Shown: positions 1-51,777 of the stretch, piece after piece | How the letters are laid out: each line of letters opens with the position of its first letter | Numbering within the stretch: the first letter of the stretch is position 1 | Sequence record: MZ501069 | Length of the DNA stretch: 51,777 nucleotides | Strand: one strand, 5' to 3' | Source: Escherichia phage FritzSarasin | Notes under the pieces: generated by a model | Told to the model about the DNA's origin: nothing | Databases searched by the model: none | Seen by the model: the letters and a program-made list of their open reading frames with translations, nothing else | Made by a program: the position numbers and the translations under genes

Positions 1-528
1 ATGGCTAAAAATGTTGAGCCTGCTGTAAAGGCATTAAATTTCAAAGAGTTATACAATAAAACTTATGGCGATATTGTCACGCTAAATAACCGCCACAAGT
101 ACACGCCGGAACAGGTTTTTGATATGGCGATCCGCTATTTCACTTGGGCCGAAGAGAATCACATCCAGGCGGCTGAAACTGCTTCCTTTCAGGGTGACGT
201 GTACGAGAGCAGAGTTTACAAGCCTCGCGTTTTCACGGTTAACGGATTCAGCTTGTATCTCGGCGTTACTGAGGCTGCTGTAAGCAAATGGCGTAAAGAG
301 CCTGGATTCTGCGATGTGATGGAGTTTGTTGATAAAGTAATTTACGAGCAAAAATTCCAGCTTGCGGCAAATAACATGATTAACGCTGGATTTATCGGTA
401 AAGAGATCGGAGTGGAGAAGCCAGCAACAGTGAGCGTTGAAGCGAGCGCGGCAGCTAATGCAAGCATTGACGCAGTAACTGCCGATGAGGTGAAAGAGGC
501 TGTGATTGATATTCTGGAGCAACTTTAA
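1..528 (+). CDS. putative terminase small subunit
   Basis: 175-aa ORF at window start; stop overlaps start of large terminase (TAATG at 526-530); its RBS lies at the window end (AGGAGG 51766-51771). Assigned by position only. Confidence 0.5.
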   Translation: MAKNVEPAVKALNFKELYNKTYGDIVTLNNRHKYTPEQVFDMAIRYFTWAEENHIQAAETASFQGDVYESRVYKPRVFTVNGFSLYLGVTEAAVSKWRKEPGFCDVMEFVDKVIYEQKFQLAANNMINAGFIGKEIGVEKPATVSVEASAAANASIDAVTADEVKEAVIDILEQL

Positions 529-2096
529 TGATCATATGGGAAGATTTGACGGCGGCGCAAAAGCGAGCCATTAAAGAAATCAGTGAGCATTCATTCGAAA
601 AGATGATCAGAATCTGGTTCCAATTATTGCAGGGGCAAAAATTCCAGAGCAACTGGCATTTTAGCTTATTGTGCAGTGAGGTAGAGAAGATCATCAATGG
701 AGAGTCGCAGAATGTGATTTTCAACATTACGCCAGGTAGCGGCAAGACTGAGATTTTCTCGATCCACATGTCACCCTACGCGTCATTGAAAAGCCGGAAA
801 GTGAGAAACCTTAACCTTTCGTTTAGTGATGGCCTTGTCCAGCAAAACAGCAACCGGATAAAGGAGATTATCGGTTCTCCTGAGTGGCAAGAGCTATGGC
901 CTGGAAAACTGGCAAAGGCGAGCGCTAAAGATCTGATAGTCACCGAAGGCGGCAAGGTTAAATTGCAGGTTAACTCACGTTCTATTGGCGGCCAGGTAAC
1001 AGGTTTGCGTGGCGGCTATATGGATGATGGTTTTACTGGTATGCTGGTTCTTGACGATCCAGACAAGCCGGATGATATGCTTTCTAAGGTCAAGCGCGAG
1101 GCTATTCACATGCGGTTAAAAAACACAGTGCGATCGCGTCGAATGAAAGACACCACGCCAATTGTTATGGTGCAACAGCGACTACACGTTAATGATTCCA
1201 CCTGGTTCATGCTTAATGGCGGGATGGGTGGTATTGAGTTTAAAGTCGTGAGCATTCCGGCGCTGGTTACGAAAGAATACCGCGAAACGCTTCCTGATTG
1301 GTTGAAGCCTGAATTTGATCGTGATGTGCTGTCAAGTAAGCCAGTGATGATAGATGGCGTCGCTCATTATTCATTTTGGCCTGCGAAGGAAAGCGCGGAT
1401 GAGTTGCTTGCATTGCGCAATGCAGATCCTTACACGTTCGCCAGCCAATACCAACAGCAACCAATCGCGCTTGGCGGGAACGTGTTTAAAACAGAGTGGT
1501 TCCAGTATTACGGCAGCGGCGAAAAGTGCGCACTACCAAAACCGGATCGCTTTGAATACACATTTATTACTGGAGATACCGCGCAGAAGGCCGGAGAGCT
1601 TAACGACTATTCGGTTTTTTGTTATTGGGGGATGTATAAGAATCGCGTTTACTTCATTGATGGCATTCGCGGAAAGTGGGAAGCGCCGGATCTTGAATTA
1701 AATTTTATTGCCTTCGTTAACCAGTGCTGGAAGCGCAATAAGGAGTGTGGCAGCTTGCGACGTATCCACATTGAGGATAAGGCCAGCGGCACGGGTTTGA
1801 TTCAGGGGGCCAAAAAGAAGATCCCGATTGATATAAATCCCGTTCAGCGAAGCAATGACAAGGTAACGCGAGCAATGGACGCCGCGCCAGTGATGAGGGC
1901 CGGACGTGTGGCACTGCCAGAAAATCACCCCATGCTGCCTGAGATACTGGCAGAGGTTGCAGCATTCACTTTTGATGATTCTCATCCCCATGATGATATT
2001 GTCGATAATATAGTTGATGCTGTTAACGTCGAAATGAATTTGGCAGATGATCCGGTAGCAAGAATGAAAAAGCTGGCAGGTCTACGCAATAAATAG
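528..2096 (+). CDS. terminase large subunit
   Basis: 522 aa; Walker A-like GSGKT near N-terminus; size and position ahead of portal typical of TerL. Confidence 0.85.
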   Translation: MIIWEDLTAAQKRAIKEISEHSFEKMIRIWFQLLQGQKFQSNWHFSLLCSEVEKIINGESQNVIFNITPGSGKTEIFSIHMSPYASLKSRKVRNLNLSFSDGLVQQNSNRIKEIIGSPEWQELWPGKLAKASAKDLIVTEGGKVKLQVNSRSIGGQVTGLRGGYMDDGFTGMLVLDDPDKPDDMLSKVKREAIHMRLKNTVRSRRMKDTTPIVMVQQRLHVNDSTWFMLNGGMGGIEFKVVSIPALVTKEYRETLPDWLKPEFDRDVLSSKPVMIDGVAHYSFWPAKESADELLALRNADPYTFASQYQQQPIALGGNVFKTEWFQYYGSGEKCALPKPDRFEYTFITGDTAQKAGELNDYSVFCYWGMYKNRVYFIDGIRGKWEAPDLELNFIAFVNQCWKRNKECGSLRRIHIEDKASGTGLIQGAKKKIPIDINPVQRSNDKVTRAMDAAPVMRAGRVALPENHPMLPEILAEVAAFTFDDSHPHDDIVDNIVDAVNVEMNLADDPVARMKKLAGLRNK

Positions 2097-2112
2097 CACT
2101 AATTGCTAAAAA
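2092..2112 (+). promoter_or_regulatory. conserved promoter-module motif, variant copy (rightward)
   Basis: AATAGCACTAATTGCTAAAAA; followed by TATATAAT and a hairpin; portal ATG 75 nt downstream. Confidence 0.5.
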
Positions 2113-2125
2113 GTTATATAATCAA

Positions 2126-2150
2126 GGCTGGATTTTTCCAGCCTTTTTTA
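2126..2150 (+). terminator. rho-independent terminator-like hairpin
   Basis: GGCTGG-ATTTTT-CCAGCC followed by TTTTTTATT. Confidence 0.55.
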
Positions 2151-2166
2151 TTATGGAGATTTGACT

Positions 2167-3459
2167 ATGAGCGAAAAAACAAGGCTAGTTAAGGCCGATG
2201 GATACAACGAGATTTTCAAGGGTAGCAAGGGTAATGGGCGTGTGGAGTTGCCTTTCTTTATGCAAGGGTTCGAATACACCACGCACGCTGATTTTTACAT
2301 TCGCGACGGCCTAGCAAAAAGAATCATCGACGTTGTTCCAGAGGAAATGGTAACGCCTGGATTTAATATTGATGGCGTGGAAGATGAGGAAAGTTTCAGA
2401 TCTTTGTGGGATGAGAAGCGACTAAACGATAAAATCATTGATGCGCTTTGCTGGTCGCGTCTTTTTGGTGGCGCTGCAATCGTGGCAATCGTTCAGGATG
2501 GCAGGGCATTAAAGTCACCTGTAGCGCCTGGTGCAATCCTTGAAGATGTTCGCGTTTACGATCGCTTTCAGGTTCGCGTAGAAAAGCGCGAAACTAATCC
2601 ACGTAAGGTAAGATATGGCGAGCCGTTAATTTACACCATTTCACCTGGTGCGGACTTGCCAGAATATCAGGTTCACTATTCGCGAGTCTGTATTATCGAC
2701 GGTGAGCGGCTACCAAATCAGCGACGTCAATCAAATGATGGTTGGGGTGAGTCAATCCTGAATAAGCGATTGGTTGAGGCTATTTGTGATTACAACTACT
2801 GCGAAAACTTAGCAACTCAATTGTTGCGACGTAAGCAACAGGCGGTATGGAAGGCTAAAGGTCTTGCTGATCTTTGTGATGATGATGATGGTGTTAGCGC
2901 CGCACGTTTGCGCCTTGCTCAAGTTGATGATGAGGGTGGAGTAGGCCGTGCGATCGGCATTGATGCGGAAGATGAGGAATATGATGTTTTAAACTCTGAT
3001 ATTTCCGGCGTCGATTCATTCCTGGAAAAGAAGATGGATCGCATTGTATCTCTTTCCGGCATCCATGAAATCATCCTCAAAAACAAGAACGTTGGCGGTG
3101 TTAGTGCGAGCCAAAACACGGCGCTTGAAACCTTCTACAAGCTGATCGATAGAAAGAGAAAGGAGGAATACAAACCAATCCTTGAATTTCTGATCCCATT
3201 CCTGATTCAAGAGGAAGAATGGAGTATTCAGTTTGCGCCGTTAAGCGTTCCCAGCGAAAAGGACCAGGCCGAGATCTTGAACAAGAACATTGATTCTTTG
3301 AGCAAGGCTATTGACGGTCAATTCATGGATACAGAGGAGGCGCGCGACACATTGCGAGCCATTGCGCCTAACGTTAAACTAAAAGACGGCAATAACATTA
3401 AATTACCTGAGCAGGACGTAGAGCCGGAGCCAGGAACAACCGAGGGTAGCAATCAATGA
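2167..3459 (+). CDS. portal protein
   Basis: About 430 aa directly after TerL; GGAG RBS 8 nt upstream of ATG 2167 (track ORF starts at TTG 2161); acidic C-terminus. Confidence 0.7.
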   Translation: MSEKTRLVKADGYNEIFKGSKGNGRVELPFFMQGFEYTTHADFYIRDGLAKRIIDVVPEEMVTPGFNIDGVEDEESFRSLWDEKRLNDKIIDALCWSRLFGGAAIVAIVQDGRALKSPVAPGAILEDVRVYDRFQVRVEKRETNPRKVRYGEPLIYTISPGADLPEYQVHYSRVCIIDGERLPNQRRQSNDGWGESILNKRLVEAICDYNYCENLATQLLRRKQQAVWKAKGLADLCDDDDGVSAARLRLAQVDDEGGVGRAIGIDAEDEEYDVLNSDISGVDSFLEKKMDRIVSLSGIHEIILKNKNVGGVSASQNTALETFYKLIDRKRKEEYKPILEFLIPFLIQEEEWSIQFAPLSVPSEKDQAEILNKNIDSLSKAIDGQFMDTEEARDTLRAIAPNVKLKDGNNIKLPEQDVEPEPGTTEGSNQ

Positions 3460-4211
3460 TAGTGAAAGGCGTCGTTAAACAATGGCGCTTTCCTGAAGCA
3501 AGCGAGCGGCAATTGCGCCGCTCAATTCAGGAGGCGATAAGGGATCTTGTTGTGCTGATGCGCAGCAAAACAAAGGGGATGAAATTTGACGCGGACACCG
3601 AAGAAATCAACGCCGCAGAGGATGAGATTAGTAGCTTCGCGTTAAAGCTAATAGCTGGCATCGCCGCATCACTTCCGGCTATCGGCCTTGCTGTTTATAA
3701 ATTCAACGCAAAGCAATTTATTAACGTAGCGAAATCAACGGGAGGTAAGTCAAATTCAGCCGTTATCATCCTTATGGCTATTGGGGCCAATGCGAATGAG
3801 AGTTGGTATAGGACGCTATACGGTCAATGGCATGACATGACGATCGCATCTCTTCAAAAACTATTTGGAAACATCGTGTCTGACTGGTCAACCAATATTA
3901 GATCGGCAAACTTTCGCGGAATGAGAGATAGTCAGGTTAATGAATTGGCTGGTAAGAGATTTGCAGTGTATAGCTCTTGGGGTAAGACAAGGGCTGAAAA
4001 TATCATAGGCGCTTGGAATAGTAGACTCATGCGCCAGCGTCTTTATGATGCAAAAGTAACTCATTATTTTTGGCATGGTATGCTTGATGACAGAGAACGA
4101 TTGCAGCATGTACAATGGGAAGGTAAGCGCATTGCGCTAGATTCTGAACATGATTTTCCTGGTGAGCCTTTCGGTTGTCGTTGTTGGGCCATACCAGATT
4201 GGAACAGTTAA
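3456..4211 (+). CDS. head morphogenesis protein (Mu F / SPP1 gp7-like)
   Basis: 251 aa overlapping portal stop; C-terminal HYFWHGMLDDRER...CRCW motif block typical of F-like minor head proteins. Confidence 0.7.
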   Translation: MIVKGVVKQWRFPEASERQLRRSIQEAIRDLVVLMRSKTKGMKFDADTEEINAAEDEISSFALKLIAGIAASLPAIGLAVYKFNAKQFINVAKSTGGKSNSAVIILMAIGANANESWYRTLYGQWHDMTIASLQKLFGNIVSDWSTNIRSANFRGMRDSQVNELAGKRFAVYSSWGKTRAENIIGAWNSRLMRQRLYDAKVTHYFWHGMLDDRERLQHVQWEGKRIALDSEHDFPGEPFGCRCWAIPDWNS

Positions 4212-4221
4212 GAGGTGTTAA

Positions 4222-5337
4222 ATGAAGGCAAAACAAAGATTTGATAGCGCCAAAGTAAAGGCGCACTTTGATGATAACGGGTTTTTAGTTGATCGCCCTA
4301 TCGTGGCGCGAATTGGTTTACAAGTCTATCAGACTCCTTTCGGTGAGCGCAGAGAATTTCGTCCGGCGTCCGAAGTATTCAAGGCCGACTCACTCGCCAC
4401 CTTCGCAGGGAAGCCAGTCACGGTTGGTCACGTTACGGTAACTCCAGAAAACGCCGAAAAGGTTGTGGTTGGTTCTTGTGCTGGCGCTGGTGTGCCGAAC
4501 GGGATCGGCGTAGAGGTTCCGTTAAGCATTTACTCAAAACGAGCAATCGAAAGCGCGAAGAAGCGAGACACGGCTGAAATTTCAGTTGGTTACACATCGG
4601 TTGATATTGATAAACCAGGCTGGGGAAATAATAAAACTGGTGAGTACGTTTTCGATGAGGATGTTAGCGAAGACTGGAAACCTGACTCTCCTGATTGGGT
4701 TAAGTTTGATGCAATCCAGACTGAAATCAAGGTAAACCACATCGCTTTAGTTTTCCGAGGTCGAGCCGGTATTGCAAAATTAAACCTTGATAGCCAGCAA
4801 GATTTTCCGTATAGTGACGACGTTATTAACAACAAAGAGGATCAAATCATGACTGTAAAAATTAAACTGGATGGCGCTGTAGAATTTGATGTGCCGAAAG
4901 CAGTTGCGGATCACATTGAAACGCTTAAAGCTGATGCCAAAGCACAGAAAGAAAAGGCGGATGGCCTGGAAGCTGAGCGCGATGCGCTGCAAACCAAAGT
5001 AGATGGCATTCAGGATCAGATTGATGCCGCAGTCAAGAAGGCCAAAGAAGATGCCGAGCAATATGCTCAATTAGTGGCAGACGCCAAAGAGTTAGGCATC
5101 AAGTGCGACGGCCTGGATGCGAAAGCAATCAAGGTTGCATACATCAAAGAAGTTATGGGCAATGACGTTTCCGATAAAACTGATGCCTATATCGAAACAG
5201 CTTTCGACATCGCCAAAAACTCTGATAAAATGGCGGCGCAGCGTAAGAGCATTAAGGGTGACTCTTTCGCGAATGAAAAACAGGATGAAGCAGGTTCTAA
5301 GCTGAATCCTAACGCTCGTTTTGAGAAACTGAAATAA
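4222..5337 (+). CDS. putative scaffolding/prohead protein
   Basis: 371 aa; C-terminal half rich in K/E/A/D coiled-coil-like sequence; position between head morphogenesis and capsid genes. Confidence 0.45.
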   Translation: MKAKQRFDSAKVKAHFDDNGFLVDRPIVARIGLQVYQTPFGERREFRPASEVFKADSLATFAGKPVTVGHVTVTPENAEKVVVGSCAGAGVPNGIGVEVPLSIYSKRAIESAKKRDTAEISVGYTSVDIDKPGWGNNKTGEYVFDEDVSEDWKPDSPDWVKFDAIQTEIKVNHIALVFRGRAGIAKLNLDSQQDFPYSDDVINNKEDQIMTVKIKLDGAVEFDVPKAVADHIETLKADAKAQKEKADGLEAERDALQTKVDGIQDQIDAAVKKAKEDAEQYAQLVADAKELGIKCDGLDAKAIKVAYIKEVMGNDVSDKTDAYIETAFDIAKNSDKMAAQRKSIKGDSFANEKQDEAGSKLNPNARFEKLK

Positions 5338-5349
5338 GGAGTAATTAAA

Positions 5350-5859
5350 ATGGCTAAAATTGGAGCAAGTTATTTTGACACTATGGCGCGTGCGCTTCCT
5401 GGTCAGGTATCCGACACGTCAGCATATAACATCGACGGCGCTTGCGTTCTTGACAAGGAAGACGGCATCCCAATCCTGGTTGGCGTGGCTGTTAAGCTAA
5501 AAGGCGTTGACTCAATGGGTAATAAGCTGATCGACGCTATTTCTGGTGGTGGTGATGTTCCTTATGGCGTTGGCGTTCGTTCGCACTTTCAAACTACGGC
5601 TGATAATGGTCGAATGGTTTATGAGGCTGGCGGCGGAATCAACGTTATGACTGAGGGCCGTGTCTGGATGATTGGCGATGATTCCGATAAAAGCAAAAAG
5701 CCAGAATATCGTGAGCCTGTAAAAATTGATGAAAACTCTGGCAAGGTGAAAAGTGCTGGCGCTATCAATACAAACTGGGTTTACACTGGCGATAAAACCA
5801 CTTTTGGAACTGGCAATAATATGTTGACTTTGTTTGAAGTTCAGGTCTTCCCAAGCTAA
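5350..5859 (+). CDS. putative capsid structural/decoration protein (paralog A)
   Basis: 169 aa; shares YNIDG, AGVA and WxxTGD blocks with the next ORF. Confidence 0.5.
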   Translation: MAKIGASYFDTMARALPGQVSDTSAYNIDGACVLDKEDGIPILVGVAVKLKGVDSMGNKLIDAISGGGDVPYGVGVRSHFQTTADNGRMVYEAGGGINVMTEGRVWMIGDDSDKSKKPEYREPVKIDENSGKVKSAGAINTNWVYTGDKTTFGTGNNMLTLFEVQVFPS

Positions 5860-5864
5860 AATCA

Positions 5865-5890
5865 AGGCGCTCGCTTGAGCGCCTTTTTTA
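5865..5890 (+). terminator. rho-independent terminator-like hairpin
   Basis: AGGCGCTC-GCTT-GAGCGCCT followed by TTTTTTATT. Confidence 0.6.
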
Positions 5891-5909
5891 TTATGTAAGG
5901 AGAAATGAA

Positions 5910-6692
5910 ATGGCTAAAGATTATTCATCTGTTATGGGTCTTTCTTGCCCTGGTTGTTTGGTTGATTCTACTCGCTACAATATTGATGGTACTGGCGTTT
6001 GTGGTTCTGAATCGATCATTGCTGGTAAGGTTGTTTTCTTTAAGGAGAGAATCGACGGCTACAACATATTTGTTGACCACAAAGAGGGTGGTGCTGTGGT
6101 TGCGGGTGTTGCGCTAAGAAGCAACATAACAACGACAGTTAACGAGGAAGACGGGTATTCCGACTACAAGGAAGGAGACGCCATCAACATTTTGACAAGA
6201 GGTGTTGTATGGTGTGTAACTCAAACAATTGAATCTCCCCCTGAGCATGGGGATCTTGTTTATGTTAACAATGATGGTTTTGTAGCAAAGAGTGATGGCG
6301 ATGAAATCGTCGATGGCTGGATTTTTACTGGTGACTTCTACAAGTTTGATGAAACAATAAACATAGTCGGAGTCAGAATAACGCCGCTTTATCATAGAAA
6401 ATATCTTCTCACTGGTGCGATCATTGAGGCTGAAAATGGATACATAGAGGGAACAGAGACGATCAATAACGTTCAATTAAAGGTAACAGTTGTTCCAACT
6501 TGGGCTGATGACAAAACGGGTCAGTGGACAATTACAAATCCACAAGATCCAAGTGTTGCCAGTGTTAGCCGCACAGGTCTTGTTGTTCCTACTGGTGTAG
6601 GAGGTAGAGTTAACGTCAACTGGACTGCTAATGATGGTTCTGGAGTTGCTGACCAGTTTGATATTGTATTTACGAAAACCGCTGGCGAATAA
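5910..6692 (+). CDS. putative capsid decoration protein (paralog B) with Ig-like C-terminal extension
   Basis: 260 aa; N-terminal 150 aa paralogous to 5350-5859; C-terminal beta-rich region (VTVVPTWADD...VNVNWTANDG) resembles Ig-like domains. Confidence 0.5.
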   Translation: MAKDYSSVMGLSCPGCLVDSTRYNIDGTGVCGSESIIAGKVVFFKERIDGYNIFVDHKEGGAVVAGVALRSNITTTVNEEDGYSDYKEGDAINILTRGVVWCVTQTIESPPEHGDLVYVNNDGFVAKSDGDEIVDGWIFTGDFYKFDETINIVGVRITPLYHRKYLLTGAIIEAENGYIEGTETINNVQLKVTVVPTWADDKTGQWTITNPQDPSVASVSRTGLVVPTGVGGRVNVNWTANDGSGVADQFDIVFTKTAGE

Positions 6693-6717
6693 CTAATAGC
6701 ATAAAAAAACATTGCAC

Positions 6718-6736
6718 GTTTAACAAAAAGTGCTAT
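6718..6736 (-). promoter_or_regulatory. conserved motif copy, reverse orientation, upstream of capsid gene
   Basis: GTTTAACAAAAAGTGCTAT; pairs with partial AATAGCATAAAAAAAC at 6695-6710 as an inverted repeat. Confidence 0.45.
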
Positions 6737-6742
6737 CATCTA

Positions 6743-6769
6743 GGCCGTTACATTTAACGGCCTTTTTTA
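6743..6769 (+). terminator. rho-independent terminator-like hairpin
   Basis: GGCCGTTA-CATT-TAACGGCC followed by TTTTTTAT. Confidence 0.6.
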
Positions 6770-6782
6770 TGGAGGAAACAAA

Positions 6783-7754
6783 ATGGCTAAAAAATATGAT
6801 GAACTAGATGCTACGATTGTAGCGAATCATTTGCAGATTCAGGGTGTTAAGACCGACGCTTCTGATATGGGTATTTGGACCGCTCAAGAGCTACACAAGA
6901 TCCGCTCTACCGCATACGAGAAAGAGTATCCGGCAGGTTCCGCGCTTCGCGTATTCCCTGTAACAAACGAGCTTTCTGATACTGACAAGACTTTCGAATA
7001 TCAGACTTTTGATAAGGTTGGCTACGCGAAAATTATCGCCGACTACACCGATGATCTGCCGACTGTGGACGCGTTGATGACTTCTGAGTTTGGCAAAGTG
7101 TTCCGCCTGGGTAACGCTTATCTGATCTCCATTGATGAGATTAAAGCAGGTCAGCGAACTGGCAAGAGCCTGTCAACTCGCAAGGCTAACGCTGCGCAAA
7201 ATGCGCATGATCAGTTGATTAACTTCCTGGTGTTCAAAGGTTCCAAGCCTCATAAGATCGTTTCCGTTTTCGATCATCCTAACCTTACGAAAATTGCATC
7301 CAAAGGCTGGATGAGCAATGACGGCAATACCAAGTTCCCGCAGGTAGCAAGCGATGAACTGGAGGCCGCAATCGAAACGATCGAGGAAGTAACCAAAGGT
7401 CAGCACCGCGCGACCAATATCCTGATCCCGCCGTCCATGCGCAAAGTCCTGACGGTTCGAATGGAAAATACCACTGAAAGTTATCTGGAATACTTCCAGA
7501 AGCAAAACGGCGGTATCACTATCGACTCTATCGCAGAGCTTGAGGATATTGACGGCAAAGGTACGAAAGGTTGCTTGGTTTACGAAAAAGATCCAATGAA
7601 CATGAGCATTGAGATTCCAGAAGCGTTTAACATGCTTCCGGCGCAGCCAAAAGACCTACATTTCAAGGTTCCTTGCACTTCCAAGTGTACTGGCCTTACG
7701 ATTTATCGTCCGTTTACGATGGTGCTCATTACCGGCTTGAAAAAAGCTGAGTAA
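6783..7754 (+). CDS. major capsid protein
   Basis: 323 aa; strong RBS GGAGG; position and size typical of a siphovirus major capsid protein. Confidence 0.6.
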   Translation: MAKKYDELDATIVANHLQIQGVKTDASDMGIWTAQELHKIRSTAYEKEYPAGSALRVFPVTNELSDTDKTFEYQTFDKVGYAKIIADYTDDLPTVDALMTSEFGKVFRLGNAYLISIDEIKAGQRTGKSLSTRKANAAQNAHDQLINFLVFKGSKPHKIVSVFDHPNLTKIASKGWMSNDGNTKFPQVASDELEAAIETIEEVTKGQHRATNILIPPSMRKVLTVRMENTTESYLEYFQKQNGGITIDSIAELEDIDGKGTKGCLVYEKDPMNMSIEIPEAFNMLPAQPKDLHFKVPCTSKCTGLTIYRPFTMVLITGLKKAE

Positions 7755-7765
7755 TTAGATAACAT

Positions 7766-7794
7766 GGGGAGCCTTAAGGGTTCCCCTTTTTTTT
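7766..7794 (+). terminator. rho-independent terminator
   Basis: GGGGAGCCTTAAGGGTTCCCC followed by TTTTTTTT. Confidence 0.65.
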
Positions 7795-7812
7795 ATTTAT
7801 GGAGTGCATAAA

Positions 7813-8079
7813 ATGAGCAAAAATTTAAAACTTAAAGTAACTGGCGTTTGCATGATTATTATTGACGGTAAGCGTTATCATCCTGGTGATGAAATTGAAA
7901 TTGAATCTGAACGCATTAATGATTCCGCAATTGAATACCTGATCGCTCGCGGTGATGTGGAAGTTAAAGACAATTCCGAAATTAACGAGCAAATCAAGGC
8001 GAAAGCGGAGAAGAAGCGCAAAAAAGATCCTACCGAGGGCAAGAGCCGCAAAGAGCTAGAGGACGGCGGCGAATATTAA
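7813..8079 (+). CDS. hypothetical protein (head region)
   Basis: ATG 7813 with GGAG 8 nt upstream; 88 aa; K/E-rich C-terminus. Confidence 0.5.
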
Positions 8080-8125
8080 TAATTGGGGCGCTTATGCGCC
8101 CTTTGTCACATCTGGAGAAAACAAA

Positions 8126-8545
8126 ATGGTAGATGAATTTTACACAGACGCTGAAATCATGCAGCAAATCGTAAAGTTAGCGCCGCCAATGCAACAAGTT
8201 GATCCCGATTTAATTGTGGCATGGATTGAGCTTGCTAAAGAGTTTGTTTGCAAAAAGCGGTTTAAAAACTCATACCCGAAAGCGGTTGCGCTTTACACTC
8301 TTCACCTTATGACCTTAGACGGGGCAATGAAACAGGATGGTGAAAGCGTAGAAAGCTATTCCCGCCGCGTCGCCTCGTTCACTCTGACTGGTGAGTTTAG
8401 TCAGACGTTTGATCGAATCTCTTCCGATACAAGCGGAAAGCAGATCCGACAAACGCCGTGGGGCAAAATGTACGAAGTGTTAAACCGTAAGCACGGTGGC
8501 GGTTTTGGCCTTGTAACTGGATTGCGCCGGAGATGTTGCCGATGA
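8126..8545 (+). CDS. putative head-tail connector protein
   Basis: 139 aa with RBS; position between capsid and tail genes. Confidence 0.4.
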
Positions 8546-8913
8546 ACTACAATGAGATTGCAAGAATGGCTACGGCTGGGATTAACTTTTTCAGCGACGC
8601 TAACGGTATGTTTAAGTGCATCACGCAGCAGGGTGGAGTTGAGATTATCGGCGGAGAGGAAGTTACCAAGCCGGAGATTTCAGTGATGATAAAGGGGCTT
8701 GTTAGATCCCCTAGAACTAGAGAGGTTGACGGTGAAACAATCCGAGTAACCGACAAGTTGGGGATATTCACCAATGAAACTGAGATCAAAAATGGTTATC
8801 AGATTGAAATTGATGGCGAACGTTATGTTGTCGTTGAAGCAAGACCAGTCAGGCAGACTAACATCACGGCGGCTTATCGTCCGATATTAAGGAGGATTGC
8901 TGTGCATGGCTGA
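8533..8913 (+). CDS. putative head-tail adaptor protein
   Basis: 126 aa, overlaps previous gene; positional call. Confidence 0.4.
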
Positions 8914-9349
8914 TAACTATAAGATCAGGGAATTTCACGGTGATATAAGCAGGTGGATTGATTCAGTAAGCAGCGGCCTTGTTGATTGCGTTGAAATGTT
9001 CGCGACAAACGTCCACGAGGATCTTGTAAATCGCTCGCCAGTTGATACGGGCCGATATAAAGCCAACTGGCAGATAACAGCAAACAAGCCGCCGCTATAT
9101 GCGCTCAACCAATACGATCGCGATGGTAGTAAAACCATTGCAGAAGGCAAGCGAGCAATATATGCAATCATGCGTGGCGGTGGCGCGGTGCGGTCAATCT
9201 ATTTTTCAAACATGCTCATTTACGCCAACGCGCTTGAATACGGTCATTCAAAACAAGCGCCGTCCGGCGTACTTGGAATCGTGGCGGTAAAGCTGCGATC
9301 TTATATGGCTAAGGCAATAAAGGATTCGAGGGCAAAAAATGCACTATGA
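8906..9349 (+). CDS. putative tail completion protein
   Basis: ATG 8906 preceded by AGGAGG 8891-8896; 147 aa; positional call. Confidence 0.4.
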   Translation: MADNYKIREFHGDISRWIDSVSSGLVDCVEMFATNVHEDLVNRSPVDTGRYKANWQITANKPPLYALNQYDRDGSKTIAEGKRAIYAIMRGGGAVRSIYFSNMLIYANALEYGHSKQAPSGVLGIVAVKLRSYMAKAIKDSRAKNAL

Positions 9350-9740
9350 TTTAATGTTGGCGGCAAGAAAGGCGCTGGCGGCTGAATATGAATCACGATT
9401 TAAGATAGCATATGAAAACGTTGATTTTGTGCCGCCTGGAGATGGTTCTATGTGGTTAAAATTTGACTACATGGAAGCAGACACGGATCGCATATCTCTT
9501 GATAGAAAATGTGTTTCTTATATCGGTTTGGTTCAGGTTGGAATTGTCATTCCTCCTGGCGGCGGCACTGATAAAGCGCGTTTGCTGGCTAAAGAGATTG
9601 CGAGATTTTTCTATGATGGTAGAATGATTGAAACTGGCTATATTAGCGAGGGGGCAAACGTCCACACATTACTAAAAAGTGAAACAGGTTGGTTATTGCC
9701 GATCCGTTTCAGTGTTAGGCTTGATACAAAGGAGGAATAA
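9339..9740 (+). CDS. putative tail terminator protein
   Basis: 133 aa immediately upstream of the major tail gene; positional call. Confidence 0.4.
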   Translation: MHYDLMLAARKALAAEYESRFKIAYENVDFVPPGDGSMWLKFDYMEADTDRISLDRKCVSYIGLVQVGIVIPPGGGTDKARLLAKEIARFFYDGRMIETGYISEGANVHTLLKSETGWLLPIRFSVRLDTKEE

Positions 9741-9742
9741 TC

Positions 9743-10405
9743 ATGCACTTGCCTAATGGTTCTCAAATTTTCATCGGCGTTAATATGGGTGAGCCTATTA
9801 GCGCTACTCAAATCAGCAATGCTGATGATCCTGTTTTTACGACTGCAAACACTCAAAGCATCAAAAAAGGCGCTTATGTTCTTATTGAAACATCTTCTTG
9901 GGGTAAACTTGTTAGTCGCGTGCTTCGAGTTAAGGAAGTTTCAGATAATGCAAGTGTTACTCTTGAAGGTGTTAGCACTAAAGATACAAACGTATTTCCA
10001 GAAGGAGAGAACACAGCAACTTTCCGAGAGGTGAAATCTTGGGTAGAGATTCCTTGCGTACAGGATCTTGCGCAGGACGGCGGCGAACAACAGTATTACA
10101 CTTATCAGTGTTTGGCTGATGACCAGGAGCAGCAGTTACCGACCTATAAGAGCGCCGTTTCTCTTACCTACACTTTCGCGCATGAATATGATAACCCGAT
10201 TTATCCGATCTTGCGCGAGGCTGAGGAATCCGGCGACGTAACCGCTTTGCGTATGTACGTTCCGAAAGCTAAAGAGATGCGTTGCTGGGCTGGCGTATTG
10301 TCATTTAATGACATTCCGCAAACCACTATGAACGAAATGGAAACTGTTTCCCTTTCCGTATCTCTGAAAGGTCGATTTACGTTCTTATCTTCCGACATCA
10401 ATTAA
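9743..10405 (+). CDS. putative major tail protein
   Basis: 220 aa; strong RBS AAGGAGG; immediately before the G/G-T chaperone pair and tape measure, as in lambda-like tails. Confidence 0.55.
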   Translation: MHLPNGSQIFIGVNMGEPISATQISNADDPVFTTANTQSIKKGAYVLIETSSWGKLVSRVLRVKEVSDNASVTLEGVSTKDTNVFPEGENTATFREVKSWVEIPCVQDLAQDGGEQQYYTYQCLADDQEQQLPTYKSAVSLTYTFAHEYDNPIYPILREAEESGDVTALRMYVPKAKEMRCWAGVLSFNDIPQTTMNEMETVSLSVSLKGRFTFLSSDIN

Positions 10406-10410
10406 AACAA

Positions 10411-10431
10411 GGGGCGTTGCGCCCCTTTTTT
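10411..10431 (+). terminator. rho-independent terminator
   Basis: GGGGCG-TTG-CGCCCC followed by TTTTTT. Confidence 0.65.
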
Positions 10432-10471
10432 CATTCCTGTAAAATCAATCTATCAAATAAATCAATTCCAC

Positions 10472-10490
10472 TTTTAACAAAAAGTGCTAT
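10472..10490 (-). promoter_or_regulatory. conserved motif copy, reverse orientation, abutting RBS of chaperone gene
   Basis: TTTTAACAAAAAGTGCTAT directly followed by AAGGAG and ATG 10505. Confidence 0.45.
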
Positions 10491-10504
10491 AAGGAGATCT
10501 TGAG

Positions 10505-10822
10505 ATGGCAAAGATGAAACTAACGTTAGGCCCACTGCCTGATTTTAAGCTACCTGTTTCTTTTGTGCTTCCAAATGGTGATGAGCAAGTTATTGTTTTT
10601 ACCGTGCGCCACAAGAAGGCAAGCGAGATTCACGAACGATACACGGCAGAAAAGCCGATGAGCGACGTAGAAATGATCACCTTCCTTGCTTCCGGTTGGG
10701 ATCTGGAAGATGAATTTAACGAGGAAAACGTTGCTAAATTGCTGGATTATTACCCTTCTGCGTCATTATCGCTGACTGGTCATTATATGAAAGCACTTGC
10801 GGGGCAGCGGGTAAAAAACTAA
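10505..10822 (+). CDS. tail assembly chaperone (lambda G-like)
   Basis: 105 aa immediately upstream of tape measure; ends just after a slippery heptamer. Confidence 0.7.
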   Translation: MAKMKLTLGPLPDFKLPVSFVLPNGDEQVIVFTVRHKKASEIHERYTAEKPMSDVEMITFLASGWDLEDEFNEENVAKLLDYYPSASLSLTGHYMKALAGQRVKN

Positions 10823-11139
10823 AGCGGGCGGTTTACCTGTTTTACCTCAAGCCGCCAACTGACGCACAATTAGAGGCCGTCGGCCTATCCCGTTCAGACT
10901 ACGAAGGGGAGGAGCCGCCGGAGGTAATTTTTGATGAATCAATGTTTCAATCTTGGGATCTGTTTTGCGCTATGCAGACGCAATGGAGATCGACTAGCGG
11001 CAGTGTGTATGGGTTCGACTATAACGTTTTGCCTATGCTTTTTGACATTTACAAGATTGAGGATCGGGAGATGGCGCTAAATGATTTGCGCATCATGGAA
11101 CAAAAGGCGCTAGAAATGATTCATTCAAACAAAACATAA
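10505..11139 (+). CDS. tail assembly chaperone G-T fusion (via -1 frameshift)
   Basis: G frame to 10819, then -1 frame to stop at 11139; about 212 aa fusion; same arrangement as lambda G/GT. Confidence 0.55.
10813..10819 (+). other. programmed -1 ribosomal frameshift site (A AAA AAC)
   Basis: Heptamer A_AAA_AAC in the G frame, 3 nt before the G stop; the -1 frame is open with no stop from 10819 to 11139. Confidence 0.6.
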
Positions 11140-11159
11140 GCGCCGCAAGGCGCTTTTTT
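11139..11159 (+). terminator. terminator-like hairpin
   Basis: AGCGCCGCAAGGCGCT followed by TTTTTT. Confidence 0.5.
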
Positions 11160-11178
11160 AATATCTGGAGGTTTTAAA

Positions 11179-13860
11179 ATGGCTGAGAAATACGCTGGCC
11201 TAACGCTAGGCGTTGACGTGTCGCAGGTCAACAATGCTGTTAAATCATTGCAGCAATTCAAGAAGGCAAACGACGACGCAAAAAAAAGCGTTAATGAATT
11301 TGTTGATTCTGAGGTTGTGGCGCGACAGCAAGCTAAACAGTTTGCCGAAGAACTGGCGCGCCAGAAAGCAGAGTTTAAGAAAATCCAGGAGTCAATTGAT
11401 CCCACAGCGTCAAAGATGGATAAGCTGCGAAAAGCAGCGACACAGCTTGATGCGCTATGGAAAAAAGGCGTTGTTCCTGATGAGACTTTTTTTGAGCTTG
11501 GGGCAATTCTTGAGACACAGCAAAACAAGCTGATCGCAACCAAAAAGGCGATGACAGAGGAAGGCCGCGCGGCGCTTGAGGAATCAAAGAACAAGGCGCG
11601 TGCAGCGGAAGAGGCTAAAAAATTCATCCAGGCTTTGCGTGAGCAGGAAGAAGCAGCCGGAAAAAGCAAGTCTGAATTGCTGGAAATGAAAGCGGCACAG
11701 CTTGGAGTTAGCCAGGAGGCGGCGCCTTACATCGCAAGACTGAAAGAGCAGGAAAAGCAGATTCAAAAACTTGGGATTTCTACAGGCCAATACAATCAAG
11801 CAATGAAGCTATTGCCAATGCAGATCACAGACGTGGTGACTTCACTTGCTTCTGGTATGCCTGTTTGGCTGGTCGCAATCCAGCAGGGCGGACAGATTAA
11901 GGATTCTTTTGGTGGCGCATCCAATGCTTTAAAAGCGTTGCTATCTTTCCTGAATCCGGTAAACGTGGCTTTTGGCTTGCTTTCCGGCACGCTGGCAATT
12001 GCTGCATATAATGCCTACAAAACACAGACAGAGTTTGAGGCAATTAAAAAAACCGTTCAGGAAACAACTGGCTTGACTGGTGATTTTGCCGAAAAGATTG
12101 CTACAGGAATCCAGGAGCTTTCCGACAAGACGGGAGAAAGCGCAGAAGATCTGGCAAAGGCTTACATCACCACGAAAGACGGCGCGAGCGAGGCGATTAA
12201 AAAACTGGTTGACGTTGGCATGACTTATGATGATGCAAAAAAGAAAGTCAACGAGTACAAAGGCGCGTCTAGCTTTGTCAGCTTGAATAACGAAATTGCA
12301 AACCACAAAAACAAAGTCCTTGAGTTGGGCGACTCGTGGTATGAAGTTTTGAAAGCGAAGCGTGATTACGCTTCCCCGTCCGGCGGCCTGTTAGGTAAAG
12401 AGCTTGGCTATGTTAATCCTATGCTTAAGTTTGCACTTAACACTTATGAAGACATTGGAAAGGTCGTAAAAGATGCGAATAAGGACATGGCTGAACGAGC
12501 GGAGCGAATCGACAAAGAAAACCTTGCATTGAACAGAGTGAGAGCAGCGCAGGAGGCTTTAAACAAAGCCATTGAGGATCAGAAGGGTGTGGCGCGTTCG
12601 GCTGATGAAGAACTGAAAAAGCGTGCGGCTGAAAACGTGGAGTTCAGACGCAAAGAGCTTGAGGAGATCAAGAAGCAGGAGCAGAAAAAGAAAGAGGCTA
12701 AAGGCGGAATAGTTCGCGGACCAACTGAGCAGCTTGATAAAGAGTTGTACGTTTTAAAAGCGCAACTGGAAACGCTTAAAGAGCATCGCACTGTTAACGA
12801 TGTTATTTCTCGCCAGCGTAAATCTTTATGGAGCATCGAAAAGCAGATCGAGATCCTAGAGGATGCGCAGAGCAAGCGTAAATTGACCGGAGCGGAACAG
12901 GCGCTACTAAACGAGCAAAAAGCCGTTTTGGAAATGGCAAGGCAAAAGGCTGAATTAGGGGATCAGATTGTTTTGCAGGAGCGCAAAAACAAGCTGGAGC
13001 AAGATAGCATTAAGTTTATCCGTGAAACGCAGGCGGCTATTGATGTGCTTGGCCTTAAGCAACTTGGCTACACTGAAAAGCAGATCGAGCGTGAGCTAGA
13101 GTTACGCAAGCTGCGCACCGACTACGAGGCGCAAGGAGGAAGCGTTAGCGATGAAGTTTTTCAGCAAATGGGGGCGAAACTTAAGCAGTATTATCAGACA
13201 CAGGATGAGGTTCAAGGCAACTGGTTGGCAGGAGCAAAAAACGCATGGGAGCTATTCGCGGAAGATGCAAACAATGCCTATGGCAATGTTCAGCAGATCG
13301 CAAGCGAGGCGTTAAACGGCCTTACAAACCAATTAGCGAATTTTATCGCTACTGGCAAGGCAAACTTTAAAGACTTCTCGACGGCTATCATCAAAATGAT
13401 TATTCAGATGATCACGAAAATGGTTGTCTTTAATGCGTTATCTGGCCTGATGGGTGGTCAAACCTGGACGATGGGGAGCTTGCTTAAGAACATTGGCGGA
13501 TTTGCTGGCGGTGGATACACTGGCGACGGCGGGAAGTATGAGCCAGCCGGAATTGTCCATAAAGGTGAATTTGTCATGACGAAGGAGGCGACGCAGCGTA
13601 TCGGGGTAGGCAACTTGTACCGCATGATGCGAGGCTATGCTAACGGCGGCGTTGTTGGTAGTTCCGGCTATACTGGCGGTGGCGCTGTCACTGGTGGAGC
13701 ACCTCAATTTAACATTGGTGGGATTGATGTTAGCATCAATAACGGCAGCGATCCGAAGGGCATCGAAACTGGCGTTAAGATGATCTTTACTGATATGATT
13801 AAACGTTCCTGTATGCAGGGCGGAGAGGTTTACGAATTTGTTATGAGCAAGCGAGGTTGA
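11179..13860 (+). CDS. tail tape measure protein
   Basis: 893 aa; long coiled-coil-rich region, hydrophobic segments, glycine-rich C-terminus; position after G/G-T. Confidence 0.9.
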   Translation: MAEKYAGLTLGVDVSQVNNAVKSLQQFKKANDDAKKSVNEFVDSEVVARQQAKQFAEELARQKAEFKKIQESIDPTASKMDKLRKAATQLDALWKKGVVPDETFFELGAILETQQNKLIATKKAMTEEGRAALEESKNKARAAEEAKKFIQALREQEEAAGKSKSELLEMKAAQLGVSQEAAPYIARLKEQEKQIQKLGISTGQYNQAMKLLPMQITDVVTSLASGMPVWLVAIQQGGQIKDSFGGASNALKALLSFLNPVNVAFGLLSGTLAIAAYNAYKTQTEFEAIKKTVQETTGLTGDFAEKIATGIQELSDKTGESAEDLAKAYITTKDGASEAIKKLVDVGMTYDDAKKKVNEYKGASSFVSLNNEIANHKNKVLELGDSWYEVLKAKRDYASPSGGLLGKELGYVNPMLKFALNTYEDIGKVVKDANKDMAERAERIDKENLALNRVRAAQEALNKAIEDQKGVARSADEELKKRAAENVEFRRKELEEIKKQEQKKKEAKGGIVRGPTEQLDKELYVLKAQLETLKEHRTVNDVISRQRKSLWSIEKQIEILEDAQSKRKLTGAEQALLNEQKAVLEMARQKAELGDQIVLQERKNKLEQDSIKFIRETQAAIDVLGLKQLGYTEKQIERELELRKLRTDYEAQGGSVSDEVFQQMGAKLKQYYQTQDEVQGNWLAGAKNAWELFAEDANNAYGNVQQIASEALNGLTNQLANFIATGKANFKDFSTAIIKMIIQMITKMVVFNALSGLMGGQTWTMGSLLKNIGGFAGGGYTGDGGKYEPAGIVHKGEFVMTKEATQRIGVGNLYRMMRGYANGGVVGSSGYTGGGAVTGGAPQFNIGGIDVSINNGSDPKGIETGVKMIFTDMIKRSCMQGGEVYEFVMSKRG

Positions 13861-13862
13861 TA

Positions 13863-14213
13863 ATGAAGCTGGATCAGTTTAAGTGGTGTACGCAGGTTCA
13901 GAATGGCGGCGGGGCCATGACGTCATCGAATAACGATCGAGAGATTGCATTCGGTAACGGATACACACAGGTAGCATCTGGAGGTTTTAACACAATCCGG
14001 CGAGAGTTTAGCATTGTTTACGTTGGGCTTGACTACAGAGATGTTGTCAATTTCCTGAATGAGCACAGGCTAAAACCTTTCTTGTGGATCATGCCTGATG
14101 GAAGCCCTGGACTGTTCAGGGTGAAAAGCGGTAGCGTCGGCCTTACTCCACTGTCGCCAACCGTTCAGGAAGTAAAAGCCACTTTTACGGAGCAATTTAC
14201 ATCAATGCAGTAA
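13863..14213 (+). CDS. minor tail protein (lambda M-like)
   Basis: About 117 aa right after tape measure; order M-L-K-I-J. Confidence 0.75.
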   Translation: MKLDQFKWCTQVQNGGGAMTSSNNDREIAFGNGYTQVASGGFNTIRREFSIVYVGLDYRDVVNFLNEHRLKPFLWIMPDGSPGLFRVKSGSVGLTPLSPTVQEVKATFTEQFTSMQ

Positions 14214-14217
14214 TTTA

Positions 14218-14242
14218 AAGCCGCCTTTGTGCGGCTTTTTTA
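14218..14242 (+). terminator. terminator-like hairpin
   Basis: AAAGCCGC-CTTTGT-GCGGCTTT followed by TTTTATT. Confidence 0.5.
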
Positions 14243-14275
14243 TTGATGTTACAATGAGCAAAAAGGAGGTAGAAA

Positions 14276-15037
14276 ATGGCTAATAAAGAATCAGGTAGAG
14301 TTGAATTTGAGAACTGCCTACAAAGTTTGTACCCAGGAGAAATTATAACGCTTGTAGAGATTGACGGGACGAAGTTCGGGGCAAATATTTACCGATTTCA
14401 CAATGAGAACATCTCTTATACTGCCGAAGAATTAATGCAAGCGCAGCAAACCGGAATCTTGCCGCCGAAAGATATTATTTTCCGTGGTGAGGTTTACGGA
14501 GCGCGGCCTTTCGGTGTGAGCGGGATTAACTTCACAAGTAACGGCAGGGCAGATAAGCCTCAGCTTATAGTGTCAAACCTTGACAGCAGGGTTAGCTCCA
14601 TGATCAGAAATTACAATGGCATGATGCAAGCAAAGGTGACTTTCTGGATCACGGCAAGGGAATTTATCGGAGAAGACGGAGCAATCAAAGATGGCGCTTA
14701 CAGAAAATTGGTTTATTACATTGAGCGCCCAAGCCAGTACAATAGAGAGGTGGCGAAATTTGATCTGACATCGCCTTACGATATGGATGGATTAATGATC
14801 CCGCCTCGCATCACTCAAAGCGTTTGCTATTGGGCGCAAAGGGGGTGGTACAGGAGCGGAAAGGGTTGCTCTTATAACGGATCGGCAATGTTCGATAAAG
14901 ACAATAAGCCAGTAACAGATCCATCACAAGACTATTGCGCCGGAACTGTAACGGCTTGCAAATTGAGATTCGGTCAGCAAAACGAGTTGGATTTCGGCGG
15001 TTGCGCGGTGGCGTCACTGCTACGGAGGAATCAATAA
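14276..15037 (+). CDS. minor tail protein (lambda L-like)
   Basis: 253 aa; C-terminal cysteine cluster (C..C..C) as in the Fe-S-binding gpL family. Confidence 0.8.
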   Translation: MANKESGRVEFENCLQSLYPGEIITLVEIDGTKFGANIYRFHNENISYTAEELMQAQQTGILPPKDIIFRGEVYGARPFGVSGINFTSNGRADKPQLIVSNLDSRVSSMIRNYNGMMQAKVTFWITAREFIGEDGAIKDGAYRKLVYYIERPSQYNREVAKFDLTSPYDMDGLMIPPRITQSVCYWAQRGWYRSGKGCSYNGSAMFDKDNKPVTDPSQDYCAGTVTACKLRFGQQNELDFGGCAVASLLRRNQ

Positions 15038-15768
15038 TGATTAGTGCAAAAATTAAACTTGAAATAATGCAGCACGTTAAAGAGGAATACCCTAAAGAGG
15101 CTTGCGGCGTCATAACTCAAAAGTCACGGGTACAGAAATATCACCGCATAACCAACGTGCATGACGATCCAGAAAATCATTTTGAAATGGACGCCGTAGA
15201 ATACGCTGAATCGCTCGACAAAGGCGAATTAGTCGCGGTGGTGCATTCCCATTGCGGGGATGGTGCTAGTACGATACCGAGCGCGCACGACTCATGTATG
15301 TGCGATGAAATGGGTGTGTCGTGGATTATAGTGTCATGGCCCGAAGGTGATATGAGAATTGTCGAGCCGCAGGAGAGGCCGCTTATCGGTCGCCCGTGGT
15401 CGCTTGGGTCGTTCGATTGCTGGGGTCTTATCATGGCGTGGCATAAACAGCACGGAGTAGTATTGAATGACTTCCGAAAGCCTTACGAGTGGTGGAAGTC
15501 AGAATATGGTGAAAATCTTTACCAGGATAATTATTTAAAAGAGGGATTTATTGAAACTAACGAGCCTCCAAAACCTGGCGATATGGTGATTATGCAGCTA
15601 TCATCGCCAGTCTGGAATCATGCGGGGATTTATTTGGGTAACAACCAGCTATTACATCATGCGTTTGGAAAGTTATCTCGCATCGACTTGTATTCTGGAT
15701 GGTATCAGGAGCACACTGTAAAAATTTGCCGACATAAGGATCTGAAATATGACATTGAAAGTAATTAA
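15037..15768 (+). CDS. tail assembly protein (lambda K-like, MPN/JAB + NlpC/P60)
   Basis: ATG 15037 overlaps L stop (TAATG); JAB motif VVHSHCGDGASTIPSAHD; later Cys/His residues consistent with NlpC/P60. Confidence 0.8.
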   Translation: MISAKIKLEIMQHVKEEYPKEACGVITQKSRVQKYHRITNVHDDPENHFEMDAVEYAESLDKGELVAVVHSHCGDGASTIPSAHDSCMCDEMGVSWIIVSWPEGDMRIVEPQERPLIGRPWSLGSFDCWGLIMAWHKQHGVVLNDFRKPYEWWKSEYGENLYQDNYLKEGFIETNEPPKPGDMVIMQLSSPVWNHAGIYLGNNQLLHHAFGKLSRIDLYSGWYQEHTVKICRHKDLKYDIESN

Positions 15769-16348
15769 GTTATCTGGTTCCCTGGGTCGTAGATTTGGCG
15801 TCTTTCACAAAATGGCGGTTGACTCATACCCCGAGGCAATACGCGCGTTATCTTCCCAGGTTGAAGGGTTCAAAGACTACATGCAAAGCGAGGTTGGGTC
15901 GCGTATGCGTTACGCTGTTATTGTTGACGGCAAAGAGATTAGCCAGCATGACGAACGCACTTGGAAATGCGCGAAAGAGGTCAGGATAATTCCAATTCCC
16001 ACGGGGTCGAAGTCAGGAGGGCTGTTCCAATCCATACTTGGTGTTACCATCATGGCGGTGGCAGTGATTGCAAGTGGCGGCGTGGCGGCAATGATGGCTA
16101 GTTCGTTTGCGTCTTCTGCTTTCCTCATGGGTGGTGCTATCGCGCTTGGCGGTGTCATGCAAATGATCTCGCCGCAGCAGGGCGGAATGAAACTGCAAAG
16201 CCAATCAGCAGAAAACAGGCCTTCTTACGCTTTCGGCGGTGCAGTAAATACCACGGCGGCAGGTTATCCGGTTCCTTTGCCATATGGATATAGGACGGTA
16301 GGCGGCGCGATCTGGTCGGCTGGAAGCTACGCAGAAGATAAAGCATAA
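15749..16348 (+). CDS. tail assembly protein (lambda I-like)
   Basis: 199 aa; hydrophobic glycine/alanine-rich C-terminal region; between K and J. Confidence 0.7.
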   Translation: MTLKVIKLSGSLGRRFGVFHKMAVDSYPEAIRALSSQVEGFKDYMQSEVGSRMRYAVIVDGKEISQHDERTWKCAKEVRIIPIPTGSKSGGLFQSILGVTIMAVAVIASGGVAAMMASSFASSAFLMGGAIALGGVMQMISPQQGGMKLQSQSAENRPSYAFGGAVNTTAAGYPVPLPYGYRTVGGAIWSAGSYAEDKA

Positions 16349-16354
16349 AAAAAT

Positions 16355-16377
16355 ACCCGCCTTGCGCGGGTTTTTTT
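16355..16377 (+). terminator. rho-independent terminator
   Basis: ACCCGCC-TTG-CGCGGGT followed by TTTTTTT. Confidence 0.6.
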
Positions 16378-16426
16378 GTGCCTTTATAATGTGCAAACCA
16401 AGAAACAGCACAAAAGGTTAAAAGTC

Positions 16427-19400
16427 ATGGCTAAATATATGATAAGCGGCAGTAAGGGAGGCGGTCAAAAGCCCTACGTGCCAAAAGAGATGGAAGATAA
16501 CCTGATCTCGATAAACAAGATTAAAGTTTTGCTGGCTGTATCTGATGGCGAGTGCGATCCAGATTTTACGTTGCGCGATCTTTATCTTGATGATGTTCCG
16601 GTTATTGCCAGCGATGGCACTGTTAACTACGAGGGAGTTACGGCTGAATATAGACCAGGTACGCAGACGCAAGATTACATCCAGGGTTTTACTGACACAT
16701 CAAGTGAGGTTACAGTTGCCAGAGATATTACCGGAGACAATCCTTATGTTATTTCTGTTACAAATAAAAACCTATCTGCGGTAAGAATAAAGATCCTGAT
16801 GCCAGTAGGCATTAAGCAGGAGGATAACGGCGATCTTGTTGGCGTAAGGGTTGAGTATGCCGTAGATATGGCTGTTGATGGCGGTTCTTATAGCGAGGTT
16901 ATGAGAGATGTAATTGACGGCAAGACAAGATCAGGATACGACCGCAGCAGAAGGATTGATCTTCCTAAGTTTGATGAGCGCGTTTTAATCAGGGTTAAGC
17001 GACTTACCCCAGACAGCACATCTTCAAAGGTGACTGATAAAATCAAACTGCAAAGTTACGCTGAGGTTGTGGATGCAAAATTCCGTTATCCTCTGACTGG
17101 CCTTGTATTTGTAGAATTTGACAGCGAATTGTTTCCTACACAAATCCCTAACATTTCTATAAAAAAGAAATGGAAGATTATTAATGTGCCAAGCAACTAT
17201 GATCCAATATCAAGAGAATATCACGGGTCATGGGATGGGACTTTTAAAAAAGCGTGGTCAAATAATCCTGCATGGGTTCTTTATGATCTGGTGACGAATC
17301 AGCGTTATGGACTTGACCAGCGAGAGTTAGGAATACAGATCGACAAGTGGAGCTTATACGAGGCAGGCGTTTACTGTGATCAGAAAGTTCCAGACGGCAA
17401 GGGCGGTACAGAGCCTCGCTACCTATGCGATGTGGTGATCCAGAATCAGGTTGAGGCTTATCAGCTAATCCGTGACATTTGCTCAATCTTTCGCGGAATG
17501 AGCTTTTGGAATGGAGAGAGCTTATCAATCGTAATTGATAAACCGCGCGATCCATCATACGTGTTTACTAATGAAAACGTCATCAACGGTGATTTTCAGT
17601 ACACAGCAGCAAGCGAAAAAAGCATGTACACGCAATGTAATGTGACGTTTGACGACGAACAAAACATGTATCAGCAGGACGTAGAGGGGGTTTTTGATAC
17701 TGAGGCGGCATTACGATTTGGATACAATCCAACAAGCATTACAGCGATCGGGTGTACACGCAGGAGCGAAGCGAATCGTCGCGGTCGGTGGGTTTTGAAA
17801 ACAAACCTTAGAAGCACTACTGTAAACTTTGCTACCGGACTAGAGGGGATGATTCCATCCATAGGTGATGTGATTGCTATCGCTGATAATTTTCAGAGCA
17901 GCAATATAACGTTAAATCTTTCGGGCCGAGTAATGGAAGTTTCAGGCTTGCAAGTTTTCGTTCCGTTTAAAGTTGATGCGCGCCCTGGTGATTTTATTAT
18001 CATCAATAAGCCGGACGGCAAGCCAGTTAAGCGAACGATCTCAAAGGTGAGCGCAGACGGAAAAACCATTGAGTTAAATATTGGCTTTGGTTTTGATGTT
18101 AAGCCTGATACTGTTTTTGCGATTGACCGTACTGACCTTGCGTTGCAGCAATACGTTGTGACAACTATCAGCAAGGGTGATGACGAAAACGAGTTTACCT
18201 TTTCAATCACGGCTGTGGAGTACGATCCGAACAAATACGACGAGATTGATTATGGCGTAAACATTGATGACAGGCCAACTTCAATTGTTCAGCCTGACGT
18301 GATGGCAGCGCCGGAGAATGTTCAGATCTCATCTTATTCTCGCGTCGTGCAGGGTGTTAGCGTTGAAACTATGGTTGTTTCATGGGATAAGGTTCCTTAC
18401 GCATCGCTTTATGAAATGCAGTGGCGAAAAGGTGATGGTAACTGGCTGAATACGCCGCAGACCGCTAACAAAGAGATAGAGGTAGAAGGAATTTATTCAG
18501 GCAACTACCAAGTAAGGGTTAGATCTGTTTCTGCAAGTGGGAACACCTCCCCGTGGTCAAAGATTGTAACCGCCACCCTGACAGGTAAAGTTGGCGAGCC
18601 AGGAGCGCCGATTAATCTTACAGCTTCTGATAATGAAGTTTTTGGCATTCGTGTCAAATGGGGTATGCCGGAAGGATCAGGAGATACGGCTTACATTGAG
18701 CTTCACCAATCGCCAGATGGAACGGTGGAAAACTCAAGTTTGCTTACGCTGATCCCGTATCCTCAATATGAGTATTGGCATAGTACGTTACCAGCGGGGA
18801 AAGTTGTATGGTATAGAATCCGTAGCGTTGACAGAATAGGAAACGTTTCCGGCTGGACTGACTTTGTTCGTGGCATGGCGTCAGATGATGTTGAATCTGT
18901 TTTAGGCGACATTCTGGACAAGATTTTTGATACCGAAGCTGGTCAAGAAATCAAAGAGAACGCCATAGACAGTGCCAACAAAATCAAAGACCAAGCGCAA
19001 TCAATCATCCAGAACGCTTTGGCAAATGATTCTGATGTTAGAGTTATGAGAAAGGAGAATGGGAAACGGAAAGCTGAATTTAGGCAATCTATACAGATGA
19101 TTGCTGATGAAACAGAGGCAAGGGTAACAGCGTTAACGCAATTAAAAGCAGAATTTGATGAGGAGATAACTAGCGAAGTAACAAGACTTGATCAGGCGAT
19201 CGCAACAGAATCAGAAACGCGAGCAACAGCTATAGAGGAATTAAAATCACAGATTGGTGATGATATACAGGGGCAGTTAACGAGAGTTGAGGAAGCGATT
19301 GCAAGCGAAACAGAGGCGCGCGTTTCTGCCGATACTGCATTAACGGCAAAGTTTGGTGATCTTGAGTCGGCACTTACTGAAAAACTTGATTCATGGGCTG

Positions 19401-19852
19401 GCGTTGATTCCGTTGGTGCTCAATATTCAATGAAGCTGGGCCTAACCTATAACGGTCAGCAGTACAGCGCCGGAATGGTTATGCAGTTAACGCAATCACC
19501 GCAAGGATTAATATCACAGATTCTGTTTGACGCTAACAGATTCGCGATCATGACAAGTTCTAGCGGCGGGGCATATACGCTTCCTTTCGTGGTTGAGAAT
19601 AACCAGGTTTTCATCAATAGCTTACTTGTGAAAGATGGTTCAATAACTAATGCCATGATTGGAAACTTTATTCAGTCAAACAATTTTGTTCAAAATCAGC
19701 AAGGTTGGAGGCTTGATAAAAACGGAACATTTGAAAACTACGGATCAACTCCAGGAGAGGGAGCTACTAAATTCACCAACGAAGGATTGAAGGTAAAAGA
19801 TGCAAACGGAGTATTGAGGGTTGAAGTCGGAAGGATTACCGGAAGCTGGTAA
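16427..19852 (+). CDS. host specificity protein / central tail fibre (lambda J-like)
   Basis: About 1140 aa from ATG 16427 (track start 16376 lies inside the terminator); last gene of the tail module. Confidence 0.85.
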   Translation: MAKYMISGSKGGGQKPYVPKEMEDNLISINKIKVLLAVSDGECDPDFTLRDLYLDDVPVIASDGTVNYEGVTAEYRPGTQTQDYIQGFTDTSSEVTVARDITGDNPYVISVTNKNLSAVRIKILMPVGIKQEDNGDLVGVRVEYAVDMAVDGGSYSEVMRDVIDGKTRSGYDRSRRIDLPKFDERVLIRVKRLTPDSTSSKVTDKIKLQSYAEVVDAKFRYPLTGLVFVEFDSELFPTQIPNISIKKKWKIINVPSNYDPISREYHGSWDGTFKKAWSNNPAWVLYDLVTNQRYGLDQRELGIQIDKWSLYEAGVYCDQKVPDGKGGTEPRYLCDVVIQNQVEAYQLIRDICSIFRGMSFWNGESLSIVIDKPRDPSYVFTNENVINGDFQYTAASEKSMYTQCNVTFDDEQNMYQQDVEGVFDTEAALRFGYNPTSITAIGCTRRSEANRRGRWVLKTNLRSTTVNFATGLEGMIPSIGDVIAIADNFQSSNITLNLSGRVMEVSGLQVFVPFKVDARPGDFIIINKPDGKPVKRTISKVSADGKTIELNIGFGFDVKPDTVFAIDRTDLALQQYVVTTISKGDDENEFTFSITAVEYDPNKYDEIDYGVNIDDRPTSIVQPDVMAAPENVQISSYSRVVQGVSVETMVVSWDKVPYASLYEMQWRKGDGNWLNTPQTANKEIEVEGIYSGNYQVRVRSVSASGNTSPWSKIVTATLTGKVGEPGAPINLTASDNEVFGIRVKWGMPEGSGDTAYIELHQSPDGTVENSSLLTLIPYPQYEYWHSTLPAGKVVWYRIRSVDRIGNVSGWTDFVRGMASDDVESVLGDILDKIFDTEAGQEIKENAIDSANKIKDQAQSIIQNALANDSDVRVMRKENGKRKAEFRQSIQMIADETEARVTALTQLKAEFDEEITSEVTRLDQAIATESETRATAIEELKSQIGDDIQGQLTRVEEAIASETEARVSADTALTAKFGDLESALTEKLDSWAGVDSVGAQYSMKLGLTYNGQQYSAGMVMQLTQSPQGLISQILFDANRFAIMTSSSGGAYTLPFVVENNQVFINSLLVKDGSITNAMIGNFIQSNNFVQNQQGWRLDKNGTFENYGSTPGEGATKFTNEGLKVKDANGVLRVEVGRITGSW

Positions 19853-19875
19853 AAAAAAGGGGGCGTAGCCCCCTT
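19853..19875. terminator. bidirectional terminator
   Basis: AAAAAAAA-GGGGGCGTAGCCCCC-TTTAATT between convergent genes. Confidence 0.6.
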
Positions 19876-19880
19876 TAATT

Positions 19881-20507
19881 TTAATCATAGTGTGATGCAT
19901 TTATAACCAAAACAGATGAAGCGGTGTAAATACCAACAGGTCCAGGGGTTTGTGCAACCTGCCTAGAAAAAGAGTAGATCCCGTTACCATACGCGGCAGC
20001 TTGAGACTCAAAAATCATAAATCCACCTAAAGCCGGATTAGGTACAGAGTTTAACGCTGTTAGTGATGGCATTATTGCGCAAGGGTAGCCCAGGTTAACA
20101 TCAAACGCGATCCCGCTCACACCAACTTGCTTTGCATCAAGCGGCCTCATTTTTCCATGATAAACCATTTCACCATGAGCGTTATAAAACGCTATGCCGT
20201 GACTACCTGGAGGAGTCACCATGTTACTAAAAGCATAAACAATAACCTCCCCTTGATTATCAGATCTATCAATTCTTATTGCGTGCCTTCCACCATTGTT
20301 AAATTGCGTAAATGATATGTATGATTTAGCAGTCAATCTAACAAAGAAAAAACATACCCTATCAACAGGAATTGACGAAGTAAAAACGGTTCCGGTATTA
20401 GCAGATATTACGGCCCGATCAATTAGATTAACTGGAGTGAAATCTGGACTTAACCATAACGATCCGTCTGGTTTTTTTATGCTCATCCCGTACATTATCA
20501 CCCCCAA
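19881..20507 (-). CDS. hypothetical protein (cor-like operon, distal gene)
   Basis: 208 aa; start overlaps stop of upstream ORF by 10 nt. Confidence 0.55.
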   Translation of the reverse strand: MGVIMYGMSIKKPDGSLWLSPDFTPVNLIDRAVISANTGTVFTSSIPVDRVCFFFVRLTAKSYISFTQFNNGGRHAIRIDRSDNQGEVIVYAFSNMVTPPGSHGIAFYNAHGEMVYHGKMRPLDAKQVGVSGIAFDVNLGYPCAIMPSLTALNSVPNPALGGFMIFESQAAAYGNGIYSFSRQVAQTPGPVGIYTASSVLVINASHYD

Positions 20508-20776
20508 AAAGTATATATATATCTTGAATCAGATCCAGAAAGTCCACTCCATGTAACGGTGTCGCCACTTACTCCTAAGCTTGGTGCGCCAGGGTCGCCA
20601 CCGCGCCAGGAATTCATGCCAACATATATTGCTTTCAATGATTTACCTGGCGGCCTGTTTTGGTAAGTCTTGCTACCTGATGGCTGAGTGAATTTATCAA
20701 GAAAGAAAACAGGCGTTAAAAGTCCTGTAACTTCCCTCCCTCGATCGTCATATATTGCATAACCATATTGCGCCAT
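20498..20776 (-). CDS. hypothetical protein (cor-like operon, middle gene)
   Basis: 92 aa; start overlaps lipoprotein stop by 1 nt (TAATG). Confidence 0.5.
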   Translation of the reverse strand: MAQYGYAIYDDRGREVTGLLTPVFFLDKFTQPSGSKTYQNRPPGKSLKAIYVGMNSWRGGDPGAPSLGVSGDTVTWSGLSGSDSRYIYTFWG

Positions 20777-21051
20777 TAATTACACCTCAAATCAATAAAT
20801 TTACTTTCATTTTGCCAGCGGTTGATAAATTTAACTTCTTTATTGTCAACGCTCAACCTGTATTGCTTTTGGCTGAATCTGTTTTCGCGGACTGCATTAA
20901 TTTTGACCTCATGGAATCCGTTAACAGGGAATGTTTTAACGTTAAATTTTGCCGTGCAATCGATCTCTTTGAAGCCGCCAGTAGGCGACGCTGCGCATCC
21001 GGTCAGAGCGGCTACGGTGGCGATAACTGCGATTAATTTTTTCATCTTCAA
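20776..21051 (-). CDS. small lipoprotein, Cor-like superinfection-exclusion candidate
   Basis: 91 aa; signal peptide with lipobox LTGC; Cor-like by size, lipoprotein character and proximity to tail genes; homology not verified. Confidence 0.5.
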   Translation of the reverse strand: MKMKKLIAVIATVAALTGCAASPTGGFKEIDCTAKFNVKTFPVNGFHEVKINAVRENRFSQKQYRLSVDNKEVKFINRWQNESKFIDLRCN

Positions 21052-21100
21052 TACTCCTTAGTTGTCGTTGCCTGTAACTATACACGATCCGACAAGCGGC

Positions 21101-21120
21101 GTTTAGCAAAAAGTGCTACT
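21101..21120 (-). promoter_or_regulatory. conserved promoter-module motif, variant copy (leftward)
   Basis: Minus-strand reading AGTAGCACTTTTTGCTAAAC, about 21 nt, then TATAGT; lipoprotein ATG about 70 nt downstream. Confidence 0.5.
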
Positions 21121-21488
21121 TGTTATTTTTTGTTTTTCGGTGTTATCGAATTTAAGACGGCGTAAATTTAGCTCAAATTTTAGCCAACATGAGAGCGATA
21201 AACAATCAATAAAATAGATATATACATATAAAATCAATAGTTTATTTATTTATGTATGTATATTTGTTTTTTCTTGTTATCTGTGTTTCTTGTGGTTTTG
21301 GTTGTTTGTGGTGATTTTTCTTTCTGAGTATCTGTATGTGCCATCATTCATGTGTATGTATATAATCCGGCGTATCTGAGAGAACAAGGGAACAAGAAAA
21401 ATAACACATATTAATCATTGACTTACATTTCAAATTTGTTTTCTTGCAATCTAAGAACGTTTAGAAAACAGAAAAAACAAAACAACTA

Positions 21489-21516
21489 TTGACTAAATCA
21501 ACCAAATGGCTACAAT
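21489..21516 (+). promoter_or_regulatory. sigma70-type promoter (TTGACT-N16-TACAAT)
   Basis: Near-consensus -35 and -10 about 30 nt upstream of exonuclease ATG. Confidence 0.55.
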
Positions 21517-21546
21517 GCACACACAAAGCAACAAGGAGCATCAAAG

Positions 21547-22602
21547 ATGAGTGATTTTAACGCCTACACTAGCGAAGAAATGAGCAATGAGCTTTATCAT
21601 GATCCTAACGCGTGGACGGCTGAATACGTCAGCGGTTCCAGCTTGGCGGAGATTTACAGCACTTGCCCGGCGTACTGGAAGTACAAGCCTCGCCAGGAAA
21701 CTAAGGCACTTGTTTTCGGTACGCAGTCGCATACCAATTTTGAAAGCAATGAGTTATTCGAAAAAACATATCGCCGCGCACCGTCGCAGGATGATTTTAA
21801 AGATCTGATCACAAGTCAAACGGCGTTAGCCTCAAAGCTGAAATCTTTTGGCCTGAAAGGTACAACGGGTAAGCAATACCCAGAATTGCTGGAAATGCTG
21901 TACAAGTGCGGTGAGGATCTCAATGTATGGTGGCTTATCGAAATGATGGCAGAATGCCAGGCCGCAGCGGACGGCGTGCAGTTAATCGACGCGAAAGATT
22001 ATGATGCCTGTGTAGCGATGCGGCGCGTACTTGAGGCAATACCTGAGCATAATGCTTGCATGAATAGCCCAACCGCGCAGCGTGAAATGTCAATATTCGG
22101 GATCATCAATGGCGTAAAAGTTAAAGTGCGCCTTGATCACGTTGACGTAAACAAGGATGTAAAGGCCACAATCATTAACGGTTACGACGAAAAAGGCCGA
22201 CCGATTTATGAAGAAGTCATCTATCCAGAAGCTGTGATTATCACTGACTATAAAACAACGGTTAGCGCAAATCCGGTTGACTTCCAGCGCCTGGCTTACA
22301 ATCACGGCTATTATCTCAAAATGGCTTTGCAGCATGATTTATTTAAAAAGGCGTATCCAGACGAGGAAAGGCCAGTAATTGTGAGATTGCTTGCTCAAGA
22401 GAAGAAAGAGCCTTACTTGCCGCTCGCATTCCGCATGAACATTGAGCAATTGAAGATCGGGCGTATCCAGTACATGAGCGTGATCAACAAGTTCAACGTT
22501 TGCCAACAGTTAGATGAATGGCCTTCGTATGCAAACGGGCAGCCAGAAATTGATCTTGATACTCCTGATTGGGTGCGCGCTCAATTCAGGCAGTATCTAT
22601 GA
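21547..22602 (+). CDS. putative recombination exonuclease (PD-(D/E)XK type)
   Basis: 351 aa; block VIITDYKTT resembles the D...(D/E)xK nuclease core; first gene of an exo-Erf-SSB module. Confidence 0.5.
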   Translation: MSDFNAYTSEEMSNELYHDPNAWTAEYVSGSSLAEIYSTCPAYWKYKPRQETKALVFGTQSHTNFESNELFEKTYRRAPSQDDFKDLITSQTALASKLKSFGLKGTTGKQYPELLEMLYKCGEDLNVWWLIEMMAECQAAADGVQLIDAKDYDACVAMRRVLEAIPEHNACMNSPTAQREMSIFGIINGVKVKVRLDHVDVNKDVKATIINGYDEKGRPIYEEVIYPEAVIITDYKTTVSANPVDFQRLAYNHGYYLKMALQHDLFKKAYPDEERPVIVRLLAQEKKEPYLPLAFRMNIEQLKIGRIQYMSVINKFNVCQQLDEWPSYANGQPEIDLDTPDWVRAQFRQYL

Positions 22603-22677
22603 CAAACTAAACAAATAGCTAAACTTTTATAATGGTTGGTGATATAATTCGCCAACCAGATAACGGGAGAATGAGAG

Positions 22678-22935
22678 ATGACAGATAAAGACAATGCCAC
22701 ATTATTGCATTTAGAGCGATTCATTGATCGAGTAACCATTGCAATGAAAGAATTTATTAAGCCGATGAACATTAAAGAGTCGGAAGAAATGAAGACTTAC
22801 ATCAAGGACGTGGTTGCATCCATTGACAACGTTATCCTTGTTGCAACGATGAGCAAGGGAAACAAAGAGCGCGAGAGGTTGGTTGCTGAATCAACAGAAG
22901 AATTTATTAAAATGCTTGAAAGCGAGAAGGAATAA
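22678..22935 (+). CDS. hypothetical protein
   Basis: 85 aa with RBS GGGAGAATGAGAG upstream; between exonuclease and Erf. Confidence 0.5.
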   Translation: MTDKDNATLLHLERFIDRVTIAMKEFIKPMNIKESEEMKTYIKDVVASIDNVILVATMSKGNKERERLVAESTEEFIKMLESEKE

Positions 22936-23592
<657 letters not shown>

Positions 23593-23635
23593 TAAACGGG
23601 GCGCTTGCGCCCCTTTTGTCATAGGAGAAAACAAA

Positions 23636-24082
23636 ATGCACGTTATTACAGGTGAGATCCGAAAAGAGCCAAAAGTAAAGCAAATGCCTAACGGTAGCAC
23701 GCTATATGTTGTTGAGCTTTCCGAACGATATAAAGACCGTGAAGGCAATTGGCAGTATACAAACTATGTATTTTTCTTTAACGCGAAAACAGACGGCCTG
23801 AATGGTTGGTATGCTGAGGCGTTCCAGGTAGGCAAGGTTATTTCTGTTTCCTGCGATACCTTGCGAGTTGAAACGCGAGAATACAACGGAAAGATTTACA
23901 GCACCGTGCAGCCTGGCGGATTTGCAAACTTGCTATTTAGCCAGCGTGGGGAAAGCCAGCAACAATATCAGCAGCGCACTCAAGGTGGATGGGGGCAACC
24001 ACAACAGCAACAAATCCCTCAACAGCAACCACAGCAAAGCAATCAGCCGCCGATTGACTTTGATGACGATATACCTTTCTGA
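23636..24082 (+). CDS. ssb: single-stranded DNA-binding protein
   Basis: 148 aa; OB-fold-like N-terminus, Q/G/P-rich linker, acidic tail ending DFDDDIPF. Confidence 0.85.
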   Translation: MHVITGEIRKEPKVKQMPNGSTLYVVELSERYKDREGNWQYTNYVFFFNAKTDGLNGWYAEAFQVGKVISVSCDTLRVETREYNGKIYSTVQPGGFANLLFSQRGESQQQYQQRTQGGWGQPQQQQIPQQQPQQSNQPPIDFDDDIPF

Positions 24083-24083
24083 T

Positions 24084-24113
24084 AAAAAGCCCCGCACATG
24101 CGGGGCTTTTTTT
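24084..24113. terminator. bidirectional terminator
   Basis: AAAAA-GCCCCGCACATGCGGGGC-TTTTTTT between convergent SSB and tail-fibre genes. Confidence 0.65.
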
Positions 24114-26721
24114 AGTCTGTATCTGTTGGATTGTTGATTAATTTCGCTACCGCTTTTCTTAGATCATCTATCTCTTTCTCCATTTTCTCAATTTTCCCCC
24201 CCATGTAGACCATAGCGCAAGCCATATCTGTTAGCATAACATTGCTATCTAGCGCCAATGTGTCATCATTTCTGTCAGTTTCAATCTGACGATCAATGTA
24301 TTCCTCACCATTTTCATCAACTCCAATCACATCCTCAAATACCGGCGAGCCTGGAACTAGCTTTACATATTGTGGATCGATTTTTAACAGATCTTGAGCT
24401 ATCAGGCCAAAACGTTGAACATCAGATCCGTTATATTTAAACATAGCAGGCAACCATTGCATTACGCGATCGTAGCTTTCCTTTCCGTCTGTGTATTTAA
24501 TGTCGTGTTTCAAATCACGATCGGACGTTGGGTTTTTTGCGAAAATAAAAGCACCTCCGCCGAAACCTTGCTCCCATGTAGTAATGTCACCAGCATATGT
24601 AAAATGATAAGCACGATGAAAACGACCATCACCATTTAACTTTAGCGCTACATCAGGCCACGCGGCATTTCCGTTTGATACAACACCAAGCCCAACTCGC
24701 ATATGATAACCGCCAGTTGATAAAGAGCCACCAGAAACAACAGGACTCCAACCAGAGTCATTGTTTGTAACTGAGTTTGCGTAGTATGGCGCCCCCATGT
24801 GATCCCATTCAAGACCCCATGCGCCTTGTACACACTGACCATTAAAACCACGCTGCGCAGTCATGTATCCACCGTAATCATTGTGGAATCTAAACTCTTT
24901 GACGTCAGATCCTTGATTATTAACCAATACTTTTACATGGGCTATATCAGTAGAGCCGCCTCTTACAGCGCCAAATTGCCAGAATCCACCGTACCAGTTG
25001 CCTTGTAGCAAGTTTACCCATCCATAAGCTCCACCATCTCCTGATGCGTTTGTCAGGTAAATATCTTTATCACCTCCTTCGGCAGTTCCGCAGCCAACTC
25101 GCATTGCCTGTTTTGCAGTAATCCACCCGTTAGAGTAAAGCCCACCAGTTCCATTGATTTCAACATGATGTAGACCTGATAACTTTGAGTTTTCATCAAA
25201 TTGCAGGTATCCGTGCTTGTCTCCTTCATTGTTTGCTGTATGTATTGTTGTTTTCCATAATCCGCCTTGCTTTTCAGCGTATACCCGAGAATAACCCCGA
25301 GAAACACCATCATCACCCTTTGCGTGTAAATTCAAGATTCCACTAAGCTCAGCAGCTCCAGCATATTGATGAACAAGATCTAGATCGGAAAATCTTGGTG
25401 TTTGTCTCTCACCCAATCCAAGACCATCCCTAAACAAAAGAATATCGCGGATAACATAATCATTAATCGCATAGAATCCTGTGTTAGTTAAAACCATTGC
25501 CCTTACTTCTGTACATTCAGCGGCAGGATCTGTCGCACCAAACTTAAAAACTGTTGCGTTTTCAACAAAACCATCTGGCGCATAATCTGATGTTGGGACA
25601 ACAACATCAATATTGCTTTCACAGTGAATGCTAACAGGAAATGCGCCGCCTCGAATGTAAACTGCAAACGCCTTTTGTGTTGCTTTCGCTGGCATCAAAA
25701 TAGAATCAATAGTTCTTTCATCTTTCTGATAGATGGTGAAATTACCATAAACGCTATCAACGCCGTCAGACCATCCAGAAGTACGAGCATAGCCAGCAAA
25801 TGACGCTGAATTATAAGGATAATCACCAGTCCTATTACTAGTTGAGATCTGGAAGAAAACGCCTAATTGACTCATATCACCAACGTTCTTTTCTTGGAAG
25901 ATCACAGGGTAATATTTTGCATCTTCCGCACCCGCTGGAGCGTTTACAGTTCTTTCGTATTTCCAGCCCTGATAACCTACAACTGCTTGATGCGCTCTAT
26001 CAGCTTCCATTTCGGCGCGGTTTGCTTGCTGCAATGCGTTGGCTGAATGGTTAGCAGCCTGATCTCGCGCACTTTCTGCGCCTGTTTTAGCCTCAATCGC
26101 CTGATCTTTTAGCGACGATGTATCGCTTTTAATCTGATTCATTTCAACAACAGCTTGATCTTTAGTCTGGTTTACAGTCAGCACACCCTGATCTCGCGCC
26201 GAGTTAATTTCCGCTACCGCTGAATCTTTGATCTGTTGCGTTTGTTGCATGTAGCCTTTTGCTGATTCAGCATGATTAAAAGATTGACCAGCCCATGTTT
26301 GCGCGTTTTGTTCGCTTTGTGCTGCTGATGCCGCATTTCTCACTGTTTCATCACGTAAGTCAATCAGCTTTTGCAGATCAAAGTTCCTGAAAAATTCAAT
26401 TGCTTCCTCTATCTGCGTTTCCTTGCTTTGATAGTAGCGCAGCGTTTCAGCTACATCTTGCGCCAGACCGTCAACAGTGATCGAGTCATGCAGTAAAATG
26501 ATGTAATTGCTTCGCGCAATTTCAGATCCGCCAGTTGTGATGGCGCGGATTTGCGTATCACTAATAACCTCACTGATTACCGCCGCCTGAAAAGGGGCGT
26601 CAATAAAAAATATTGTCGCACCTGGGCGAATCAAGGTTAATTGCTCACGCCATTTTGTGTCGTAACCAGTTACATAACCTTGCGCGTCCATAGACGCTTG
26701 GCCTTGTCTGTAAATTGCCAT
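24112..26721 (-). CDS. tail fibre protein with C-terminal intramolecular chaperone (S74-like) domain
   Basis: 869 aa from ATG at 26721 (AGGAGG RBS); C-terminal block DLKHDIKYTD...RFGLIAQDL...LINNPTDTD resembles self-cleaving chaperone domains. Confidence 0.8.
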   Translation of the reverse strand: MAIYRQGQASMDAQGYVTGYDTKWREQLTLIRPGATIFFIDAPFQAAVISEVISDTQIRAITTGGSEIARSNYIILLHDSITVDGLAQDVAETLRYYQSKETQIEEAIEFFRNFDLQKLIDLRDETVRNAASAAQSEQNAQTWAGQSFNHAESAKGYMQQTQQIKDSAVAEINSARDQGVLTVNQTKDQAVVEMNQIKSDTSSLKDQAIEAKTGAESARDQAANHSANALQQANRAEMEADRAHQAVVGYQGWKYERTVNAPAGAEDAKYYPVIFQEKNVGDMSQLGVFFQISTSNRTGDYPYNSASFAGYARTSGWSDGVDSVYGNFTIYQKDERTIDSILMPAKATQKAFAVYIRGGAFPVSIHCESNIDVVVPTSDYAPDGFVENATVFKFGATDPAAECTEVRAMVLTNTGFYAINDYVIRDILLFRDGLGLGERQTPRFSDLDLVHQYAGAAELSGILNLHAKGDDGVSRGYSRVYAEKQGGLWKTTIHTANNEGDKHGYLQFDENSKLSGLHHVEINGTGGLYSNGWITAKQAMRVGCGTAEGGDKDIYLTNASGDGGAYGWVNLLQGNWYGGFWQFGAVRGGSTDIAHVKVLVNNQGSDVKEFRFHNDYGGYMTAQRGFNGQCVQGAWGLEWDHMGAPYYANSVTNNDSGWSPVVSGGSLSTGGYHMRVGLGVVSNGNAAWPDVALKLNGDGRFHRAYHFTYAGDITTWEQGFGGGAFIFAKNPTSDRDLKHDIKYTDGKESYDRVMQWLPAMFKYNGSDVQRFGLIAQDLLKIDPQYVKLVPGSPVFEDVIGVDENGEEYIDRQIETDRNDDTLALDSNVMLTDMACAMVYMGGKIEKMEKEIDDLRKAVAKLINNPTDTD

Positions 26722-26737
26722 TTGTAAAATCCTCCTA

Positions 26738-26755
26738 AATAGCACTTTTTGCTAA
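26738..26755 (+). promoter_or_regulatory. conserved motif copy abutting RBS of tail-fibre gene (reverse relative to gene)
   Basis: AATAGCACTTTTTGCTAA on the plus strand; on the minus strand it sits directly 5' of AGGAGG and the tail-fibre ATG. Confidence 0.45.
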
Positions 26756-26785
26756 TGACAATGCAGATAATAGCATTTTCAAATG

Positions 26786-26811
26786 CAAAAAAAAACCCCG
26801 CATAAGCGGGG
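26786..26811 (-). terminator. rho-independent terminator (minus strand)
   Basis: On the minus strand CCCCGCTTATGCGGGG followed by a T9 run, downstream of the primase gene. Confidence 0.65.
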
Positions 26812-26827
26812 TAATACTAGCGGAGTT

Positions 26828-27784
26828 TTATAGCAGTGATTCGGGCTTGTAGAGTTTTCTTTCTACGCCCTGTTTAAAATTATCGTTAACAGGCATCATT
26901 ATGTCAAGACCTCTTTCCTCTGCCGCGATTATCACATCACGATCATCCTTCCGGCAGACTACGCGCATTCTTCTTTCTCCTTTATATCTATGCGCAACCA
27001 TTTCAAGATTTGAAGGAGTAAAGCAAGCCCACACCTCTTGACCAGTTGATAAATGAACATGCTGGGAATCAACCCAATCAAGGCACAAATAGATCGTCTT
27101 ATCCGTGCTACCTGTTTTAACAACAGATCCGCGCGTGTAGTCGCGAGCTAAAAACCAATCCTTTCCATCCTCATCAATGAAAAGCACGTTACACATTTCA
27201 TCATCCAGCCCGTCATCATGCACCAGGTGACAAGGTAGCGCGTGAATGTATCGACCATCCTTGACGCCGCAATCATAATGACAATCTTCCGGCGGATATA
27301 TCCCCTCATAAACGCTTAAGGGTGTGCGATCGAATTTTAATGTTTTTGCCATCACTTTTTCGCAGCATTCATGACTTGCCTGTTTCCCGAACGAGTAGCC
27401 AGAAGAACGTGAAGCGCGCTTGTTTGCTCTGATCCTGTAATCTTGTGGCACTTTGCCGAGGAAGCGGCCCAAAATGTTGATGGCCTCGCTGTAAGGTTCG
27501 CCAGTTAATTTCATTAACCAACCGATCCCTGTGTCGTTACCGCATACGTTGCAGATCGCGCCGCCGTCGCCCTCTTCATTTAGCTTATCAGTCCATCTAA
27601 AACGATCCTTACCGCCGCAGTGTGGGCAAGGCTGATGCTTTTTGTTGAAAACATCGCTATGCAGTCCGCAAATGCTTTGTAGTGCTTCACGCCATAACCC
27701 CTTCATATATGGCAAAACATCTTCTTTCTGATAGGTCATAAAGTTTTCAGTATTCATAGCAACCTCAATAAAAAAGCCCAGCAA
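26828..27784 (-). CDS. putative DNA primase (zinc-ribbon type)
   Basis: 318 aa; CPHCGG...CNVCG zinc-ribbon motif near N-terminus; adjacent to helicase region. Confidence 0.55.
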   Translation of the reverse strand: MLGFFIEVAMNTENFMTYQKEDVLPYMKGLWREALQSICGLHSDVFNKKHQPCPHCGGKDRFRWTDKLNEEGDGGAICNVCGNDTGIGWLMKLTGEPYSEAINILGRFLGKVPQDYRIRANKRASRSSGYSFGKQASHECCEKVMAKTLKFDRTPLSVYEGIYPPEDCHYDCGVKDGRYIHALPCHLVHDDGLDDEMCNVLFIDEDGKDWFLARDYTRGSVVKTGSTDKTIYLCLDWVDSQHVHLSTGQEVWACFTPSNLEMVAHRYKGERRMRVVCRKDDRDVIIAAEERGLDIMMPVNDNFKQGVERKLYKPESLL

Positions 27785-27811
27785 ATATTATCATTTCGCT
27801 GGGCCTTATCA

Positions 27812-28288
27812 TTAGCTATTCGTGCTGTTATCACCTTTGTAGAATCGTCCGCCTGGTTCGTAGTCTGAATTTTTGACTACGCGCAACATTTCGTATTTGT
27901 CGCAACGGGTAGTAAGAGGCTTGCCGTTAGAATCAAACCGCAGATCTGGACGACAAAACGAGGCGCGGTATCCTTTGCATCCATTATATTTGTAGTCGTT
28001 ATGCACCTTTTGTGCTCCAGCGGCTGAAATCATACCACGCTTTCGCCATTGGTTAACAACTTGCTGAGATACGCGCAGACGTCGAGCCATAGCAGGAACG
28101 CCGCCGTAATACTCGATCAGAATGTCAAGGCGAGATTTCAGGCTTGCTTTTACCTCATCTCGCAGGATAAGAAATCCGGTTCGGTGTTTTCGTGGCTTTT
28201 TGTCTTTACCTCGTCGCGTTCCGTTGTTACCGTTAATAGTGCGCTTGTCGATCTCACCCGTAGATACTGCAATTCGTGCATCTTTCAT
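27812..28288 (-). CDS. putative HTH DNA-binding protein
   Basis: 158 aa; basic N-terminus and HTH-like segment RRLRVSQQVVNQWRKRGMIS; RBS GAGGTGA. Confidence 0.45.
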   Translation of the reverse strand: MKDARIAVSTGEIDKRTINGNNGTRRGKDKKPRKHRTGFLILRDEVKASLKSRLDILIEYYGGVPAMARRLRVSQQVVNQWRKRGMISAAGAQKVHNDYKYNGCKGYRASFCRPDLRFDSNGKPLTTRCDKYEMLRVVKNSDYEPGGRFYKGDNSTNS

Positions 28289-28299
28289 CTAGTCACCTC

Positions 28300-28319
28300 A
28301 TAGCATTTTTTGTTAAAAC
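28300..28319 (+). promoter_or_regulatory. conserved promoter-module motif copy (rightward)
   Basis: ATAGCATTTTTTGTTAAAAC, 22-nt spacer, TATTAT; helicase ATG 77 nt downstream. Confidence 0.55.
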
Positions 28320-28375
28320 AGTTTATTGTAATGAGTCTATTATATACTCCAAATGGCATTTTTTAAAGGTTTAAG

Positions 28376-30373
28376 ATGATTCCAAATATCGAAAAACAAA
28401 TATCAGCGTTAGGCGAGGCAGTAATAAAAAGCATCCAAGAGCGATTCACGGTTGGCAATATAGTGCCTTATCCTTATCAGTGCGTTGCGTATGCCGAGAT
28501 CGCAAAGCGCATGAAAAACTATGAGCATCCTTTCTTTGTTAAGGCTTCTGTGTCGGCTGGCAAAACATTGATGTTTGCGATGGTTGCTGCGCAATGCCGC
28601 AAAATGGGATTGAAAATGATGGTCCTTGCTCGCCAGGCTGAAATTGTTGATCAGGATTCGGAAGAGATCAGCAATCTTGGCGTGCCAAACTCAATCTATT
28701 GCGCCGGACTGAAAACAAAAAGCGCATACTTTCCGATCGTAGTCGGTTCTGAGGGCACTGTAGTAAACGGATTGTTTAAGTCGTTAGGTGATTATGTTCC
28801 GCACGTTATCGGTATTGATGAATGTCACCAGGTGGATTGGGAGGATCTCGCCGACGCGATAGAAAATAATGAATCTTACCAGCAGATGACCACTAAGAAG
28901 GATTTGCCTGTACTGATTGGAGAAGAACAGCAATTTGATTCCAATGGCGATCCAATGTTCGGAACAGGGCGCACACAGTACACCGTAATAATCATGGAAA
29001 TGATGCGCAGGTGTCGCGAGGCATACGGGCACGAATTGCGAATATTCGGTATGACTGGATCTGAGTTTCGCGGCGTGGTTCCAATACTGGTCGAAGATAA
29101 GAACAAAAAGGGATTCTGGCGTGAGCAGGTGACTAACATAGACACAAACTACTTAATCAAATTTGGTTCGGTAGTGCCAACAAATTTCGGCGACGTAGGC
29201 GACCTGGGGTATGACCTTTCAGAGTTCGAAGCCAGTAGCGAGGATGGCGTTTCAGACTTTGACGCTAAAACATTGCGCAAGATGGAAGAAAAAATCCATC
29301 AAGACGCAACAATGACACAGAAAATCATGGCTAAAGTCCATGAGATATGCAAAGACAGGAACGGAGTTTTAGTTACATGCGCAGGGGAAAGACATTGCAA
29401 GGAGGCCGCCGCCGCACTGCCGCAAGGCGTTGAATACAGGATCATAACTGGCAAAACTGGAGATAATCAGCGTAAAGAGTGGCTGAGGGAGGCATACGAG
29501 GGGAAAGTAAAATACATCTTCCAGGTACAGGCGCTTACCACTGGCGTTAACGTTCCGTTTTGGGATACTTCGGTAATACTGAGAAAGATAGGATCTCTAA
29601 CATTGCTTATCCAGCTTTTGGGGCGCGGTATGCGACTGCTTAAGCAATGGCACATTGAGCAGGGATTCAAGAAAAAAGACCATCTTGTATTGGATTTTGC
29701 CGGTACTATGGATGAGTTAGGGGATTTGTATTTCGATCCAATCCTTGAGCAAGCGCAATTCCAAAAGAGATTTACAAACGGGAAAGAGCCTAAGACTTGT
29801 CCGATATGTGGAACGCTAAACAGCTTTTACGCTCGCCGATGTATGCACGTAGACGATAACGGGAAGAGATGCGAGCATTTTTGGACTTACAGAATTTGCG
29901 AGGACCAGGTAGATCCGAGAACGAAAAAGATAATCAAGCGCGGTTGCGGAACAAAAAACGACGTAGTGGCGAGAGTTTGCCGTTGTTGCGATATTTCTCT
30001 TGTCGATCCTAACGAGAAGTTAAGCGGTAAGCACTACACCAAAAACGATTGGTGCAACGTTAAATCTTTCCGCGTTGATATGACGAAAAACCAGAAAGGA
30101 ATTGTTTTTTGCTATGAGCTTGAGGCCAACGGCGACACGTTCAAGGCATACGAAAGATTTTTCCCTGAGTCAGAAAGCAACATTTGCCGGACGATATGGA
30201 GAAAAATAGCATTGCAGCACATACCGGATCGCAAGATTGCTGGTATGGTGGCGAGCTATAGAAATGCGCGTAAAATAATGTCATACGCTCATCACATCAT
30301 GCCTCCTGTACGCGTAACGCATCGCAAAAACGGCAAAGGTGAGGATAACATTGCAAAACGGGAGTTTGTTTAA
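28376..30373 (+). CDS. SF2 DEAD/DEAH-box-like helicase
   Basis: 665 aa; Walker A ASVSAGKT, motif II IGIDECHQ (DExH); Cys-rich C-terminal region. Confidence 0.8.
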   Translation: MIPNIEKQISALGEAVIKSIQERFTVGNIVPYPYQCVAYAEIAKRMKNYEHPFFVKASVSAGKTLMFAMVAAQCRKMGLKMMVLARQAEIVDQDSEEISNLGVPNSIYCAGLKTKSAYFPIVVGSEGTVVNGLFKSLGDYVPHVIGIDECHQVDWEDLADAIENNESYQQMTTKKDLPVLIGEEQQFDSNGDPMFGTGRTQYTVIIMEMMRRCREAYGHELRIFGMTGSEFRGVVPILVEDKNKKGFWREQVTNIDTNYLIKFGSVVPTNFGDVGDLGYDLSEFEASSEDGVSDFDAKTLRKMEEKIHQDATMTQKIMAKVHEICKDRNGVLVTCAGERHCKEAAAALPQGVEYRIITGKTGDNQRKEWLREAYEGKVKYIFQVQALTTGVNVPFWDTSVILRKIGSLTLLIQLLGRGMRLLKQWHIEQGFKKKDHLVLDFAGTMDELGDLYFDPILEQAQFQKRFTNGKEPKTCPICGTLNSFYARRCMHVDDNGKRCEHFWTYRICEDQVDPRTKKIIKRGCGTKNDVVARVCRCCDISLVDPNEKLSGKHYTKNDWCNVKSFRVDMTKNQKGIVFCYELEANGDTFKAYERFFPESESNICRTIWRKIALQHIPDRKIAGMVASYRNARKIMSYAHHIMPPVRVTHRKNGKGEDNIAKREFV

Positions 30374-30792
30374 TGGCTATAACTGATAAAGGCGATTATC
30401 TTGAGTTTTACGAAAGGGATCCAACCGACACGAGAAGGGAAGTTAATCACCAGATAGATAGTTTTCAGTGGTTGACTTATGCTCATCCTTATTTGCTGGC
30501 GTGGCATACGGTAAACGAGAATGAGAAGTCTAAAGTAACGGCGATGATTGATCAGCAGTCCGGCTTGGTTAAGGGAGTAAGCGATTTCATCATCCTGATT
30601 GGTTTAAACGGAAAATACCCCTTTGCAGCGATTGAGATCAAACGAGTGAATAAATCAGGCAAGGGGAAAGCATCACCAGTCAGCGATGAACAAAAGGCTT
30701 TTTTGCGTCGCGTTCGCAGCTTAGGAGGATTCGCTGCGGTAGCCTACGGATTCAATCAGTTTAAGTTGGCTATTGAATACATGCTTAAATAG
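30373..30792 (+). CDS. VRR-NUC domain nuclease
   Basis: 139 aa; core GVSDFIILIGLNGKYPFAAIEIKR fits the D...E.K pattern; start overlaps helicase stop. Confidence 0.55.
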   Translation: MAITDKGDYLEFYERDPTDTRREVNHQIDSFQWLTYAHPYLLAWHTVNENEKSKVTAMIDQQSGLVKGVSDFIILIGLNGKYPFAAIEIKRVNKSGKGKASPVSDEQKAFLRRVRSLGGFAAVAYGFNQFKLAIEYMLK

Positions 30793-30808
30793 CACTTTTT
30801 GTTAAAAC
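30788..30808 (+). promoter_or_regulatory. conserved promoter-module motif copy (rightward)
   Basis: AATAGCACTTTTTGTTAAAAC, inverted repeat GGCGCGATGGATTGCGCC, CATAAT; contains stop TAG of the upstream gene; Dam ATG 85 nt downstream. Confidence 0.6.
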
Positions 30809-30872
30809 TGGCGCGATGGATTGCGCCATAATTCAATAACACGAGATGGCTTTTAATAGCGGAGAAATGAAA

Positions 30873-31598
30873 ATGGCTAAAGATATTTTAGATAAAGACA
30901 CCCATGACGCATTCGTTAGCTTTGAGCAGTTGGAGAGAGAAACGTTTATAGGGAATGCCCTTGCAACTGGAGGCCATTACCAGGCAGTAAAGCCAAATCA
31001 ATATTATAAGGTAAGCGGAAACCGATACGCTGGAAGCACTACGCCGGACGTTGTGCGCGATATGTGGAGTACGCCTCAAGAGATCGTGGAGTGGATGGAA
31101 TCAGAATTTGGTGAATACGATCTCGACGCGGCAGCAAGCCAGGAAAACGCAGTTTGCGAGAAGTTCTATAGCAAGGAGACAAACTGCTTAAAGCGTTGGT
31201 GGGGTAGCAACAAGCACGTATGGCTTAACCCGCCGTACAGCAACCCAACTCCATTTATCAAGAAAGCAATTGAGCAAATGGAGCACAACAACCAAATTGA
31301 TGTTTTGTTGCCAGCAGACAACTCTACAGCATGGTTTTATGAGGCGCAGAAAAACGCGGCTGAAATCATCTGGATCACTGGTGAGGTTTACGAAGAGGGT
31401 GGAGTAGAATACTCCCGCACCGGAAGAATCGCCTTTGTGTCTGGATTGACTGGCGAGCCTGTGCAGGGCAACAACAAGGGAAGCGTGATTTTTGTCATGC
31501 GCAAACTTAAAGAAGGCGAGGAGCAGAAAACGCGATACGTTAAGATCAGCGATATTTGCCCTTCTGTAACCGAACGTCGCGCACGCAAACGGAGCTAA
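30873..31598 (+). CDS. dam: DNA N6-adenine methyltransferase (Dam-like)
   Basis: About 241 aa from ATG 30873 (GGAG RBS); NPPY catalytic motif and DLDAAAS block. Confidence 0.75.
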   Translation: MAKDILDKDTHDAFVSFEQLERETFIGNALATGGHYQAVKPNQYYKVSGNRYAGSTTPDVVRDMWSTPQEIVEWMESEFGEYDLDAAASQENAVCEKFYSKETNCLKRWWGSNKHVWLNPPYSNPTPFIKKAIEQMEHNNQIDVLLPADNSTAWFYEAQKNAAEIIWITGEVYEEGGVEYSRTGRIAFVSGLTGEPVQGNNKGSVIFVMRKLKEGEEQKTRYVKISDICPSVTERRARKRS

Positions 31599-31602
31599 CA
31601 CG

Positions 31603-31860
31603 ATGGAAAAAGAGAGAAGCGTTTATTTAAATGAAACTGGCGAGTGGTTGTTATTTCGCGCTATGGTGTGCGATGCACTTGATAAAAACCCTAACGTGAA
31701 AAAGATGATTGATTGCGATCCGTGGGAATTTTCAAGCGCATTAGATATGAGCTTTGAGGAGACAAGAAAACTCCCGCTTGAAAAATGGCACGAACAAATC
31801 AGAAATGACATGCAAGAGTTTGTCGATTCGTGGAATTTTCAGCACGGAATGATCCACTAA
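31603..31860 (+). CDS. hypothetical protein
   Basis: 85 aa with GGAG RBS; stop TAA embedded in the next motif copy. Confidence 0.55.
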   Translation: MEKERSVYLNETGEWLLFRAMVCDALDKNPNVKKMIDCDPWEFSSALDMSFEETRKLPLEKWHEQIRNDMQEFVDSWNFQHGMIH

Positions 31861-31879
31861 TAGCACTTTTTGTTAAAAC
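31859..31879 (+). promoter_or_regulatory. conserved promoter-module motif copy (rightward)
   Basis: AATAGCACTTTTTGTTAAAAC, hairpin GCCCGGCCTAGTGTCGGGC, CATAAT; ATG 77 nt downstream. Confidence 0.6.
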
Positions 31880-31935
31880 GCCCGGCCTAGTGTCGGGCAT
31901 AATTATTTCAACGAAGCAAACATGAGGAAATAAAA

Positions 31936-32115
31936 ATGGTGGTATTCGATAAACGCGCTTTTAATCTTGCTCAAGAAGTAGCAAAAGGTTCAGTGGATGG
32001 CGGTTCAAAGGAAGGATTCCAGTTTGATTGGGAGATCGCAATGTTTTTACTGAAAGTTGCATACGGTCACGCACCAATTGAACAAGCGGAGGCATATTAT
32101 AAGCATGAAGGTTGA
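31936..32115 (+). CDS. hypothetical small protein (not in ORF track)
   Basis: 59-aa ORF with GAGGA RBS at the expected distance from the motif copy. Confidence 0.4.
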   Translation: MVVFDKRAFNLAQEVAKGSVDGGSKEGFQFDWEIAMFLLKVAYGHAPIEQAEAYYKHEG

Positions 32116-32347
32116 GCAAGGAAGAGATGCGGTATGGAATCACGCTAAAGAATGCGGTATTGCCGACGATATAAAGAAGATCGCGCAATACTTTGATATT
32201 GCAGATGTGAGCATAATTAGCGGCGACAAGATGACTTTCCTCAAGGAAAGGCCGCGAAAAATGGTAAGAGTTCCAGCAGTTCCAACAAAAATTGATTTCA
32301 AAGAGGCAATGGCTAAAATCCGAGAGCCTCGCAAATATTATAAATGA
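32105..32347 (+). CDS. hypothetical protein
   Basis: 80 aa from ATG 32105 (MKVEQGRD...); overlaps previous small ORF. Confidence 0.4.
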   Translation: MKVEQGRDAVWNHAKECGIADDIKKIAQYFDIADVSIISGDKMTFLKERPRKMVRVPAVPTKIDFKEAMAKIREPRKYYK

Positions 32348-32441
32348 GGATAGTTATCATGTGGCGCTTGTTTGTTCTACCGTTACCCGTTATCATCGCT
32401 GTTACAGTTATGTACCATATAGTGATGAGATAGGTAGCAGA

Positions 32442-33557
32442 ATGAAAAATGTAAAAATTACAGATGAGCAATTCAAGATCGAACGGGCGGCAGGTAAGAC
32501 ATATAAACAGATCGCTCAAGAGTACGGGATGAATGTGAGAAGCGTCGAGCGTCGCGCGGCGCGTCTTGCAAAGCAAGGACAGTTATCGACCATCGGAGCG
32601 CCTGGTTTTGGTGTTCATGGTGAGTCAGTAATGACTGACAAAGAAGGAAATATAATCCTCAAGTGGACCAAAACCAGCAAGGATAAAGAGCAATTAGAGG
32701 CACTGATGCGCGCAGCTATGGAGGCGTTTAGCGAGGAAGTGCCGCGATTAGATCCAGTTCCATTTCAGGAGCGTAATTATAATGAAACGCTTTCATTGTA
32801 TCCGATCTTTGACATGCACTTAGGAGCTATGGCCCATAAGCACGAATGCGGCGAAAATTGGGATACTGCGACGGCAGAGCGCGTTATGAATAACTTTATC
32901 GACTATGCTTTGATGTGCGCGCCGGACAGCGAAAAGGCTGTTATCCTGATTGGTGGCGATATGCTTCATAGCGATGGCCTGGAGGCTGTGACACCTGCAA
33001 GCGGTCACGTACTTGATCAAGATAGCCGATATGCAAAATTGGTTTACGTTGCAATCCGTGCAATGCGTCGCGCAATTAATAAAATGCTGTTAAAGCATAA
33101 ACATGTTGAGGTCCAGATCGTAGAGGGGAATCACGACCAATCAGGAATGATTTGGCTACGCGCAGCAATGGCGGCAGCATATGAGAACGAGCCGCGCGTT
33201 TACGTTGATGTTTCTCCTCGCGTTGTTCACCACACGCAATACGGAAAAACTTTCCTTGCGTACCATCACGGGCACACAGTGCGTAAACCGGAGGCTTTGC
33301 TAATGATGTGCGCGTCAGATTGGCGGGAGGACTTCGGAAACTCAAAAACGATGTATGCGCACGTAGGGCACTGGCATCACCAGACCGTGACAGAAACGTC
33401 GCTTGGCATCGTGGAGGTGCATAGCACCCTGGCGGCAAAAGACGCATACGCCGCGCGAGGTGGCTGGAGATCTCGACGCCGTGCGGCGGTTATCATTTAC
33501 GACAAAGAGCATGGAGAAGTCGGGCGATTTGTTCACTATCCAGAAATGATGAATTGA
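32442..33557 (+). CDS. calcineurin-like metallophosphoesterase with N-terminal HTH-like region
   Basis: 371 aa from ATG 32442; motifs DMHLG, GGDMLHSD, GNHD, HHGH, GHWHH match the metallophosphoesterase series (SbcD/Mre11-like); N-terminal KQIAQEYGMNVRSVERRAARL resembles an HTH. Confidence 0.6.
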   Translation: MKNVKITDEQFKIERAAGKTYKQIAQEYGMNVRSVERRAARLAKQGQLSTIGAPGFGVHGESVMTDKEGNIILKWTKTSKDKEQLEALMRAAMEAFSEEVPRLDPVPFQERNYNETLSLYPIFDMHLGAMAHKHECGENWDTATAERVMNNFIDYALMCAPDSEKAVILIGGDMLHSDGLEAVTPASGHVLDQDSRYAKLVYVAIRAMRRAINKMLLKHKHVEVQIVEGNHDQSGMIWLRAAMAAAYENEPRVYVDVSPRVVHHTQYGKTFLAYHHGHTVRKPEALLMMCASDWREDFGNSKTMYAHVGHWHHQTVTETSLGIVEVHSTLAAKDAYAARGGWRSRRRAAVIIYDKEHGEVGRFVHYPEMMN

Positions 33558-33604
33558 TGAATTTTTATTTAACTCAATGACAAATTAAATCAAAAACTTG
33601 CAAA

Positions 33605-33632
33605 GGGGCGGCGTTTGTCGCCTCTTTTTTTT
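33605..33632 (+). terminator. rho-independent terminator
   Basis: GGCGGCG-TTTGT-CGCCTC followed by TTTTTTTTG. Confidence 0.55.
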
Positions 33633-33704
33633 GTTTAAATTTTTATCATGTGCGTTTATTATGCGGTTAATATATTGACTTTTAATTAATATGGAGCATT
33701 AAAA

Positions 33705-33920
33705 ATGAAAGATTTTATTAACGCAGCTACCGCCGGATCTGGCGGTTCATCTATCGCAAGCGCCGCTACAGGTCAGTTAACCATTGCTATTGCCAGCTTT
33801 GTTTTAATGGCTGCATTCGGTGCGTGGGGCGCTTACCTTCGCTGGCGTGATAGTAAAAAATTCCACGAGGCGATCGAAAAAGGTGATATTCAAAAAGCTA
33901 TTGAAATCAGGGGCAAGTAA
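33705..33920 (+). CDS. putative holin
   Basis: 71 aa; one hydrophobic transmembrane stretch and charged C-terminus; directly precedes endolysin with overlapping TAATG. Confidence 0.6.
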
Positions 33921-34411
33921 TGAGCATCAAGAACAGGGTGGCGGCGGCGGCCTTTGGCGTTGCGGTTGCCTTGACTTCTCCACTTCTTGAAGAGATCGAA
34001 GGGGTAAGATACAAGCCATACAAAGATATTGCGGGAGTATGGACGGTTTGCGCAGGAATCACCGGACCCGATGTTATCCTGGGGAAAACGTACACTAAAA
34101 AAGAGTGTGATGATTTGTTGGCTAAGCATATCCAGGTTGCTAAAAAGGAAGTTGACAAGCAAGTTAAGGTTGACATTCCTGATAGTATGCGTGCAGCAAT
34201 GTACTCATTCACTTACAATGCAGGTGTGGGAGCTTTCAGAAATTCAACAATGCTGAAACTCATCAACCAGGGGAAATTAAAAGATGCTTGCGATCAGCTT
34301 TATCGTTGGACGTATTACCATAACCCCAAAACAGGAAAGCGCGAGAAGTCTAAAGGCTTACTTAACAGGCGCAAGGTCGAATACAAATATTGCACAATGG
34401 ATCTGAAATGA
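33920..34411 (+). CDS. endolysin (lysozyme-like, probable signal-anchor-release type)
   Basis: 163 aa; hydrophobic N-terminal segment [17 protein letters not shown] followed by a lysozyme-like catalytic region; lysis-cassette position. Confidence 0.8.
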
Positions 34412-34803
34412 TGAAGAAATTTTTACTTACACCAATCGCAATGGCGGTGATCTTGTCTGGATGTTCAAGCGTTACGCCACTGACCGGATTAATCGGCAGT
34501 AAGCCGGAAATCACAGCACAGGCTGGCGCGGAGAACGTGAGGCAGACAGTTGGCATTACAGCAAAGCAGGACGCCAGCACAAAACAGGAAACCACAATAA
34601 AGGAATCTGCGGTTGACAAGGTGGACACGTCCAGCAAGAAGGATTTCACAACATCAACCATTCAGGCCAATACCATCAAGGCAGACAAAATTCAGATCGT
34701 GCAGGGTAATAACGGCAGATGGTACGATCCAATAATCATATGCGTGGTTGTGTTAATTGTGCTGATTTGTCTTTACTGGAGAGAAAAGAAAAAGGAGGCT
34801 TAA
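34408..34803 (+). CDS. unimolecular spanin
   Basis: ATG 34408 overlaps endolysin stop; N-terminal lipoprotein signal with lipobox ILSGC and C-terminal transmembrane helix [16 protein letters not shown]. Confidence 0.75.
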
Positions 34804-34819
34804 TGCCTCCTTTATTTTT
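34794..34819. terminator. bidirectional terminator
   Basis: AAAAA-GGAGGCTTAATGCCTCC-TTTATTTTT between convergent spanin and leftward gene. Confidence 0.6.
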
Positions 34820-35042
34820 ATGCGTCGGGCCACATATGAGTTTCGTTTGTTGGCTTGTTCGATTCGTCATACTGCCTTACTTCAATGCTGCAAGTGTCGC
34901 CATACATTTCTGCAATCTTGCGCTCATTTTCAACAGCCGATTGCTCACTCCATCCAAAATCCCTGTCATAAATTGTCGGGATTTCAGCAGAAGATCCGTT
35001 GTCATGATTATATACGCGAACTACTAAAAACTTGCTGGACAT
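34818..35042 (-). CDS. hypothetical protein
   Basis: 74 aa; driven by the leftward motif module at 35103-35123. Confidence 0.55.
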   Translation of the reverse strand: MSSKFLVVRVYNHDNGSSAEIPTIYDRDFGWSEQSAVENERKIAEMYGDTCSIEVRQYDESNKPTNETHMWPDA

Positions 35043-35102
35043 AATTTTACCTTTTGGTTGTTTCGTTTCGATGAAACAAATATACCCGACACTAGGCCGG
35101 GC

Positions 35103-35123
35103 GTTTTAACAAAAAATGCTATT
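35103..35123 (-). promoter_or_regulatory. conserved promoter-module motif copy (leftward)
   Basis: Minus-strand reading AATAGCATTTTTTGTTAAAAC + GCCCGGCCTAGTGTCGGG + TATAT; nearly identical to the inverted copy at 31859. Confidence 0.6.
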
Positions 35124-35239
35124 CCATACGCTTTACCGTAACCAGTAATACACCATCATCATTGCATAAAACATGTTCAGTGGTGCTAAAAGCGCGCATA
35201 TCTGAATAAAGTATCGTAAGTAAAGCATGAATAAAATCC

Positions 35240-35635
35240 TCATGTGATATTGAATTTACGGCGCAGTGCTTCAAGATCTTGTCTATTAGCTTTTGCCTGG
35301 AACAATTCATCATCGCCCATCTCCCCTATTCTAGCCATATCCCTGATCCAGTCGTTGCGCATACCATCCAGGCTATACAATTCGAATCCGAAAGGCCGCT
35401 TTGACGATCCTTTGGACCAGTATTTACCGCAGACCCCATCTATATAGCCAGCCGTCATCATTCTTGCGCAAAATTCCTTAGATGCAAGGCTGGCGAACAT
35501 TCGCGGCGTAAGTCCGGCGGCCCGTGCGAGCCGCTCACATTCTCTATGATGATAGATAAATTTGGCTATGTGCTGCCTGTTAAACCAGTCGTATGACTCA
35601 CACCATTTATACAGATCAAGCAAAAACATAATCAT
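35240..35635 (-). CDS. hypothetical protein, coupled to upstream P-loop ATPase
   Basis: About 131 aa; start overlaps stop of the ATPase gene (ATGA); no recognisable motif. Confidence 0.5.
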   Translation of the reverse strand: MIMFLLDLYKWCESYDWFNRQHIAKFIYHHRECERLARAAGLTPRMFASLASKEFCARMMTAGYIDGVCGKYWSKGSSKRPFGFELYSLDGMRNDWIRDMARIGEMGDDELFQAKANRQDLEALRRKFNIT

Positions 35636-37212
35636 CCCAGCAGTATTGGATTGACAAAAATAACACCATTAATCACACAAACATAATTTCTTTCTTCCAG
35701 CATTGGCAGCAAGTGCCCTTCTATCCTCTTCATTACGCCAGCTTGACCAACGAAAGGTTTTACCTTTCTCGCTGATTCGTACAGGGCGCGAATATTCAGA
35801 ATCCCTTTATTAGCCTTGCCGTGTCTAGTGATCAATTCAATCAATTTGCCCATTTCAGCATCATCACCAGCATAACCAGAAGCATTGGCGGCGCTAATGT
35901 ATGTTTTGCTCAATTCCTGAAACATGATCAGCGCCTCTTGCATTGTTTCCACGTCGATCTCTTTCGACTTCTGCGGGTATCCAGCAGGATTAAACCAGTT
36001 GCGGATAACATGCAGGACGGAAGCAAGCCTGATCACCTGTTTATCCATTTTACCCAGCGCACCGCGTAACATTGTATGAGAATACTTTCCGCCGTCTGCA
36101 AGATGCGGTTCCATATCCTGGCGAGCAATGTTGAGCACTCGCATAGCTGAACGGCTTATTTTCAGCGATATATTTGATTCGCTCATGATGTTATGCACCA
36201 ATTGATAATATTGGGCCTTCAATTCAGGATCCACCGCCTCATAGGTAGAATCACCATTTTCATCAATGAATGAGCGACGGCCTAAGAATGATTCCTCACG
36301 GACCAACAAAAAGCGCTCACTCACACCGATACCGCGCGATCCAGCGTCCATGATTCCGCTTATCGTTTCATCCTGGGCTATAACGCTCATACATCCAAGT
36401 GCGCGAAAACTCATGTTATTGTCAGCATTAGCACGGGCAATTGATACGTGACCATTATCCCACGCCTTAAGCACTAGCTCGCTGTTAGTCTTCCTTTCGC
36501 TATTGGCATAGGTCAAGCCTAACAGGCTGTTAATACTTGTTGCTTCGTCAGATATTACGGCAAAGTTACCTTGCTTGTTGTTGATTTTCGCCAAGCCTTC
36601 TGGAGTGGTATCTGAAACAGGGAAAGTTATATCACACATCTTTTCCAGCTTCTCCTCCAGATCCTCTTTTTCCTGGTATAGAGATTCCATATCAGCGCCT
36701 GATCTTTCGCTTTTCATCTCCTTTGCAAGACCTGCCAACTTTGCCTGTATTTTCTTTCTTTCCTTGCGGCGTTGCTCGTTGATCTTCTCAACTTCCGCAA
36801 TCATCGGAGCAATAGCCATACTGTTGATCGCAGATTTACCAGTTGACGGCGGCTGGCTTGTAACTACGTAAAGCGCAGTCGGCTGATCGGTTCCGTGATA
36901 GTCAACTGTAAAGCGCCCAAGCATAGCGGCAGAAATGCAGCCGATAAAGTGCATGTAAGCCGATGATTCAGGGAATTGAACTGATCGCGCAATGCTGCGT
37001 GATAACTTGCCGACAACATCAATATCATTACCAAGAGAAATTACGGGGTAGCGATCGTGACCGCTATTTACATCCTTTACGTCGCCCCAAAAGCTGGACG
37101 ACTGGCGATAGCCGTTAGCCTGAATTGATACGCGAACTGGCGAAAGGTTCTGGCTTTCAGCCATAGCGATTATTTGCTGTGGAGTTAATTTGTTCGTTTC
37201 TAATGAAAACAT
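35632..37212 (-). CDS. P-loop NTPase of unknown function (DUF3987-like, unverified)
   Basis: 526 aa; Walker A-like PPSTGKS and Walker B-like AVISDEA; charged coiled-coil segment; long C-terminal domain with no recognisable motif. Confidence 0.6.
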   Translation of the reverse strand: MFSLETNKLTPQQIIAMAESQNLSPVRVSIQANGYRQSSSFWGDVKDVNSGHDRYPVISLGNDIDVVGKLSRSIARSVQFPESSAYMHFIGCISAAMLGRFTVDYHGTDQPTALYVVTSQPPSTGKSAINSMAIAPMIAEVEKINEQRRKERKKIQAKLAGLAKEMKSERSGADMESLYQEKEDLEEKLEKMCDITFPVSDTTPEGLAKINNKQGNFAVISDEATSINSLLGLTYANSERKTNSELVLKAWDNGHVSIARANADNNMSFRALGCMSVIAQDETISGIMDAGSRGIGVSERFLLVREESFLGRRSFIDENGDSTYEAVDPELKAQYYQLVHNIMSESNISLKISRSAMRVLNIARQDMEPHLADGGKYSHTMLRGALGKMDKQVIRLASVLHVIRNWFNPAGYPQKSKEIDVETMQEALIMFQELSKTYISAANASGYAGDDAEMGKLIELITRHGKANKGILNIRALYESARKVKPFVGQAGVMKRIEGHLLPMLEERNYVCVINGVIFVNPILLG

Positions 37213-37264
37213 TCGTTAGCTTCTCCTTTGTGGGCCGTAAATTTTAACGGCCCAATACTACCCC

Positions 37265-37285
37265 GTTTTGTCAAAAAGTGCTATT
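37265..37285 (-). promoter_or_regulatory. conserved promoter-module motif, variant with TTGACA (leftward)
   Basis: Minus-strand reading AATAGCACTTTTTGACAAAAC, 22 nt, TAAAAT inside hairpin GGGCCG...CGGCCC; ATPase ATG 74 nt downstream. Confidence 0.55.
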
Positions 37286-37502
37286 TGATCCGCTCTATTG
37301 CAACCAGAAGTCGATCAGGCTGGCGGTCGCTGTAGCATTCTCCTGTAATCCCATCCTTAAACGTAAAGTAAAGCGCCTTATGATATGAAAAACCAATCAG
37401 CCAACCTACCGCCGTTTTTTTGATGGGCCTGACTATATCGCCAGGCTTGAAAGTCTTTGTGGTAGAATTCGTTACTTTGTAACGGTTTTCACTGTTTATC
37501 AC
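37281..37502 (-). CDS. hypothetical small protein (KxGD motif)
   Basis: 73 aa; contains FKPGDIV motif. Confidence 0.5.
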   Translation of the reverse strand: MINSENRYKVTNSTTKTFKPGDIVRPIKKTAVGWLIGFSYHKALYFTFKDGITGECYSDRQPDRLLVAIERIK

Positions 37503-37885
37503 AGATATTTGCCCTCAAACAGATAACAGCCGCCAGCAGAGAATCCGACCTCTTCACGGTACAGGTTCCAGCGGTCGCCGCACTCATCAAAAACATAACC
37601 CGCAACGCTTCCAAGCGGTCGCCCTTTCTCGATCTGGTATCGCTTGCCCTGCTTAAAGTGCTTTTTGCACGGCATGTTATGATCTACAAACGTGCAAAGA
37701 ACGGTTTTTGTGTTAATGGCGCGGTAATCATCTCGGTTTGCTGGAATCCAGCGACTACCCTTAACAAGCGTCTTAACTTGGAACTCTTCCACCTCGATCA
37801 CATCATCACTTCCTGCAATCTTCTGATAAACCGTTTTAAAACGGCCTTTCATCAATACGTTGGTTTCATTACAGATAACATTCAT
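37499..37885 (-). CDS. hypothetical protein
   Basis: 128 aa; driven by motif module at 37939-37959. Confidence 0.55.
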   Translation of the reverse strand: MNVICNETNVLMKGRFKTVYQKIAGSDDVIEVEEFQVKTLVKGSRWIPANRDDYRAINTKTVLCTFVDHNMPCKKHFKQGKRYQIEKGRPLGSVAGYVFDECGDRWNLYREEVGFSAGGCYLFEGKYL

Positions 37886-37938
37886 GATCAGATCTCCTTT
37901 GTTTGTTCGATGTGATTATGCCAGGTTTTTACACCTGG

Positions 37939-37959
37939 CTTTTAACAAAAAGTGCTATT
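37939..37959 (-). promoter_or_regulatory. conserved promoter-module motif copy (leftward)
   Basis: Minus-strand reading AATAGCACTTTTTGTTAAAAG + hairpin CCAGGTGTAAAAACCTGG + CATAAT. Confidence 0.6.
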
Positions 37960-38662
37960 TTGAGTTTGACTCAAAGACGGCGCGAGCAAATCCGCGCGGA
38001 GTGAGGGAGCGGATCATCTTTGTGCGCGATGACTTACCGCCAGTTTTGGCCCAGCCTGGATTATCTTTGTCTTCCTCTTTCGGCAGGATTAAAGCGCGCG
38101 GAGGAATAACAAAGCCGTTGCCAGTCCAGAGGCACGTTTTCTTAAAATAGCGATCCCGTGCCGGAATAATATCAGGGAAGTCGGGATGTTTATCATCTTC
38201 CGGCAGATAGCCAGCGTAATCGCACGGATGGAACGTATAATCAGGCTTTCGCCATAACGTTGACAACTTGCCAACCGGATTTTCGATCATGTAAGGAACA
38301 CCGAAATAATCAGCTATATCAGCCGCGATTCTGCAAGTGTCGGCGGCCTCATCCTGGAACGATGGATTCTCAAGGCGTTTTTTGGCCCAATGGCGAGATC
38401 CGCTATTTGCAAGGTCGGTGCATGGTGGGAAGGCCATAATAAAATCAGGATTGCCCCACTCATTATTGATTGCCTTAACATAAAAAGCATCATCAATCCA
38501 GACGTTAACGTATTCGATATTCTCATGCTGTATGCGCACTGACTGGTAATCACCGTGATCGCCGCCGTCAGCATTAAAGCAAATGCACTTATAGCCATTA
38601 TCAGCCCAATCTTTAACAGCTTTACCAGATCCATCAAATAGGGAGAATATTAAACCTTTATA
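37955..38662 (-). CDS. compact DNA (cytosine-5)-methyltransferase-like protein
   Basis: About 236 aa from ATG 38662 (MYKGLIFSLFDGSGK); motif I FSLFDGSG, PC motif AFPPCTD, ENV-like MIENPVG; shorter than typical C5 methyltransferases. Confidence 0.55.
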   Translation of the reverse strand, partial: YKGLIFSLFDGSGKAVKDWADNGYKCICFNADGGDHGDYQSVRIQHENIEYVNVWIDDAFYVKAINNEWGNPDFIMAFPPCTDLANSGSRHWAKKRLENPSFQDEAADTCRIAADIADYFGVPYMIENPVGKLSTLWRKPDYTFHPCDYAGYLPEDDKHPDFPDIIPARDRYFKKTCLWTGNGFVIPPRALILPKEEDKDNPGWAKTGGKSSRTKMIRSLTPRGFARAVFESNSK

Positions 38663-38675
38663 CATCGTAATTACC

Positions 38676-38900
38676 TCAAAACGGAAAACAGCGCGCACAA
38701 CCATGATCGAAATCGCATCCACAATCATTAACAATCATAGTGGGATCTGCAAATATTGCGCTTGATTCAAGATCCATATCCATATCACCTAAAGCCTCAT
38801 CAAGAGTCTTAATTTTATATGCCACTTCAAGCGCCGCCTCTTTATTTAGTCCGGCATCTTCTGCCATTTGAAGGCGCTCAAAAAAACCGTCCTGACTCAT
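38676..38900 (-). CDS. hypothetical acidic protein with C-terminal cysteine cluster
   Basis: 74 aa; about 16 acidic versus 5 basic residues; ends CGCDFDHGCARCFPF. Confidence 0.5.
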   Translation of the reverse strand: MSQDGFFERLQMAEDAGLNKEAALEVAYKIKTLDEALGDMDMDLESSAIFADPTMIVNDCGCDFDHGCARCFPF

Positions 38901-39013
38901 CGCATAACTCCCTTAATAACAGCCAAGATAATAGCCAGGCCAGCAGCAGTAACCAAAAATCCAACCGCGCCAATAATCGAATAAAAAAAGAAATCAATAG
39001 CTTTATCTATCAT
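38897..39013 (-). CDS. putative small membrane peptide (not in ORF track)
   Basis: 38-aa hydrophobic ORF MIDKAIDFFFYSIIGAVGFLVTAAGLAIILAVIKGVMR with RBS GAGGTGA; stop overlaps next ATG. Confidence 0.3.
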   Translation of the reverse strand: MIDKAIDFFFYSIIGAVGFLVTAAGLAIILAVIKGVMR

Positions 39014-39055
39014 TTTTCACCTCATTTAAAAGGCGGCAAAACGCCGCCAGATTAA

Positions 39056-39283
39056 TTAAAGAGCGCGCCAACTTTGAATATAGAAAGCGTTTTCTTCCAG
39101 TAATTCTTTTACCTGATCTTTATTGTATTTGCGCACCTTACCGCCTGGATGGATACCAATAAGATAGCCGCCTTTGCCCTCGGTGATAGTGATTTGGCTA
39201 ATTCCGCAGGACTTATCAAGTTTTACAGCCACGCGGTGATGAGCGTCAATAGTTGCCATAATGTTTAAAACTTTTGCTTTCAT
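39056..39283 (-). CDS. hypothetical protein
   Basis: 75 aa ORF in leftward operon. Confidence 0.5.
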   Translation of the reverse strand: MKAKVLNIMATIDAHHRVAVKLDKSCGISQITITEGKGGYLIGIHPGGKVRKYNKDQVKELLEENAFYIQSWRAL

Positions 39284-39391
39284 TTAAATATCCTCAATTG
39301 AAATATGAATGACGTGGCGCTCTTTTTCCGTCGCCGCCGTAATGGTCATTTGCAACCGCCACCATCCAAGCGTTTTTGAAAATAAATAGCC

Positions 39392-39604
39392 TCATTTCTT
39401 ATTTTTCAGCTTAAATTTATGACCTGGAACACCAGCGCCAATATACCCATCGTTGTATTCCATTAAATAAAGGTGAAGACCATTATCTGAAATTAAATGA
39501 GGATCTTCTTTGATATTTCCCATTAGCGGGTATTCTTTTCCGCGCGTAAATTTCCAAATTGAGTTATAAGTTTCTACGCATTTAAGTTTTAATTGCTTTG
39601 CCAT
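39392..39604 (-). CDS. hypothetical small protein (FxRGxEY motif)
   Basis: 70 aa; contains WKFTRGKEY. Confidence 0.5.
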   Translation of the reverse strand: MAKQLKLKCVETYNSIWKFTRGKEYPLMGNIKEDPHLISDNGLHLYLMEYNDGYIGAGVPGHKFKLKNKK

Positions 39605-39885
39605 TATGCGATCCCAGTTACGTTAAAACTTACAGCCCTTGTTGCGCTAAATACATAAGCATCAACAGCGCCGCCAAATACACGAATTTTACCCTGGCCG
39701 TACTGCGCATTCATATTTCGCCAAACCGTTCTATTAGAGCAGAATGCGCTACCAGTCTTAATAAGCATATCCATCTCTTTTCTTAGATCGCGATAGTCAA
39801 GCCAGAATCTAAAGGCGCGCTGTTTAATTCGCGCCGCCTTGATTTTTTCTCTTGCGCTATTGAAATCATTCTTTTCGTATGCCAT
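39604..39885 (-). CDS. hypothetical protein
   Basis: 93 aa; start overlaps upstream stop. Confidence 0.5.
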   Translation of the reverse strand: MAYEKNDFNSAREKIKAARIKQRAFRFWLDYRDLRKEMDMLIKTGSAFCSNRTVWRNMNAQYGQGKIRVFGGAVDAYVFSATRAVSFNVTGIA

Positions 39886-40082
39886 TAAATGATCTCCATG
39901 TATGTTTCAAAGCCATTTAACTTGAACAGGCCGTTTTCACATTTGCGCACGTTCCAAGTTAGCCCTGAGTGGTACGCCTCCATATCATCAAGGTCAATGG
40001 TGATTTCAGCACCTTTCTTAAATAAACCTTTTTCGTGAGACTTGTCGCGCTTAACAACTTTAACATCAACCTGATTTTCCAT
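39885..40082 (-). CDS. hypothetical small protein (FKKGAE motif)
   Basis: 65 aa; internal repeat GLFKKGAE / GLFKLNGFE. Confidence 0.5.
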   Translation of the reverse strand: MENQVDVKVVKRDKSHEKGLFKKGAEITIDLDDMEAYHSGLTWNVRKCENGLFKLNGFETYMEII

Positions 40083-40137
40083 CTTTAAATCCTCGTTTGT
40101 TGTCGATGCGGTAAATATACCAACTTACCGCATACGA

Positions 40138-40158
40138 CTTTTAACAAAAAGTGCTTTT
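40138..40158 (-). promoter_or_regulatory. conserved promoter-module motif, variant copy (leftward)
   Basis: Minus-strand reading AAAAGCACTTTTTGTTAAAAG + hairpin GCGGTAAGTTGGTATATTTACCGC (TATATT in loop). Confidence 0.55.
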
Positions 40159-40565
40159 TATTCCGTGGTGTCGATAGTGATTGGCCGCAACTCCTGGAGC
40201 GTCACACGATGATCGCGAATAATTGATTCTTTATCTTTCAGGCCATTGTAGCAATTTTGCGCTCTCTCTTTAAATCGGCCTGCATAACAAAGGGTGGCCC
40301 GTCCATTCTCGCGATTCGTTGCAATTACGCGGTAAATAGGCCGTAATTCCTCTTCAAATACTGGTCGGAAAGCGTAACTTTCAAAGCCAGTGCCATAGAA
40401 TCGGTTATCATCGTCACGCGAGATGTAAAGAGGTTCGCGATAATCATCAAGAACATACTCATCGCCATATTTTTCATCGCGCAATACGGCGTATTCAGCG
40501 CCTTTTGTGAAAGTCCATGCGTGACTGGTGTTTTCGCCAATGAATTTAAGAGACTGCGATACCAT
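40158..40565 (-). CDS. hypothetical protein (FTKGAEY motif)
   Basis: 135 aa; contains WTFTKGAEY. Confidence 0.55.
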   Translation of the reverse strand: MVSQSLKFIGENTSHAWTFTKGAEYAVLRDEKYGDEYVLDDYREPLYISRDDDNRFYGTGFESYAFRPVFEEELRPIYRVIATNRENGRATLCYAGRFKERAQNCYNGLKDKESIIRDHRVTLQELRPITIDTTE

Positions 40566-40579
40566 TTTTTGATCTCCTG

Positions 40580-40807
40580 TTAGTAAGTGATTGAAGAAAT
40601 ATCATCAAAGCCCTGGAATTCCGCATTCCATACCAGGAAGTTTGAGAGATTCTCACAACGATACCAGCCGCCGCTCAATTCCATGTATGTAGCATAACCG
40701 CCAGGGATAGCCTTAACAGCGTAGCGCTTATGGTTGCGAGTGATGAAAATCGCAAAACGTTTGTCGTTTGTCTGGTCGATTGCTTTCTGGTTGGCGACTA
40801 CTGACAT
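40580..40807 (-). CDS. hypothetical protein
   Basis: 75 aa; driven by motif module at 40864-40885. Confidence 0.55.
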   Translation of the reverse strand: MSVVANQKAIDQTNDKRFAIFITRNHKRYAVKAIPGGYATYMELSGGWYRCENLSNFLVWNAEFQGFDDISSITY

Positions 40808-40863
40808 TTTGAAAATCCTCTGTTTCGTTTCGATGCGCTTACTATACCAATCAGCAGCGCATC

Positions 40864-40885
40864 GTTTTTAACAAAAAGTGCTATT
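40864..40885 (-). promoter_or_regulatory. conserved promoter-module motif copy (leftward)
   Basis: Minus-strand reading AATAGCACTTTTTGTTAAAAAC + hairpin GATGCGCT...AGCGCATC with TATAGT. Confidence 0.6.
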
Positions 40886-41148
40886 TAGTCCAGGAATTCG
40901 ATTTCACGCTCTCCAGTTAACGGATCCACAAGCCAGAATCCGAGCGCTTCGCCGTGAACACCGCCATAGAATCCAAGAGCCGTCAGATCTTCACCTTTAA
41001 CGAATACCAGGTTTCCGCTACGGCTTACGTGAGACACGTTAACGATAACCGGAAATGTGCGATCCTTAAATGCTGGCCGCAGGGCGTAACACCCGTTATT
41101 GAGCAAACGTGCTTTGCGCTTAACTGGAATAGGTGCATTAATTTTCAT
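40885..41148 (-). CDS. hypothetical protein (FVKGEDL motif)
   Basis: 87 aa. Confidence 0.55.
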   Translation of the reverse strand: MKINAPIPVKRKARLLNNGCYALRPAFKDRTFPVIVNVSHVSRSGNLVFVKGEDLTALGFYGGVHGEALGFWLVDPLTGEREIEFLD

Positions 41149-41160
41149 GGTTATTACTCC

Positions 41161-41586
41161 TTATCGTAAAGATTTAAAGACGTATAGTTTATTGCGGTAA
41201 CTATATATCCGCATTGTTATTTCTCGCAGTGCAATATATTCCTTCCTGTTTTCCGGCAGACTGGCGAGCAATAACAGGCAGTATTTATAAGCGCGGTCAA
41301 GATTCCTTTCCGTGCCCCTGCAATATCCCTTGTTGCGCCTAGAGCGGTACAGCCATAACAATTTCTTGAACATTTCAGATACGCCCATACAGATCACAGA
41401 CTTCGTTGATAAAACAGCGTTGAGACTCTTTATCCTGTTTCTCAAACATCGCACGGCACTCATAGCGGTGATTATGCACGATGACAACAACCATATTTCA
41501 GGCGCTGACGGGTGACGCGCGGAAGCGTCGCAGATTGAAACATCCATACCCATCTCATGTGCTTTCTTGATCACATCCAACATTTT
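41161..41586 (-). CDS. hypothetical protein
   Basis: About 141 aa from ATG 41586 (RBS AGGAG); unusual composition, coding status less certain. Confidence 0.4.
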   Translation of the reverse strand, partial: KMLDVIKKAHEMGMDVSICDASARHPSAPEIWLLSSCIITAMSAVRCLRNRIKSLNAVLSTKSVICMGVSEMFKKLLWLYRSRRNKGYCRGTERNLDRAYKYCLLLLASLPENRKEYIALREITMRIYSYRNKLYVFKSLR

Positions 41587-41837
41587 TTCTTCTCCTGCAA
41601 TAAGCAAACATCATTGATAAAATCAGCACGGCCCTTAATGTTGCTGATGTGGAACGTCTTTTCAGCGTACAGGCCATCACCTTCAATCACGATCATTACG
41701 CGAGTCGGTTTATTCACGGGCGCACACGAAAAGAGTGGTCGCGCCGGAAGAAATTTAGTAGCCACATCCAGGTTAGCCCTGGCGGCCCTGCAAAACGCCT
41801 CCGCCAGATCCAAATCATTTTCGGTAATCACCGCCAT
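41571..41837 (-). CDS. hypothetical protein
   Basis: 88 aa; start overlaps upstream stop. Confidence 0.45.
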   Translation of the reverse strand: MAVITENDLDLAEAFCRAARANLDVATKFLPARPLFSCAPVNKPTRVMIVIEGDGLYAEKTFHISNIKGRADFINDVCLLQEKKKCWM

Positions 41838-42109
41838 TACTTCTTGATCTCCTCACTGATAAATTTCAGCACCTGACGCAAGAAAACCTCGTTGTTGATG
41901 GTCGCTGGCAATTCTTCTTTCACTTCTTGCGGCAGATAGATATTGCCGTGCCAGGTCAAGCAATCGTAGTTGATACGATAAGAGCAAAGCCACTCGCAAT
42001 CGTTATCTGCTTCCCAAATGCAGAGTTGCAGAACATCGCCAAAATCTTCAACAGTCAGATCCAGACCGTGACGCTTAGCGAAGTTGAAAGTGGTTTTGCT
42101 GATGTTCAT
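41837..42109 (-). CDS. hypothetical protein
   Basis: 90 aa; first gene of leftward unit from the 42168 module. Confidence 0.55.
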   Translation of the reverse strand: MNISKTTFNFAKRHGLDLTVEDFGDVLQLCIWEADNDCEWLCSYRINYDCLTWHGNIYLPQEVKEELPATINNEVFLRQVLKFISEEIKK

Positions 42110-42167
42110 TGCTATCTCCTGAGCGGTTCGTTTCGATGTGTGTAATGTACCCGATCAGACGGCCTGA

Positions 42168-42188
42168 GTTTTAACAAAAAGTGCTATT
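42168..42188 (-). promoter_or_regulatory. conserved promoter-module motif copy (leftward)
   Basis: Minus-strand reading AATAGCACTTTTTGTTAAAAC, about 22 nt, TACATT; ATG about 80 nt downstream. Confidence 0.55.
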
Positions 42189-42742
42189 TGACGGTTAGCG
42201 CCAGGATTGTGATCGAAATAATCAAAAGTAATCATTCGTAATCAAATCAAGTCAAAATGATGATTGCCTTTGCAAATTTGATGAGAAAAGTAATCACGTT
42301 TAATCATTGGTTGCAGGGGAGATAGTGAAACCTTCCCCTCTTGCCTCACTTTTTTGCCTGGCTGTCAGTGGTTGTTGTCTTTTGTTCACCCCTGTTACCG
42401 ATTTCAGGCGGCGTGTTTCCGCGCGGTTTTCCGGTGTAGCGAAAACGGAAAAAACAAAGAAAATCCTTTATAATACATTGAAAATAAAGATTATTTATTT
42501 ATATATATCTATAATGTTTTCTTTTTGTTCTCACTGTTACAGTGCTTTTTGTTGGTTATGGTGTGGTTGTGTGTGGGCATATATGGATAGTTGCGCGCGC
42601 GGCGGATTGCATATGTATATATACTTTTTCCGGCGGATTGCGTTAACAGCGTGAACAGAAAAATAACAGCCGTGAAATCAATAACTTGCGCATGATTTTG
42701 TAGTTTTTTGATATTGGTAACGTTTTGAATACAACAAAAACA

Positions 42743-42770
42743 TTGACACGCACCAAATAGCTTTTATAAT
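42743..42770 (+). promoter_or_regulatory. consensus sigma70 promoter (TTGACA-N16-TATAAT)
   Basis: Perfect -35 and -10 hexamers about 30 nt upstream of ATG 42802. Confidence 0.65.
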
Positions 42771-42801
42771 GCGCCAACAGTCAACAACTGGAGGAAAGGA
42801 A

Positions 42802-43266
42802 ATGGAACAGAAGACCACTAAGGACTATTGCGATTGGCTTCGCGAGCTTGGTCGCCGCCTGGCTAGTGGCGATATTGAAGAGTATAAAATGTCACTAATT
42901 GACCTGGCCGGAATGTTAAGCGGTGACGACTGCTACAAGATCACGCGCAGTTCATCCTACAGCCGGACCATTATCAACCGCGTTCCAGAAGTAAGGGCCG
43001 CAGGTCGGGTAAGTATCAAGGTCGAGGAAACGGAAGATGATAAATTTTACGTTTTCCGCATGGTGCGCGAATCGAAAAGGAAAATCATCACACCCGAAGA
43101 ATTGCCAGCCATAAAGGCAAGGGCGATCAAAAAGTTTGCCGATCGCTTACTGGCAGCAATCCCGAACATCGTGGACCTGGAGGGTGATAAACTGGCTGGA
43201 GCTTGTGAGGGCGTAAGCCGCTACCAGGATATGATTCGCGAAATCATCAAAGAGGAGGAGCAATAA
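42802..43266 (+). CDS. hypothetical early protein
   Basis: 154 aa from ATG 42802 (RBS GGAGGAAAGG); track start 42769 lies inside the -10. Confidence 0.55.
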   Translation: MEQKTTKDYCDWLRELGRRLASGDIEEYKMSLIDLAGMLSGDDCYKITRSSSYSRTIINRVPEVRAAGRVSIKVEETEDDKFYVFRMVRESKRKIITPEELPAIKARAIKKFADRLLAAIPNIVDLEGDKLAGACEGVSRYQDMIREIIKEEEQ

Positions 43267-43526
43267 TGAAAAAGGCATTAATCGGCGTTTTGGCGGCAAT
43301 GACACTCCTGACCGGATGCGAAAAGGCATCAGAATCAACGGTTGTCGTAGGCGTGGAGTCAGATTTCAAAGTCGGTCGCCTGTTCACTGTTGACGGATGC
43401 ACAGCATACAGATTCTATGATAACGGTCGCGCGATCTATTACACCAATTGCAAAGGCGCAACGGATAGCACGTACAACAGCGGAAAGAACGTAATGCACC
43501 AGCAAGTCACAACAGATATTAAATAG
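43266..43526 (+). CDS. putative lipoprotein
   Basis: 86 aa; signal peptide with lipobox LLTGC; stop TAG embedded in the next motif copy. Confidence 0.6.
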   Translation: MKKALIGVLAAMTLLTGCEKASESTVVVGVESDFKVGRLFTVDGCTAYRFYDNGRAIYYTNCKGATDSTYNSGKNVMHQQVTTDIK

Positions 43527-43542
43527 CACTTTTTGTTAAAAC
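43522..43542 (+). promoter_or_regulatory. conserved promoter-module motif copy (rightward)
   Basis: AATAGCACTTTTTGTTAAAAC + hairpin GCCAGGCGCAAAGCCTGGC + CATAAT; ATG 77 nt downstream. Confidence 0.6.
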
Positions 43543-43598
43543 GCCAGGCGCAAAGCCTGGCATAATAGCCTCATCGAAACGAGATTGAGGAAACAAAA

Positions 43599-43784
43599 AT
43601 GGCACGTCGCATCACCAAAGACCTTAAAGTCCTGAACAAAGAAAACGTAGTTAAAATCCTAGTTATCTGGGGCTACAACGAAGAAACAGCAAAGCAGAAG
43701 GTAGAGGCGGGTTATGACCTGGCTGTAAAAGCAATGCCAAACGACGACGCCAAAGGCATTGCAAACTATGTAGCTTTCTTTTAA
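43599..43784 (+). CDS. hypothetical small protein
   Basis: 61 aa with RBS GAGG. Confidence 0.5.
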   Translation: MARRITKDLKVLNKENVVKILVIWGYNEETAKQKVEAGYDLAVKAMPNDDAKGIANYVAFF

Positions 43785-43799
43785 TTAGCAGGTGAATAA

Positions 43800-43985
43800 A
43801 TGAAAACGAAATTAGTCCATAAATCAGAAATCAAGATCGGCGATACTGTGATTCACAACGGAGAGCTTAGAACGGTTGGCAAAGAGTCAATAAGCCACGA
43901 TGAATTTATGGGGATCTTGTTGTTCGGTGACTCTTATCGTCTTGGTTACAAGATGGTTGAGCTTGTGGAAGAAGTGAAATTCTAA
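43800..43985 (+). CDS. hypothetical small protein
   Basis: 61 aa; stop TAA embedded in the next motif copy. Confidence 0.5.
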   Translation: MKTKLVHKSEIKIGDTVIHNGELRTVGKESISHDEFMGILLFGDSYRLGYKMVELVEEVKF

Positions 43986-44005
43986 ATAGCACTTTTTGTT
44001 AAAAC
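43985..44005 (+). promoter_or_regulatory. conserved promoter-module motif copy (rightward)
   Basis: AATAGCACTTTTTGTTAAAAC then CCAGGCATAAT. Confidence 0.55.
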
Positions 44006-44084
44006 TCAAAAACGATAACCAGGCATAATAAATCACATAGGGCGGCACGGCGTCGCCCAGTTAAACCAATCAGGAGAAAGCACC

Positions 44085-44978
44085 ATGTTAAAACTTGCTG
44101 ACATTAAATTCCCGATCACCTTCGAATCTCGTGGTGTTGGTCATTACGTTTTTACCGATGAGAAAACATGCCATAACGTTTGGTTGCACAGCGATAAGTT
44201 AAGCCCATCAACAATGGAGATTCAGCACTTTATTGATGCGCATAATCAGCACTACAACTCAATCCGTGACTACGGCTACGCAATGCCAGGCTACACATGC
44301 TTGCACTACAAGCCATATAAGGGCCAGGTGTTACCAGTGCGCTCACCGGAACGTGCAGAGATTCCGATGGTCCACATGAAAACCTGCGACTACAAAAAGC
44401 TGTGGTGCTTAAGTGTGGACAATATCAAGTATCCGATCACGTTCTACACGGTTGGTAATTCAACGATTCGCTTCACATCGCGCGACAATGGCGTTTATAG
44501 CGATGGTACGAAATCAGAGTTGAAAGTTGATTTCTTTGTCAACGGTCACAACAAATTCAATCCGCACAACGAAGAGGATAAAGTGTACTACGTGGAAGAC
44601 ATTACAAAACACTTGTTTGGAGAAACTCCATTCGGCGGCGGAAAGACGTCAATTCAAAAAATCATTGGCGAGGAGATCCACAAAGCGGCTGCCGAAATGA
44701 AAGCGCCTGGAGGCTGGCGTATTGATAAGAGCGCCTTTGCAAATCAAGAAATCGTAACGCAGGGCGCGATTGAAGATATGCCAGTTGCAGCCACGCTAAA
44801 AGGAGTCCGGCTTGATGATGGTGTGTGGTTTGAAGTAACGGCCACACCAAAGACGATCGAGATTCATGATGATGTTGTTATCCTCCTGCTTCACTACGGC
44901 GGCACTAAAAATCGGACTGTTGCAGGTGAGATCAGCATCAAGCGCGGAACGATGGTTAAGTGGAAGGTGAAGATTTGA
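44085..44978 (+). CDS. hypothetical protein with internal tandem repeat
   Basis: 297 aa; N-terminal repeats IKFPITFESRGVGHYVFTDEKT and IKYPITFYTVGNSTIRFTSRDNG. Confidence 0.6.
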   Translation: MLKLADIKFPITFESRGVGHYVFTDEKTCHNVWLHSDKLSPSTMEIQHFIDAHNQHYNSIRDYGYAMPGYTCLHYKPYKGQVLPVRSPERAEIPMVHMKTCDYKKLWCLSVDNIKYPITFYTVGNSTIRFTSRDNGVYSDGTKSELKVDFFVNGHNKFNPHNEEDKVYYVEDITKHLFGETPFGGGKTSIQKIIGEEIHKAAAEMKAPGGWRIDKSAFANQEIVTQGAIEDMPVAATLKGVRLDDGVWFEVTATPKTIEIHDDVVILLLHYGGTKNRTVAGEISIKRGTMVKWKVKI

Positions 44979-45054
44979 GTTTGTTCACTGCGGCGCACGT
45001 CGCCGCATGGATCGGATTGTTTGCCTACCTGTTTAGCTTTTATTGAGGTGAGAG

Positions 45055-45207
45055 ATGGCTACCTGGATTTTGCTGATTCTTATGATTGATGGCGGCGTTG
45101 ACCATATCGAAATGAATAGCCAGCAATCTTGCATTGAGGCACGAGAACAGATCAAGAACGACAACAGGTTTTATGCGTACACTCACACGCTATGTATTAA
45201 GAAATAG
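45055..45207 (+). CDS. putative small membrane peptide (not in ORF track)
   Basis: 50-aa ORF with RBS GAGGTGAGAG; hydrophobic N-terminus; stop TAG embedded in the next motif. Confidence 0.35.
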   Translation: MATWILLILMIDGGVDHIEMNSQQSCIEAREQIKNDNRFYAYTHTLCIKK

Positions 45208-45223
45208 CACTTTTTGTTAAAAC
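45203..45223 (+). promoter_or_regulatory. conserved promoter-module motif copy (rightward)
   Basis: AATAGCACTTTTTGTTAAAAC + GGGGCCAGG TATAAT GGCC; ATG 74 nt downstream. Confidence 0.6.
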
Positions 45224-45276
45224 TCAAATGTGGGGCCAGGTATAATGGCCTCACTTTCAACGAAGGAGATAAAACG

Positions 45277-45507
45277 ATGTACATTAAAAAGAAGATGAAA
45301 TGCGTTTCCGTTAACTATGCTTGCTCTGGTATGTTCAAGCCTGGCGAAATCTATACAGCGCAAAAACTGAAATCATCAACCGGATCTTTTTACGTGAGCA
45401 ATAGTAAGGGGCATCGCATGTTCCTGAACGGCGGCGAAGGCACTAAGGTTATGGCACACGCTATGGTAATGGCTGAATTTGAGGAAGTGAAAGATGAAAA
45501 CAAATAA
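45277..45507 (+). CDS. hypothetical small protein (FKPGEIY motif)
   Basis: 76 aa from ATG 45277 (RBS AAGGAG); track start 45214 lies inside the promoter module. Confidence 0.5.
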   Translation: MYIKKKMKCVSVNYACSGMFKPGEIYTAQKLKSSTGSFYVSNSKGHRMFLNGGEGTKVMAHAMVMAEFEEVKDENK

Positions 45508-45715
45508 TCGCGTCAAGCACAGGTTTACTGATAACCACGGCGACGCGATTGATGTATACAAGTTCGGCGATCGCGTGTTTATTGATGGCACGTTTGAAGG
45601 TGGGCGCAGGCCGGATTTTAGGTCGATACTTACCGTTGACCAAGTGCGCAAGCTGGCAGATAAGTTAAATGATCTGGCAGATGAAATAGAATACAAGCAA
45701 ATCCATTTTAATTGA
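45494..45715 (+). CDS. hypothetical small protein
   Basis: 73 aa; overlaps upstream gene. Confidence 0.5.
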   Translation: MKTNNRVKHRFTDNHGDAIDVYKFGDRVFIDGTFEGGRRPDFRSILTVDQVRKLADKLNDLADEIEYKQIHFN

Positions 45716-45726
45716 TAGGTTTGATA

Positions 45727-46269
45727 ATGAAAAAATACACTTTCGAACTGTGGGGCAAAAAGTACGAATTAATCACCAGCAAGCCGATTGTTATCGTTGA
45801 CCTGGACGGCACACTATCGGACGGATCGCATCGTTTGCATTTGCTGCCAACTGAAAACTTGCACCTTACGGAATCGTGGCGCGAGTTTAACAGGGCCGCC
45901 GCCGGAGATTCACCTATTAAAAGCACTATCGCGGTTATTAACGGTTTATGGGTGTCGGGATTTGCCATCGTCATCTTGACCGGACGCAGCGACGAGGTTC
46001 GCTATGAAACCTGCAAATGGTTGAATGAGAACGGCGTGAAGTTTGACGAAATCATCATGCGCCGCCAGGAGGACAACCGAAAGGATACGGTTATCAAAGA
46101 AGAAGCCTTGCGCGCTATTGGCCTGGACAACATTGTTTGCGCCTTTGACGATTCGCCGAACGTGGTTAAGCACTTCCGCAGCCTGGCAATCACAACCTAT
46201 CAGGTCACGGAATACGACAAGCCGCACGCTCACCTGCAATCTCACGGCGTGGAGGAGTTGCAGAAATGA
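45727..46269 (+). CDS. HAD-superfamily phosphatase (nucleotidase / polynucleotide 3-phosphatase-like)
   Basis: About 180 aa; HAD motif I IVIVDLDGTLSDG, motif II ILTGR, C-terminal FDDS. Confidence 0.6.
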   Translation: MKKYTFELWGKKYELITSKPIVIVDLDGTLSDGSHRLHLLPTENLHLTESWREFNRAAAGDSPIKSTIAVINGLWVSGFAIVILTGRSDEVRYETCKWLNENGVKFDEIIMRRQEDNRKDTVIKEEALRAIGLDNIVCAFDDSPNVVKHFRSLAITTYQVTEYDKPHAHLQSHGVEELQK

Positions 46270-46475
46270 TCCTGAATGTAGCATATGCTAACCCTCGCGG
46301 CTGCAATATATACGGCTTTAAGGTTGGCGCGATGGTCAACGCCAGGATAAACGAAAAAGGCGTATTAGTTGTCAAGTCCCCTAAAACTGGCATGGATATG
46401 CGCATCAAGGAGAACGGCGGAAGATTGTTTATCAGGTCAATATCTGGTCAAACGCTCGCAACGTTCACAAAATAG
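46266..46475 (+). CDS. hypothetical small protein
   Basis: 69 aa; stop TAG embedded in the next motif copy. Confidence 0.5.
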   Translation: MILNVAYANPRGCNIYGFKVGAMVNARINEKGVLVVKSPKTGMDMRIKENGGRLFIRSISGQTLATFTK

Positions 46476-46491
46476 CACTTTTTGCAAAAAC
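46471..46491 (+). promoter_or_regulatory. conserved promoter-module motif copy (rightward)
   Basis: AATAGCACTTTTTGCAAAAAC + hairpin GGGCTTGCGGTATAGTAAGCCC. Confidence 0.6.
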
Positions 46492-46546
46492 AGATTATCG
46501 GGCTTGCGGTATAGTAAGCCCATCGACAACGAAAGAGGAAGCGGCG

Positions 46547-46846
46547 ATGTTAGTACGCAATGCGATTTATAAATTCACAAACGAGATGGGGGTTCACCTT
46601 TACCACGTAAACCATCAAGGCAACACCTCAATCGCGATGTATCGCGACGCTCGCGGGAAGTGTAGGCCTTCTCTGCGTGGCAGAATTTCTCCTGCGTTCT
46701 TCATGTTTAGATGGTATGCAACAGAACAAAGCAACCATAACCATTGGAATAAAGTATTGATTGCAGGAGGCCGAATTGTTGCCAGTCACGTAGTCGATCC
46801 TTGCAAACTAACCAGTCGCCAGCTTCGCAAAATGGCGCGCAAATAG
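46547..46846 (+). CDS. hypothetical protein
   Basis: 99 aa; flanked by near-identical modules at 46471 and 46842. Confidence 0.5.
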   Translation: MLVRNAIYKFTNEMGVHLYHVNHQGNTSIAMYRDARGKCRPSLRGRISPAFFMFRWYATEQSNHNHWNKVLIAGGRIVASHVVDPCKLTSRQLRKMARK

Positions 46847-46861
46847 CACTTTTTGTTAAAA
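46842..46861 (+). promoter_or_regulatory. conserved promoter-module motif copy (rightward)
   Basis: AATAGCACTTTTTGTTAAAA + hairpin CGGCTTGCGGTATAGTAAGCCC. Confidence 0.6.
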
Positions 46862-46917
46862 TCAACTTTACGGCTTGCGGTATAGTAAGCCCATCAACAA
46901 CAAACGAGGATTAAATC

Positions 46918-47181
46918 ATGGCTAACAAGATCGAGTTTTTTAAAGCGGTAGACATTATCGACGGCGCGCCTAGCTTCTTTGCCATCCATTCTATTGACGG
47001 CAAGGATATTGGGTACAACGTTATCCGTCGAGATGGAATCTCAAAACTTAGTGATCTGGTAGGTCATGTTGTGGCAAACGGTAAATGTGCATGGCCCGAT
47101 TCACCGCGAGAGCCACGCCGCCGCGACATGGTAGAGCCTGTTCTGCTTTACACTCTGTTAGTAGAAGGAGAAAATAAATGA
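46918..47181 (+). CDS. hypothetical protein
   Basis: 87 aa with RBS GAGGA. Confidence 0.5.
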   Translation: MANKIEFFKAVDIIDGAPSFFAIHSIDGKDIGYNVIRRDGISKLSDLVGHVVANGKCAWPDSPREPRRRDMVEPVLLYTLLVEGENK

Positions 47182-47363
47182 TTTGGTTACTTGCTTTTTT
47201 GGTTGTTTTTCTTTACATTTCAGGCTTATTCACGTTCCGCGCGTTGGTGAAATATTCTGACACGACAGACAAGGACGATAAAATCGTTCTCGCTTTCTGG
47301 TTTGTTTGGGTGTGGTTAGCAATTTACGAGATCATCAGAGACAAACAGAAATTTGAGTGGTGA
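47178..47363 (+). CDS. putative small membrane protein
   Basis: 61 aa with two hydrophobic helices. Confidence 0.45.
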   Translation: MIWLLAFLVVFLYISGLFTFRALVKYSDTTDKDDKIVLAFWFVWVWLAIYEIIRDKQKFEW

Positions 47364-47423
47364 TTCTTGCTATGGCGCATTCATGCAGTGCGCCATGTTG
47401 AGAAAACCTAAAGGGGGGGGGGA

Positions 47424-47576
47424 ATGATGCGTAACTTTGAAAAAATCATTACCAAAAAGAAGCTTCGCGGGTACGATGAGCATGTGGAGCTTGTGAAAAA
47501 GCAACGCAAGAAGCGCAACGAAGACAAGAAGCGCGGGAAAAAATTTAATGCGATTTTTCGCTATGGAGGAAACTAA
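47424..47576 (+). CDS. putative small basic protein (not in ORF track)
   Basis: 50-aa K/R-rich ORF directly after a G10 homopolymer; stop abuts next ATG. Confidence 0.3.
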   Translation: MMRNFEKIITKKKLRGYDEHVELVKKQRKKRNEDKKRGKKFNAIFRYGGN

Positions 47577-47768
47577 ATGCAATTGCCACCATTTAACGAA
47601 AAAAGCGAAGAGATTGCCAAAACTGCATGTCACCTTCGAGAGCTTGCCGACATGATAGAGCGCGGTCAGGTTATGATTGTCAATATGACTATCAAAAGCG
47701 AGAATAGAAATTTCAAGGTTTTAAGCGAGACAACAGAAATTACCGTCTTGAAAGCAAGGGGAGAGTAA
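47577..47768 (+). CDS. hypothetical small protein
   Basis: 63 aa with RBS GGAGGA. Confidence 0.45.
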   Translation: MQLPPFNEKSEEIAKTACHLRELADMIERGQVMIVNMTIKSENRNFKVLSETTEITVLKARGE

Positions 47769-47770
47769 TC

Positions 47771-48361
47771 ATGAAACGAGACATTATCATCCTTAATGGG
47801 CCTCCAGGTTGCGGGAAGGACACTATTGCAGCTTACCTAACGGGCCATCGTTACCCAGCGGTTAAGGCATCGTTCAAGCAACCTATGTTCGACATTGCTT
47901 TTTCTATGCTTGGCCCGACTCGATACGATGAATTTATGGATCTGTACAACGACCGAGAGCAAAAAGAAAAGCCTCAAGTTATCTTAGGCGGCAAGTCACC
48001 TCGACAATTCATGATCTGGATTAGCGAGGATGTAATGAAGCCAGTTTTTGGGGATCACTATTTCGGGCGTCGAATGGTTGAAGAGATTCACGAGATGTAC
48101 CGAGATTTGGCGGTTGTGATCAGTGATGGCGGATTCCCCGAAGAAATCAAGCCGCTTGTTAAGGAAGGGCATGAAGTGCATATTTGCCGATTGCATCGCG
48201 ACGGCTTCACGTTTGCTGGCGATTCGAGAGACTACATTGACCTGAGCGGTTATCACTATCGAATCCATCACTATGACTTCCAATTGCAGGACGGCAAGCC
48301 GGAAATGGCTGTAAACGAGATCGTCAATACGGTCAAATGGAAGCACACACAGATTAAATAG
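47771..48361 (+). CDS. P-loop kinase, dNMP-kinase-like
   Basis: 196 aa; N-terminal P-loop ILNGPPGCGKDT; later VISDGG and HICRLHR blocks resemble phage dNMP kinases (from memory). Confidence 0.55.
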   Translation: MKRDIIILNGPPGCGKDTIAAYLTGHRYPAVKASFKQPMFDIAFSMLGPTRYDEFMDLYNDREQKEKPQVILGGKSPRQFMIWISEDVMKPVFGDHYFGRRMVEEIHEMYRDLAVVISDGGFPEEIKPLVKEGHEVHICRLHRDGFTFAGDSRDYIDLSGYHYRIHHYDFQLQDGKPEMAVNEIVNTVKWKHTQIK

Positions 48362-48376
48362 CACGAATTGCTAAAC
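48357..48376 (+). promoter_or_regulatory. conserved promoter-module motif, variant copy (rightward)
   Basis: AATAGCACGAATTGCTAAAC + hairpin GCGGGGTTATCTGCCCCGC + TATAAT; ATG 75 nt downstream. Confidence 0.55.
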
Positions 48377-48431
48377 GCGGGGTTATCTGCCCCGCTATAA
48401 TGCGCACATCAACAAGCAAGAGGAAATTACA

Positions 48432-48812
48432 ATGGTTAACATCCGAAAAATCCGCGTCGGCACTAAATTCTTAGTTACTTATGCAATTCCCGATAGCGGA
48501 ATGAAGAAGGGCCAGATTGTTAAGGTTGATAGCAAAAGGTTCGGAATCCCTGGTATCAATGGCTATCTAATCAATAAAGATCTTGGATTCGACGGCTTCG
48601 CTATCCGTGCGCTTGAGGGTATTGTTGCCACTCTTAAGCGAATCACTAATCATCGCGGTTGTCCAATCAAGACGATTAAAGCGCCAATAAATTACGGCAA
48701 ACTGGATAATCGTCGAATCCGCCGCCTGGCGCGTAACGCGTTAAAATTCCGTGGCGTAGGCGATGATTTCTACTATGGATACAAGAGGATTGCGCGCAAT
48801 GCTGGGAAATAA
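48432..48812 (+). CDS. hypothetical protein
   Basis: 126 aa; basic. Confidence 0.55.
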   Translation: MVNIRKIRVGTKFLVTYAIPDSGMKKGQIVKVDSKRFGIPGINGYLINKDLGFDGFAIRALEGIVATLKRITNHRGCPIKTIKAPINYGKLDNRRIRRLARNALKFRGVGDDFYYGYKRIARNAGK

Positions 48813-48911
48813 CAATAACGCAACGAATCCTAAGCCACCTTTTGATTTTCATTCCGCAATGATTGCGGTATTATCAATGCTACTTTTTCTTTATAGCATG
48901 AGGGCGCTACT

Positions 48912-49160
48912 ATGGTTTTTAACGCATTGAAACGACTGTTTAAGCCGGAATACCGGATCGTATTTTGCCGCGACTGTTCTACTTATCATGTGCAGCGACG
49001 CAGCTTAGGCGGCAATTGGCACTATGTTACAGACGACTTTTTCGGCATCATTGCCACTGAATTTAAGTATTACAGTGATGCTTATATGTACGTCAAGAAT
49101 CGCCACCGCTTACGCAAGTGTCGTTTTTCCGTGCTGATTCACGTTAATGATTGTTACTGA
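48912..49160 (+). CDS. hypothetical protein
   Basis: 82 aa ORF. Confidence 0.45.
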   Translation: MVFNALKRLFKPEYRIVFCRDCSTYHVQRRSLGGNWHYVTDDFFGIIATEFKYYSDAYMYVKNRHRLRKCRFSVLIHVNDCY

Positions 49161-49167
49161 GGTGAAA

Positions 49168-49350
49168 ATGAAAACTGGCATTATTATTCTTTTTCTGATC
49201 CTTTTCGGCAGCTATTTAACCATTAACTATGAGGGCATTATGGCCTTTTGGGGCAACTTGATGATGTTTACCGCTGGTTCGATTGCTGGCTACTCTGACG
49301 GGAAAAAGGATGGCGTTCGCAAGATGCTGATGGGGCTTAAACAAAAATAA
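49168..49350 (+). CDS. putative small membrane protein
   Basis: 60 aa from ATG 49168 (RBS GAGGTGAAA); two hydrophobic segments. Confidence 0.4.
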   Translation: MKTGIIILFLILFGSYLTINYEGIMAFWGNLMMFTAGSIAGYSDGKKDGVRKMLMGLKQK

Positions 49351-49361
49351 GGGGATCTGAA

Positions 49362-49652
49362 ATGGCAAACAAAACTTACCGCAAACTACTGGTTAACGCT
49401 TTTGAAAATATCGCGCAGTGTAACAAGTGGAACGACTCTAAACACTCGCCAATCACAATGAAGCGCGCCGGATTCAAAAATGCTCGTTCATGGGCGCGAG
49501 CTTTCGCAGCTTGCTATATGCCGGATGGTGGACTAGGAGCGATGAACGAGTTTTTGATCAACATGATAGAGGAAGCTGCGCGAGAGGATCGACCGCTGAC
49601 ACAGCGAGATTTTGATGATTTCGCGCGCGATGAGCTTTACTATCTGAGCTAA
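49362..49652 (+). CDS. hypothetical protein
   Basis: 96 aa; stop TAA embedded in the next motif copy. Confidence 0.5.
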   Translation: MANKTYRKLLVNAFENIAQCNKWNDSKHSPITMKRAGFKNARSWARAFAACYMPDGGLGAMNEFLINMIEEAAREDRPLTQRDFDDFARDELYYLS

Positions 49653-49671
49653 TAGCACTTTTTGTTAAAAC
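49651..49671 (+). promoter_or_regulatory. conserved promoter-module motif copy (rightward)
   Basis: AATAGCACTTTTTGTTAAAAC + hairpin GGGCATTTGGTAAAGTGCCC; ATG 77 nt downstream. Confidence 0.6.
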
Positions 49672-49727
49672 TTCCGCAAGGGCATTTGGTAAAGTGCCCT
49701 TATTGAAGCGAAACAGAGGAAAGCGCA

Positions 49728-49940
49728 ATGAAAATCAAAATCACCAAAATCGACACTATCAACGGCGACGGATCAATCACTCTTGAGCAATGCGGTTTGG
49801 TTGTTGGTGATGTGCTGGAAGTTGACGGACATTTCAGCGACGGATCTTATTGTGTTATTGCGCCGCGTAACAGCGAGTTTATCAAGGCTGGCGACAATAT
49901 TAGTGTTAACCATGACGAATGCGAGGTAGTAGAAGAATGA
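49728..49940 (+). CDS. hypothetical small protein
   Basis: 70 aa with RBS GAGGAAAG. Confidence 0.5.
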   Translation: MKIKITKIDTINGDGSITLEQCGLVVGDVLEVDGHFSDGSYCVIAPRNSEFIKAGDNISVNHDECEVVEE

Positions 49941-50200
49941 TCACGATTAACCTGTCAGAGCAGCAAGCGCGCATTATGTTGTCGGCCTTCGGTTGGCGAG
50001 ACAATGACGGTTTACAGGCCACAGTTAAAATTTATGAGCCAGTGGCGCGTGAAGTTTTCAGCCAGCTAGAACACGCATTTGATCCTGCTGGGACTGAGCA
50101 AGCGGAAACTGCCGCATGGTTCGGAGAGAACGGATACAGAGATCAGCAAGTCGAAAACTGGAAGCGCATAAACGAGACTATGGAGGAATCAGGTTTATGA
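49937..50200 (+). CDS. hypothetical protein
   Basis: 87 aa from ATG 49937 (RBS GAGGTAG); overlaps upstream stop. Confidence 0.5.
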   Translation: MITINLSEQQARIMLSAFGWRDNDGLQATVKIYEPVAREVFSQLEHAFDPAGTEQAETAAWFGENGYRDQQVENWKRINETMEESGL

Positions 50201-50511
50201 TTTACATTCACTACTACCAAATCGGAACTAACGAGAACAAAAAAGAGCATCGTTTCATCCACGATGATTTGGACAAGGCAAAGGCCCAGCAACAGGTTTT
50301 AGGCGGCGTCATTCAGGCTTTTGAGCCTGTAGAAGATATTGAGTACCGCGAGAATTTAAAAGATGTTGTTATTGATGAGATCTCTTGCTTGATTGATGAT
50401 ATGACAAATCACGGCCCTGGTTCCCCGTGGGAAGATGCAGGATCTGTAACGTGGGATAAGGCAAAAGTTAAGACGCTAAACAACTTTCGAGAGATTCTCG
50501 ACGGTTTTTAA
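50197..50511 (+). CDS. hypothetical protein
   Basis: 104 aa from ATG 50197 (RBS GGAGGA); overlaps upstream stop. Confidence 0.5.
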   Translation: MIYIHYYQIGTNENKKEHRFIHDDLDKAKAQQQVLGGVIQAFEPVEDIEYRENLKDVVIDEISCLIDDMTNHGPGSPWEDAGSVTWDKAKVKTLNNFREILDGF

Positions 50512-50581
50512 TTAAAAACGCATAGCCGTTAGAGCGCCTCAATCGCATTCTAACGAGCTATTTTTCTGGTAAGGTGATTTA

Positions 50582-50710
50582 ATGGATGAGTACAAACAAC
50601 CTTCGCAGTGGTGCAAAGAGAAGCAAGAAGAGGCACTGGAGCGCGGAGATGTGGAAGAAGCTATGAACTATTTCAAACTTGCGGAAGAATGGAAGGGGAG
50701 AGGATACTGA
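50582..50710 (+). CDS. putative micro-ORF (not in ORF track)
   Basis: 42-aa ORF with RBS AAGGTGA; stop overlaps next ATG. Confidence 0.3.
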   Translation: MDEYKQPSQWCKEKQEEALERGDVEEAMNYFKLAEEWKGRGY

Positions 50711-50940
50711 TGTTCGGCATGAATGAGGCGCAATTCAACGCAGCTAAACGCCAGGCTAAAAAGTGCGGCGAGGCGATGAAAGCGGATGTGGAAAAGCGCG
50801 GGAAGTATGTTGATGAAGTAATGAAGGGCATCATTGCAGAACACTACCAGCCAATCGCGCCAATGTTGACGATCACTCAATTCATTTGGCTATGTGGTTA
50901 CTTGCGTGGACGTTGGGGGAACGCTTTCGACAGGGAATGA
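50710..50940 (+). CDS. hypothetical protein
   Basis: 76 aa from ATG 50710 (RBS GGGGAGAGGA). Confidence 0.45.
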   Translation: MFGMNEAQFNAAKRQAKKCGEAMKADVEKRGKYVDEVMKGIIAEHYQPIAPMLTITQFIWLCGYLRGRWGNAFDRE

Positions 50941-51102
50941 TTGACAACTCTTTCCTGATTGGTTAGCATGGCGTCGTTTACATAAGAGCGGCTTAGTCCG
51001 AACGCGTGACGCGATAGTCACACAACAACGGCGATATGCAGGAGGTTTTTGCAACGCAAAATAATCCATAAGACGTATCGCCTTTTTTAATGGAGATCCA
51101 AA

Positions 51103-51336
51103 ATGATTAAATACAAATTAACAGTTTCTTTCCGTGATACCGTTATTCATCCTTTCTACAATAGCTTTGTTAACAGCTTTACGGTAGAGGCGACAGAGGA
51201 TCAGCTGGACGGTGACGAAACTTGCATTTCTATTGGAAATGTTGCCTACCCGATTCACAACATTACCAGCATTAAGCGTGAGGTTGTCGCTGATGAATTA
51301 CAAAGTGAAGATGACGATCCGGCGAATGGGGCGTAA
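51103..51336 (+). CDS. hypothetical protein
   Basis: 77 aa with RBS GGAGA. Confidence 0.45.
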   Translation: MIKYKLTVSFRDTVIHPFYNSFVNSFTVEATEDQLDGDETCISIGNVAYPIHNITSIKREVVADELQSEDDDPANGA

Positions 51337-51474
51337 TTGCCAATCATGCAAACAGGAATATGAATGCGTAGTTGATGCTCTTGATGAACTGGAAGCAGTA
51401 GCAAAAGCAAAAGAGCAATCGGGCGCTAATCCTGAAACACATCAATTTTCAATTAATCTTGTGAGGGCTTTACA

Positions 51475-51699
51475 ATGATCGCATTATCTTTCTGCATTGG
51501 TTTTATCATGGCTATCATTATCTTTTCCGTTGTCATGCGCTTTGTTTATAAGTTCGTGATTAATAAAGGTTGGTACGCTTCTGCCATCTGGAGCGAAAAA
51601 CAAAAGAAATGGCTTGTTCGTGGTCAATACCTGACAATCGGTAGCAAGATCCTAAATTCCATTCGAGCCAAAGATGGAAAAGTAAAATATACAGCTTAA
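51475..51699 (+). CDS. putative membrane protein
   Basis: 74 aa; N-terminal hydrophobic helix; followed by terminator. Confidence 0.45.
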   Translation: MIALSFCIGFIMAIIIFSVVMRFVYKFVINKGWYASAIWSEKQKKWLVRGQYLTIGSKILNSIRAKDGKVKYTA

Positions 51700-51704
51700 A
51701 AATT

Positions 51705-51728
51705 ACCCGCCGCACGGCGGGTTTTTTA
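51705..51728 (+). terminator. rho-independent terminator
   Basis: ACCCGCCGCACGGCGGGT followed by TTTTTTATT; then TGGTATAAT and AGGAGG feed the terminase gene at position 1. Confidence 0.65.
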
Positions 51729-51777
51729 TTGCCCGTTGTCTGGTATAATCAGGCATCTAACCAAAGGAGGATTAATA

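What the first reader, a model, noticed from the sequence alone, without database searches (positions are those of the whole stretch)
2092..49671. A 21-bp motif heads about 18 promoter-leader modules that delimit gene cassettes
About 21 copies of AATAGCACTTTTTGTTAAAAC (or close variants) occur in intergenic positions. In 18 of them (the other three are the reverse-oriented copies described separately) the motif is followed by a roughly 22-nt spacer, usually a GC-rich inverted repeat, then a -10-like hexamer (CATAAT, TATAAT, TATAGT), an RBS and an ATG 70-85 nt (100 nt for one copy) from the motif start. Rightward copies are at 2092, 28300, 30788, 31859, 43522, 43985, 45203, 46471, 46842, 48357, 49651; leftward copies at 21101, 35103, 37265, 37939, 40138, 40864, 42168. 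Orientation matches the downstream gene in each case. The fixed geometry suggests one regulon recognised by a common factor. The layout resembles the promoter-plus-stem-loop modules described in T4-like phages as boundaries for shuffling gene cassettes.
Basis: seen in the sequence. Interest (0 to 1): 0.8.

Follow-up and report, generated by a model that had tools for sequence, protein, structure and literature searches.

The report
Marbox-type promoter cassettes in T1-like phage
A T1-like coliphage puts the same 21-base signal in front of about 17 gene cassettes, and that signal matches the binding site of the host stress activators MarA/SoxS/Rob at the position where those proteins switch on host promoters, which suggests the phage borrows them to transcribe its early genes.

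Summary
Observation confirmed. The window is a complete T1-like phage genome (Warwickvirus, Drexlerviridae). It holds 21 copies of the 21-nt motif (17 within 3 mismatches; 0.03 expected). Seventeen head a rigid module: motif, 18-nt spacer (17 nt twice) that usually forms a stable hairpin, -10-like hexamer, conserved start region, Shine-Dalgarno, and a start codon 69-100 nt from the motif start. The repeat is already published for phage TLS, whose authors list its function as an open question.

What I add: the motif fully matches the enterobacterial marbox, the binding site of the host activators MarA/SoxS/Rob/RamA. It lies in forward orientation, at the same distance from the -10 hexamer as in the host class II promoters micF and nfo, and there is no -35 hexamer. 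The design recurs in T1, Rtpvirus and Klebsiella Webervirus. Copies vary only at degenerate marbox positions, and the phage encodes no MarA homologue. Most likely these are class II Mar/Sox/Rob-type promoters driving early and middle gene cassettes.

Homology breakpoints between close relatives cluster at motif edges (6 of 24; 0.5 expected), which supports the cassette-shuffling analogy with T4-type PeSLs. Everything is computational; binding and start sites are untested.

The parts
28299..28375 (+). Module upstream of the ATP-dependent helicase gene. Marbox-like motif 28299-28319, -10 TATTAT 28338-28343, start codon 28376.
30788..30872 (+). Module upstream of the adenine methyltransferase gene. 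Motif 30788-30808, spacer hairpin, -10 CATAAT 30827-30832, start codon 30873. The upstream ORF stops at the TAG inside the motif.
31859..31935 (+). Module. Motif 31859-31879, spacer hairpin, -10 CATAAT 31898-31903, start codon 31936.
43522..43598 (+). Module. Motif 43522-43542, spacer hairpin GCCAGGC/GCCTGGC, -10 CATAAT 43561-43566, predicted start A at 43573 in CATCGAAAC, start codon 43599.
   Evidence: Homology with relatives resumes at 43521.
43985..44084 (+). Module with a long leader of 49 nt that contains its own hairpin. Motif 43985-44005, -10 CATAAT 44024-44029, start codon 44085.
45203..45276 (+). Module with a 17-nt spacer. Motif 45203-45223, -10 TATAAT 45241-45246 in a hairpin loop, start codon 45277.
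   Evidence: Breakpoint at 45202.
46471..46546 (+). Module. Motif 46471-46491, whose core GCACTTTTTGCAAAA is identical to a RamA/SoxS-bound Salmonella site. -10 TATAGT 46510-46515 in a hairpin loop, start codon 46547.
46842..46917 (+). Module. Motif 46842-46862, -10 TATAGT 46881-46886 in a hairpin loop, start codon 46918.
   Evidence: Breakpoints at 46838 and 46842.
48357..48431 (+). Module of the 'GAA' subtype. Motif AATAGCACGAATTGCTAAACG 48357-48377, spacer hairpin, -10 TATAAT 48396-48401, start codon 48432.
49651..49727 (+). Module. Motif 49651-49671, -10 TAAAGT 49690-49695 in a hairpin loop, start codon 49728.
21052..21120 (-). Module with a 17-nt spacer upstream of the Cor-like gene. Motif 21100-21120, -10 TATAGT 21077-21082, start codon 21051.
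35043..35123 (-). Module. Motif 35103-35123, spacer hairpin, -10 TATATT 35079-35084, start codon 35042.
37213..37285 (-). Module upstream of the DNA helicase gene. Motif 37265-37285, -10 TAAAAT 37241-37246 in a hairpin loop, start codon 37212.
37886..37959 (-). Module. Motif 37939-37959, spacer hairpin, TGG + CATAAT 37915-37920, start codon 37885.
40083..40158 (-). Module. Motif 40138-40158, 9-bp hairpin around the -10 TATATT 40114-40119, start codon 40082.
   Evidence: Breakpoints at 40155 and 40164.
40808..40885 (-). Module. Motif 40865-40885, hairpin around the -10 TATAGT 40841-40846, start codon 40807. The whole cassette has a homologue in the opposite arm of T1, and that homology ends at the motif's 5' end.
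42110..42188 (-). First module of the leftward gene cluster. Motif 42168-42188, -10 TACATT 42144-42149, start codon 42109.
   Evidence: Breakpoint at 42189.
2092..2166 (+). Atypical copy. The marbox core GCACTAATTGCTAAA equals the host ChIP consensus, but there is no -10 at the fixed spacing. It is followed by an intrinsic terminator and then the SD and ATG (2167) of the portal gene.
6717..6737 (-). Reverse-oriented copy next to a terminator, just upstream of the major head gene.
   Evidence: A homologous reverse copy exists in T1.
10471..10491 (-). Reverse-oriented copy between a bidirectional terminator and the tape-measure chaperone gene. On its own strand it has TAGATT at the 18-nt spacing.
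   Evidence: A homologous reverse copy exists in T1.
26738..26758 (+). Degenerate reverse-oriented copy (AATAGCACTTTTTGCTAATGA) between a terminator and the start of the 877-aa minus-strand gene.
16404..16424 (+). Degenerate copy AACAGCACAAAAGGTTAAAAG abutting the tail-fibre start codon. It equals DR8 of phage TLS.

Best explanation
The modules are promoters for the host sigma-70 RNA polymerase of the class II activator-dependent type. The 21-nt motif is a marbox, the asymmetric 20-bp site bound as a monomer by the host AraC-family activators MarA, SoxS and Rob (RamA in Klebsiella).

The motif lies in forward orientation, centred about 41 bp upstream of the predicted start, and replaces the missing -35 hexamer. 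In the host, the bound activator at such a site contacts sigma-70 region 4 and an alpha C-terminal domain. Polymerase itself reads only the good, often extended, -10 hexamer. Transcription would start at the A of the conserved CATCGAAAC, giving a 19-34 nt unstructured leader (49 nt at 43985) with a GAGGA ribosome-binding site.

Rob is the most likely partner in unstressed cells because it is constitutive and abundant. MarA and SoxS would add input under antibiotic or oxidative stress.

Two further features make each unit a compact cassette. A stop codon (TAG or TAA) for the upstream gene is built into the first five bases of the motif. A GC-rich hairpin lies between the motif and the start site and probably attenuates or ends read-through from the cassette before.

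Because the roughly 80-bp module is repeated, homologous recombination between modules deletes, swaps and moves cassettes, as proposed for the PeSLs of T4-type phages.

Shown here: sequence match, orientation, spacing, conservation, hairpin stability, breakpoint clustering. Inferred: activator binding, start sites, activation, hairpin function.
For: Identity of the element.
- The window is a Warwickvirus, ~98% identical to phage tonnikala.
- T1-like phages encode no RNA polymerase or sigma factor. TLS has only three sigma-70-like promoters.

Sequence.
- The motif core GCACTTTTTGTTAAA matches 10 of 10 specified positions of the marbox as defined by the Grainger laboratory, gcannwwntgnnaaa.
- It matches 15 of 15 positions of GCAHWWWWTGYYAAA.
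- It fits AYNGCACNNWNNRYYAAAYN except Y19, where the host micF site also has A.
- A weight matrix built only from 87 ChIP-seq sites of MarA/SoxS/Rob/RamA in Salmonella scores the phage copies (all but two degenerate ones) at 13.9-17.9 bits. That is the 75th-100th percentile of the real sites.
- Several phage cores are identical to bound host sites.

Geometry.
- E. coli micF: ACAGCACTGAATGTCAAAAC, 18 nt, TAGAAT.
- E. coli nfo: marbox, 18 nt, TATCAT.
- E. coli fumC: marbox, 17 nt, AATAAT.
- Phage: ATAGCACTTTTTGTTAAAAC, 18 nt (17 in two), hexamer.
- The phage 20-mer is identical to the micF marbox at 15 of 20 positions.
- Published class II rules are a forward marbox overlapping -35, centred near -41/-41.5, with no recognisable -35.
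- The modules match TTGACA at a mean of 2.4 of 6 positions even at the best of three spacings. They match TATAAT at 4-6 of 6.

Enrichment and conservation of marbox + N20 + nANNNT.
- Window: 17 (0.15 expected).
- Klebsiella phage KLPN1: 13 (0.06).
- Rtpvirus IME253: 11 (0.07).
- T1: 18 modules.
- Unrelated Vibrio phage: 0.
These are the n/W positions of the marbox.

Other points.
- No MarA homologue is encoded in the phage.
- Cassette behaviour is shown.
- Hairpins are shown.
- 14 modules have the upstream ORF's stop codon inside motif positions 1-5.
Against: - There is no experiment. Neither binding of Rob/MarA/SoxS, nor the start sites, nor activator dependence has been measured for any T1-like phage. 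I found no such data in the literature library.
- MarA-family activators are described as weak, about 2-4-fold. Rob is largely sequestered in standard growth conditions. This sits uneasily with the main promoters of a fast lytic phage.
- Many modules have extended -10 features and might work without any activator.
- Within this genome 11 copies are identical over all 21 nt, including positions the marbox does not specify (AATA at the 5' end, the T run). Something else also constrains the sequence: the built-in stop codon, gene conversion between modules, or another protein.
- The phage encodes a conserved Cro/YdaS-like HTH regulator and many early proteins of unknown function. Any of these could bind the motif.
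- The marbox consensus is degenerate, and I examined several other host-factor consensus sequences before finding this match.
Confidence: 0.6

Rival explanations
1. The motif is the binding site of a phage-encoded protein that activates, or later shuts off, these promoters. Candidates are the conserved Cro/YdaS-like regulator (27812-28288, minus strand) and an immediate-early protein made from the consensus sigma-70 promoter at 42743. The likeness to the marbox would be convergent.
For: - The phage has an HTH regulator conserved across the family.
- It has one perfect TTGACA-N16-TATAAT promoter driving two genes of unknown function.
- The motif has partial dyad symmetry, TAGCA-N5-TG(C/T)TA.
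- It is more conserved than a marbox needs to be.
Against: - The motif is unchanged between genera whose regulator is only 58-64% identical and differs in the putative recognition helix.
- GCA-N5-TGC symmetry is inherent to good host marboxes.
- The exact micF/nfo spacing and orientation would be an unexplained coincidence.
- Modules head the first genes of both arms, which must fire before much phage protein exists.
- No AraC-type protein is encoded.
Confidence: 0.15
2. These are activator-independent sigma-70 promoters. The extended -10 does the work. The A/T-rich motif acts as an UP-like element or as an odd -35 substitute contacted directly by polymerase, as suggested for the TLS repeats.
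For: - G at -14 in 15 of 17 modules and TG in 5 of 17, with -10 hexamers matching at 4-6 of 6.
- The TLS authors raised the UP-element idea.
- The motif contains T and A runs.
Against: - The invariant letters are GCAC, TG and AAA, not an A/T tract.
- The motif covers about -51 to -31, overlapping the -35 position, rather than the -60 to -40 of UP elements.
- Its TTGTTA lies 22 bp from the -10, too far for a -35 hexamer.
- Variation follows the marbox pattern.
Confidence: 0.12
3. The motif is a stoperator-like repressor site. An oriented, repeated operator in short intergenic regions is bound by a protein that blocks polymerase, as in mycobacteriophage L5. The neighbouring -10-like hexamers are secondary.
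For: The sites are oriented, repeated and intergenic in the direction of transcription, an analogy the TLS authors drew. The reverse copies lie beside terminators in the late region.
Against: - The phage is virulent and has no repressor-integrase module.
- The rigid 18-nt link to a -10 hexamer, the conserved start site and the leader are features of a promoter, not of an elongation block.
- L5 stoperators have no such geometry (my knowledge of Brown et al. 1997, cited).
Confidence: 0.06
4. The repeats are only recombination or boundary sequences spread by cassette shuffling, with no role in transcription.
For: Breakpoints cluster at motif edges, and one cassette has been deleted between two modules.
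Against: - Recombination alone does not explain invariance limited to marbox-specified positions across four genera.
- It does not explain the fixed spacing to varied -10 hexamers, with variable spacers in between.
Confidence: 0.03

Closest known systems
21-nt intergenic direct repeats of phage TLS and other T1-like phages (Kropinski, Misra and colleagues 2024, PMC11447400)
   Same: It is the same element. The consensus is aaATAGCACnnnTTGnTAAAA, with 18 intergenic copies lying in the direction of transcription about 76 nt upstream of start codons. The same TTT and GAA subtypes occur here, and the paper reports similar repeats in T1, Rtp and Rogue1.
   Different: That paper leaves the function open (stoperator, enhancer site or UP element) and lists it among unanswered questions. 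It does not mention the marbox, the fixed -10 hexamer, the hairpins, the built-in stop codon or breakpoint clustering.
Class II Mar/Sox/Rob-dependent promoters of E. coli and Salmonella (micF, nfo, fumC, lpxC P2, lpxL P1)
   Same: A forward marbox overlaps the -35 position, centred near -41. There are 17-18 nt between the 20-bp marbox and the -10 hexamer, no -35 consensus and a good -10.
   Different: The element is found in a virulent phage, in about 17 near-identical copies per 52-kb genome. It is fused to a conserved leader, a hairpin and the upstream stop codon. Binding and activation are untested.
PeSL (promoter-early stem-loop) cassettes of T4-type phages RB49 and phi1 (Arbiol et al. 2010, PMC2839356)
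   Same: [quoted passage not shown] Each contains an early promoter plus a stem-loop placed between -35 and -10 or over the -10. They flank small genes of unknown function, and recombination between units deletes or swaps cassettes.
   Different: PeSLs carry consensus sigma-70 -35 and -10 hexamers with an AT-rich upstream region. Here the -35 is replaced by a marbox. The phage family differs. Terminator activity and mini-circles were shown for PeSLs but not here.
MotA-dependent middle promoters of phage T4
   Same: A good -10 hexamer is combined with an activator box that replaces the -35 hexamer, repeated in front of many phage genes (my knowledge of Hinton's work on T4 middle promoters).
   Different: The MotA box is centred at -30 and is read by the phage proteins MotA and AsiA. 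Here the box is centred near -41 and matches a host activator site. The ten early proteins I scanned gave no such family hits.

Membership tests
Class II marbox (MarA/SoxS/Rob) promoter | The sequence matches the marbox consensus (AYnGCACnnWnnRYYAAAYn; gcannwwntgnnaaa). | tested here: met
   10 of 10 and 15 of 15 specified positions match. A ChIP-derived matrix scores the copies (all but two degenerate ones) at 13.9-17.9 bits, the 75th-100th percentile of real sites.
Class II marbox (MarA/SoxS/Rob) promoter | Forward orientation: GCAC distal and AAA proximal to the -10. | tested here: met
   All 17 typical modules are oriented this way, the same as micF.
Class II marbox (MarA/SoxS/Rob) promoter | The marbox overlaps the -35 position, is centred near -41, and lies 17-19 bp from the -10 hexamer. 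| tested here: met
   The gap is 18 nt (17 in two), against micF 18, nfo 18 and fumC 17. The centre is -40.5 to -41.5, relative to predicted rather than mapped start sites.
Class II marbox (MarA/SoxS/Rob) promoter | No recognisable -35 hexamer, with a canonical -10. | tested here: met
   Mean 2.4 of 6 matches to TTGACA and 4-6 of 6 to TATAAT.
Class II marbox (MarA/SoxS/Rob) promoter | Bound by MarA, SoxS or Rob and activated by them. | not testable with these tools
   This needs gel shift or footprinting, in vitro transcription and reporter assays in rob marA soxS mutants.
PeSL regulatory cassette (T4-type phages) | Consensus sigma-70 early promoter with both -35 and -10 hexamers. | tested here: not met
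   A -10 is present, but there is no -35 at 16-18 bp. PeSLs are identical to the sigma-70 consensus.
PeSL regulatory cassette (T4-type phages) | A stable stem-loop inside or overlapping the promoter. | tested here: met
   Mean -12.5 kcal/mol against -5.7 for the null. The hairpin lies in the spacer or around the -10.
PeSL regulatory cassette (T4-type phages) | Recombination between units reshuffles the flanked small genes. | tested here: met
   6 of 24 breakpoints lie within 5 nt of a motif (0.5 expected). Phage tunus has a cassette deleted between two modules. One cassette sits in the opposite arm in T1.
PeSL regulatory cassette (T4-type phages) | The stem-loop acts as a transcription terminator or attenuator. 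| not testable with these tools
   The hairpins lack a U tract. This needs terminator-probe assays.
T1-like phage 21-nt direct repeat (TLS type) | Consensus aaATAGCACnnnTTGnTAAAA, intergenic, in the direction of transcription, about 76 nt upstream of the start codon. | tested here: met

The most novel reading that the evidence does not exclude
A whole family of virulent phages (Drexlerviridae: T1, TLS, Rtp, Warwickvirus, Klebsiella Webervirus) has wired nearly all of its early and middle transcription to the host's Mar/Sox/Rob stress-response activators, through about 11-18 class II marbox promoters per genome. Phage gene expression would then depend on, and respond to, the host's antibiotic, oxidative and bile-stress state. 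The replicating phage DNA would also act as a sink for these activators, weakening the host's efflux and porin response, including TolC, which is the TLS receptor.
Probability: 0.5. Interest if true: 0.85.

Novelty: new variant of a known kind. Interest (0 to 1): 0.75.

Why it matters
- Specialists on T1-like phages state in print that they do not know what the 21-base repeat does, and that these phages have almost no recognisable sigma-70 promoters. Reading the repeat as a class II marbox gives a concrete and cheap experiment for each step: gel shift with Rob/MarA/SoxS, reporter fusions in a triple mutant, and 5'-end mapping.
- If the reading is right, it would be the first case I know of in which a virulent phage family uses the Mar/Sox/Rob regulon machinery as its main promoter system.
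- It would link phage productivity to antibiotic, redox and bile exposure of the host. That matters for phage therapy with Klebsiella Webervirus and for T1 contamination control.
- It would show that cassette shuffling through repeated promoter units, described for T4-type myoviruses, also operates in an unrelated siphovirus family with a different promoter chemistry.
- The modules are compact, portable, activator-responsive expression units of possible use in engineering.

Tried and rejected
Alternative readings of the motif, checked by reading the alignment against consensus sequences recalled from memory.
- TTGTTA as a -35 hexamer: rejected, because it lies 22 bp from the -10.
- A promoter on the opposite strand (TTAACA ... 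TGCTATT): rejected, spacing only 8 bp.
- Sigma-54 (TGGCAC-N5-TTGC): rejected, the GG/GC spacing is 2 bp short and GG is AG.
- Sigma-28: poor fit of the -10.
- UP element: it would have to sit 8-9 bp further upstream.
- Fis, IHF and CRP consensus sequences: no fit.
- Lrp consensus YAGHAWATTWTDCTR: 12-13 of 15 matches, but this explains neither the orientation nor the spacing.
- Dimeric-HTH palindrome TAGCA-N5-TGCTA: the symmetry is inherent to good marboxes.

Searches that led nowhere.
- Literal motif strings in the literature.
- Transcriptome or start-site data for Drexlerviridae.
- Any paper linking Rob/MarA or the marbox with T1-like phages.
- A MarA homologue in the phage by phmmer and tblastn.
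- Pfam, PHROG and PDB searches of immediate-early proteins, which gave only families of unknown function.
- Rfam on the whole window: no hits.

Other points.
- The Vibrio phage taken as an outgroup turned out to be an unrelated myovirus sharing only the terminase, so it serves only as a negative control.
- PMC3070153, on class II SoxS promoters, is not held.
- Reverse-oriented copies as class I (backward) marboxes for the downstream late genes: rejected, because there is no room for a promoter between the site and the start codon.

Full report
WHAT THE WINDOW IS. The 51,777-base window is a complete, circularly permuted genome of a T1-like siphovirus. Its 28-48 kb stretch is about 98% identical to Escherichia phage tonnikala (Drexlerviridae; Tempevirinae; Warwickvirus), and dozens of close relatives exist. 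Structural genes run rightward from about 1 to 19.9 kb. Replication, lysis and many small genes of unknown function fill 21-51.7 kb. That part is organised as a leftward cluster (42.1 to 34.8 kb) and a rightward cluster (42.8 to 51.7 kb), which diverge from a 550-bp non-coding region.

THE OBSERVATION.
- The motif AATAGCACTTTTTGTTAAAAC occurs 17 times at three or fewer mismatches, with 0.03 expected.
- Three copies have four mismatches, and a divergent subtype sits at 48357. I found one more degenerate copy at 16404.
- Eighteen copies point the same way as the gene that follows.
- In 17 of these the layout is rigid: motif; 18 nt (17 nt at 21100 and 45203); a hexamer that matches TATAAT at 4-6 positions and always has A2 and T6; six bases; then usually CATCGAAAC or a close variant; a GAGGA-type ribosome-binding site; and a start codon 69-85 nt from the motif start (100 nt at 43985).
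- Copy 2092 is atypical, with a terminator instead of a -10.
- The variable 18-nt spacer and its surroundings form hairpins far more stable than random genomic segments. The mean is -12.5 against -5.7 kcal/mol, and 72% of modules fall below the 5th percentile (p = 3.5e-7). The same holds in T1 (p = 1.5e-9).
- In some modules the hairpin lies wholly in the spacer. In others it brackets the -10 hexamer.

WHAT WAS ALREADY KNOWN.
- The repeat is not new. [quoted passage not shown] The consensus is aaATAGCACnnnTTGnTAAAA, about 76 bases from start codons, also seen in T1, Rtp and Rogue1.
- The authors found only three sigma-70-like promoters in TLS. They offer stoperators, enhancer sites or UP elements as guesses, and list the function of the repeat among open questions.
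- I found no transcription-start mapping for any member of the family.

WHAT THE MOTIF IS.
- There is no -35 hexamer. The best match to TTGACA at 16-18 bp from the -10 averages 2.4 of 6, and the TTGTTA inside the motif is 22 bp away.
- The motif spans about -51 to -31, where class II activators bind.
- Its sequence fits the marbox, the asymmetric site of the AraC-family activators MarA, SoxS and Rob. It fits AYNGCACNNWNNRYYAAAYN, gcannwwntgnnaaa at 10 of 10 specified positions, and GCAHWWWWTGYYAAA at 15 of 15.
[quoted passage not shown] The phage copies (all but the degenerate ones at 26738 and 16404) score 13.9-17.9 bits, the 75th to 100th percentile of the real sites. Some phage cores are letter-for-letter identical to bound host sites.

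GEOMETRY COMPARED WITH HOST PROMOTERS.
- The literature defines class II marbox promoters by a forward marbox overlapping the -35 position, centred near -41/-41.5, without a recognisable -35 element.
- I read the E. coli K-12 sequences directly.
  - micF: ACAGCACTGAATGTCAAAAC, 18 nt, TAGAAT.
  - nfo: ATCGCATAAACCACTACATC, 18 nt, TATCAT.
  - fumC: ATGGCACGAAAGACCAAACA, 17 nt, AATAAT (the -10 is my reading).
- The phage module is ATAGCACTTTTTGTTAAAAC, 18 nt, then the hexamer. Orientation and spacing are the same, and 15 of 20 letters are shared with micF.

CONSERVATION.
- Counts of the literature marbox followed by 20 nt and nANNNT:
  - window: 17 (0.15 expected);
  - Klebsiella phage KLPN1 (Webervirus): 13 (0.06);
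  - Rtpvirus IME253: 11 (0.07);
  - unrelated Vibrio phage: none.
- T1 has 18 modules with the same geometry.
- The large terminase of these genera is only 49-65% identical to the window's, yet the motif is the same.
These are the degenerate positions of the marbox. All strictly specified positions are invariant.
- The pooled phage consensus GCACTTTTTGCTAAA differs from the host ChIP consensus GCACTAATTGCTAAA only at two W positions. That pooled set was selected with the matrix, so it is partly circular.
- The phage encodes no MarA-like protein.

MECHANISM PROPOSED. Host sigma-70 polymerase reads the -10, which is often extended (G at -14 in 15 of 17). A host activator bound to the forward marbox supplies the contacts that a -35 hexamer would otherwise give, as in the solved micF complexes. 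Rob is my first candidate in unstressed cells because it is constitutive and abundant (my knowledge; its high affinity is stated). MarA, SoxS and, in Klebsiella, RamA would add stress inputs. This step is inferred, not shown.

THE CASSETTE IDEA.
- The first five bases of the motif (AATAG) hold the stop codon of the upstream gene in 14 modules. A unit therefore runs from one motif to the next.
- PeSLs of T4-type phages are built the same way, with the stem-loop between -35 and -10 or over the -10. They were shown to terminate transcription and to mediate cassette exchange.
- I compared the window with tonnikala, tunus and ExeQuayColi. There are 24 distinct homology breakpoints between 26 and 51.8 kb, and 6 lie within 5 nt of a motif (0.5 expected; P<5e-5).
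- Tunus lacks window 40164-40813 through recombination between the two flanking modules.
- ExeQuayColi carries a different cassette between the same two motifs.
- The cassette at 40599-40885 has its T1 homologue in the opposite arm, with homology ending at the motif's 5' end.

CAVEATS.
- Nothing here is experimental.
- MarA-family activation is modest, and Rob is partly sequestered in rich medium.
- Eleven copies are identical over all 21 nt, more than a marbox requires. The built-in stop codon and gene conversion between modules may explain this, or another factor may be involved.
- The conserved Cro/YdaS-like regulator and the unknown immediate-early proteins remain possible binders.
- The function of the hairpins is unknown. 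They lack U tracts.

VERDICT. Its reading as a class II marbox promoter fused into a PeSL-like cassette appears to be new. No paper in the library links the two. The reading is directly testable.

Noticed in passing
window 6717-6737 (-), 10471-10491 (-), 26738-26758 (+): Three copies point against the flanking genes. Each lies beside an intrinsic terminator, immediately upstream of a late or large gene (major head, tape-measure chaperone, 877-aa minus-strand gene). T1 has reverse copies at the homologous late sites (15069-, 18833-). Copy 10471 has TAGATT at the canonical spacing and would fire into a bidirectional terminator about 30 nt away, which could give a tiny antisense RNA. The role is unknown.
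   Followed up: partly
window 42190-42770: A non-coding, AT-rich divergent region of about 550 bp carries short TAATCA-type repeats. It is followed by a perfect sigma-70 consensus promoter (TTGACA-N16-TATAAT, 42743-42770) that drives a DUF7174 gene (42802-43266). It may be an origin or control region together with the one activator-independent immediate-early promoter.
   Followed up: partly
window 2092-2166: This copy carries the host-consensus marbox core GCACTAATTGCTAAA. It is followed by TATATAAT 2 nt after the motif end and by an intrinsic terminator hairpin, then directly by the SD and ATG of the portal gene. It is not a standard module.
   Followed up: partly
window 16404-16424: A degenerate copy, AACAGCACAAAAGGTTAAAAG, abuts the tail-fibre start codon with no room for a promoter. 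The same variant is DR8 in phage TLS.
   Followed up: no
all modules, e.g. 43572-43598, 40808-40835: The predicted start region and leader are themselves conserved (CATCGAAACGAAACAGAGGA and variants, also in T1). They form an A/C-rich, unstructured 5' UTR of 19-34 nt. This may reflect a translation or stability signal, or gene conversion between modules.
   Followed up: no
T1 (L004) 39979, 41959; KLPN1 (L005) 46653, 48527: Several spacer hairpins in T1 and KLPN1 close with C-GAAA-G loops (for example CCCGCGAAAGCGGG). This motif is known for unusual stability in both RNA and DNA hairpins.
   Followed up: no
window 34813-35279: In phage tonnikala this stretch, which contains the module at 35103 and its small gene, is replaced by a segment encoding an HNH endonuclease. 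That looks like a homing-endonuclease exchange rather than module-mediated shuffling.
   Followed up: partly
window 46254-46841: This 588-bp segment holds two small genes and one module. In tonnikala and tunus it is replaced by 160-180 bp that complete a longer polynucleotide kinase gene. The right junction lies at the start of the motif at 46842.
   Followed up: partly

Follow-up and report, generated by a model that had tools for sequence, protein, structure and literature searches.

Escherichia phage FritzSarasin is a Warwickvirus (Drexlerviridae), and phage atuna is 99.4% identical to it. The window analyzed here, that is the whole stretch of DNA under study, comprises 51,777 nt of its DNA. 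Two open reading frames, ORF1 and ORF2, sit in the head module with the protease-scaffold fusion gene directly upstream and the major capsid gene on the other side. Both were found where the preliminary description had placed them (5350-5859 and 5910-6692, the latter of 260 aa), each preceded at 7-8 nt by an AAGGAG ribosome-binding site, and the claimed position in front of the major capsid gene was borne out by a Major_capside match at 6783-7754. The same gene order was present in T1, haarsle, W011D, K50, Sfin-2, LL5 and PHB17. The locus contains the following features:

4222..5337, plus strand: prohead protease-scaffold fusion with a DUF2213 N-domain and a coiled-coil (Pfam DUF2213, E 7e-25; PHROG 530 'head maturation protease', E 4e-109)
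5336..5341, plus strand: AAGGAG ribosome-binding site of ORF1, 8 nt 5' of the ATG, read from the sequence
5350..5859, plus strand: ORF1, 169 aa, predicted main cement/decoration protein, trimeric with a beta-tulip fold and equivalent to T1 gp49 (Pfam and PDB chain matches)
5864..5892, plus strand: terminator-like hairpin and T-run between ORF1 and ORF2 (9-bp stem with 6 GC pairs, loop of 4, dG -16)
5897..5902, plus strand: AAGGAG ribosome-binding site of ORF2, 7 nt 5' of the ATG, read from the sequence
5910..6389, plus strand: N-terminal cement (beta-tulip) domain of ORF2, aa 1-160 (Pfam, AlphaFold, Foldseek)
6390..6401, plus strand: interdomain hinge of ORF2, aa 161-164 (pLDDT <50 at aa 161-163; tail alignment with T1)
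6402..6692, plus strand: Big_2 Ig-like domain of ORF2, aa ~165-255, with seven predicted strands, plus stop codon (Pfam, AlphaFold, Foldseek)
6712..6739, plus strand: promoter-like block with TTGCAC, a 16-nt spacer and the extended -10 TGC-TATCAT (cross-phage comparison)
6742..6768, plus strand: second terminator-like hairpin with a 9-bp stem and T-run, 3 nt after the -10 hexamer
6783..7754, plus strand: HK97-fold major capsid protein (Pfam Major_capside, E 1e-53; PHROG 264)
7766-7786, plus strand: third hairpin and T-run, 3' of the capsid gene (hairpin scan)

A paper on CBASS escape in Drexlerviridae of the BASEL collection was considered as a lead on the pair and discarded, as its escape mutations lie in the neighbouring protease-scaffold gene and not in ORF1 or ORF2.

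Paralogy and family membership of the two proteins

ORF1 and ORF2 are true paralogues. BLASTP aligned them over 162 aa (32% identity, 47% positives; E 9e-16), which answers the pairwise alignment proposed as a check in the preliminary description, and their Smith-Waterman score was 161 vs 32.8 +/- 5.5 (maximum 62) in 2000 shuffles (z = 23). Four conserved blocks had been claimed for both proteins. Two of them indeed occur in both, namely YNIDG (starting at aa 26 in ORF1 and aa 23 in ORF2) and G-x-VW (GRVW at 103 in ORF1, GVVW at 98 in ORF2), whereas AGVA and the exact W-x-FTGD are found in ORF2 only. AGVA aligns to YGVGV in ORF1, and since ORF1 carries WVYTGD the common motif is W-x-[FY]-TGD. 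At its N-terminus ORF2 lacks 3 aa relative to ORF1. Similarity to ORF1 ends at about aa 158 of ORF2, and the last ~100 aa of ORF2 showed no counterpart in ORF1 (alignment score 40, which is chance level). GC3 was 0.34 in ORF2, the lowest in the module, 0.42 in ORF1 and 0.53 in the capsid gene.

Both proteins matched the Pfam family Phage_cement (PF22758) above its gathering cutoff of 27 bits (ORF1 84.4 bits, E 1e-23; ORF2 79.7 bits, E 3e-22) as well as PF23982, XM1_gp53 (ORF1 52 bits; ORF2 70 bits, E 2.5e-19). ORF1 matched the 'cement protein II' of PDB 9KZJ/9KMG/9KMH with E 2.6e-36 over aa 1-152 and is 47% identical to T1 gp49, with which it shares the N-terminal arm motif MA-x-I-x-ASY. ORF2 gave a full-length alignment with the T1 chain 9KZJ_H (E 1.7e-17 over aa 10-245). 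Its AlphaFold model, with an overall pLDDT of 85, consists of two domains and a hinge. The N-domain, which reached a pLDDT of 83-92 over most of its length, was matched by Foldseek to 9KMG, 9KZJ and 9KMH (target TM 0.75-0.80, E 1e-9 to 1e-11), and the ORF2 model also to 8HDT_G and 7KMX_a (target TM 0.66). The beta-tulip fold is read from this predicted model for ORF2 and from the sequence alignment to the solved gp49 chain for ORF1. The head or decoration role that had been suggested for the pair agrees with the Phage_cement matches and with the homologues of both proteins built into the solved T1 and FCWL1 capsids, and presence of the pair in the virion is supported by homology with these capsid chains.

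Warwickvirus and many other T1-like genomes label the pair 'HtjA', 'zonula occludens toxin', 'scaffolding protein', 'beta-galactosidase' or 'hypothetical', and in the TLS paper the short protein was assigned by guess from an SDS-PAGE band. The first three names stand in many GenBank records of close relatives. Nevertheless, these names are hardly credible; they would make a 'zonula occludens toxin' or 'HtjA' of ORF1 and a 'scaffolding protein' outside the mature head of ORF2. Neither ORF had a Zot or scaffold family among its Pfam (E <= 0.1) or PHROG (E <= 0.01) matches, the scaffold function resides in the upstream protease-scaffold fusion, and the matches of both ORFs to cement-protein models and solved capsid chains contradict such identities.

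The Ig-like tail and the age of the duplication

The beta-rich, Ig-like C-terminal extension that the preliminary description had seen on the second copy was recovered by a profile search, AlphaFold and Foldseek alike. The tail belongs to Pfam Big_2 (PF02368; 29.7 bits vs a gathering score of 22.8, E 6e-7, aa 186-246), and structure prediction, which had been proposed as a check, gave an Ig-like beta-sandwich of seven strands with a pLDDT of 89-95. Foldseek matched the tail to the Big_2-CBM56 structure 7QUZ (rmsd 2.5-3.0, 27-30% identity) and also to T5 pb6, lambda gpV and intimin. Moreover, many multi-Big_2 proteins matched ORF2 over aa ~165-255 only in the representative search. Homologous tails occur in T1 gp48 (blastp E 1e-9), W011D (E 1e-16) and K50. 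An origin of the tail from a different gene within this phage was considered and rejected, as tblastn with the tail over the whole window found only the tail itself and no second copy (best other match E 3.8).

The preliminary description had regarded the pair as a tandem duplication. Its paralogy stands with 32% identity; a local event does not, as second-copy orthologues occur across Tempevirinae. For both reasons, the low identity and the orthologues throughout the subfamily, the duplication is old. In a neighbour-joining tree of 151 columns, weakly supported overall, ORF2 clustered with the genes at the second position in Changchunvirus, Hanrivervirus and Tlsvirus (Tempevirinae) and in Klebsiella phage K50 (78% bootstrap), and T1 gp48 fell outside this group on a long, weakly supported branch. 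The N-domain of gp48 is closest to gp49 (43% identity) and 30% identical to ORF2. The relation of ORF2 to gp48 reflects either a single ancient duplication with later gene conversion or two duplications. Adjacency on the same strand and common motifs would fit a tandem duplication that happened recently in this lineage and preceded capture of an Ig domain, yet such a history is extremely improbable: the tree and the identity matrix contradict it, the tail has the homologues named above, and the full cement and Big_2 architecture recurs in ~17 clusters at 50% identity. ORF2 is best read as an ancient paralogue that evolves fast and has a shorter N-terminus.

The slot between the short cement gene and the capsid gene varies among genera. 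Webervirus and Rogunavirus have one cement copy, with nothing in the slot in Webervirus and a collagen-repeat/CBM protein in Rogunavirus. Hanrivervirus and Tlsvirus carry an Ig-less paralogue, and Warwickvirus Ig-bearing paralogues with at least three tail alleles. The Ig-less second copies include those of haarsle (144 aa), LL5 (146 aa) and PHB17 (167 aa). Since Ig-less second copies exist, the core job of the paralogue is probably structural and the Ig tail a dispensable add-on, and its repeated loss shows that phages can grow on laboratory hosts without it. The high divergence of the tail in Warwickvirus is due to recombination, and mosaic exchange in this genus covers exactly the tail segment. 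Positive selection was ruled out, as dN/dS of the tail (Nei-Gojobori) was 0.06-0.14 for the unsaturated pairs among nine Warwickvirus genomes, which means purifying selection; the ratio of means of 0.25 is inflated by saturated pairs. The tail may be described as a putative accessory module that was lost in several relatives and swapped by recombination among close ones.

Binding to mucus or cell surfaces has been proposed or shown for Ig-like capsid decorations such as T4 Hoc, T5 pb10 and others (PMC10385173, PMC9271167). By analogy with T4 Hoc and following a suggestion of the T1 authors (PMC11945409), the adhesion that the preliminary description had raised would be the most likely use of the ORF2 tail, in the form of weak, reversible binding to carbohydrate-rich surfaces, either the host envelope or mucus. 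There is a slim chance that the tail acts as a structural clamp instead, which would rest against the shell to stabilise it and would not serve adhesion outward. Some capsids are stabilised by Ig-like domains, and purifying selection on the tail would suit this role as well. However, the C-terminus of T1 gp48 appears as weak, unresolved density that protrudes outward and is hence flexible (PMC11945409), a low-confidence hinge precedes the tail in the ORF2 model, and the tail is cleanly missing in close relatives with near-identical capsid proteins.

Proposed trimer sites and dosage of the second copy

We consider a joint explanation about 80% probable, in which ORF1 and ORF2 together make up the capsid cement (decoration) layer of a T1-like siphophage and which includes heterotrimers, an Ig-like tail and control of expression. 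Cryo-EM of the T1 head revealed 80 gp49 homotrimers and 60 gp48:gp49 (1:2) heterotrimers at the three-fold and quasi-three-fold axes; both proteins have the beta-tulip fold, the N-arm of gp49 is embedded in the shell and gp48 is attached to the surface only (PMC11945409). According to a figure legend, a hexon is flanked by 4 homotrimers and 2 heterotrimers (PMC11945409). In a T=7 lattice only the penton-adjacent class of sites gives two per hexon, which is why we place the heterotrimers beside the pentons; this placement is our own arithmetic on the published T1 counts and not a statement of the T1 paper. As far as the entry shows, the portal vertex of FCWL1 (PDB 9KMH) contains 5 chains of the Ig-bearing protein.

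Following this scheme, ORF1 would be the abundant subunit, anchored through its extended N-terminal arm, and its trimers would clamp the capsomer junctions at three-fold and quasi-three-fold positions once the head has expanded. ORF2 would, by homology with T1 gp48, take one ORF1 place in one class of 60 trimer sites, presumably those beside pentons, and form 1:2 heterotrimers. Its Big_2 domain would face outward on a short hinge in ~60 copies per head. As the N-domain of ORF2 is 30% identical to that of gp48 and separate from it in the tree, the heterotrimer rule of T1 is a long-distance extrapolation here, possibly across an independent duplication. ORF2 might instead enter the virion as its own homotrimers at some sites without mixing with ORF1, similar to a mini head fibre like phi29 gp8.5. 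This arrangement, to which we give a small chance, would be in line with an N-domain equally distant from ORF1 (33%) and T1 gp48 and with the Foldseek matches of ORF2 to the phi29 head-fibre base 6QYY and to a BFVD 'head fiber protein'. It is opposed by the only solved relatives, in which each asymmetric unit contains a single Ig-bearing copy in a trimer shared with two copies of the short protein, and by the trimer-core motifs YNIDG, G-x-VW and W-x-[FY]-TGD being retained in ORF1 and ORF2. We therefore prefer the mixed trimers.

The hairpin and T-run at the ORF1-ORF2 junction were also found in T1, where they are annotated as a terminator, and in 6 other genera or phages, with a conserved structure and differing sequences. 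The promoter-like block is conserved almost letter for letter across Drexlerviridae, and T1 has an annotated promoter at the matching position. A consensus promoter scanner missed the block because its -35 element matches at 3/6 positions only. The predicted start site at 6745-6747 falls within the 5' arm of the second hairpin, whose dG is -13.5 in full and -6.4 if the transcript begins 7 nt after the -10. This geometry of promoter and hairpin was kept in 10/10 two-copy phages examined (FritzSarasin and nine others) and was absent from the one-copy Webervirus where examined.

ORF2 lies between two terminator-like hairpins without a promoter of its own, and the capsid gene would be re-driven by a conserved extended -10 promoter starting inside the second hairpin. 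As judged from these sequence patterns, the low ORF2:ORF1 ratio is probably set by transcription, and the promoter overlapping the second hairpin may keep expression of ORF2 low; the hairpins could instead be stabilisers of mRNA ends. A more far-reaching proposal, which we put forward only tentatively and hold to be rather doubtful, is that the major cement gene and the capsid gene enclose a self-contained, exchangeable 'capsid-surface accessory' cassette, with a terminator on its upstream side and the near-invariant extended -10 promoter, fused to the second hairpin, at its downstream end. Transcripts from upstream would stop at the second hairpin, and those initiated at the promoter would be missing the 5' arm of this hairpin and continue into the capsid gene, an arrangement that could fix the ratio of minor to major cement protein near 1:6. 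The conserved promoter block also forms the downstream boundary of the exchanged segments. It may act as a recombination joint.

Significance and comparison with known systems

The assignment is correct but ordinary, as the same pair is already known at near-atomic resolution on T1 heads, and it leaves current understanding unchanged. Its main value lies in annotation, where the two genes can safely be renamed as major cement/decoration protein and Ig-domain minor cement protein. Besides, the pair offers a natural example of a paralogue devoted to a single class of capsid sites and of possible transcriptional control of capsid-protein ratios. A dispensable, recombining Ig module on the surface would be useful for phage display and would give a handle on possible effects on adsorption or persistence in therapeutic phages or those of the BASEL collection.

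The closest systems are T1 gp49/gp48 (PDB 9KZJ; Chen et al. 2025, PMC11945409) and, as far as the entries show, the 'cement protein II' and 'decoration protein gp29' of FCWL1 (PDB 9KMG, 9KMH), both also from Drexlerviridae. They belong to the same Pfam families as ORF1 and ORF2, with the beta-tulip fold and homologous Ig tails. T1 has the order described here, with protease-scaffold, short cement gene, terminator, long Big_2 cement gene, promoter with hairpin and capsid gene, and the sizes are alike (158+255 aa vs 169+260 aa in FritzSarasin). The T1 record names its proteins 'capsid decoration protein' and 'IgG-domain-containing decoration protein'. In contrast to gp49, ORF1 carries two small insertions, and the poly-proline linker of T1 gp48 is missing from ORF2. 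The T1 and FCWL1 proteins are seen in solved structures, whereas the Warwickvirus pair is described here from the genome sequence.

The cement proteins of the myophages Pam3 (gp6, 8HDT), E217 (gp24) and XM1 (gp53, 7KMX) share the families PF22758/PF23982 and the fold. However, they are single homotrimeric proteins with no Ig-bearing paralogue as far as the entries show, and these phages differ from FritzSarasin in tail type and host. Lambda gpD and TW1 gp56 also form beta-tulip trimers at three-fold and quasi-three-fold sites that stabilise the expanded head (PMC11945409), as proposed here for ORF1, but each is encoded by one gene without an Ig tail and has no detectable sequence similarity to ORF1 or ORF2; gpD was not found among the Foldseek matches listed for ORF2. 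The T1 authors drew an analogy to the herpesvirus triplex, in which related beta-tulip subunits, Tri1:Tri2 = 1:2, occupy local three-folds (PMC11945409). The triplex belongs to a eukaryotic virus without sequence relation and is required for assembly, not added later.

For the outward projection, phi29 gp8.5 offers a trimeric base at quasi-three-fold sites, and ORF2 gave a weak match to its structure 6QYY (E 8e-3). It differs in being a homotrimer with a long coiled fibre and no Ig domain, and has no sequence similarity to ORF2. T4 Hoc sits as a monomer on hexon centres via an unrelated capsid-binding domain and has three Ig domains, whereas ORF2 bears a single Big_2 domain on a cement paralogue. 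Nevertheless, T4 Hoc and T5 pb10 both display flexibly linked Ig-like domains on the head surface that are dispensable in the laboratory, as we propose for the tail of ORF2.

Identity of the cement gene pair

The head module of the window is of the T1-like siphophage type and runs from the small and large terminase over the portal, a Mu-F-like head morphogenesis protein and a protease-scaffold fusion to ORF1, ORF2 and the major capsid protein.

Features of the region (window coordinates)
4222-5337: protease-scaffold fusion, upstream of ORF1
5350-5859, + strand: ORF1, 169 aa
5864-5892: hairpin and T-run after ORF1
5910-6692, + strand: ORF2, 260 aa
6712-6739: extended -10 promoter-like block (TTGCAC, 16-nt spacer, TGC-TATCAT), past the ORF2 stop and before the second hairpin
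6742-6768: hairpin and T-run after ORF2
6783-7754: HK97-fold major capsid protein, downstream of ORF2
7766-7786: hairpin and T-run after the capsid gene

In a Megablast search window 4200-7800 was 99.4% identical to Escherichia phage atuna, and other Warwickvirus (Drexlerviridae, Tempevirinae), including the BASEL phage Bas05 PeterMerian, showed 92-99% identity. The protease-scaffold gene is 99.2% identical to its Bas05 counterpart, in which one substitution, A239D in the scaffold helix, was described to confer escape from a Type I CBASS system (bioRxiv 10.1101/2023.05.21.541620). In the head-tail connector region, the atuna and haarsle orthologues of a small ORF (8533-8913) are labelled 'ribonucleoside-triphosphate reductase', which is almost certainly a propagated misannotation.

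The preliminary description had claimed that ORF1 and ORF2 are tandem paralogous head proteins. Both ORFs are present, each preceded by an AAGGAG ribosome-binding site, and BLASTP aligned them significantly over 162 aa (32% identity, E 9e-16), with a local alignment score 23 standard deviations above 2000 shuffles. The observation was thus confirmed with small corrections to the shared motifs: YNIDG and G-x-VW occur in both proteins, whereas AGVA and W-x-FTGD are exact in ORF2 only and read YGVGV and WVYTGD in ORF1. The similarity ends at about residue 158 of ORF2, and in the alignment with ORF1 no counterpart was found for the last ~100 residues. The N-terminus of ORF1 is gp49-like (MAKIGASYF versus MAQINASYQ in T1 gp49), and in the alignment ORF2, like T1 gp48 and all second copies, begins three residues further in. 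ORF2 contains four cysteines (aa 13, 16, 31 and 101) and ORF1 one. Two of the ORF2 cysteines, C16 (PGC) and C31 (GVC), hardly vary among the second copies of Tempevirinae, and a disulfide or metal site is possible.

Both proteins exceeded the curated Pfam thresholds for Phage_cement (PF22758, 'E217 gp24/Pam3 gp6') and XM1_gp53_minor_capsid, and ORF2 additionally that for Big_2 (aa 186-246). Among PDB sequences, ORF1 matched a 158-aa 'cement protein II / decoration protein' chain (E 2.6e-36) in 9KZJ, 9KMG and 9KMH, the capsids of phage T1 and the T1-like phage FCWL1. ORF2 matched 255-aa chains of these capsids over aa 10-245, tail included, at ~1e-17 (9KZJ_H, 'BIG2 domain-containing protein'; 9KMH, 'decoration protein gp29'). 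An AlphaFold model of ORF2, built from an alignment of 18 sequences (mean pLDDT 85), comprises two beta-rich domains with a low-confidence hinge at aa 161-163. In Foldseek the first domain superposed on the cement chains of FCWL1 and T1 (target TM 0.75-0.80), with more distant matches to Pam3, XM1, Borrelia BB1 and the phi29 head-fibre base. For the second domain the superposed structures were Big_2 domains, of a Big_2-CBM56 protein (rmsd 2.5-3.0) and of intimin, and the Ig domains in T5 pb6 and lambda gpV. Therefore, the Ig-like tail that had been proposed for the second copy is real, and its predicted structure is beta-rich and Big_2-like.

ORF1 and ORF2 are the Warwickvirus version of the structurally solved T1 gp49/gp48 pair, which corrects the annotation of two widely mislabelled genes. 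ORF1 orthologues are named 'HtjA', 'putative zonula occludens toxin', 'beta-galactosidase' or 'capsid decoration protein' in GenBank, and ORF2 orthologues 'scaffolding protein' or 'hypothetical', with the right names only on T1 and FCWL1.

Trimer placement and expression ratio

The initial interpretation was largely right and essentially the published picture for T1, the type phage of Drexlerviridae, since the T1 cryo-EM study and the T1 record describe the same pair. In its current GenBank record T1 has the two genes listed as 'capsid decoration protein' and 'IgG-domain-containing decoration protein'. In the T1 T=7 shell of 415 capsid protein copies, 80 gp49 homotrimers and 60 heterotrimers of one gp48 and two gp49 occupy the three-fold and quasi-three-fold axes; gp49 and the gp48 N-domain share a beta-tulip fold, and gp49 inserts an N-terminal arm into the shell whereas gp48 is only seated on the surface (PMC11945409). 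A T=7 shell offers 140 trimer sites: 20 strict three-folds (one per hexon), 60 between three hexons (three per hexon) and 60 penton-adjacent (two per hexon). By our own arithmetic, which is not stated in PMC11945409, we infer that the heterotrimers occupy the penton-adjacent class. This would fit both the T1 figure legend, which gives four homotrimers and two heterotrimers with one hexon and penton (PMC11945409), and the five chains of the Ig-bearing protein in the FCWL1 portal-vertex entry. At penton-adjacent sites one third of the underlying capsid subunits come from the penton, which would mirror the 1:2 subunit ratio.

Terminator-like hits are enriched in the region (12 versus 4.6 +/- 2.2 in shuffles), with strong hairpins at 5864-5885, 6742-6763 and 7766-7786. 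Hairpins of differing sequence also occupy these three positions in T1, Sfin-2, haarsle, W011D, PHB17, K50 and LL5, and the promoter block is nearly letter-for-letter identical in these phages. The T1 record annotates a terminator between the cement genes and a promoter and terminator before the capsid gene. The one-copy Webervirus also has the promoter block, in the order cement gene, terminator, promoter, capsid gene, without the second hairpin. In all ten two-copy phages examined the second hairpin starts 1-3 nt past the -10, so the predicted start site (6-8 nt past the -10) falls inside its 5' arm. For the window, predicted stability drops from -13.5 to about -6.4 kcal/mol when the transcript begins at this start site.

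Transcripts from upstream would thus stop at the full second hairpin, and those started at the promoter, missing part of it, would run into the capsid gene. ORF2, without a promoter of its own, would be produced only via read-through of the first terminator, which would fit a 1:6 ratio to ORF1. Its low GC3 (0.34, compared with 0.42 in ORF1 and 0.53 in the capsid gene) would also fit read-through-limited expression. Alternatively, the hairpins might stabilise mRNA ends and not act as terminators. Control of the subunit ratio by transcription is a testable idea.

Distribution and age of the duplication

Cement genes in T1-like phages (first + second copy)
Tunavirus (T1, Sfin-2): 158 + 255 aa, Ig tail
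Warwickvirus (window, atuna): 169 + 260 aa, Ig tail
Changchunvirus (W011D): 162 + 269 aa, Ig tail
Changchunvirus (PHB17): 158 + 167 aa, no Ig tail
Klebsiella phage K50: 158 + 268 aa, Ig tail
Hanrivervirus (haarsle): 170 + 144 aa, no Ig tail
Tlsvirus (LL5, ZerotoHero): 159 + 146 aa, no Ig tail
Webervirus (RCIP0077): 170 aa, single copy
Rogunavirus (e4/1c): 174 aa, single copy

In a neighbour-joining tree of the N-domains, ORF2 fell into one clade (78% bootstrap) with the second copies from K50 and Tempevirinae; the grouping of the first copies was weak, and T1 gp48 stood apart from the second copies on a branch of its own that is long. In pairwise comparison the N-domain of gp48 had its highest identity to gp49 (43%), compared with only 30% to ORF2. 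The window tail is homologous to those of T1 (E 1e-9), W011D (E 1e-16) and K50 (E 5e-8) by blastp, and all four share motifs, among them NN..V.L.V.V.P..A.DKTG.W and NW.ANDGSG. Because of this tree, the pairwise identities and the tail homology across genera, the duplication is old. The sequences would fit either a single duplication, followed by conversion in Tunavirus, or two duplications and a transferred tail. A tail already present in the ancestral second copy would have been lost three or more times. The emerging picture is that the duplication is old and that the Ig module recombines and has been lost repeatedly.

Among 1.84 billion cluster representatives, ORF2 matched ~17 clusters (239-346 aa) over its full length and ~15 by the N-domain only; tail-only matches included many long multi-Big_2 proteins. 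In Rogunavirus e4/1c (3413-4808) the cement gene is followed by two small ORFs and then a gene labelled 'tail fiber', whose product combines collagen triple-helix repeats with a CBM_5_12 carbohydrate-binding module and might be a different surface accessory in the same slot. Besides, T1-like head genes, 40-42% identical to ORF2, occur in 20 records named 'Campylobacter phage' (e.g. MG065687, MG065667, MG065643; genomes ~47-50 kb), which probably stem from coliphage-like contamination or list the wrong host.

Exchange and function of the Ig-like tail

Across nine Warwickvirus genomes dN/dS, as ratios of means, was 0.04 for the capsid protein, 0.06 for the protease, 0.085 for the ORF2 N-domain, 0.15 for ORF1 and 0.25 for the tail. 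In unsaturated pairs the tail reached 0.06-0.14, which shows that it is functional and under purifying selection. dS varied strongly from gene to gene (PeterMerian, tail 1.15 versus protease 0.07; tiwna, tail 2.3 versus capsid gene 0.11). In sliding windows, MartyMcPhage matched the window at 97-99% identity as far as ~6110, at 46-60% over ~6170 to ~6700 (the second half of ORF2) and at 96% again starting with the intergenic promoter block, and tiwna fell to 66-77% across the tail only (6354-6640). These mosaic boundaries in ORF2 are sharp. The tail, at times with part of the N-domain, is swapped as a unit of recombination, of which Warwickvirus has at least three alleles. In Escherichia phage BEBK14 (1801-2643) the 280-aa ORF2 orthologue contains an exact 20-aa (60-bp) tandem duplication, GVCGSESIIAGKVVFFKERV, within the cement domain, which could be a true variant or an assembly artefact.

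In T1, gp48 residues 154-255 gave weak, flexible protruding density that was modelled with AlphaFold3 and proposed to aid adsorption (PMC11945409). This flexible display, the hinge in our model, relatives without the tail, its modular exchange and its kinship with adhesin-type multi-Big_2 proteins support a putative outward-facing accessory role, and in these respects the tail resembles T4 Hoc, a protein with documented mucin binding (PMC10385173, PMC9271167). That the tail instead stabilises the shell is less probable.

Follow-up and report, generated by a model that had tools for sequence, protein, structure and literature searches.

The DNA analyzed here (hereafter the window; 51 777 nt, Escherichia phage FritzSarasin, MZ501069) comes from a T1-like coliphage of the family Drexlerviridae and shows 98% identity to phage tonnikala. 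Upstream of the genes for the capsid, the tail chaperone G and the tail fibre lie three copies of a 17-nt motif in reversed orientation relative to the gene (Table 1), which a first-pass annotation had recognized with boundaries 1–2 nt too wide. The motif recurs throughout the window: 20 matches were found at up to three mismatches (0.32 expected), a looser pattern gave 22 copies, and eight related genomes contained 17–23 copies each. In sequence match, multiple copies and intergenic position it belongs to the same family as the 21-nt direct repeat aaATAGCACnnnTTGnTAAAA of phage TLS. Eighteen intergenic copies of that repeat have been described in TLS, ~76 nt 5΄ of start codons, and the same 21-nt repeats were reported in T1, Rtp and Rogue1 (PMC11447400). 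DR7, which precedes the capsid gene of TLS, was tabulated as reversed; analogies with UP elements and with the stoperators of mycobacteriophage L5 were suggested, and the function of the repeats was posed as an open question in this 2024 re-annotation (PMC11447400). No data on transcription start sites, binding or expression in T1-like phages were found in the literature that we searched.

Table 1. Motif copies, predicted promoters and neighbouring features of the window
Feature	Position	Strand	Remarks
Forward motif copy before portal gene	2093–2109	+	Overlaps late promoter-like site (TATAAT 2117–2122), which is followed by terminator-like hairpin 2124–2145
Predicted capsid promoter P_MCP	6712–6739	+	−35 TTGCAC 6712–6717, 16-nt spacer, TG 6731–6732, −10 TATCAT 6734–6739; A-tract 6703–6709 upstream; predicted start near 6746
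Reversed motif copy 1, TTAACAAAAAGTGCTAT on + strand	6720–6736	−	Exact (17/17); reads ATAGCACTTTTTGTTAA on − strand
Terminator-like hairpin and T-run	6742–6763	+	22 nt; between P_MCP and capsid ribosome-binding site (SD GGAGG 6771–6775)
Bidirectional intrinsic terminator	10409–10427	both	After major tail gene; terminator-like sites found on both strands
Predicted forward promoter P_G	10417–10445	+	−35 TTGCGC 10417–10422, 17-nt spacer, −10 TAAAAT 10440–10445; predicted start near 10452
Antisense −10 hexamer TAGATT	10447–10452	−	Exactly 21 nt from motif copy 2; predicted antisense start near 10440
Reversed motif copy 2, TTAACAAAAAGTGCTAT on + strand	10474–10490	−	Adjoins SD AAGGAG 10491–10496
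Degenerate forward motif copy, ACAGCACAAAAGGTTAA	16405–16421	+	In leader of predicted P_J (TTGCGC 16362–16367, N17, TATAAT 16385–16390); ends 5 nt before ATG at 16427
Reversed motif copy 3, TTAGCAAAAAGTGCTAT on − strand	26739–26755	+	Gene on − strand; followed by SD AGGAGG 26736–26731 and ATG 26721
Extended −10 of predicted tail-fibre promoter P_stf, TGCTATTAT	26767–26775	−	Predicted start near 26760
Intrinsic terminator of primase gene	26795–26812	−	Immediately upstream of P_stf
Gene for 158-aa Cro-like helix-turn-helix protein	27812–28288	−	Homologue of T1 gp23, Rtp52 and TLS gp57
Fourth motif copy, same layout	28300–28316	+	Against ribosome-binding site of regulator gene
Canonical sigma-70 promoter of regulator gene	28339–28367	−	TTTAAA-17-TATAAT; called by consensus scan, 10/12

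The placement of the motif was analyzed in eight genomes from four subfamilies plus Webervirus. A hexamer [T/C]AnnnT was found exactly 21 nt downstream of the motif at 117 of 164 sites, compared with a background of 3%. At these 117 sites, the half-site TAGCA was present in 105 and TGCTA or TGTTA in 93, G occupied position −14 in 91, and the −35 position matched TTGACA at a mean of 1.45 of 6 bases. The core of the motif is an inverted repeat (TAGCA-N5-TG(C/T)TA), and since this core is palindromic, a copy can be assigned an ‘orientation’ only from its weaker half-site, its central 5 nt and its flanks. Approximately 17 copies are canonical, with their centre 42 bp before the predicted start (span, −50 to −34; conserved part, the G/C-containing ATAGCAC) of promoters with a −10 but no −35 element. 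Like the TLS repeats, they are oriented with transcription and lie ~76 nt before the start codon, whereas the three reversed copies, and the copy at 28300 relative to the regulator gene, are reversed and lie 14–46 nt from the start codon. With a dyad at −42, close to the −41.5 typical of such sites, a weak or absent −35 and a good −10, the canonical copies present, as far as can be read from the sequence, the geometry of a class II activator site. It counts against dependence on an activator that canonical promoters often carry TG or G at −14 and might function without one.

Upstream of the capsid gene, the motif forms part of a predicted forward promoter: copy 1 spans positions −26 to −10 of P_MCP (centre, about −18) and constitutes its spacer and TG-extended −10. 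We compared this site in 80 IMG/VR loci and the window, and found the reversed copy anchored at the same position in 76 of 81 sequences (59 distinct). A −35 of the form TTGnnn, TG at −15/−14 and a −10 of the form TATnnT were kept around it in all 59 distinct relatives, and the spacer was as well conserved as the motif is elsewhere and followed lineage-specific motif variants. P_MCP of the window scores 8/12 against the consensus and was missed by a strict scan, which called its T1 orthologue (TTGACG-16-TATTAT, 10/12, with TG). In some Webervirus genomes, the capsid copy lacks both half-sites and the promoter is kept. On the opposite strand, TAnnnT at the canonical 21 nt was found in just one of the 59 distinct relatives. 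The predicted start of P_MCP falls within the 5΄ arm of the terminator-like hairpin, and a hairpin at this place is conserved in Tempevirinae and T1-like relatives. A partial second copy had been proposed near 6695; this sequence, AATAGCATAAAAAAAC (6696–6711), is made up of a stop-codon flank and the A-tract upstream of the capsid −35, and its ATAGCAT is not conserved in relatives.

At the tail-fibre gene, 65 of 67 distinct relatives have a forward −10 after the primase terminator (TG-extended in 57), and the consensus scan called the T1 orthologue of P_stf (TTGCAA-17-TAAAAT, 9/12, with TG). Copy 3 covers about +6 to +22 of this promoter, with its centre at about +14 (~+1 to +17 in T1). The copy is present in 23 of the 67 relatives and absent in 44, and where present, it starts 6 or 11 nt after the forward −10 in 22 cases and 14 nt after it in one. 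TAnnnT at the canonical distance on the antisense side was found in none of these 23 relatives. The second partial copy suggested at this locus, at 26771, proved to be the reverse complement (AATAGCATTTTC, 26769–26780) of the extended −10 of P_stf.

Gene G follows the major tail gene and its terminator, and the −35 of P_G lies within the loop and 3΄ arm of this terminator. P_G scores 8/12 and is not called by the strict scan; TTGCGC/TTGCGT/TTGCTC/TTCACA-N16/17-TA(A/G/T)AAT or TAATAT was found repeatedly in relatives, whether or not they have the motif. Among 78 IMG/VR loci and the window, copy 2 was found upstream of G in 30 of 79 sequences and was absent in 49. It corresponds to about +23 to +39 of P_G and at the same time is centred at −42 of a predicted antisense promoter, the −10 of which lies 1 nt from the forward −10. 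An antisense TAnnnT at exactly 21 nt was present in all 27 distinct relatives with the motif, with nine different hexamers and variable spacer sequence. The predicted antisense RNA would be ~40 nt long and would run into the reverse face of the terminator. Copy 2 lies outside the open-complex footprint of P_G, with which it shares the melted region through the antisense promoter. In relatives, 2–13 nt separate the end of the motif from the GGAG of gene G, and the adjacency to the SD sequence is not conserved. In the window, the motif does stand against the SD sequence at G and at the tail fibre, as first described; at the capsid gene, the hairpin separates the two.

These comparisons remove the premise that nothing at these sites would fire towards the gene, for each of them has its own predicted forward sigma-70 promoter, with −35 and −10 hexamers or a TG-extended −10 at a spacing of 16–18 nt, which the first-pass annotation had missed (8/12 plus TG for the copies in the window). 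The TLS paper describes neither the dyad core nor the fixed 21-nt distance to the −10, nor that reversed copies overlie forward late promoters.

The fourth copy, arranged alike, has its centre at −42 relative to the helicase promoter (−10 TATTAT, 28338–28343). In the leader of the regulator gene, which is transcribed divergently, it occupies +17 to +33; the promoter of this gene, equivalent to P57 of TLS, has a −10 that overlaps the helicase −10 on the opposite strand. This architecture is present in 60 of 60 distinct relatives, and the gene for the Cro-like protein in all eight genomes examined. The protein matches PHROG 2856 ‘transcriptional regulator’ (1.6e-72), has sub-threshold Pfam matches to YdaS/P22_Cro at residues 55–90, and matches the Cro-family PDB structures 5w8y (E = 6e-4) and 3bd1 (E = 7e-3). 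Its gene context and fold class make it a likely candidate for the factor that binds the motif.

Other late genes carry copies in forward orientation. The portal copy lies only 7 nt from a TATAAT, such that the motif spans −36 to −20, an arrangement also found in phage A120; the copy before gene J has orthologues at T1 25021 and TLS 24908 (= DR8). Because forward-oriented copies at portal, gene J and T1 terS lie over late promoters or leaders, position appears to matter more than orientation.

We propose that the reversed copies are operator-like sites by which the factor of the early promoters may restrain late sigma-70 promoters, and we give this reading a probability of about one half. The motif family, its fixed geometry and the conservation of the forward promoters are observed in silico; from these we infer that a protein binds the motif, that this is the helix-turn-helix protein, and that its effect on late promoters would be negative. 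Of the roles offered in the first-pass annotation, that of an operator fits all three sites: each copy lies across a conserved forward sigma-70 promoter or shortly after one. As is usual for repressor operators, the capsid and tail-fibre copies cover core promoter elements or the start region, and copy 2 touches on the melted region of P_G through its antisense promoter. A dimeric activator bound at −42 would recruit host sigma-70 RNA polymerase to the ~17 early or middle promoters without a −35. At the reversed copies, the forward late promoter would be blocked by protein occupying the site or by polymerase recruited to face the other way: within the spacer and extended −10 at the capsid gene, at about +14 at the tail fibre and at about +31 at G, where the forward and back-facing promoters would compete for one stretch of melted DNA. 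The regulator's own promoter would read through a motif copy, which would link autorepression with activation of helicase transcription from the divergent promoter. It is an objection to this reading that repression of late promoters by a stable early protein would have to be relieved later in infection. Moreover, since the G and tail-fibre copies are absent in many relatives and some Webervirus capsid copies have lost their half-sites, the sites would be dispensable modulators at most.

We also considered direct recognition of the motif by host RNA polymerase, with the motif serving as an UP-like or displaced −35-like element that needs no phage factor, and the reversed copies as polymerase sinks in competition with late promoters. 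The TTGnTA followed by AAAA in the motif and the UP-element analogy of the TLS authors (PMC11447400) point in this direction, and competition would account for the G and regulator-gene sites, both of which have a back-facing −10. However, TTGnTA lies 22 nt from the −10, beyond the reach of sigma region 4. UP-element subsites are A/T-rich and lie at −57 to −47 and −46 to −38; the A-run of the motif lies at −35 to −32, outside these subsites, and a motif spanning −50 to −34 does not match an UP element in this respect. In addition, polymerase recognition offers no counterpart to the best-conserved part (ATAGCAC) or to the dyad symmetry, and the capsid and tail-fibre copies keep the full 17-mer without a back-facing −10. 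We therefore regard direct reading by polymerase as unlikely.

Alternatively, the G and tail-fibre copies could be functionless relics of promoter-plus-gene insertions (morons) that have lost their cargo. Their patchy presence, the independent coming and going of the two sites, a forward copy in the same intergenic region of Braunvirinae that drives the extra gene rtp34, and a reversed copy in A120 that drives a small ORF would agree with such an origin. On the other hand, where present, the copies hold a fixed position, either after the tail-fibre −10 (6 or 11 nt in 22/23) or at exactly 21 nt from the G antisense −10, and keep their orientation across Tunavirinae, Tempevirinae and, for the tail-fibre site, Braunvirinae despite diverged flanks; the capsid copy, moreover, is nearly universal. 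This origin seems to us improbable.

That all three reversed copies are antisense promoters, acting on the adjacent structural genes through their RNAs or through convergent transcription, is in our judgement quite improbable. The full canonical antisense promoter at G (27/27) bears out this part of the first-pass annotation, and in A120, a reversed copy ahead of the tape-measure gene is accompanied by a −10, a ribosome-binding site and an antisense ORF of 58 aa; the idea fails at the capsid (1/59) and tail-fibre (0/23) sites, and even the short, terminated G-site transcript would diverge from the G mRNA without overlapping it. An action in the mRNA leader, such as masking of the ribosome-binding site or protein binding on RNA, is very improbable indeed: two copies, at G and at the tail fibre, adjoin the SD sequence in the window and would be part of transcripts from P_G and P_stf, but the capsid copy and the canonical copies lie upstream of their own predicted starts, the spacing between motif and SD is variable, and relatives do not conserve the flanking pairings (CACTTTT/AAAAGTG and GCAC/GTGC).

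Extending the operator-like reading, we tentatively consider it possible that the temporal programme of virulent T1-like phages is governed by one Cro-like protein and a single palindromic site present in ~20 copies. The −35-less promoters would be turned on from −42, and the capsid, tail-chaperone and tail-fibre genes would be held back by copies placed in the spacer, start region or leader of sigma-70 promoters that are ordinary in other respects; the G site would be a decoy promoter yielding only an ~40-nt terminated RNA, and relief might come by titration as the genome and its sites replicate. Laboratories and industry know T1-like phages as classic, common and troublesome contaminants. 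The model offers a testable function for the repeat, a candidate protein and the exact bases to mutate, and the late promoters predicted family-wide for capsid, tail and fibre genes would be useful for annotation and phage engineering.

The proposed arrangement can be compared with several known systems. In the MotA-box middle promoters of T4, the sigma-70 −10 is kept and the −35 is replaced by a phage-specific box at a fixed distance, as in the canonical copies; however, AsiA is required there as a co-factor and the MotA box has its centre at −30, whereas the motif here is a dyad at −42, and no MotA or AsiA homologues are annotated in the relatives examined. The many dispersed copies in short intergenic spaces and transcribed leaders resemble the L5 stoperators. 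Those sites, however, are asymmetric, orientation-dependent and purely repressive and belong to a temperate phage, whereas the present motif has a palindromic core, late copies in both orientations and, mostly, a fixed activating distance to a −10 downstream of it. With lambda CI at OR2 (PRM/PR) and CRP at −41.5, a dimeric helix-turn-helix site near −42 adjoins the −35 of one promoter or takes its place, and also overlaps and blocks the opposite promoter, a geometry shared by the helicase/regulator pair at 28300 and by the G site; unlike the tripartite cooperative operator of lambda, the sites here are ~20 dispersed single ones in a virulent phage, at which binding and activation are only predicted. 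Finally, p4 of phi29 is a small DNA-binding protein of a virulent phage that activates one promoter class and represses another according to site position. It differs in turning late promoters on and early promoters off (the opposite polarity), in having few sites, in acting through alpha-CTD from about −82 and in being unrelated in sequence; in the proposed model, as with p4, a single protein would have its effect set by the position of its site relative to the promoter.

The gene order of the window was that of T1, TLS and Rtp, and Escherichia phage tonnikala (Drexlerviridae, Tempevirinae, Warwickvirus) matched its first 25 kb over the full length with 98% identity. At up to three mismatches we found 20 copies of the motif in the window, compared with 0.32 expected from shuffled sequences (22 copies when the variable middle was left free), and there were 17–23 copies in each of the comparison genomes (T1, TLS, Rtp, two Veterinaerplatzvirus, one Webervirus and phage A120). 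This frequency, far above chance, bears out the three reversed copies that the first-pass annotation had described ahead of the genes for capsid, tail chaperone G and tail fibre. Its placement of the Shine-Dalgarno sequence directly after the motif held for G and the tail fibre, and failed at the capsid gene, where a hairpin intervenes.

The repeat itself is already published. [quoted passage not shown] Their DR7, listed in a supplementary table as reversed and just before the terminator upstream of the capsid gene (PMC11447400), is the counterpart of the window's copy at 6720. In the literature searched, neither start sites nor RNA-seq had been reported for a T1-like phage, the one candidate preprint concerning a T5-like phage, and the sole match to the motif sequence was an unrelated actin preprint.

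Positions of genes, motif copies and predicted promoter elements in the window
Feature	Position	Strand	Remark
Terminase, portal, head and tail genes	up to ~20 kb	+	from gene order
Recombination module	after head/tail genes, before tail fibre		from gene order
Tail fibre, primase, 'transcriptional regulator'	24112-28288	-	from gene order
Replication and many small early genes	after regulator block		from gene order
TTAACAAAAAGTGCTAT, exact copies	6720-6736, 10474-10490	+	same direction as adjoining structural gene
TTAACAAAAAGTGCTAT with one change (TTAGCA...)	26739-26755	-	same direction as tail-fibre gene
Fourth copy	28300-28316		at -42 of helicase promoter (-10 TATTAT, 28338-28343); +17 to +33 in leader of divergent regulator gene (27812-28288), against its ribosome-binding site
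Predicted capsid promoter, P_MCP	6712-6739	+	TTGCAC-16-TATCAT; 8/12 plus TG, below scan threshold
Terminator-like hairpin	6742-6763		between motif and capsid Shine-Dalgarno
Predicted G promoter, P_G	-35 10417-10422, -10 10440-10445	+	conserved in relatives
Predicted antisense -10 at G	10447-10452	-	1 nt from forward -10
Predicted extended -10 of tail-fibre promoter, TGCTATTAT	26775-26767	-
Canonical promoters with hairpin, examples	40141, 40868, 46472, 49652; 30789, 31860, 43523, 48358
Leader CATCGAAACGAAAC	e.g. 40820-40835, 43575-43590		20-35 nt downstream of canonical -10

Most copies, read ATAGCAC..., lie after the stop codon of a gene and are followed by a 21-nt spacer, a -10-like hexamer, the leader CATCGAAACGAAAC and, with a ribosome-binding site ahead of it, the next gene. 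Across 8 genomes, 117 of 164 sites had the hexamer [T/C]AnnnT at a downstream distance of exactly 21 nt, compared with a background of 3%. Among these 117 sites, the first half-site TAGCA was present in 105 and the second read TGCTA in 48 and TGTTA in 45, which indicates that the core is an inverted repeat, TAGCA-N5-TG(C/T)TA, with its centre at -42 as counted from the -10. Position -14 was G in 91 sites, and the mean match to TTGACA at the normal -35 position was only 1.45/6. A stereospecific polymerase contact, and with it activation, is suggested by the fixed distance between motif and -10.

The 42-nt stretch that begins with the motif and reaches about +15 folded far better than shuffled sequences (mean z -2.96; z < -2 at 84/117 canonical sites from the 8 genomes), with the hairpin wholly in the spacer at 52 sites and the -10 hexamer within its loop at 62. 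This hairpin may serve to terminate the upstream transcript, or to stabilise it, with new transcripts beginning inside its 3' arm. The leader, which comes after the predicted start and ahead of the ribosome-binding site, is semi-conserved and was common to several subfamilies.

Several other readings of the motif were rejected. TAGCAC...TTGC resembles the sigma-54 pattern GGCAC-N5-TTGC, but the gap is 2 nt too small, and there is a sigma-70 -10 at a constant distance downstream; TTGnTA would lie 22 nt from the -10 if taken as the -35 of canonical promoters. As reverse-read promoters, the early copies have no TTG two nt upstream, and their TATTTA-type hexamers have no final T. To our knowledge, none of the CRP, FNR, IHF, Fis and DnaA consensus sequences fits the motif.

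A strict consensus scan of the window called none of the forward promoters at the three reversed sites, and the case for them rests on conservation in relatives and on T1 orthologues. For the capsid site, we used 80 IMG/VR loci with capsid homologues of 54–99% identity. The reversed copy was anchored in 76 of 81 sequences including the window (59 distinct), and a promoter of the P_MCP type was found in all 59: an A-rich tract, TTGnnn (TTGACG, TTGCAC, TTGACC, TTGAAC and further variants), a 16-nt spacer, TG at -15/-14 and TATnnT. Two nt and then the opening 14 nt of the reversed motif make up this spacer, and the end of the motif supplies the first three bases of TATnnT. The T1 orthologue, TTGACG-16-TATTAT with TG, was called independently by the consensus scan (10/12). 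The spacer was as conserved as the motif is elsewhere and followed its lineage-specific variants, such as TTAGCAATTCGTGCTAT in Webervirus; since sigma-70 needs no such conservation, selection on the spacer as a predicted binding site is suggested. The alternative that host polymerase reads the motif directly, with no phage factor, is considered unlikely. In one Webervirus group, both half-sites had decayed with TG and TAT kept, and the site is thus dispensable there. In many relatives, homology began exactly at this intergenic region (position ~497 of the query 6200-7200), which indicates that the upstream gene (5910-6692) is a swapped cassette and that the promoter region marks a recombination boundary.

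At the tail fibre, 65 of 67 distinct upstream regions had a forward -10 just past the primase terminator, extended by TG in 57 of them (TGCTATTAT, TGnTAAAAT or TGCTATAAT), and the consensus scan gave TTGCAA-17-TAAAAT for the T1 orthologue. What had been taken for a partial motif copy at 26771 proved to be exactly the window's extended -10. The reversed motif was present in 23 of the 67 regions, 6 or 11 nt (in one, 14 nt) past the forward -10, so that it starts at about +1 or +6.

Upstream of chaperone G, in 78 loci and the window, a promoter of the P_G type was found with and without the motif; its -35 (TTGCGC and similar) falls in the major-tail terminator, within the loop and 3' arm, and its -10 (TAAAAT, TAGAAT, TAATAT or TATAAT) after the T-run. 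Thirty of these 79 sequences, 27 of them distinct, carried the reversed motif. The patchy occurrence of the G and fibre copies points to modulators rather than essentials. In Braunvirinae, the same intergenic region has a forward copy ahead of an extra gene, as its predicted driver; that the G and tail-fibre copies are relics of small gene insertions is as improbable as direct reading by polymerase. An antisense TAnnnT stood exactly 21 nt from the G copy in 27/27 distinct sequences, as nine different hexamers and across a spacer of variable sequence and constant length, compared with 0/23 motif-bearing tail-fibre regions and a final T in only 1/59 capsid sequences. By this pattern, motif and hexamer at G are a complete canonical motif-type promoter, and the capsid copy is not an antisense promoter. 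The antisense promoter proposed in the first-pass annotation thus stands at G only, and that all reversed copies act as such promoters, through RNA or convergent transcription, is slightly less probable still than the relic view. With the two -10s 1 nt apart, the predicted starts at G diverge (~10440 leftward, ~10452 rightward). One stretch of melted DNA would have to serve both polymerases, and the leftward RNA would run into the terminator's reverse face after ~40 nt.

Late-region promoters were also interlocked with terminators. The -35s of P_G and of the predicted gene J promoter P_J (16362-16367) lie inside the preceding hairpin, and a terminator-like hairpin has within its 5' arm the predicted start of P_MCP and likewise that of the portal promoter (promoter and hairpin in 2117-2145), so that these two transcripts would be without the full stem. 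In phage A120 (16557-16768 of its genome), a reversed motif directly precedes the tape-measure gene, and the antisense strand there carries TATGAT as a -10, plus a ribosome-binding site and an ORF of 58 aa, a small backward gene in the tail module.

The promoter of the regulator gene, TTTAAA-17-TATAAT (10/12 in the consensus scan), has its -10 overlapping the helicase -10 on the other strand; this layout, with the motif copy at 28300-28316, was common to 60/60 distinct relatives. The product is a conserved 'transcriptional regulator' (T1 gp23, Rtp52, TLS gp57; PHROG 2856, E = 1.6e-72) with sub-threshold Pfam matches to YdaS and P22_Cro at residues 55-90 and PDB matches to the Cro-family structures 5w8y and 3bd1. 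Its gene was present in 8/8 genomes, and homologues were found only on 47–53 kb, Drexlerviridae-sized contigs. A Cro-like dimer would fit the 15-bp dyad and the canonical promoter of the gene an immediate-early role, and we infer that the regulator is a candidate motif-binding factor. It also has a conserved C-terminal part (residues ~100-130) with three cysteines (GCKG...FCRPD...RC), the last invariant in seven aligned homologues, and a basic N-terminal stretch, DKRTINGNNGTRRGKDKK; neither matched a Pfam family, and they could make up a module that binds metal or contacts polymerase. Ahead of the primase gene, a degenerate forward copy, ACAGCACGAATAGCTAA (27828-27812, minus strand), has its -10 TAATAT in the loop of the regulator gene's full intrinsic terminator, GGCCCAGC...GCTGGGC-TTTTTT, and 27785-27828 (minus strand) thus holds a promoter nested within a terminator.

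Four sigma-70-type promoters of the window (regulator, capsid, G and tail fibre) run into a motif copy, and forward copies overlap the late promoters or leaders of portal (2093-2109), gene J (16405-16421) and T1 terS. Since late-gene copies occur in both orientations, their shared feature is position relative to the forward promoter, not orientation; canonical copies vary neither in position nor in orientation with respect to the -10. The most economical reading of these sequence patterns is that the motif is a dual-use site: at -42 it would activate, and in a spacer, at a start, or in a leader with a decoy promoter, it would interfere. Of the functions first proposed for the reversed copies, an operator fits best. 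Action in the RNA leader is very improbable, as pairings of the motif with its flanks were not conserved. This and the other three alternatives, namely direct polymerase recognition, relics and antisense RNA, each explain at most one site or conflict with conservation.

The reading of the core as a dyad, its -42 geometry and the placing of copies within conserved late promoters appear to be new, and they make the stated open question on the repeat directly testable. The kind of system is already known, in phage regulators that both activate and repress according to site position, and the dyad centre of the canonical copies has the position known for class II activators such as CRP (-41.5) and, at PRM, for lambda CI on OR2.

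What the first reader, a model, noticed from the sequence alone, without database searches (positions are those of the whole stretch)
10505..11139. Programmed -1 frameshift producing a G-T tail chaperone fusion
The slippery heptamer A_AAA_AAC (10813-10819) sits 3 nt before the chaperone stop codon. I translated the -1 frame by hand and it is open from 10819 to the stop at 11139, passing through the 65-aa track ORF 10942-11139. This matches the conserved G/GT frameshift of lambda-like tail chaperones located just before the tape measure gene.
Basis: partly seen in the sequence, partly recalled or inferred. Interest (0 to 1): 0.5.

Follow-up and report, generated by a model that had tools for sequence, protein, structure and literature searches.

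The report
Tail chaperone G/GT −1 frameshift site
This T1-like coliphage has the standard tail-chaperone gene pair in which a few ribosomes slip back one base at A_AAA_AAC to make a longer fusion protein; the signal is real and well conserved, but it is an ordinary feature already described for this phage family.

Summary
The window is a Warwickvirus (Drexlerviridae, T1-like coliphage). Between the tail-tube gene and the tape-measure gene lies a 105-aa chaperone ORF (10505-10822, Pfam Phage_TAC_4). Its last two sense codons, AAA AAC, form with the preceding A the heptamer A_AAA_AAC (10813-10819), directly followed by the TAA stop. The −1 frame is open from 10738 to 11139 and encodes a DUF1799 domain. 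A slip would give a 211-aa G-T fusion.

The evidence is comparative, not experimental. The G-then-T arrangement recurs in about 1,100 phage records. In sampled relatives T is in the −1 frame. A canonical heptamer sits at or near the G stop even where its sequence differs (G_GGA_AAC, A_AAG_GGT). The 40 codons between the slip site and the first start codon (ATG 10942) are under strong purifying selection in the −1 frame and contain no ATG/GTG/TTG. The predicted fusion matches a 213-position PHROG profile end to end. A hairpin 7 nt downstream is plausible but has no covariation support.

The frameshift is already annotated or described for other T1-like phages (Shelby, Skenny, Solomon, Stevie), although Warwickvirus records and the T1 RefSeq record list two separate ORFs. 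There is no sequence similarity to lambda G or T. Verdict: real, ordinary, already known; low interest.

The parts
10409..10435 (+). Terminator-like hairpin plus T-run after the tail tube gene, upstream of the chaperone gene
   Evidence: 8-bp stem with 6 GC pairs, followed by TTTTTCATT. T1 annotates a terminator at the equivalent place.
10472..10490 (-). Copy of the T1-type dispersed repeat ATAGCACTTTTTGTTAAAA, just upstream of the G ribosome binding site
   Evidence: 21 copies in the window against 0.11 expected. The repeat is described for T1 and Stevie (PMC4319613). Whether it bears on G/GT expression is unknown.
10492..10497 (+). Shine-Dalgarno AAGGAG, 7 nt before the G start codon
   Evidence: Read from the sequence.
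10505..10822 (+). Gene G: tail assembly (tape measure) chaperone, 105 aa, made by standard translation
   Evidence: Pfam Phage_TAC_4 E 5.2e-31 over residues 1-105; phrog_569 and phrog_17368.
10813..10819 (+). Slippery heptamer A_AAA_AAC (0-frame codons AAA AAC), the proposed -1 shift site
   Evidence: Identical in the sampled Drexlerviridae including T1; G_GGA_AAC or A_AAG_GGT at the same place in other relatives.
10820..10822 (+). 0-frame TAA stop directly abutting the heptamer
   Evidence: A stop directly after the heptamer is conserved in nearly all relatives sampled.
10827..10856 (+). Candidate stimulatory hairpin GGCGGUUU / AAGCCGCC: 8 bp, 14-nt loop, 7 nt after the heptamer, -9.8 kcal/mol
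   Evidence: By my count, a hairpin starts 6-8 nt downstream in 13 of 20 distinct relatives (mean z -1.8). There is no covariation support, and predicts no such nearby hairpin in some relatives.
10819..11139 (+). T segment in the -1 frame (106 codons plus stop), DUF1799 domain; C 10819 is read twice. G 1-105 plus T 1-106 gives a 211-aa GT fusion
   Evidence: open frame; Pfam DUF1799 E 1.5e-12, phrog_680 E 1.8e-33, fusion against phrog_17368 E 2.5e-99 over 1-209 of 211; pN 0.06-0.24 against pS 0.6-0.9 in codons 2-41; AlphaFold pLDDT 92 including residues 1-41.
10942..11139 (+). 65-aa ORF often annotated separately in GenBank; it is the C-terminal part of the T segment and probably not an independent gene
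   Evidence: First ATG/GTG/TTG of the -1 frame. The only SD-like GGAGG (10920-10924) ends 17 nt upstream. This Met is Thr in Shelby.
11138..11162 (+). Terminator-like hairpin plus T-run immediately after the T stop, before the tape measure gene
   Evidence: equivalents are annotated in T1 and Shelby.
9743..10405 (+). Tail tube (major tail) protein gene, upstream neighbour
   Evidence: Pfam Phage_tail_3 E 8e-63.
11179..13860 (+). Tape measure protein gene, downstream neighbour
   Evidence: Pfam TMP_2 E 2e-36 and Tape_meas_lam_C E 2e-22.

Best explanation
This is a programmed -1 ribosomal frameshift in the tail assembly chaperone gene of a T1-like siphophage (Warwickvirus).

Most ribosomes translate 10505-10822 and stop at TAA, giving the 105-aa chaperone G. 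A small fraction slip back one base on A_AAA_AAC (10813-10819): tRNA-Lys moves from AAA to AAA and tRNA-Asn from AAC to AAA. They then continue in the -1 frame to 11139 and make a 211-aa G-T fusion.

The slip is probably helped by the 0-frame stop that abuts the heptamer and by a hairpin 7 nt downstream.

By analogy with lambda gpG/gpGT, the G part would coat the tape measure protein and the T domain would recruit the tail tube protein. A low GT:G ratio would be set by this low-efficiency heptamer.

What is shown here: the sequence anatomy, the conservation, the coding selection in the -1 frame and the family membership. What is inferred: that the fusion protein is made, how efficiently, the role of the stop and hairpin, and the binding partners.
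For: **Anatomy**
- The heptamer is in the correct register at the stop, and the -1 frame is open from 10738 to 11139.

**Context**
- The gene order is terminator-tube-G/T-TMP-M-L-K-I.

**Family**
- G is Phage_TAC_4 and the T part is DUF1799, with the match starting at fusion residue 128. That is 19 codons upstream of the ATG.
- The predicted fusion aligns end to end with the 213-position phrog_17368 at E 2.5e-99.

**No independent start**
- There is no ATG/GTG/TTG in the -1 frame between 10738 and 10941.
- In the 40 codons between the shift site and the ATG, pN is 0.06-0.24 against pS 0.6-0.9, so dN/dS is about 0.04-0.14.
- These residues fold with the rest of the domain at pLDDT 84-93.

**Conservation**
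- 1,148 phage records match the fusion, and 1,095 of them cover at least 80% of it. All 60 listed hits are two tblastn pieces except the weakest one.
- In the sampled loci T is always -1 relative to G, apart from two records with homopolymer sequencing errors.
- The heptamer is A_AAA_AAC in the sampled Drexlerviridae including T1, in Dhillonvirus and in PHB10.
- It is G_GGA_AAC in Pseudomonas phage Medea1, Ralstonia phage YO187_2 and three metagenome relatives, and A_AAG_GGT in Jahat.

**Natural fusions**
- No natural in-frame G-T fusion appears among the best 150 of 318 T-domain homologues in 1.84 billion representatives. Apart from one false positive, all are ORFs of 50-145 aa starting at varied positions.

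**Prior art**
- Shelby carries a joined CDS labelled 'tail assembly chaperone frameshift product'.
- The frameshift is mentioned for Skenny, Solomon and Stevie.
- BFVD fold hits fall in 210-277-aa 'tape measure chaperone' proteins of Solomon, Scapp and Shivani.

**Literature**
- A_AAA_AAC is a low-efficiency but genuinely used -1 site in E. coli, in IS1 (PMC4066793).
- The G-T frameshift is widely conserved, with a ratio of about 30:1 in lambda (PMC5009743).
Against: - There is no protein-level evidence for this phage or, in what I read, for any T1-like phage. Chaperones are absent from virions, so virion proteomes do not help.
- A_AAA_AAC is rated inefficient in E. coli.
- The downstream hairpin in the window is weak: -9.8 kcal/mol, z -1.0. 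It shows no covariation in the Drexlerviridae alignment.
- predicts no hairpin at that spacing in some relatives (for example L026, L005, L031).
- A few relatives (Shelby, phiEB49, Chambers_MM6) have only a tetramer-type site (A_AAA_G or A_AAG) rather than a canonical heptamer.
- The Met at 10942 is conserved in all but one of the Drexlerviridae sampled, so additional internal initiation is not excluded.
Confidence: 0.9

Rival explanations
1. The downstream ORF is an independent small gene: a 65-aa protein initiated at ATG 10942, as many GenBank records annotate it. No fusion is made.
For: - Warwickvirus records annotate 10942-11139 as a separate CDS, and T1 RefSeq does likewise.
- The Met at this position is conserved in 15 of 16 distinct Drexlerviridae sequences.
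Against: - The only SD-like element (GGAGG, 10920-10924) ends 17 nt before the ATG.
- The 40 codons upstream of the ATG are under strong purifying selection in the -1 frame yet contain no start codon.
- The Pfam, PHROG and structural domains all begin well upstream of the Met.
- Shelby has Thr at this position.
- Called starts in relatives are scattered, and some are internal TTG or ATG codons.
Confidence: 0.04
2. The frame change occurs at the RNA level. RNA polymerase slips on the A6 run and drops or adds an A, giving a minority mRNA in which G and T are in frame.
For: The site is a homopolymeric A6 run, and A7 in Dhillonvirus. Transcriptional slippage on A runs is known in bacteria (reviewed in PMC5009743).
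Against: - Six A's is shorter than the runs I recall as supporting efficient slippage in E. coli (about 8-9 or more; from my own knowledge, not checked here).
- Relatives with the same gene arrangement use G_GGA_AAC or A_AAG_GGT, which contain no long homopolymer but are canonical ribosomal slip sites.
- The strict codon register of the heptamer matters only for ribosomal slippage.
Confidence: 0.03
3. The juxtaposition is chance: the heptamer and the open -1 frame have no function, and the -1 ORF is not expressed upstream of 10942.
For: AAAAAAC is not over-represented in the window: 25 found against 23 expected.
Against: - Position, register and frame relation are conserved across about 1,100 phage records down to about 27% protein identity, with heptamer replacement.
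- dN/dS is far below 1 upstream of the ATG.
Confidence: 0.01

Closest known systems
Phage lambda gpG / gpGT tail assembly chaperones (Levin, Hendrix & Casjens 1993; Xu, Hendrix & Duda 2004, 2013, 2014)
   Same: - The position is the same, between the tube gene (V) and the tape measure gene (H).
- There are two overlapping ORFs with the second in the -1 frame, and a canonical slippery heptamer near the end of G.
- A low-level fusion product is expected.
- The rest of the tail module is lambda-like, with M, L, K and I homologues (PMC5009743).
   Different: - There is no detectable sequence similarity (BLASTP).
- The Pfam families differ: Phage_TAC_4 and DUF1799 here, Phage_TAC_2 and Phage_tail_T in lambda.
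- The heptamer is A_AAA_AAC abutting the stop, not G_GGA_AAG.
- G here is shorter: 105 aa against 140.
Frameshifted tape measure chaperones annotated in other T1-like phages (Drexlerviridae): Klebsiella phages Shelby, Skenny and Solomon, Citrobacter phage Stevie
   Same: - The proteins are homologous: 45-51% identity to Shelby, and 52% identity with TM 0.81 to the C-terminal half of the Solomon 210-aa product.
- The locus is the same, with the same -1 relation and a join at the same place.
- It is annotated as a joined CDS and described in PMC6763657, PMC8407766 and PMC4319613.
   Different: - Shelby lacks the canonical heptamer; it reads GCA AAA GTT TAA, an A_AAA_G-type site.
- In Warwickvirus records and T1 RefSeq the fusion is not annotated. 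The two ORFs are listed separately, often under the name 'tail length tape measure protein'.
IS1 insA-insB' -1 frameshift (A6C motif) in E. coli
   Same: It has the identical heptamer A_AAA_AAC, decoded by the same host ribosomes. The efficiency is low and no stimulator has been established (PMC4066793).
   Different: The proteins are unrelated (a transposase). The IS1 site is not reported to abut the 0-frame stop; that point is from my own knowledge and was not checked here.
E. coli dnaX gamma/tau frameshift (A_AAA_AAG with upstream SD and downstream hairpin)
   Same: It is a -1 slip on an A-rich heptamer in E. coli with a downstream hairpin at a similar spacing.
   Different: - dnaX uses the highly efficient AAG A-site codon and a strong SD-like stimulator.
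- I saw no conserved SD-like element upstream here. The Gly codon is GGG, GGT or GGA, varying among relatives.
- The expected efficiency here is low.

Membership tests
G/GT-type tail assembly chaperone with conserved programmed frameshift (Xu, Hendrix & Duda 2004) | The gene pair lies between the major tail (tube) gene and the tape measure gene | tested here: met
   Tube 9743-10405 (Phage_tail_3) and TMP 11179-13860 (TMP_2, Tape_meas_lam_C).
G/GT-type tail assembly chaperone with conserved programmed frameshift (Xu, Hendrix & Duda 2004) | Two overlapping ORFs, the second in a shifted frame (-1) and lacking its own start at the overlap | tested here: met
   The -1 frame is open 10738-11139 and overlaps G by 85 nt. 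The first ATG/GTG/TTG is at 10942.
G/GT-type tail assembly chaperone with conserved programmed frameshift (Xu, Hendrix & Duda 2004) | Slippery sequence X_XXY_YYZ in the 0-frame register within the overlap | tested here: met
   A_AAA_AAC at 10813-10819, with codons AAA and AAC.
G/GT-type tail assembly chaperone with conserved programmed frameshift (Xu, Hendrix & Duda 2004) | Arrangement and slip site conserved in diverged relatives | tested here: met
   1,095 records match at least 80% of the fusion. The heptamer is conserved or replaced by another canonical heptamer. Three sampled relatives have only tetramer-type sites.
G/GT-type tail assembly chaperone with conserved programmed frameshift (Xu, Hendrix & Duda 2004) | The shifted-frame segment evolves as protein-coding sequence right from the shift site | tested here: met
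   pN 0.06-0.24 against pS 0.6-0.9 in codons 2-41. Homology and confident fold cover these residues.
G/GT-type tail assembly chaperone with conserved programmed frameshift (Xu, Hendrix & Duda 2004) | The fusion protein is actually produced, at a low fixed ratio to G | not testable with these tools
   This needs mass spectrometry, a western blot or a reporter assay.
G/GT-type tail assembly chaperone with conserved programmed frameshift (Xu, Hendrix & Duda 2004) | G binds the tape measure protein, T binds the tube protein, and both are absent from virions | not testable with these tools
   Inferred only by analogy with lambda (PMC5009743).
Lambda gpG and gpT sequence families (Pfam Phage_TAC_2 PF06894, Phage_tail_T PF06223) | Significant sequence or profile match to these families | tested here: not met
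   There is no Pfam hit to either family at E up to 1. BLASTP against lambda G gives no alignment, and against lambda T gives E 0.97. Lambda's own proteins hit these families.
Pfam Phage_TAC_4 (PF08748) tail assembly chaperone | Score above the gathering threshold over the full domain | tested here: met
   107.9 bits against a cut-off of 21.1, residues 1-105 on profile positions 1-124.
Pfam DUF1799 (PF08809) | Score above the gathering threshold | tested here: met
   48 bits against a cut-off of 26, T residues 23-101 on profile positions 3-80.
-1 PRF cassette with a downstream RNA stimulator | A stable structure 5-9 nt downstream of the heptamer, supported by covariation | tested here: inconclusive
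   The window has an 8-bp hairpin 7 nt downstream, -9.8 kcal/mol. By my count 13 of 20 relatives have a hairpin at 6-8 nt, mean z -1.8. There is no covariation above shuffles, and some relatives show no such hairpin.

The most novel reading that the evidence does not exclude
The strictly conserved trio may form a family-specific frameshift cassette. The trio is a low-efficiency heptamer ending in AAC, a 0-frame stop codon directly abutting it, and a hairpin built from the Arg-Ala-Val and Lys-Pro-Pro codons of the T domain. In this reading, slow termination at the abutting stop, not only the RNA structure, sets the GT:G ratio. The N-terminal residues of the T domain would then be partly constrained by that RNA role. 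The evidence does not exclude this, but it would refine known -1 PRF biology and would not be a new kind of system.
Probability: 0.3. Interest if true: 0.3.

Novelty: already known. Interest (0 to 1): 0.12.

Why it matters
The practical value is for annotation. In Warwickvirus records and in the T1 RefSeq entry, the chaperone and its frameshift extension are listed as two separate ORFs. They are often mislabelled 'tail length tape measure protein', and the 40 codons between the slip site and the first ATG are left unannotated. A joined CDS (10505..10819, 10819..11139) would be the correct description. Biologically it adds one more consistent instance of the conserved G/GT frameshift. It also gives a small comparative data set in which the heptamer changes identity but not position.

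Tried and rejected
1. **Hairpin covariation.** I tested the downstream hairpin on a 17-sequence Drexlerviridae alignment. 79% of cells were paired, but covariation was no better than shuffles. The hairpin therefore remains only a candidate. The 88-nt region is not unusually stable (z -0.54).

2. **Upstream SD-like stimulator, as in dnaX.** The G-rich stretch at 10801-10811 comes from the Gly and Arg codons and varies among relatives (GGG, GGT, GGA). It is not supported.

3. **Natural in-frame G-T fusions ('Rosetta stone').** None appears among the best 150 of 318 hits. The one long hit, P0041 (2,059 aa, 10 stretches), is an acidic repeat protein and a compositional false positive.

4. **Word-indexed protein search with the fusion.** It returned only three T-part ORFs and was uninformative.

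5. **Submitting the fusion sequence to the structure and representative searches.** Only the T part was modelled.

6. **Solved structures.** There is no sequence match and no fold match.

7. **Two relatives that seemed to have T in the +1 frame (L014, L030).** Both carry several homopolymer deletions, including A6 to A5 at the slip site. These are sequencing errors, not a different mechanism.

8. **Other in-frame heptamers with long -1 extensions in the window.** Those I examined lie in short ORFs inside a larger gene in another frame, for example 11213-11533 and 45708-45974.

Full report
**What the window is.** A 2.2-kb stretch around the finding is 97-99% identical to many Escherichia phages: vB_Eco-B1.2, tiwna, tunus, PeterMerian, SECphi27 and others. 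The records I opened are classified as Drexlerviridae; Tempevirinae; Warwickvirus, that is, T1-like virulent siphophages. Pfam assigns the neighbouring ORFs as follows:
- tail terminator, 9339-9740;
- tail tube protein, 9743-10405 (Phage_tail_3);
- tape measure protein, 11179-13860 (TMP_2 plus Tape_meas_lam_C);
- homologues of lambda M, L, K and I after that.

The finding therefore sits exactly where lambda has G and T.

**Checking the observation.**
- The ORF 10505-10822 encodes 105 aa ending ...AGQRVKN*.
- Reading the sequence, the last codons are GTA AAA AAC TAA. A_AAA_AAC occupies 10813-10819 in the X_XXY_YYZ register and is followed directly by the stop at 10820-10822.
- The -1 frame is open from 10738 to the stop at 11137-11139, and it contains the 65-aa ORF 10942-11139.
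- A slip gives a 211-aa fusion: G 1-105 plus 106 residues beginning LKRAVYLFYLKPP.
- AAAAAAC as a bare string is not unusual: 25 copies against about 23 expected. The motif alone is not evidence.
- In a scan of all ORFs of at least 80 aa on both strands, this heptamer is the only one among the 12 with the longest -1 extensions that lies directly at a 0-frame stop. Every listed heptamer with a longer -1 extension is in a short ORF of 88-115 aa, and the ones I examined lie inside a larger gene in another frame.

**What the two parts are.**
- G matches Pfam Phage_TAC_4, 'Phage tail assembly chaperone', over its whole length (E 5e-31).
- The -1 segment matches DUF1799 (E 1.5e-12). That match starts at fusion residue 128, which is 19 codons upstream of the ATG at 10942.
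- In PHROGs the T segment matches phrog_680 from its ninth residue.
- The hypothetical fusion matches the 213-position profile phrog_17368 from end to end: residues 1-209 on positions 1-211, E 2.5e-99. Fusion proteins joined at this same place are therefore already deposited.
- There is no similarity to lambda gpG or gpT, which belong to Phage_TAC_2 and Phage_tail_T. The resemblance to lambda is positional and mechanistic, as expected for this system (PMC5009743).

**Is the -1 segment translated from the shift site?**
- There is no ATG, GTG or TTG in the -1 frame between 10738 and 10941.
- Even so, the 40 codons between the shift site and ATG 10942 evolve like coding sequence in that frame. 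Against 15 distinct Drexlerviridae relatives pN is 0.06-0.24 (up to 0.39 for Shelby) while pS is 0.6-0.9. Variable columns fall mainly at third positions (23, 22 and 40 for positions 1, 2 and 3).
- The only SD-like sequence before ATG 10942 (GGAGG, 10920-10924) ends 17 nt upstream.
- That Met is Thr in phage Shelby.
- An AlphaFold model of the T segment, built on an alignment of 42 homologues, is confident (pLDDT 92, pTM 0.79). It includes residues 1-41, which form three helices packed with the rest of the domain. A 65-aa product would lack them.

**Comparative evidence for the slip site.**
- tblastn of the fusion finds 1,148 phage records, 1,095 of them covering at least 80% of it. All 60 listed hits are in two pieces except the weakest one, which fits G and T lying in different frames. 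Identity goes down to about 27% (Pseudomonas, Ralstonia, Xanthomonas phages).
- In the loci I fetched, T is in the -1 frame in every case except two records. Those two carry several homopolymer deletions, including A6 to A5 at this very site, and are sequencing errors.
- The heptamer at the G stop is:
  - A_AAA_AAC in the sampled Drexlerviridae including T1, in Dhillonvirus phages and in PHB10;
  - G_GGA_AAC in Pseudomonas phage Medea1, Ralstonia phage YO187_2 and an IMG/VR contig;
  - A_AAG_GGT in phage Jahat.
- Three relatives (Shelby, phiEB49, Chambers_MM6) have only A_AAA_G or A_AAG tetramer-type sites.
- I picked four more distant metagenome relatives through their T-domain ORFs. Three have G_GGA_AAC plus stop, and one has A_AAA_AAC three codons before the stop. 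The 'Met' starts called for their T ORFs are internal TTG or ATG codons of the continuous -1 frame.
- The heptamer changing sequence while keeping its position, register and slipperiness is the strongest argument that the site functions. It also argues for ribosomal slippage over transcriptional slippage, because G_GGA_AAC and A_AAG_GGT have no long homopolymer.

**No natural fusions.** A full phmmer scan of 1.84 billion representatives with the T segment gave 318 hits. The best 150 are all ORFs of 50-145 aa whose starts fall at many different positions of the domain. The one exception, a 2,059-aa acidic repeat protein, is a compositional false positive. The T domain is thus essentially never encoded in frame with G, nor with a conserved start of its own.

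**Possible stimulators.**
- Seven nucleotides after the heptamer the window can form an 8-bp hairpin, GGCGGUUU-(14 nt)-AAGCCGCC, at 10827-10856, with -9.8 kcal/mol.
- In one search I count a hairpin starting 6-8 nt downstream in 13 of 20 distinct relatives. These include non-alignable relatives with different stems (Medea1, L042). The mean z-score against dinucleotide shuffles is -1.8.
- On the Drexlerviridae alignment there is no covariation beyond shuffles.
- In some relatives (for example L026, L005, L031) predicts no hairpin at that spacing. From the alignment, L026 differs from the window in the 5' arm (CGC GCC GUC for CGG GCG GUU) with no matching change in the 3' arm.
- The arms are the codons for conserved Arg-Ala-Val and Lys-Pro-Pro, so protein constraint could explain the pairing. 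I rate the hairpin as plausible but unproven.
- The abutting stop codon is much more consistently conserved and may contribute a pause. That is inference.
- I saw no conserved SD-like element upstream.

**Expected efficiency.** In E. coli, A_AAA_AAC is classed as a low-efficiency heptamer, though above 0.1% without stimulators. It is nevertheless the site used by IS1 (PMC4066793). Low efficiency fits the low GT:G ratio needed in lambda, about 1:30 (PMC5009743).

**Prior knowledge.**
- Klebsiella phage Shelby (Drexlerviridae, Webervirus) carries a joined CDS labelled 'tail assembly chaperone frameshift product' at the homologous locus.
- The announcements for Skenny, Solomon and the T1-like Citrobacter phage Stevie mention the conserved frameshift in the tape measure chaperones.
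- Fold search of the T model in BFVD returns 210-277-aa 'tape measure chaperone' proteins of Solomon, Scapp and Shivani. Nothing is found in the PDB by sequence or fold.
- By contrast, the Warwickvirus records and T1 RefSeq list two separate ORFs and no join.

**Verdict.** The feature is a genuine, well-conserved G/GT-type -1 programmed frameshift signal, but it is a textbook feature already recognised in this phage family. What remains unshown is the protein product itself, the efficiency, and the roles of the stop codon and the hairpin. Confidence that a GT fusion is made by -1 ribosomal frameshifting at 10813-10819 is about 0.9. Interest is low.

Noticed in passing
window 10472-10490 (- strand), plus 20 other sites, e.g. 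2093, 6718, 28300, 30789, 43523, 49652: The dispersed T1-type repeat ATAGCAYKWWTTGYTAAAA occurs 21 times in the window against 0.11 expected. One copy lies between the terminator after the tube gene and the G ribosome binding site. The repeat is known from T1 and Stevie, and its function is unknown (PMC4319613).
   Followed up: partly
window 10409-10435 and 11138-11162: Terminator-like hairpins with T-runs bracket the G/GT gene pair. The second begins within the T stop codon. Equivalent terminators are annotated in T1 and Shelby. They may tune transcription of the chaperone relative to the tube and tape measure genes.
   Followed up: partly
PHROG families 17368, 569 and 680; records L002 (MikeNSara) and L032 (T1 RefSeq): The PHROG families that hold the chaperone G, the GT fusion and the T part are labelled 'tail length tape measure protein'. 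Records that use these labels therefore show three consecutive 'tape measure' genes. This looks like a propagated mis-annotation.
   Followed up: partly
L014 1800-2100 (IMGVR_UViG_2974632794, a 53,145-bp contig, the same length as the Shigella phage 2019SD1 record) and L030 1500-2100: Both have single-base deletions in several homopolymers (A6 to A5 at the slip site, T5 to T4, GG to G) relative to near-identical phages. These are sequencing or assembly errors that break the G and T frames.
   Followed up: yes
phage records such as MG065670.1 (Campylobacter phage A121): 21 records named 'Campylobacter phage' carry this T1-like chaperone pair at about 75% protein identity to the coliphage. The host labels look doubtful for what appear to be enterobacterial T1-like phages.
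   Followed up: no
P0041 (2,059 aa, metagenome protein): This protein hit the T segment in 10 stretches. It is a highly acidic tandem-repeat surface-type protein, and the match is compositional (EGEEPPE-like stretches), not homology.
   Followed up: yes
L004 (Shelby) 916-927; L033 (phiEB49) 1101-1115; L037 (Chambers_MM6) 1167-1181: These relatives lack a canonical heptamer at the G stop and have only A_AAA_G or A_AAG tetramer-type sites (GCA AAA GTT TAA, GCA AAG GTC TAA, CAA AAG CAC TAA). They may rely on single-tRNA P-site slippage.
   Followed up: partly
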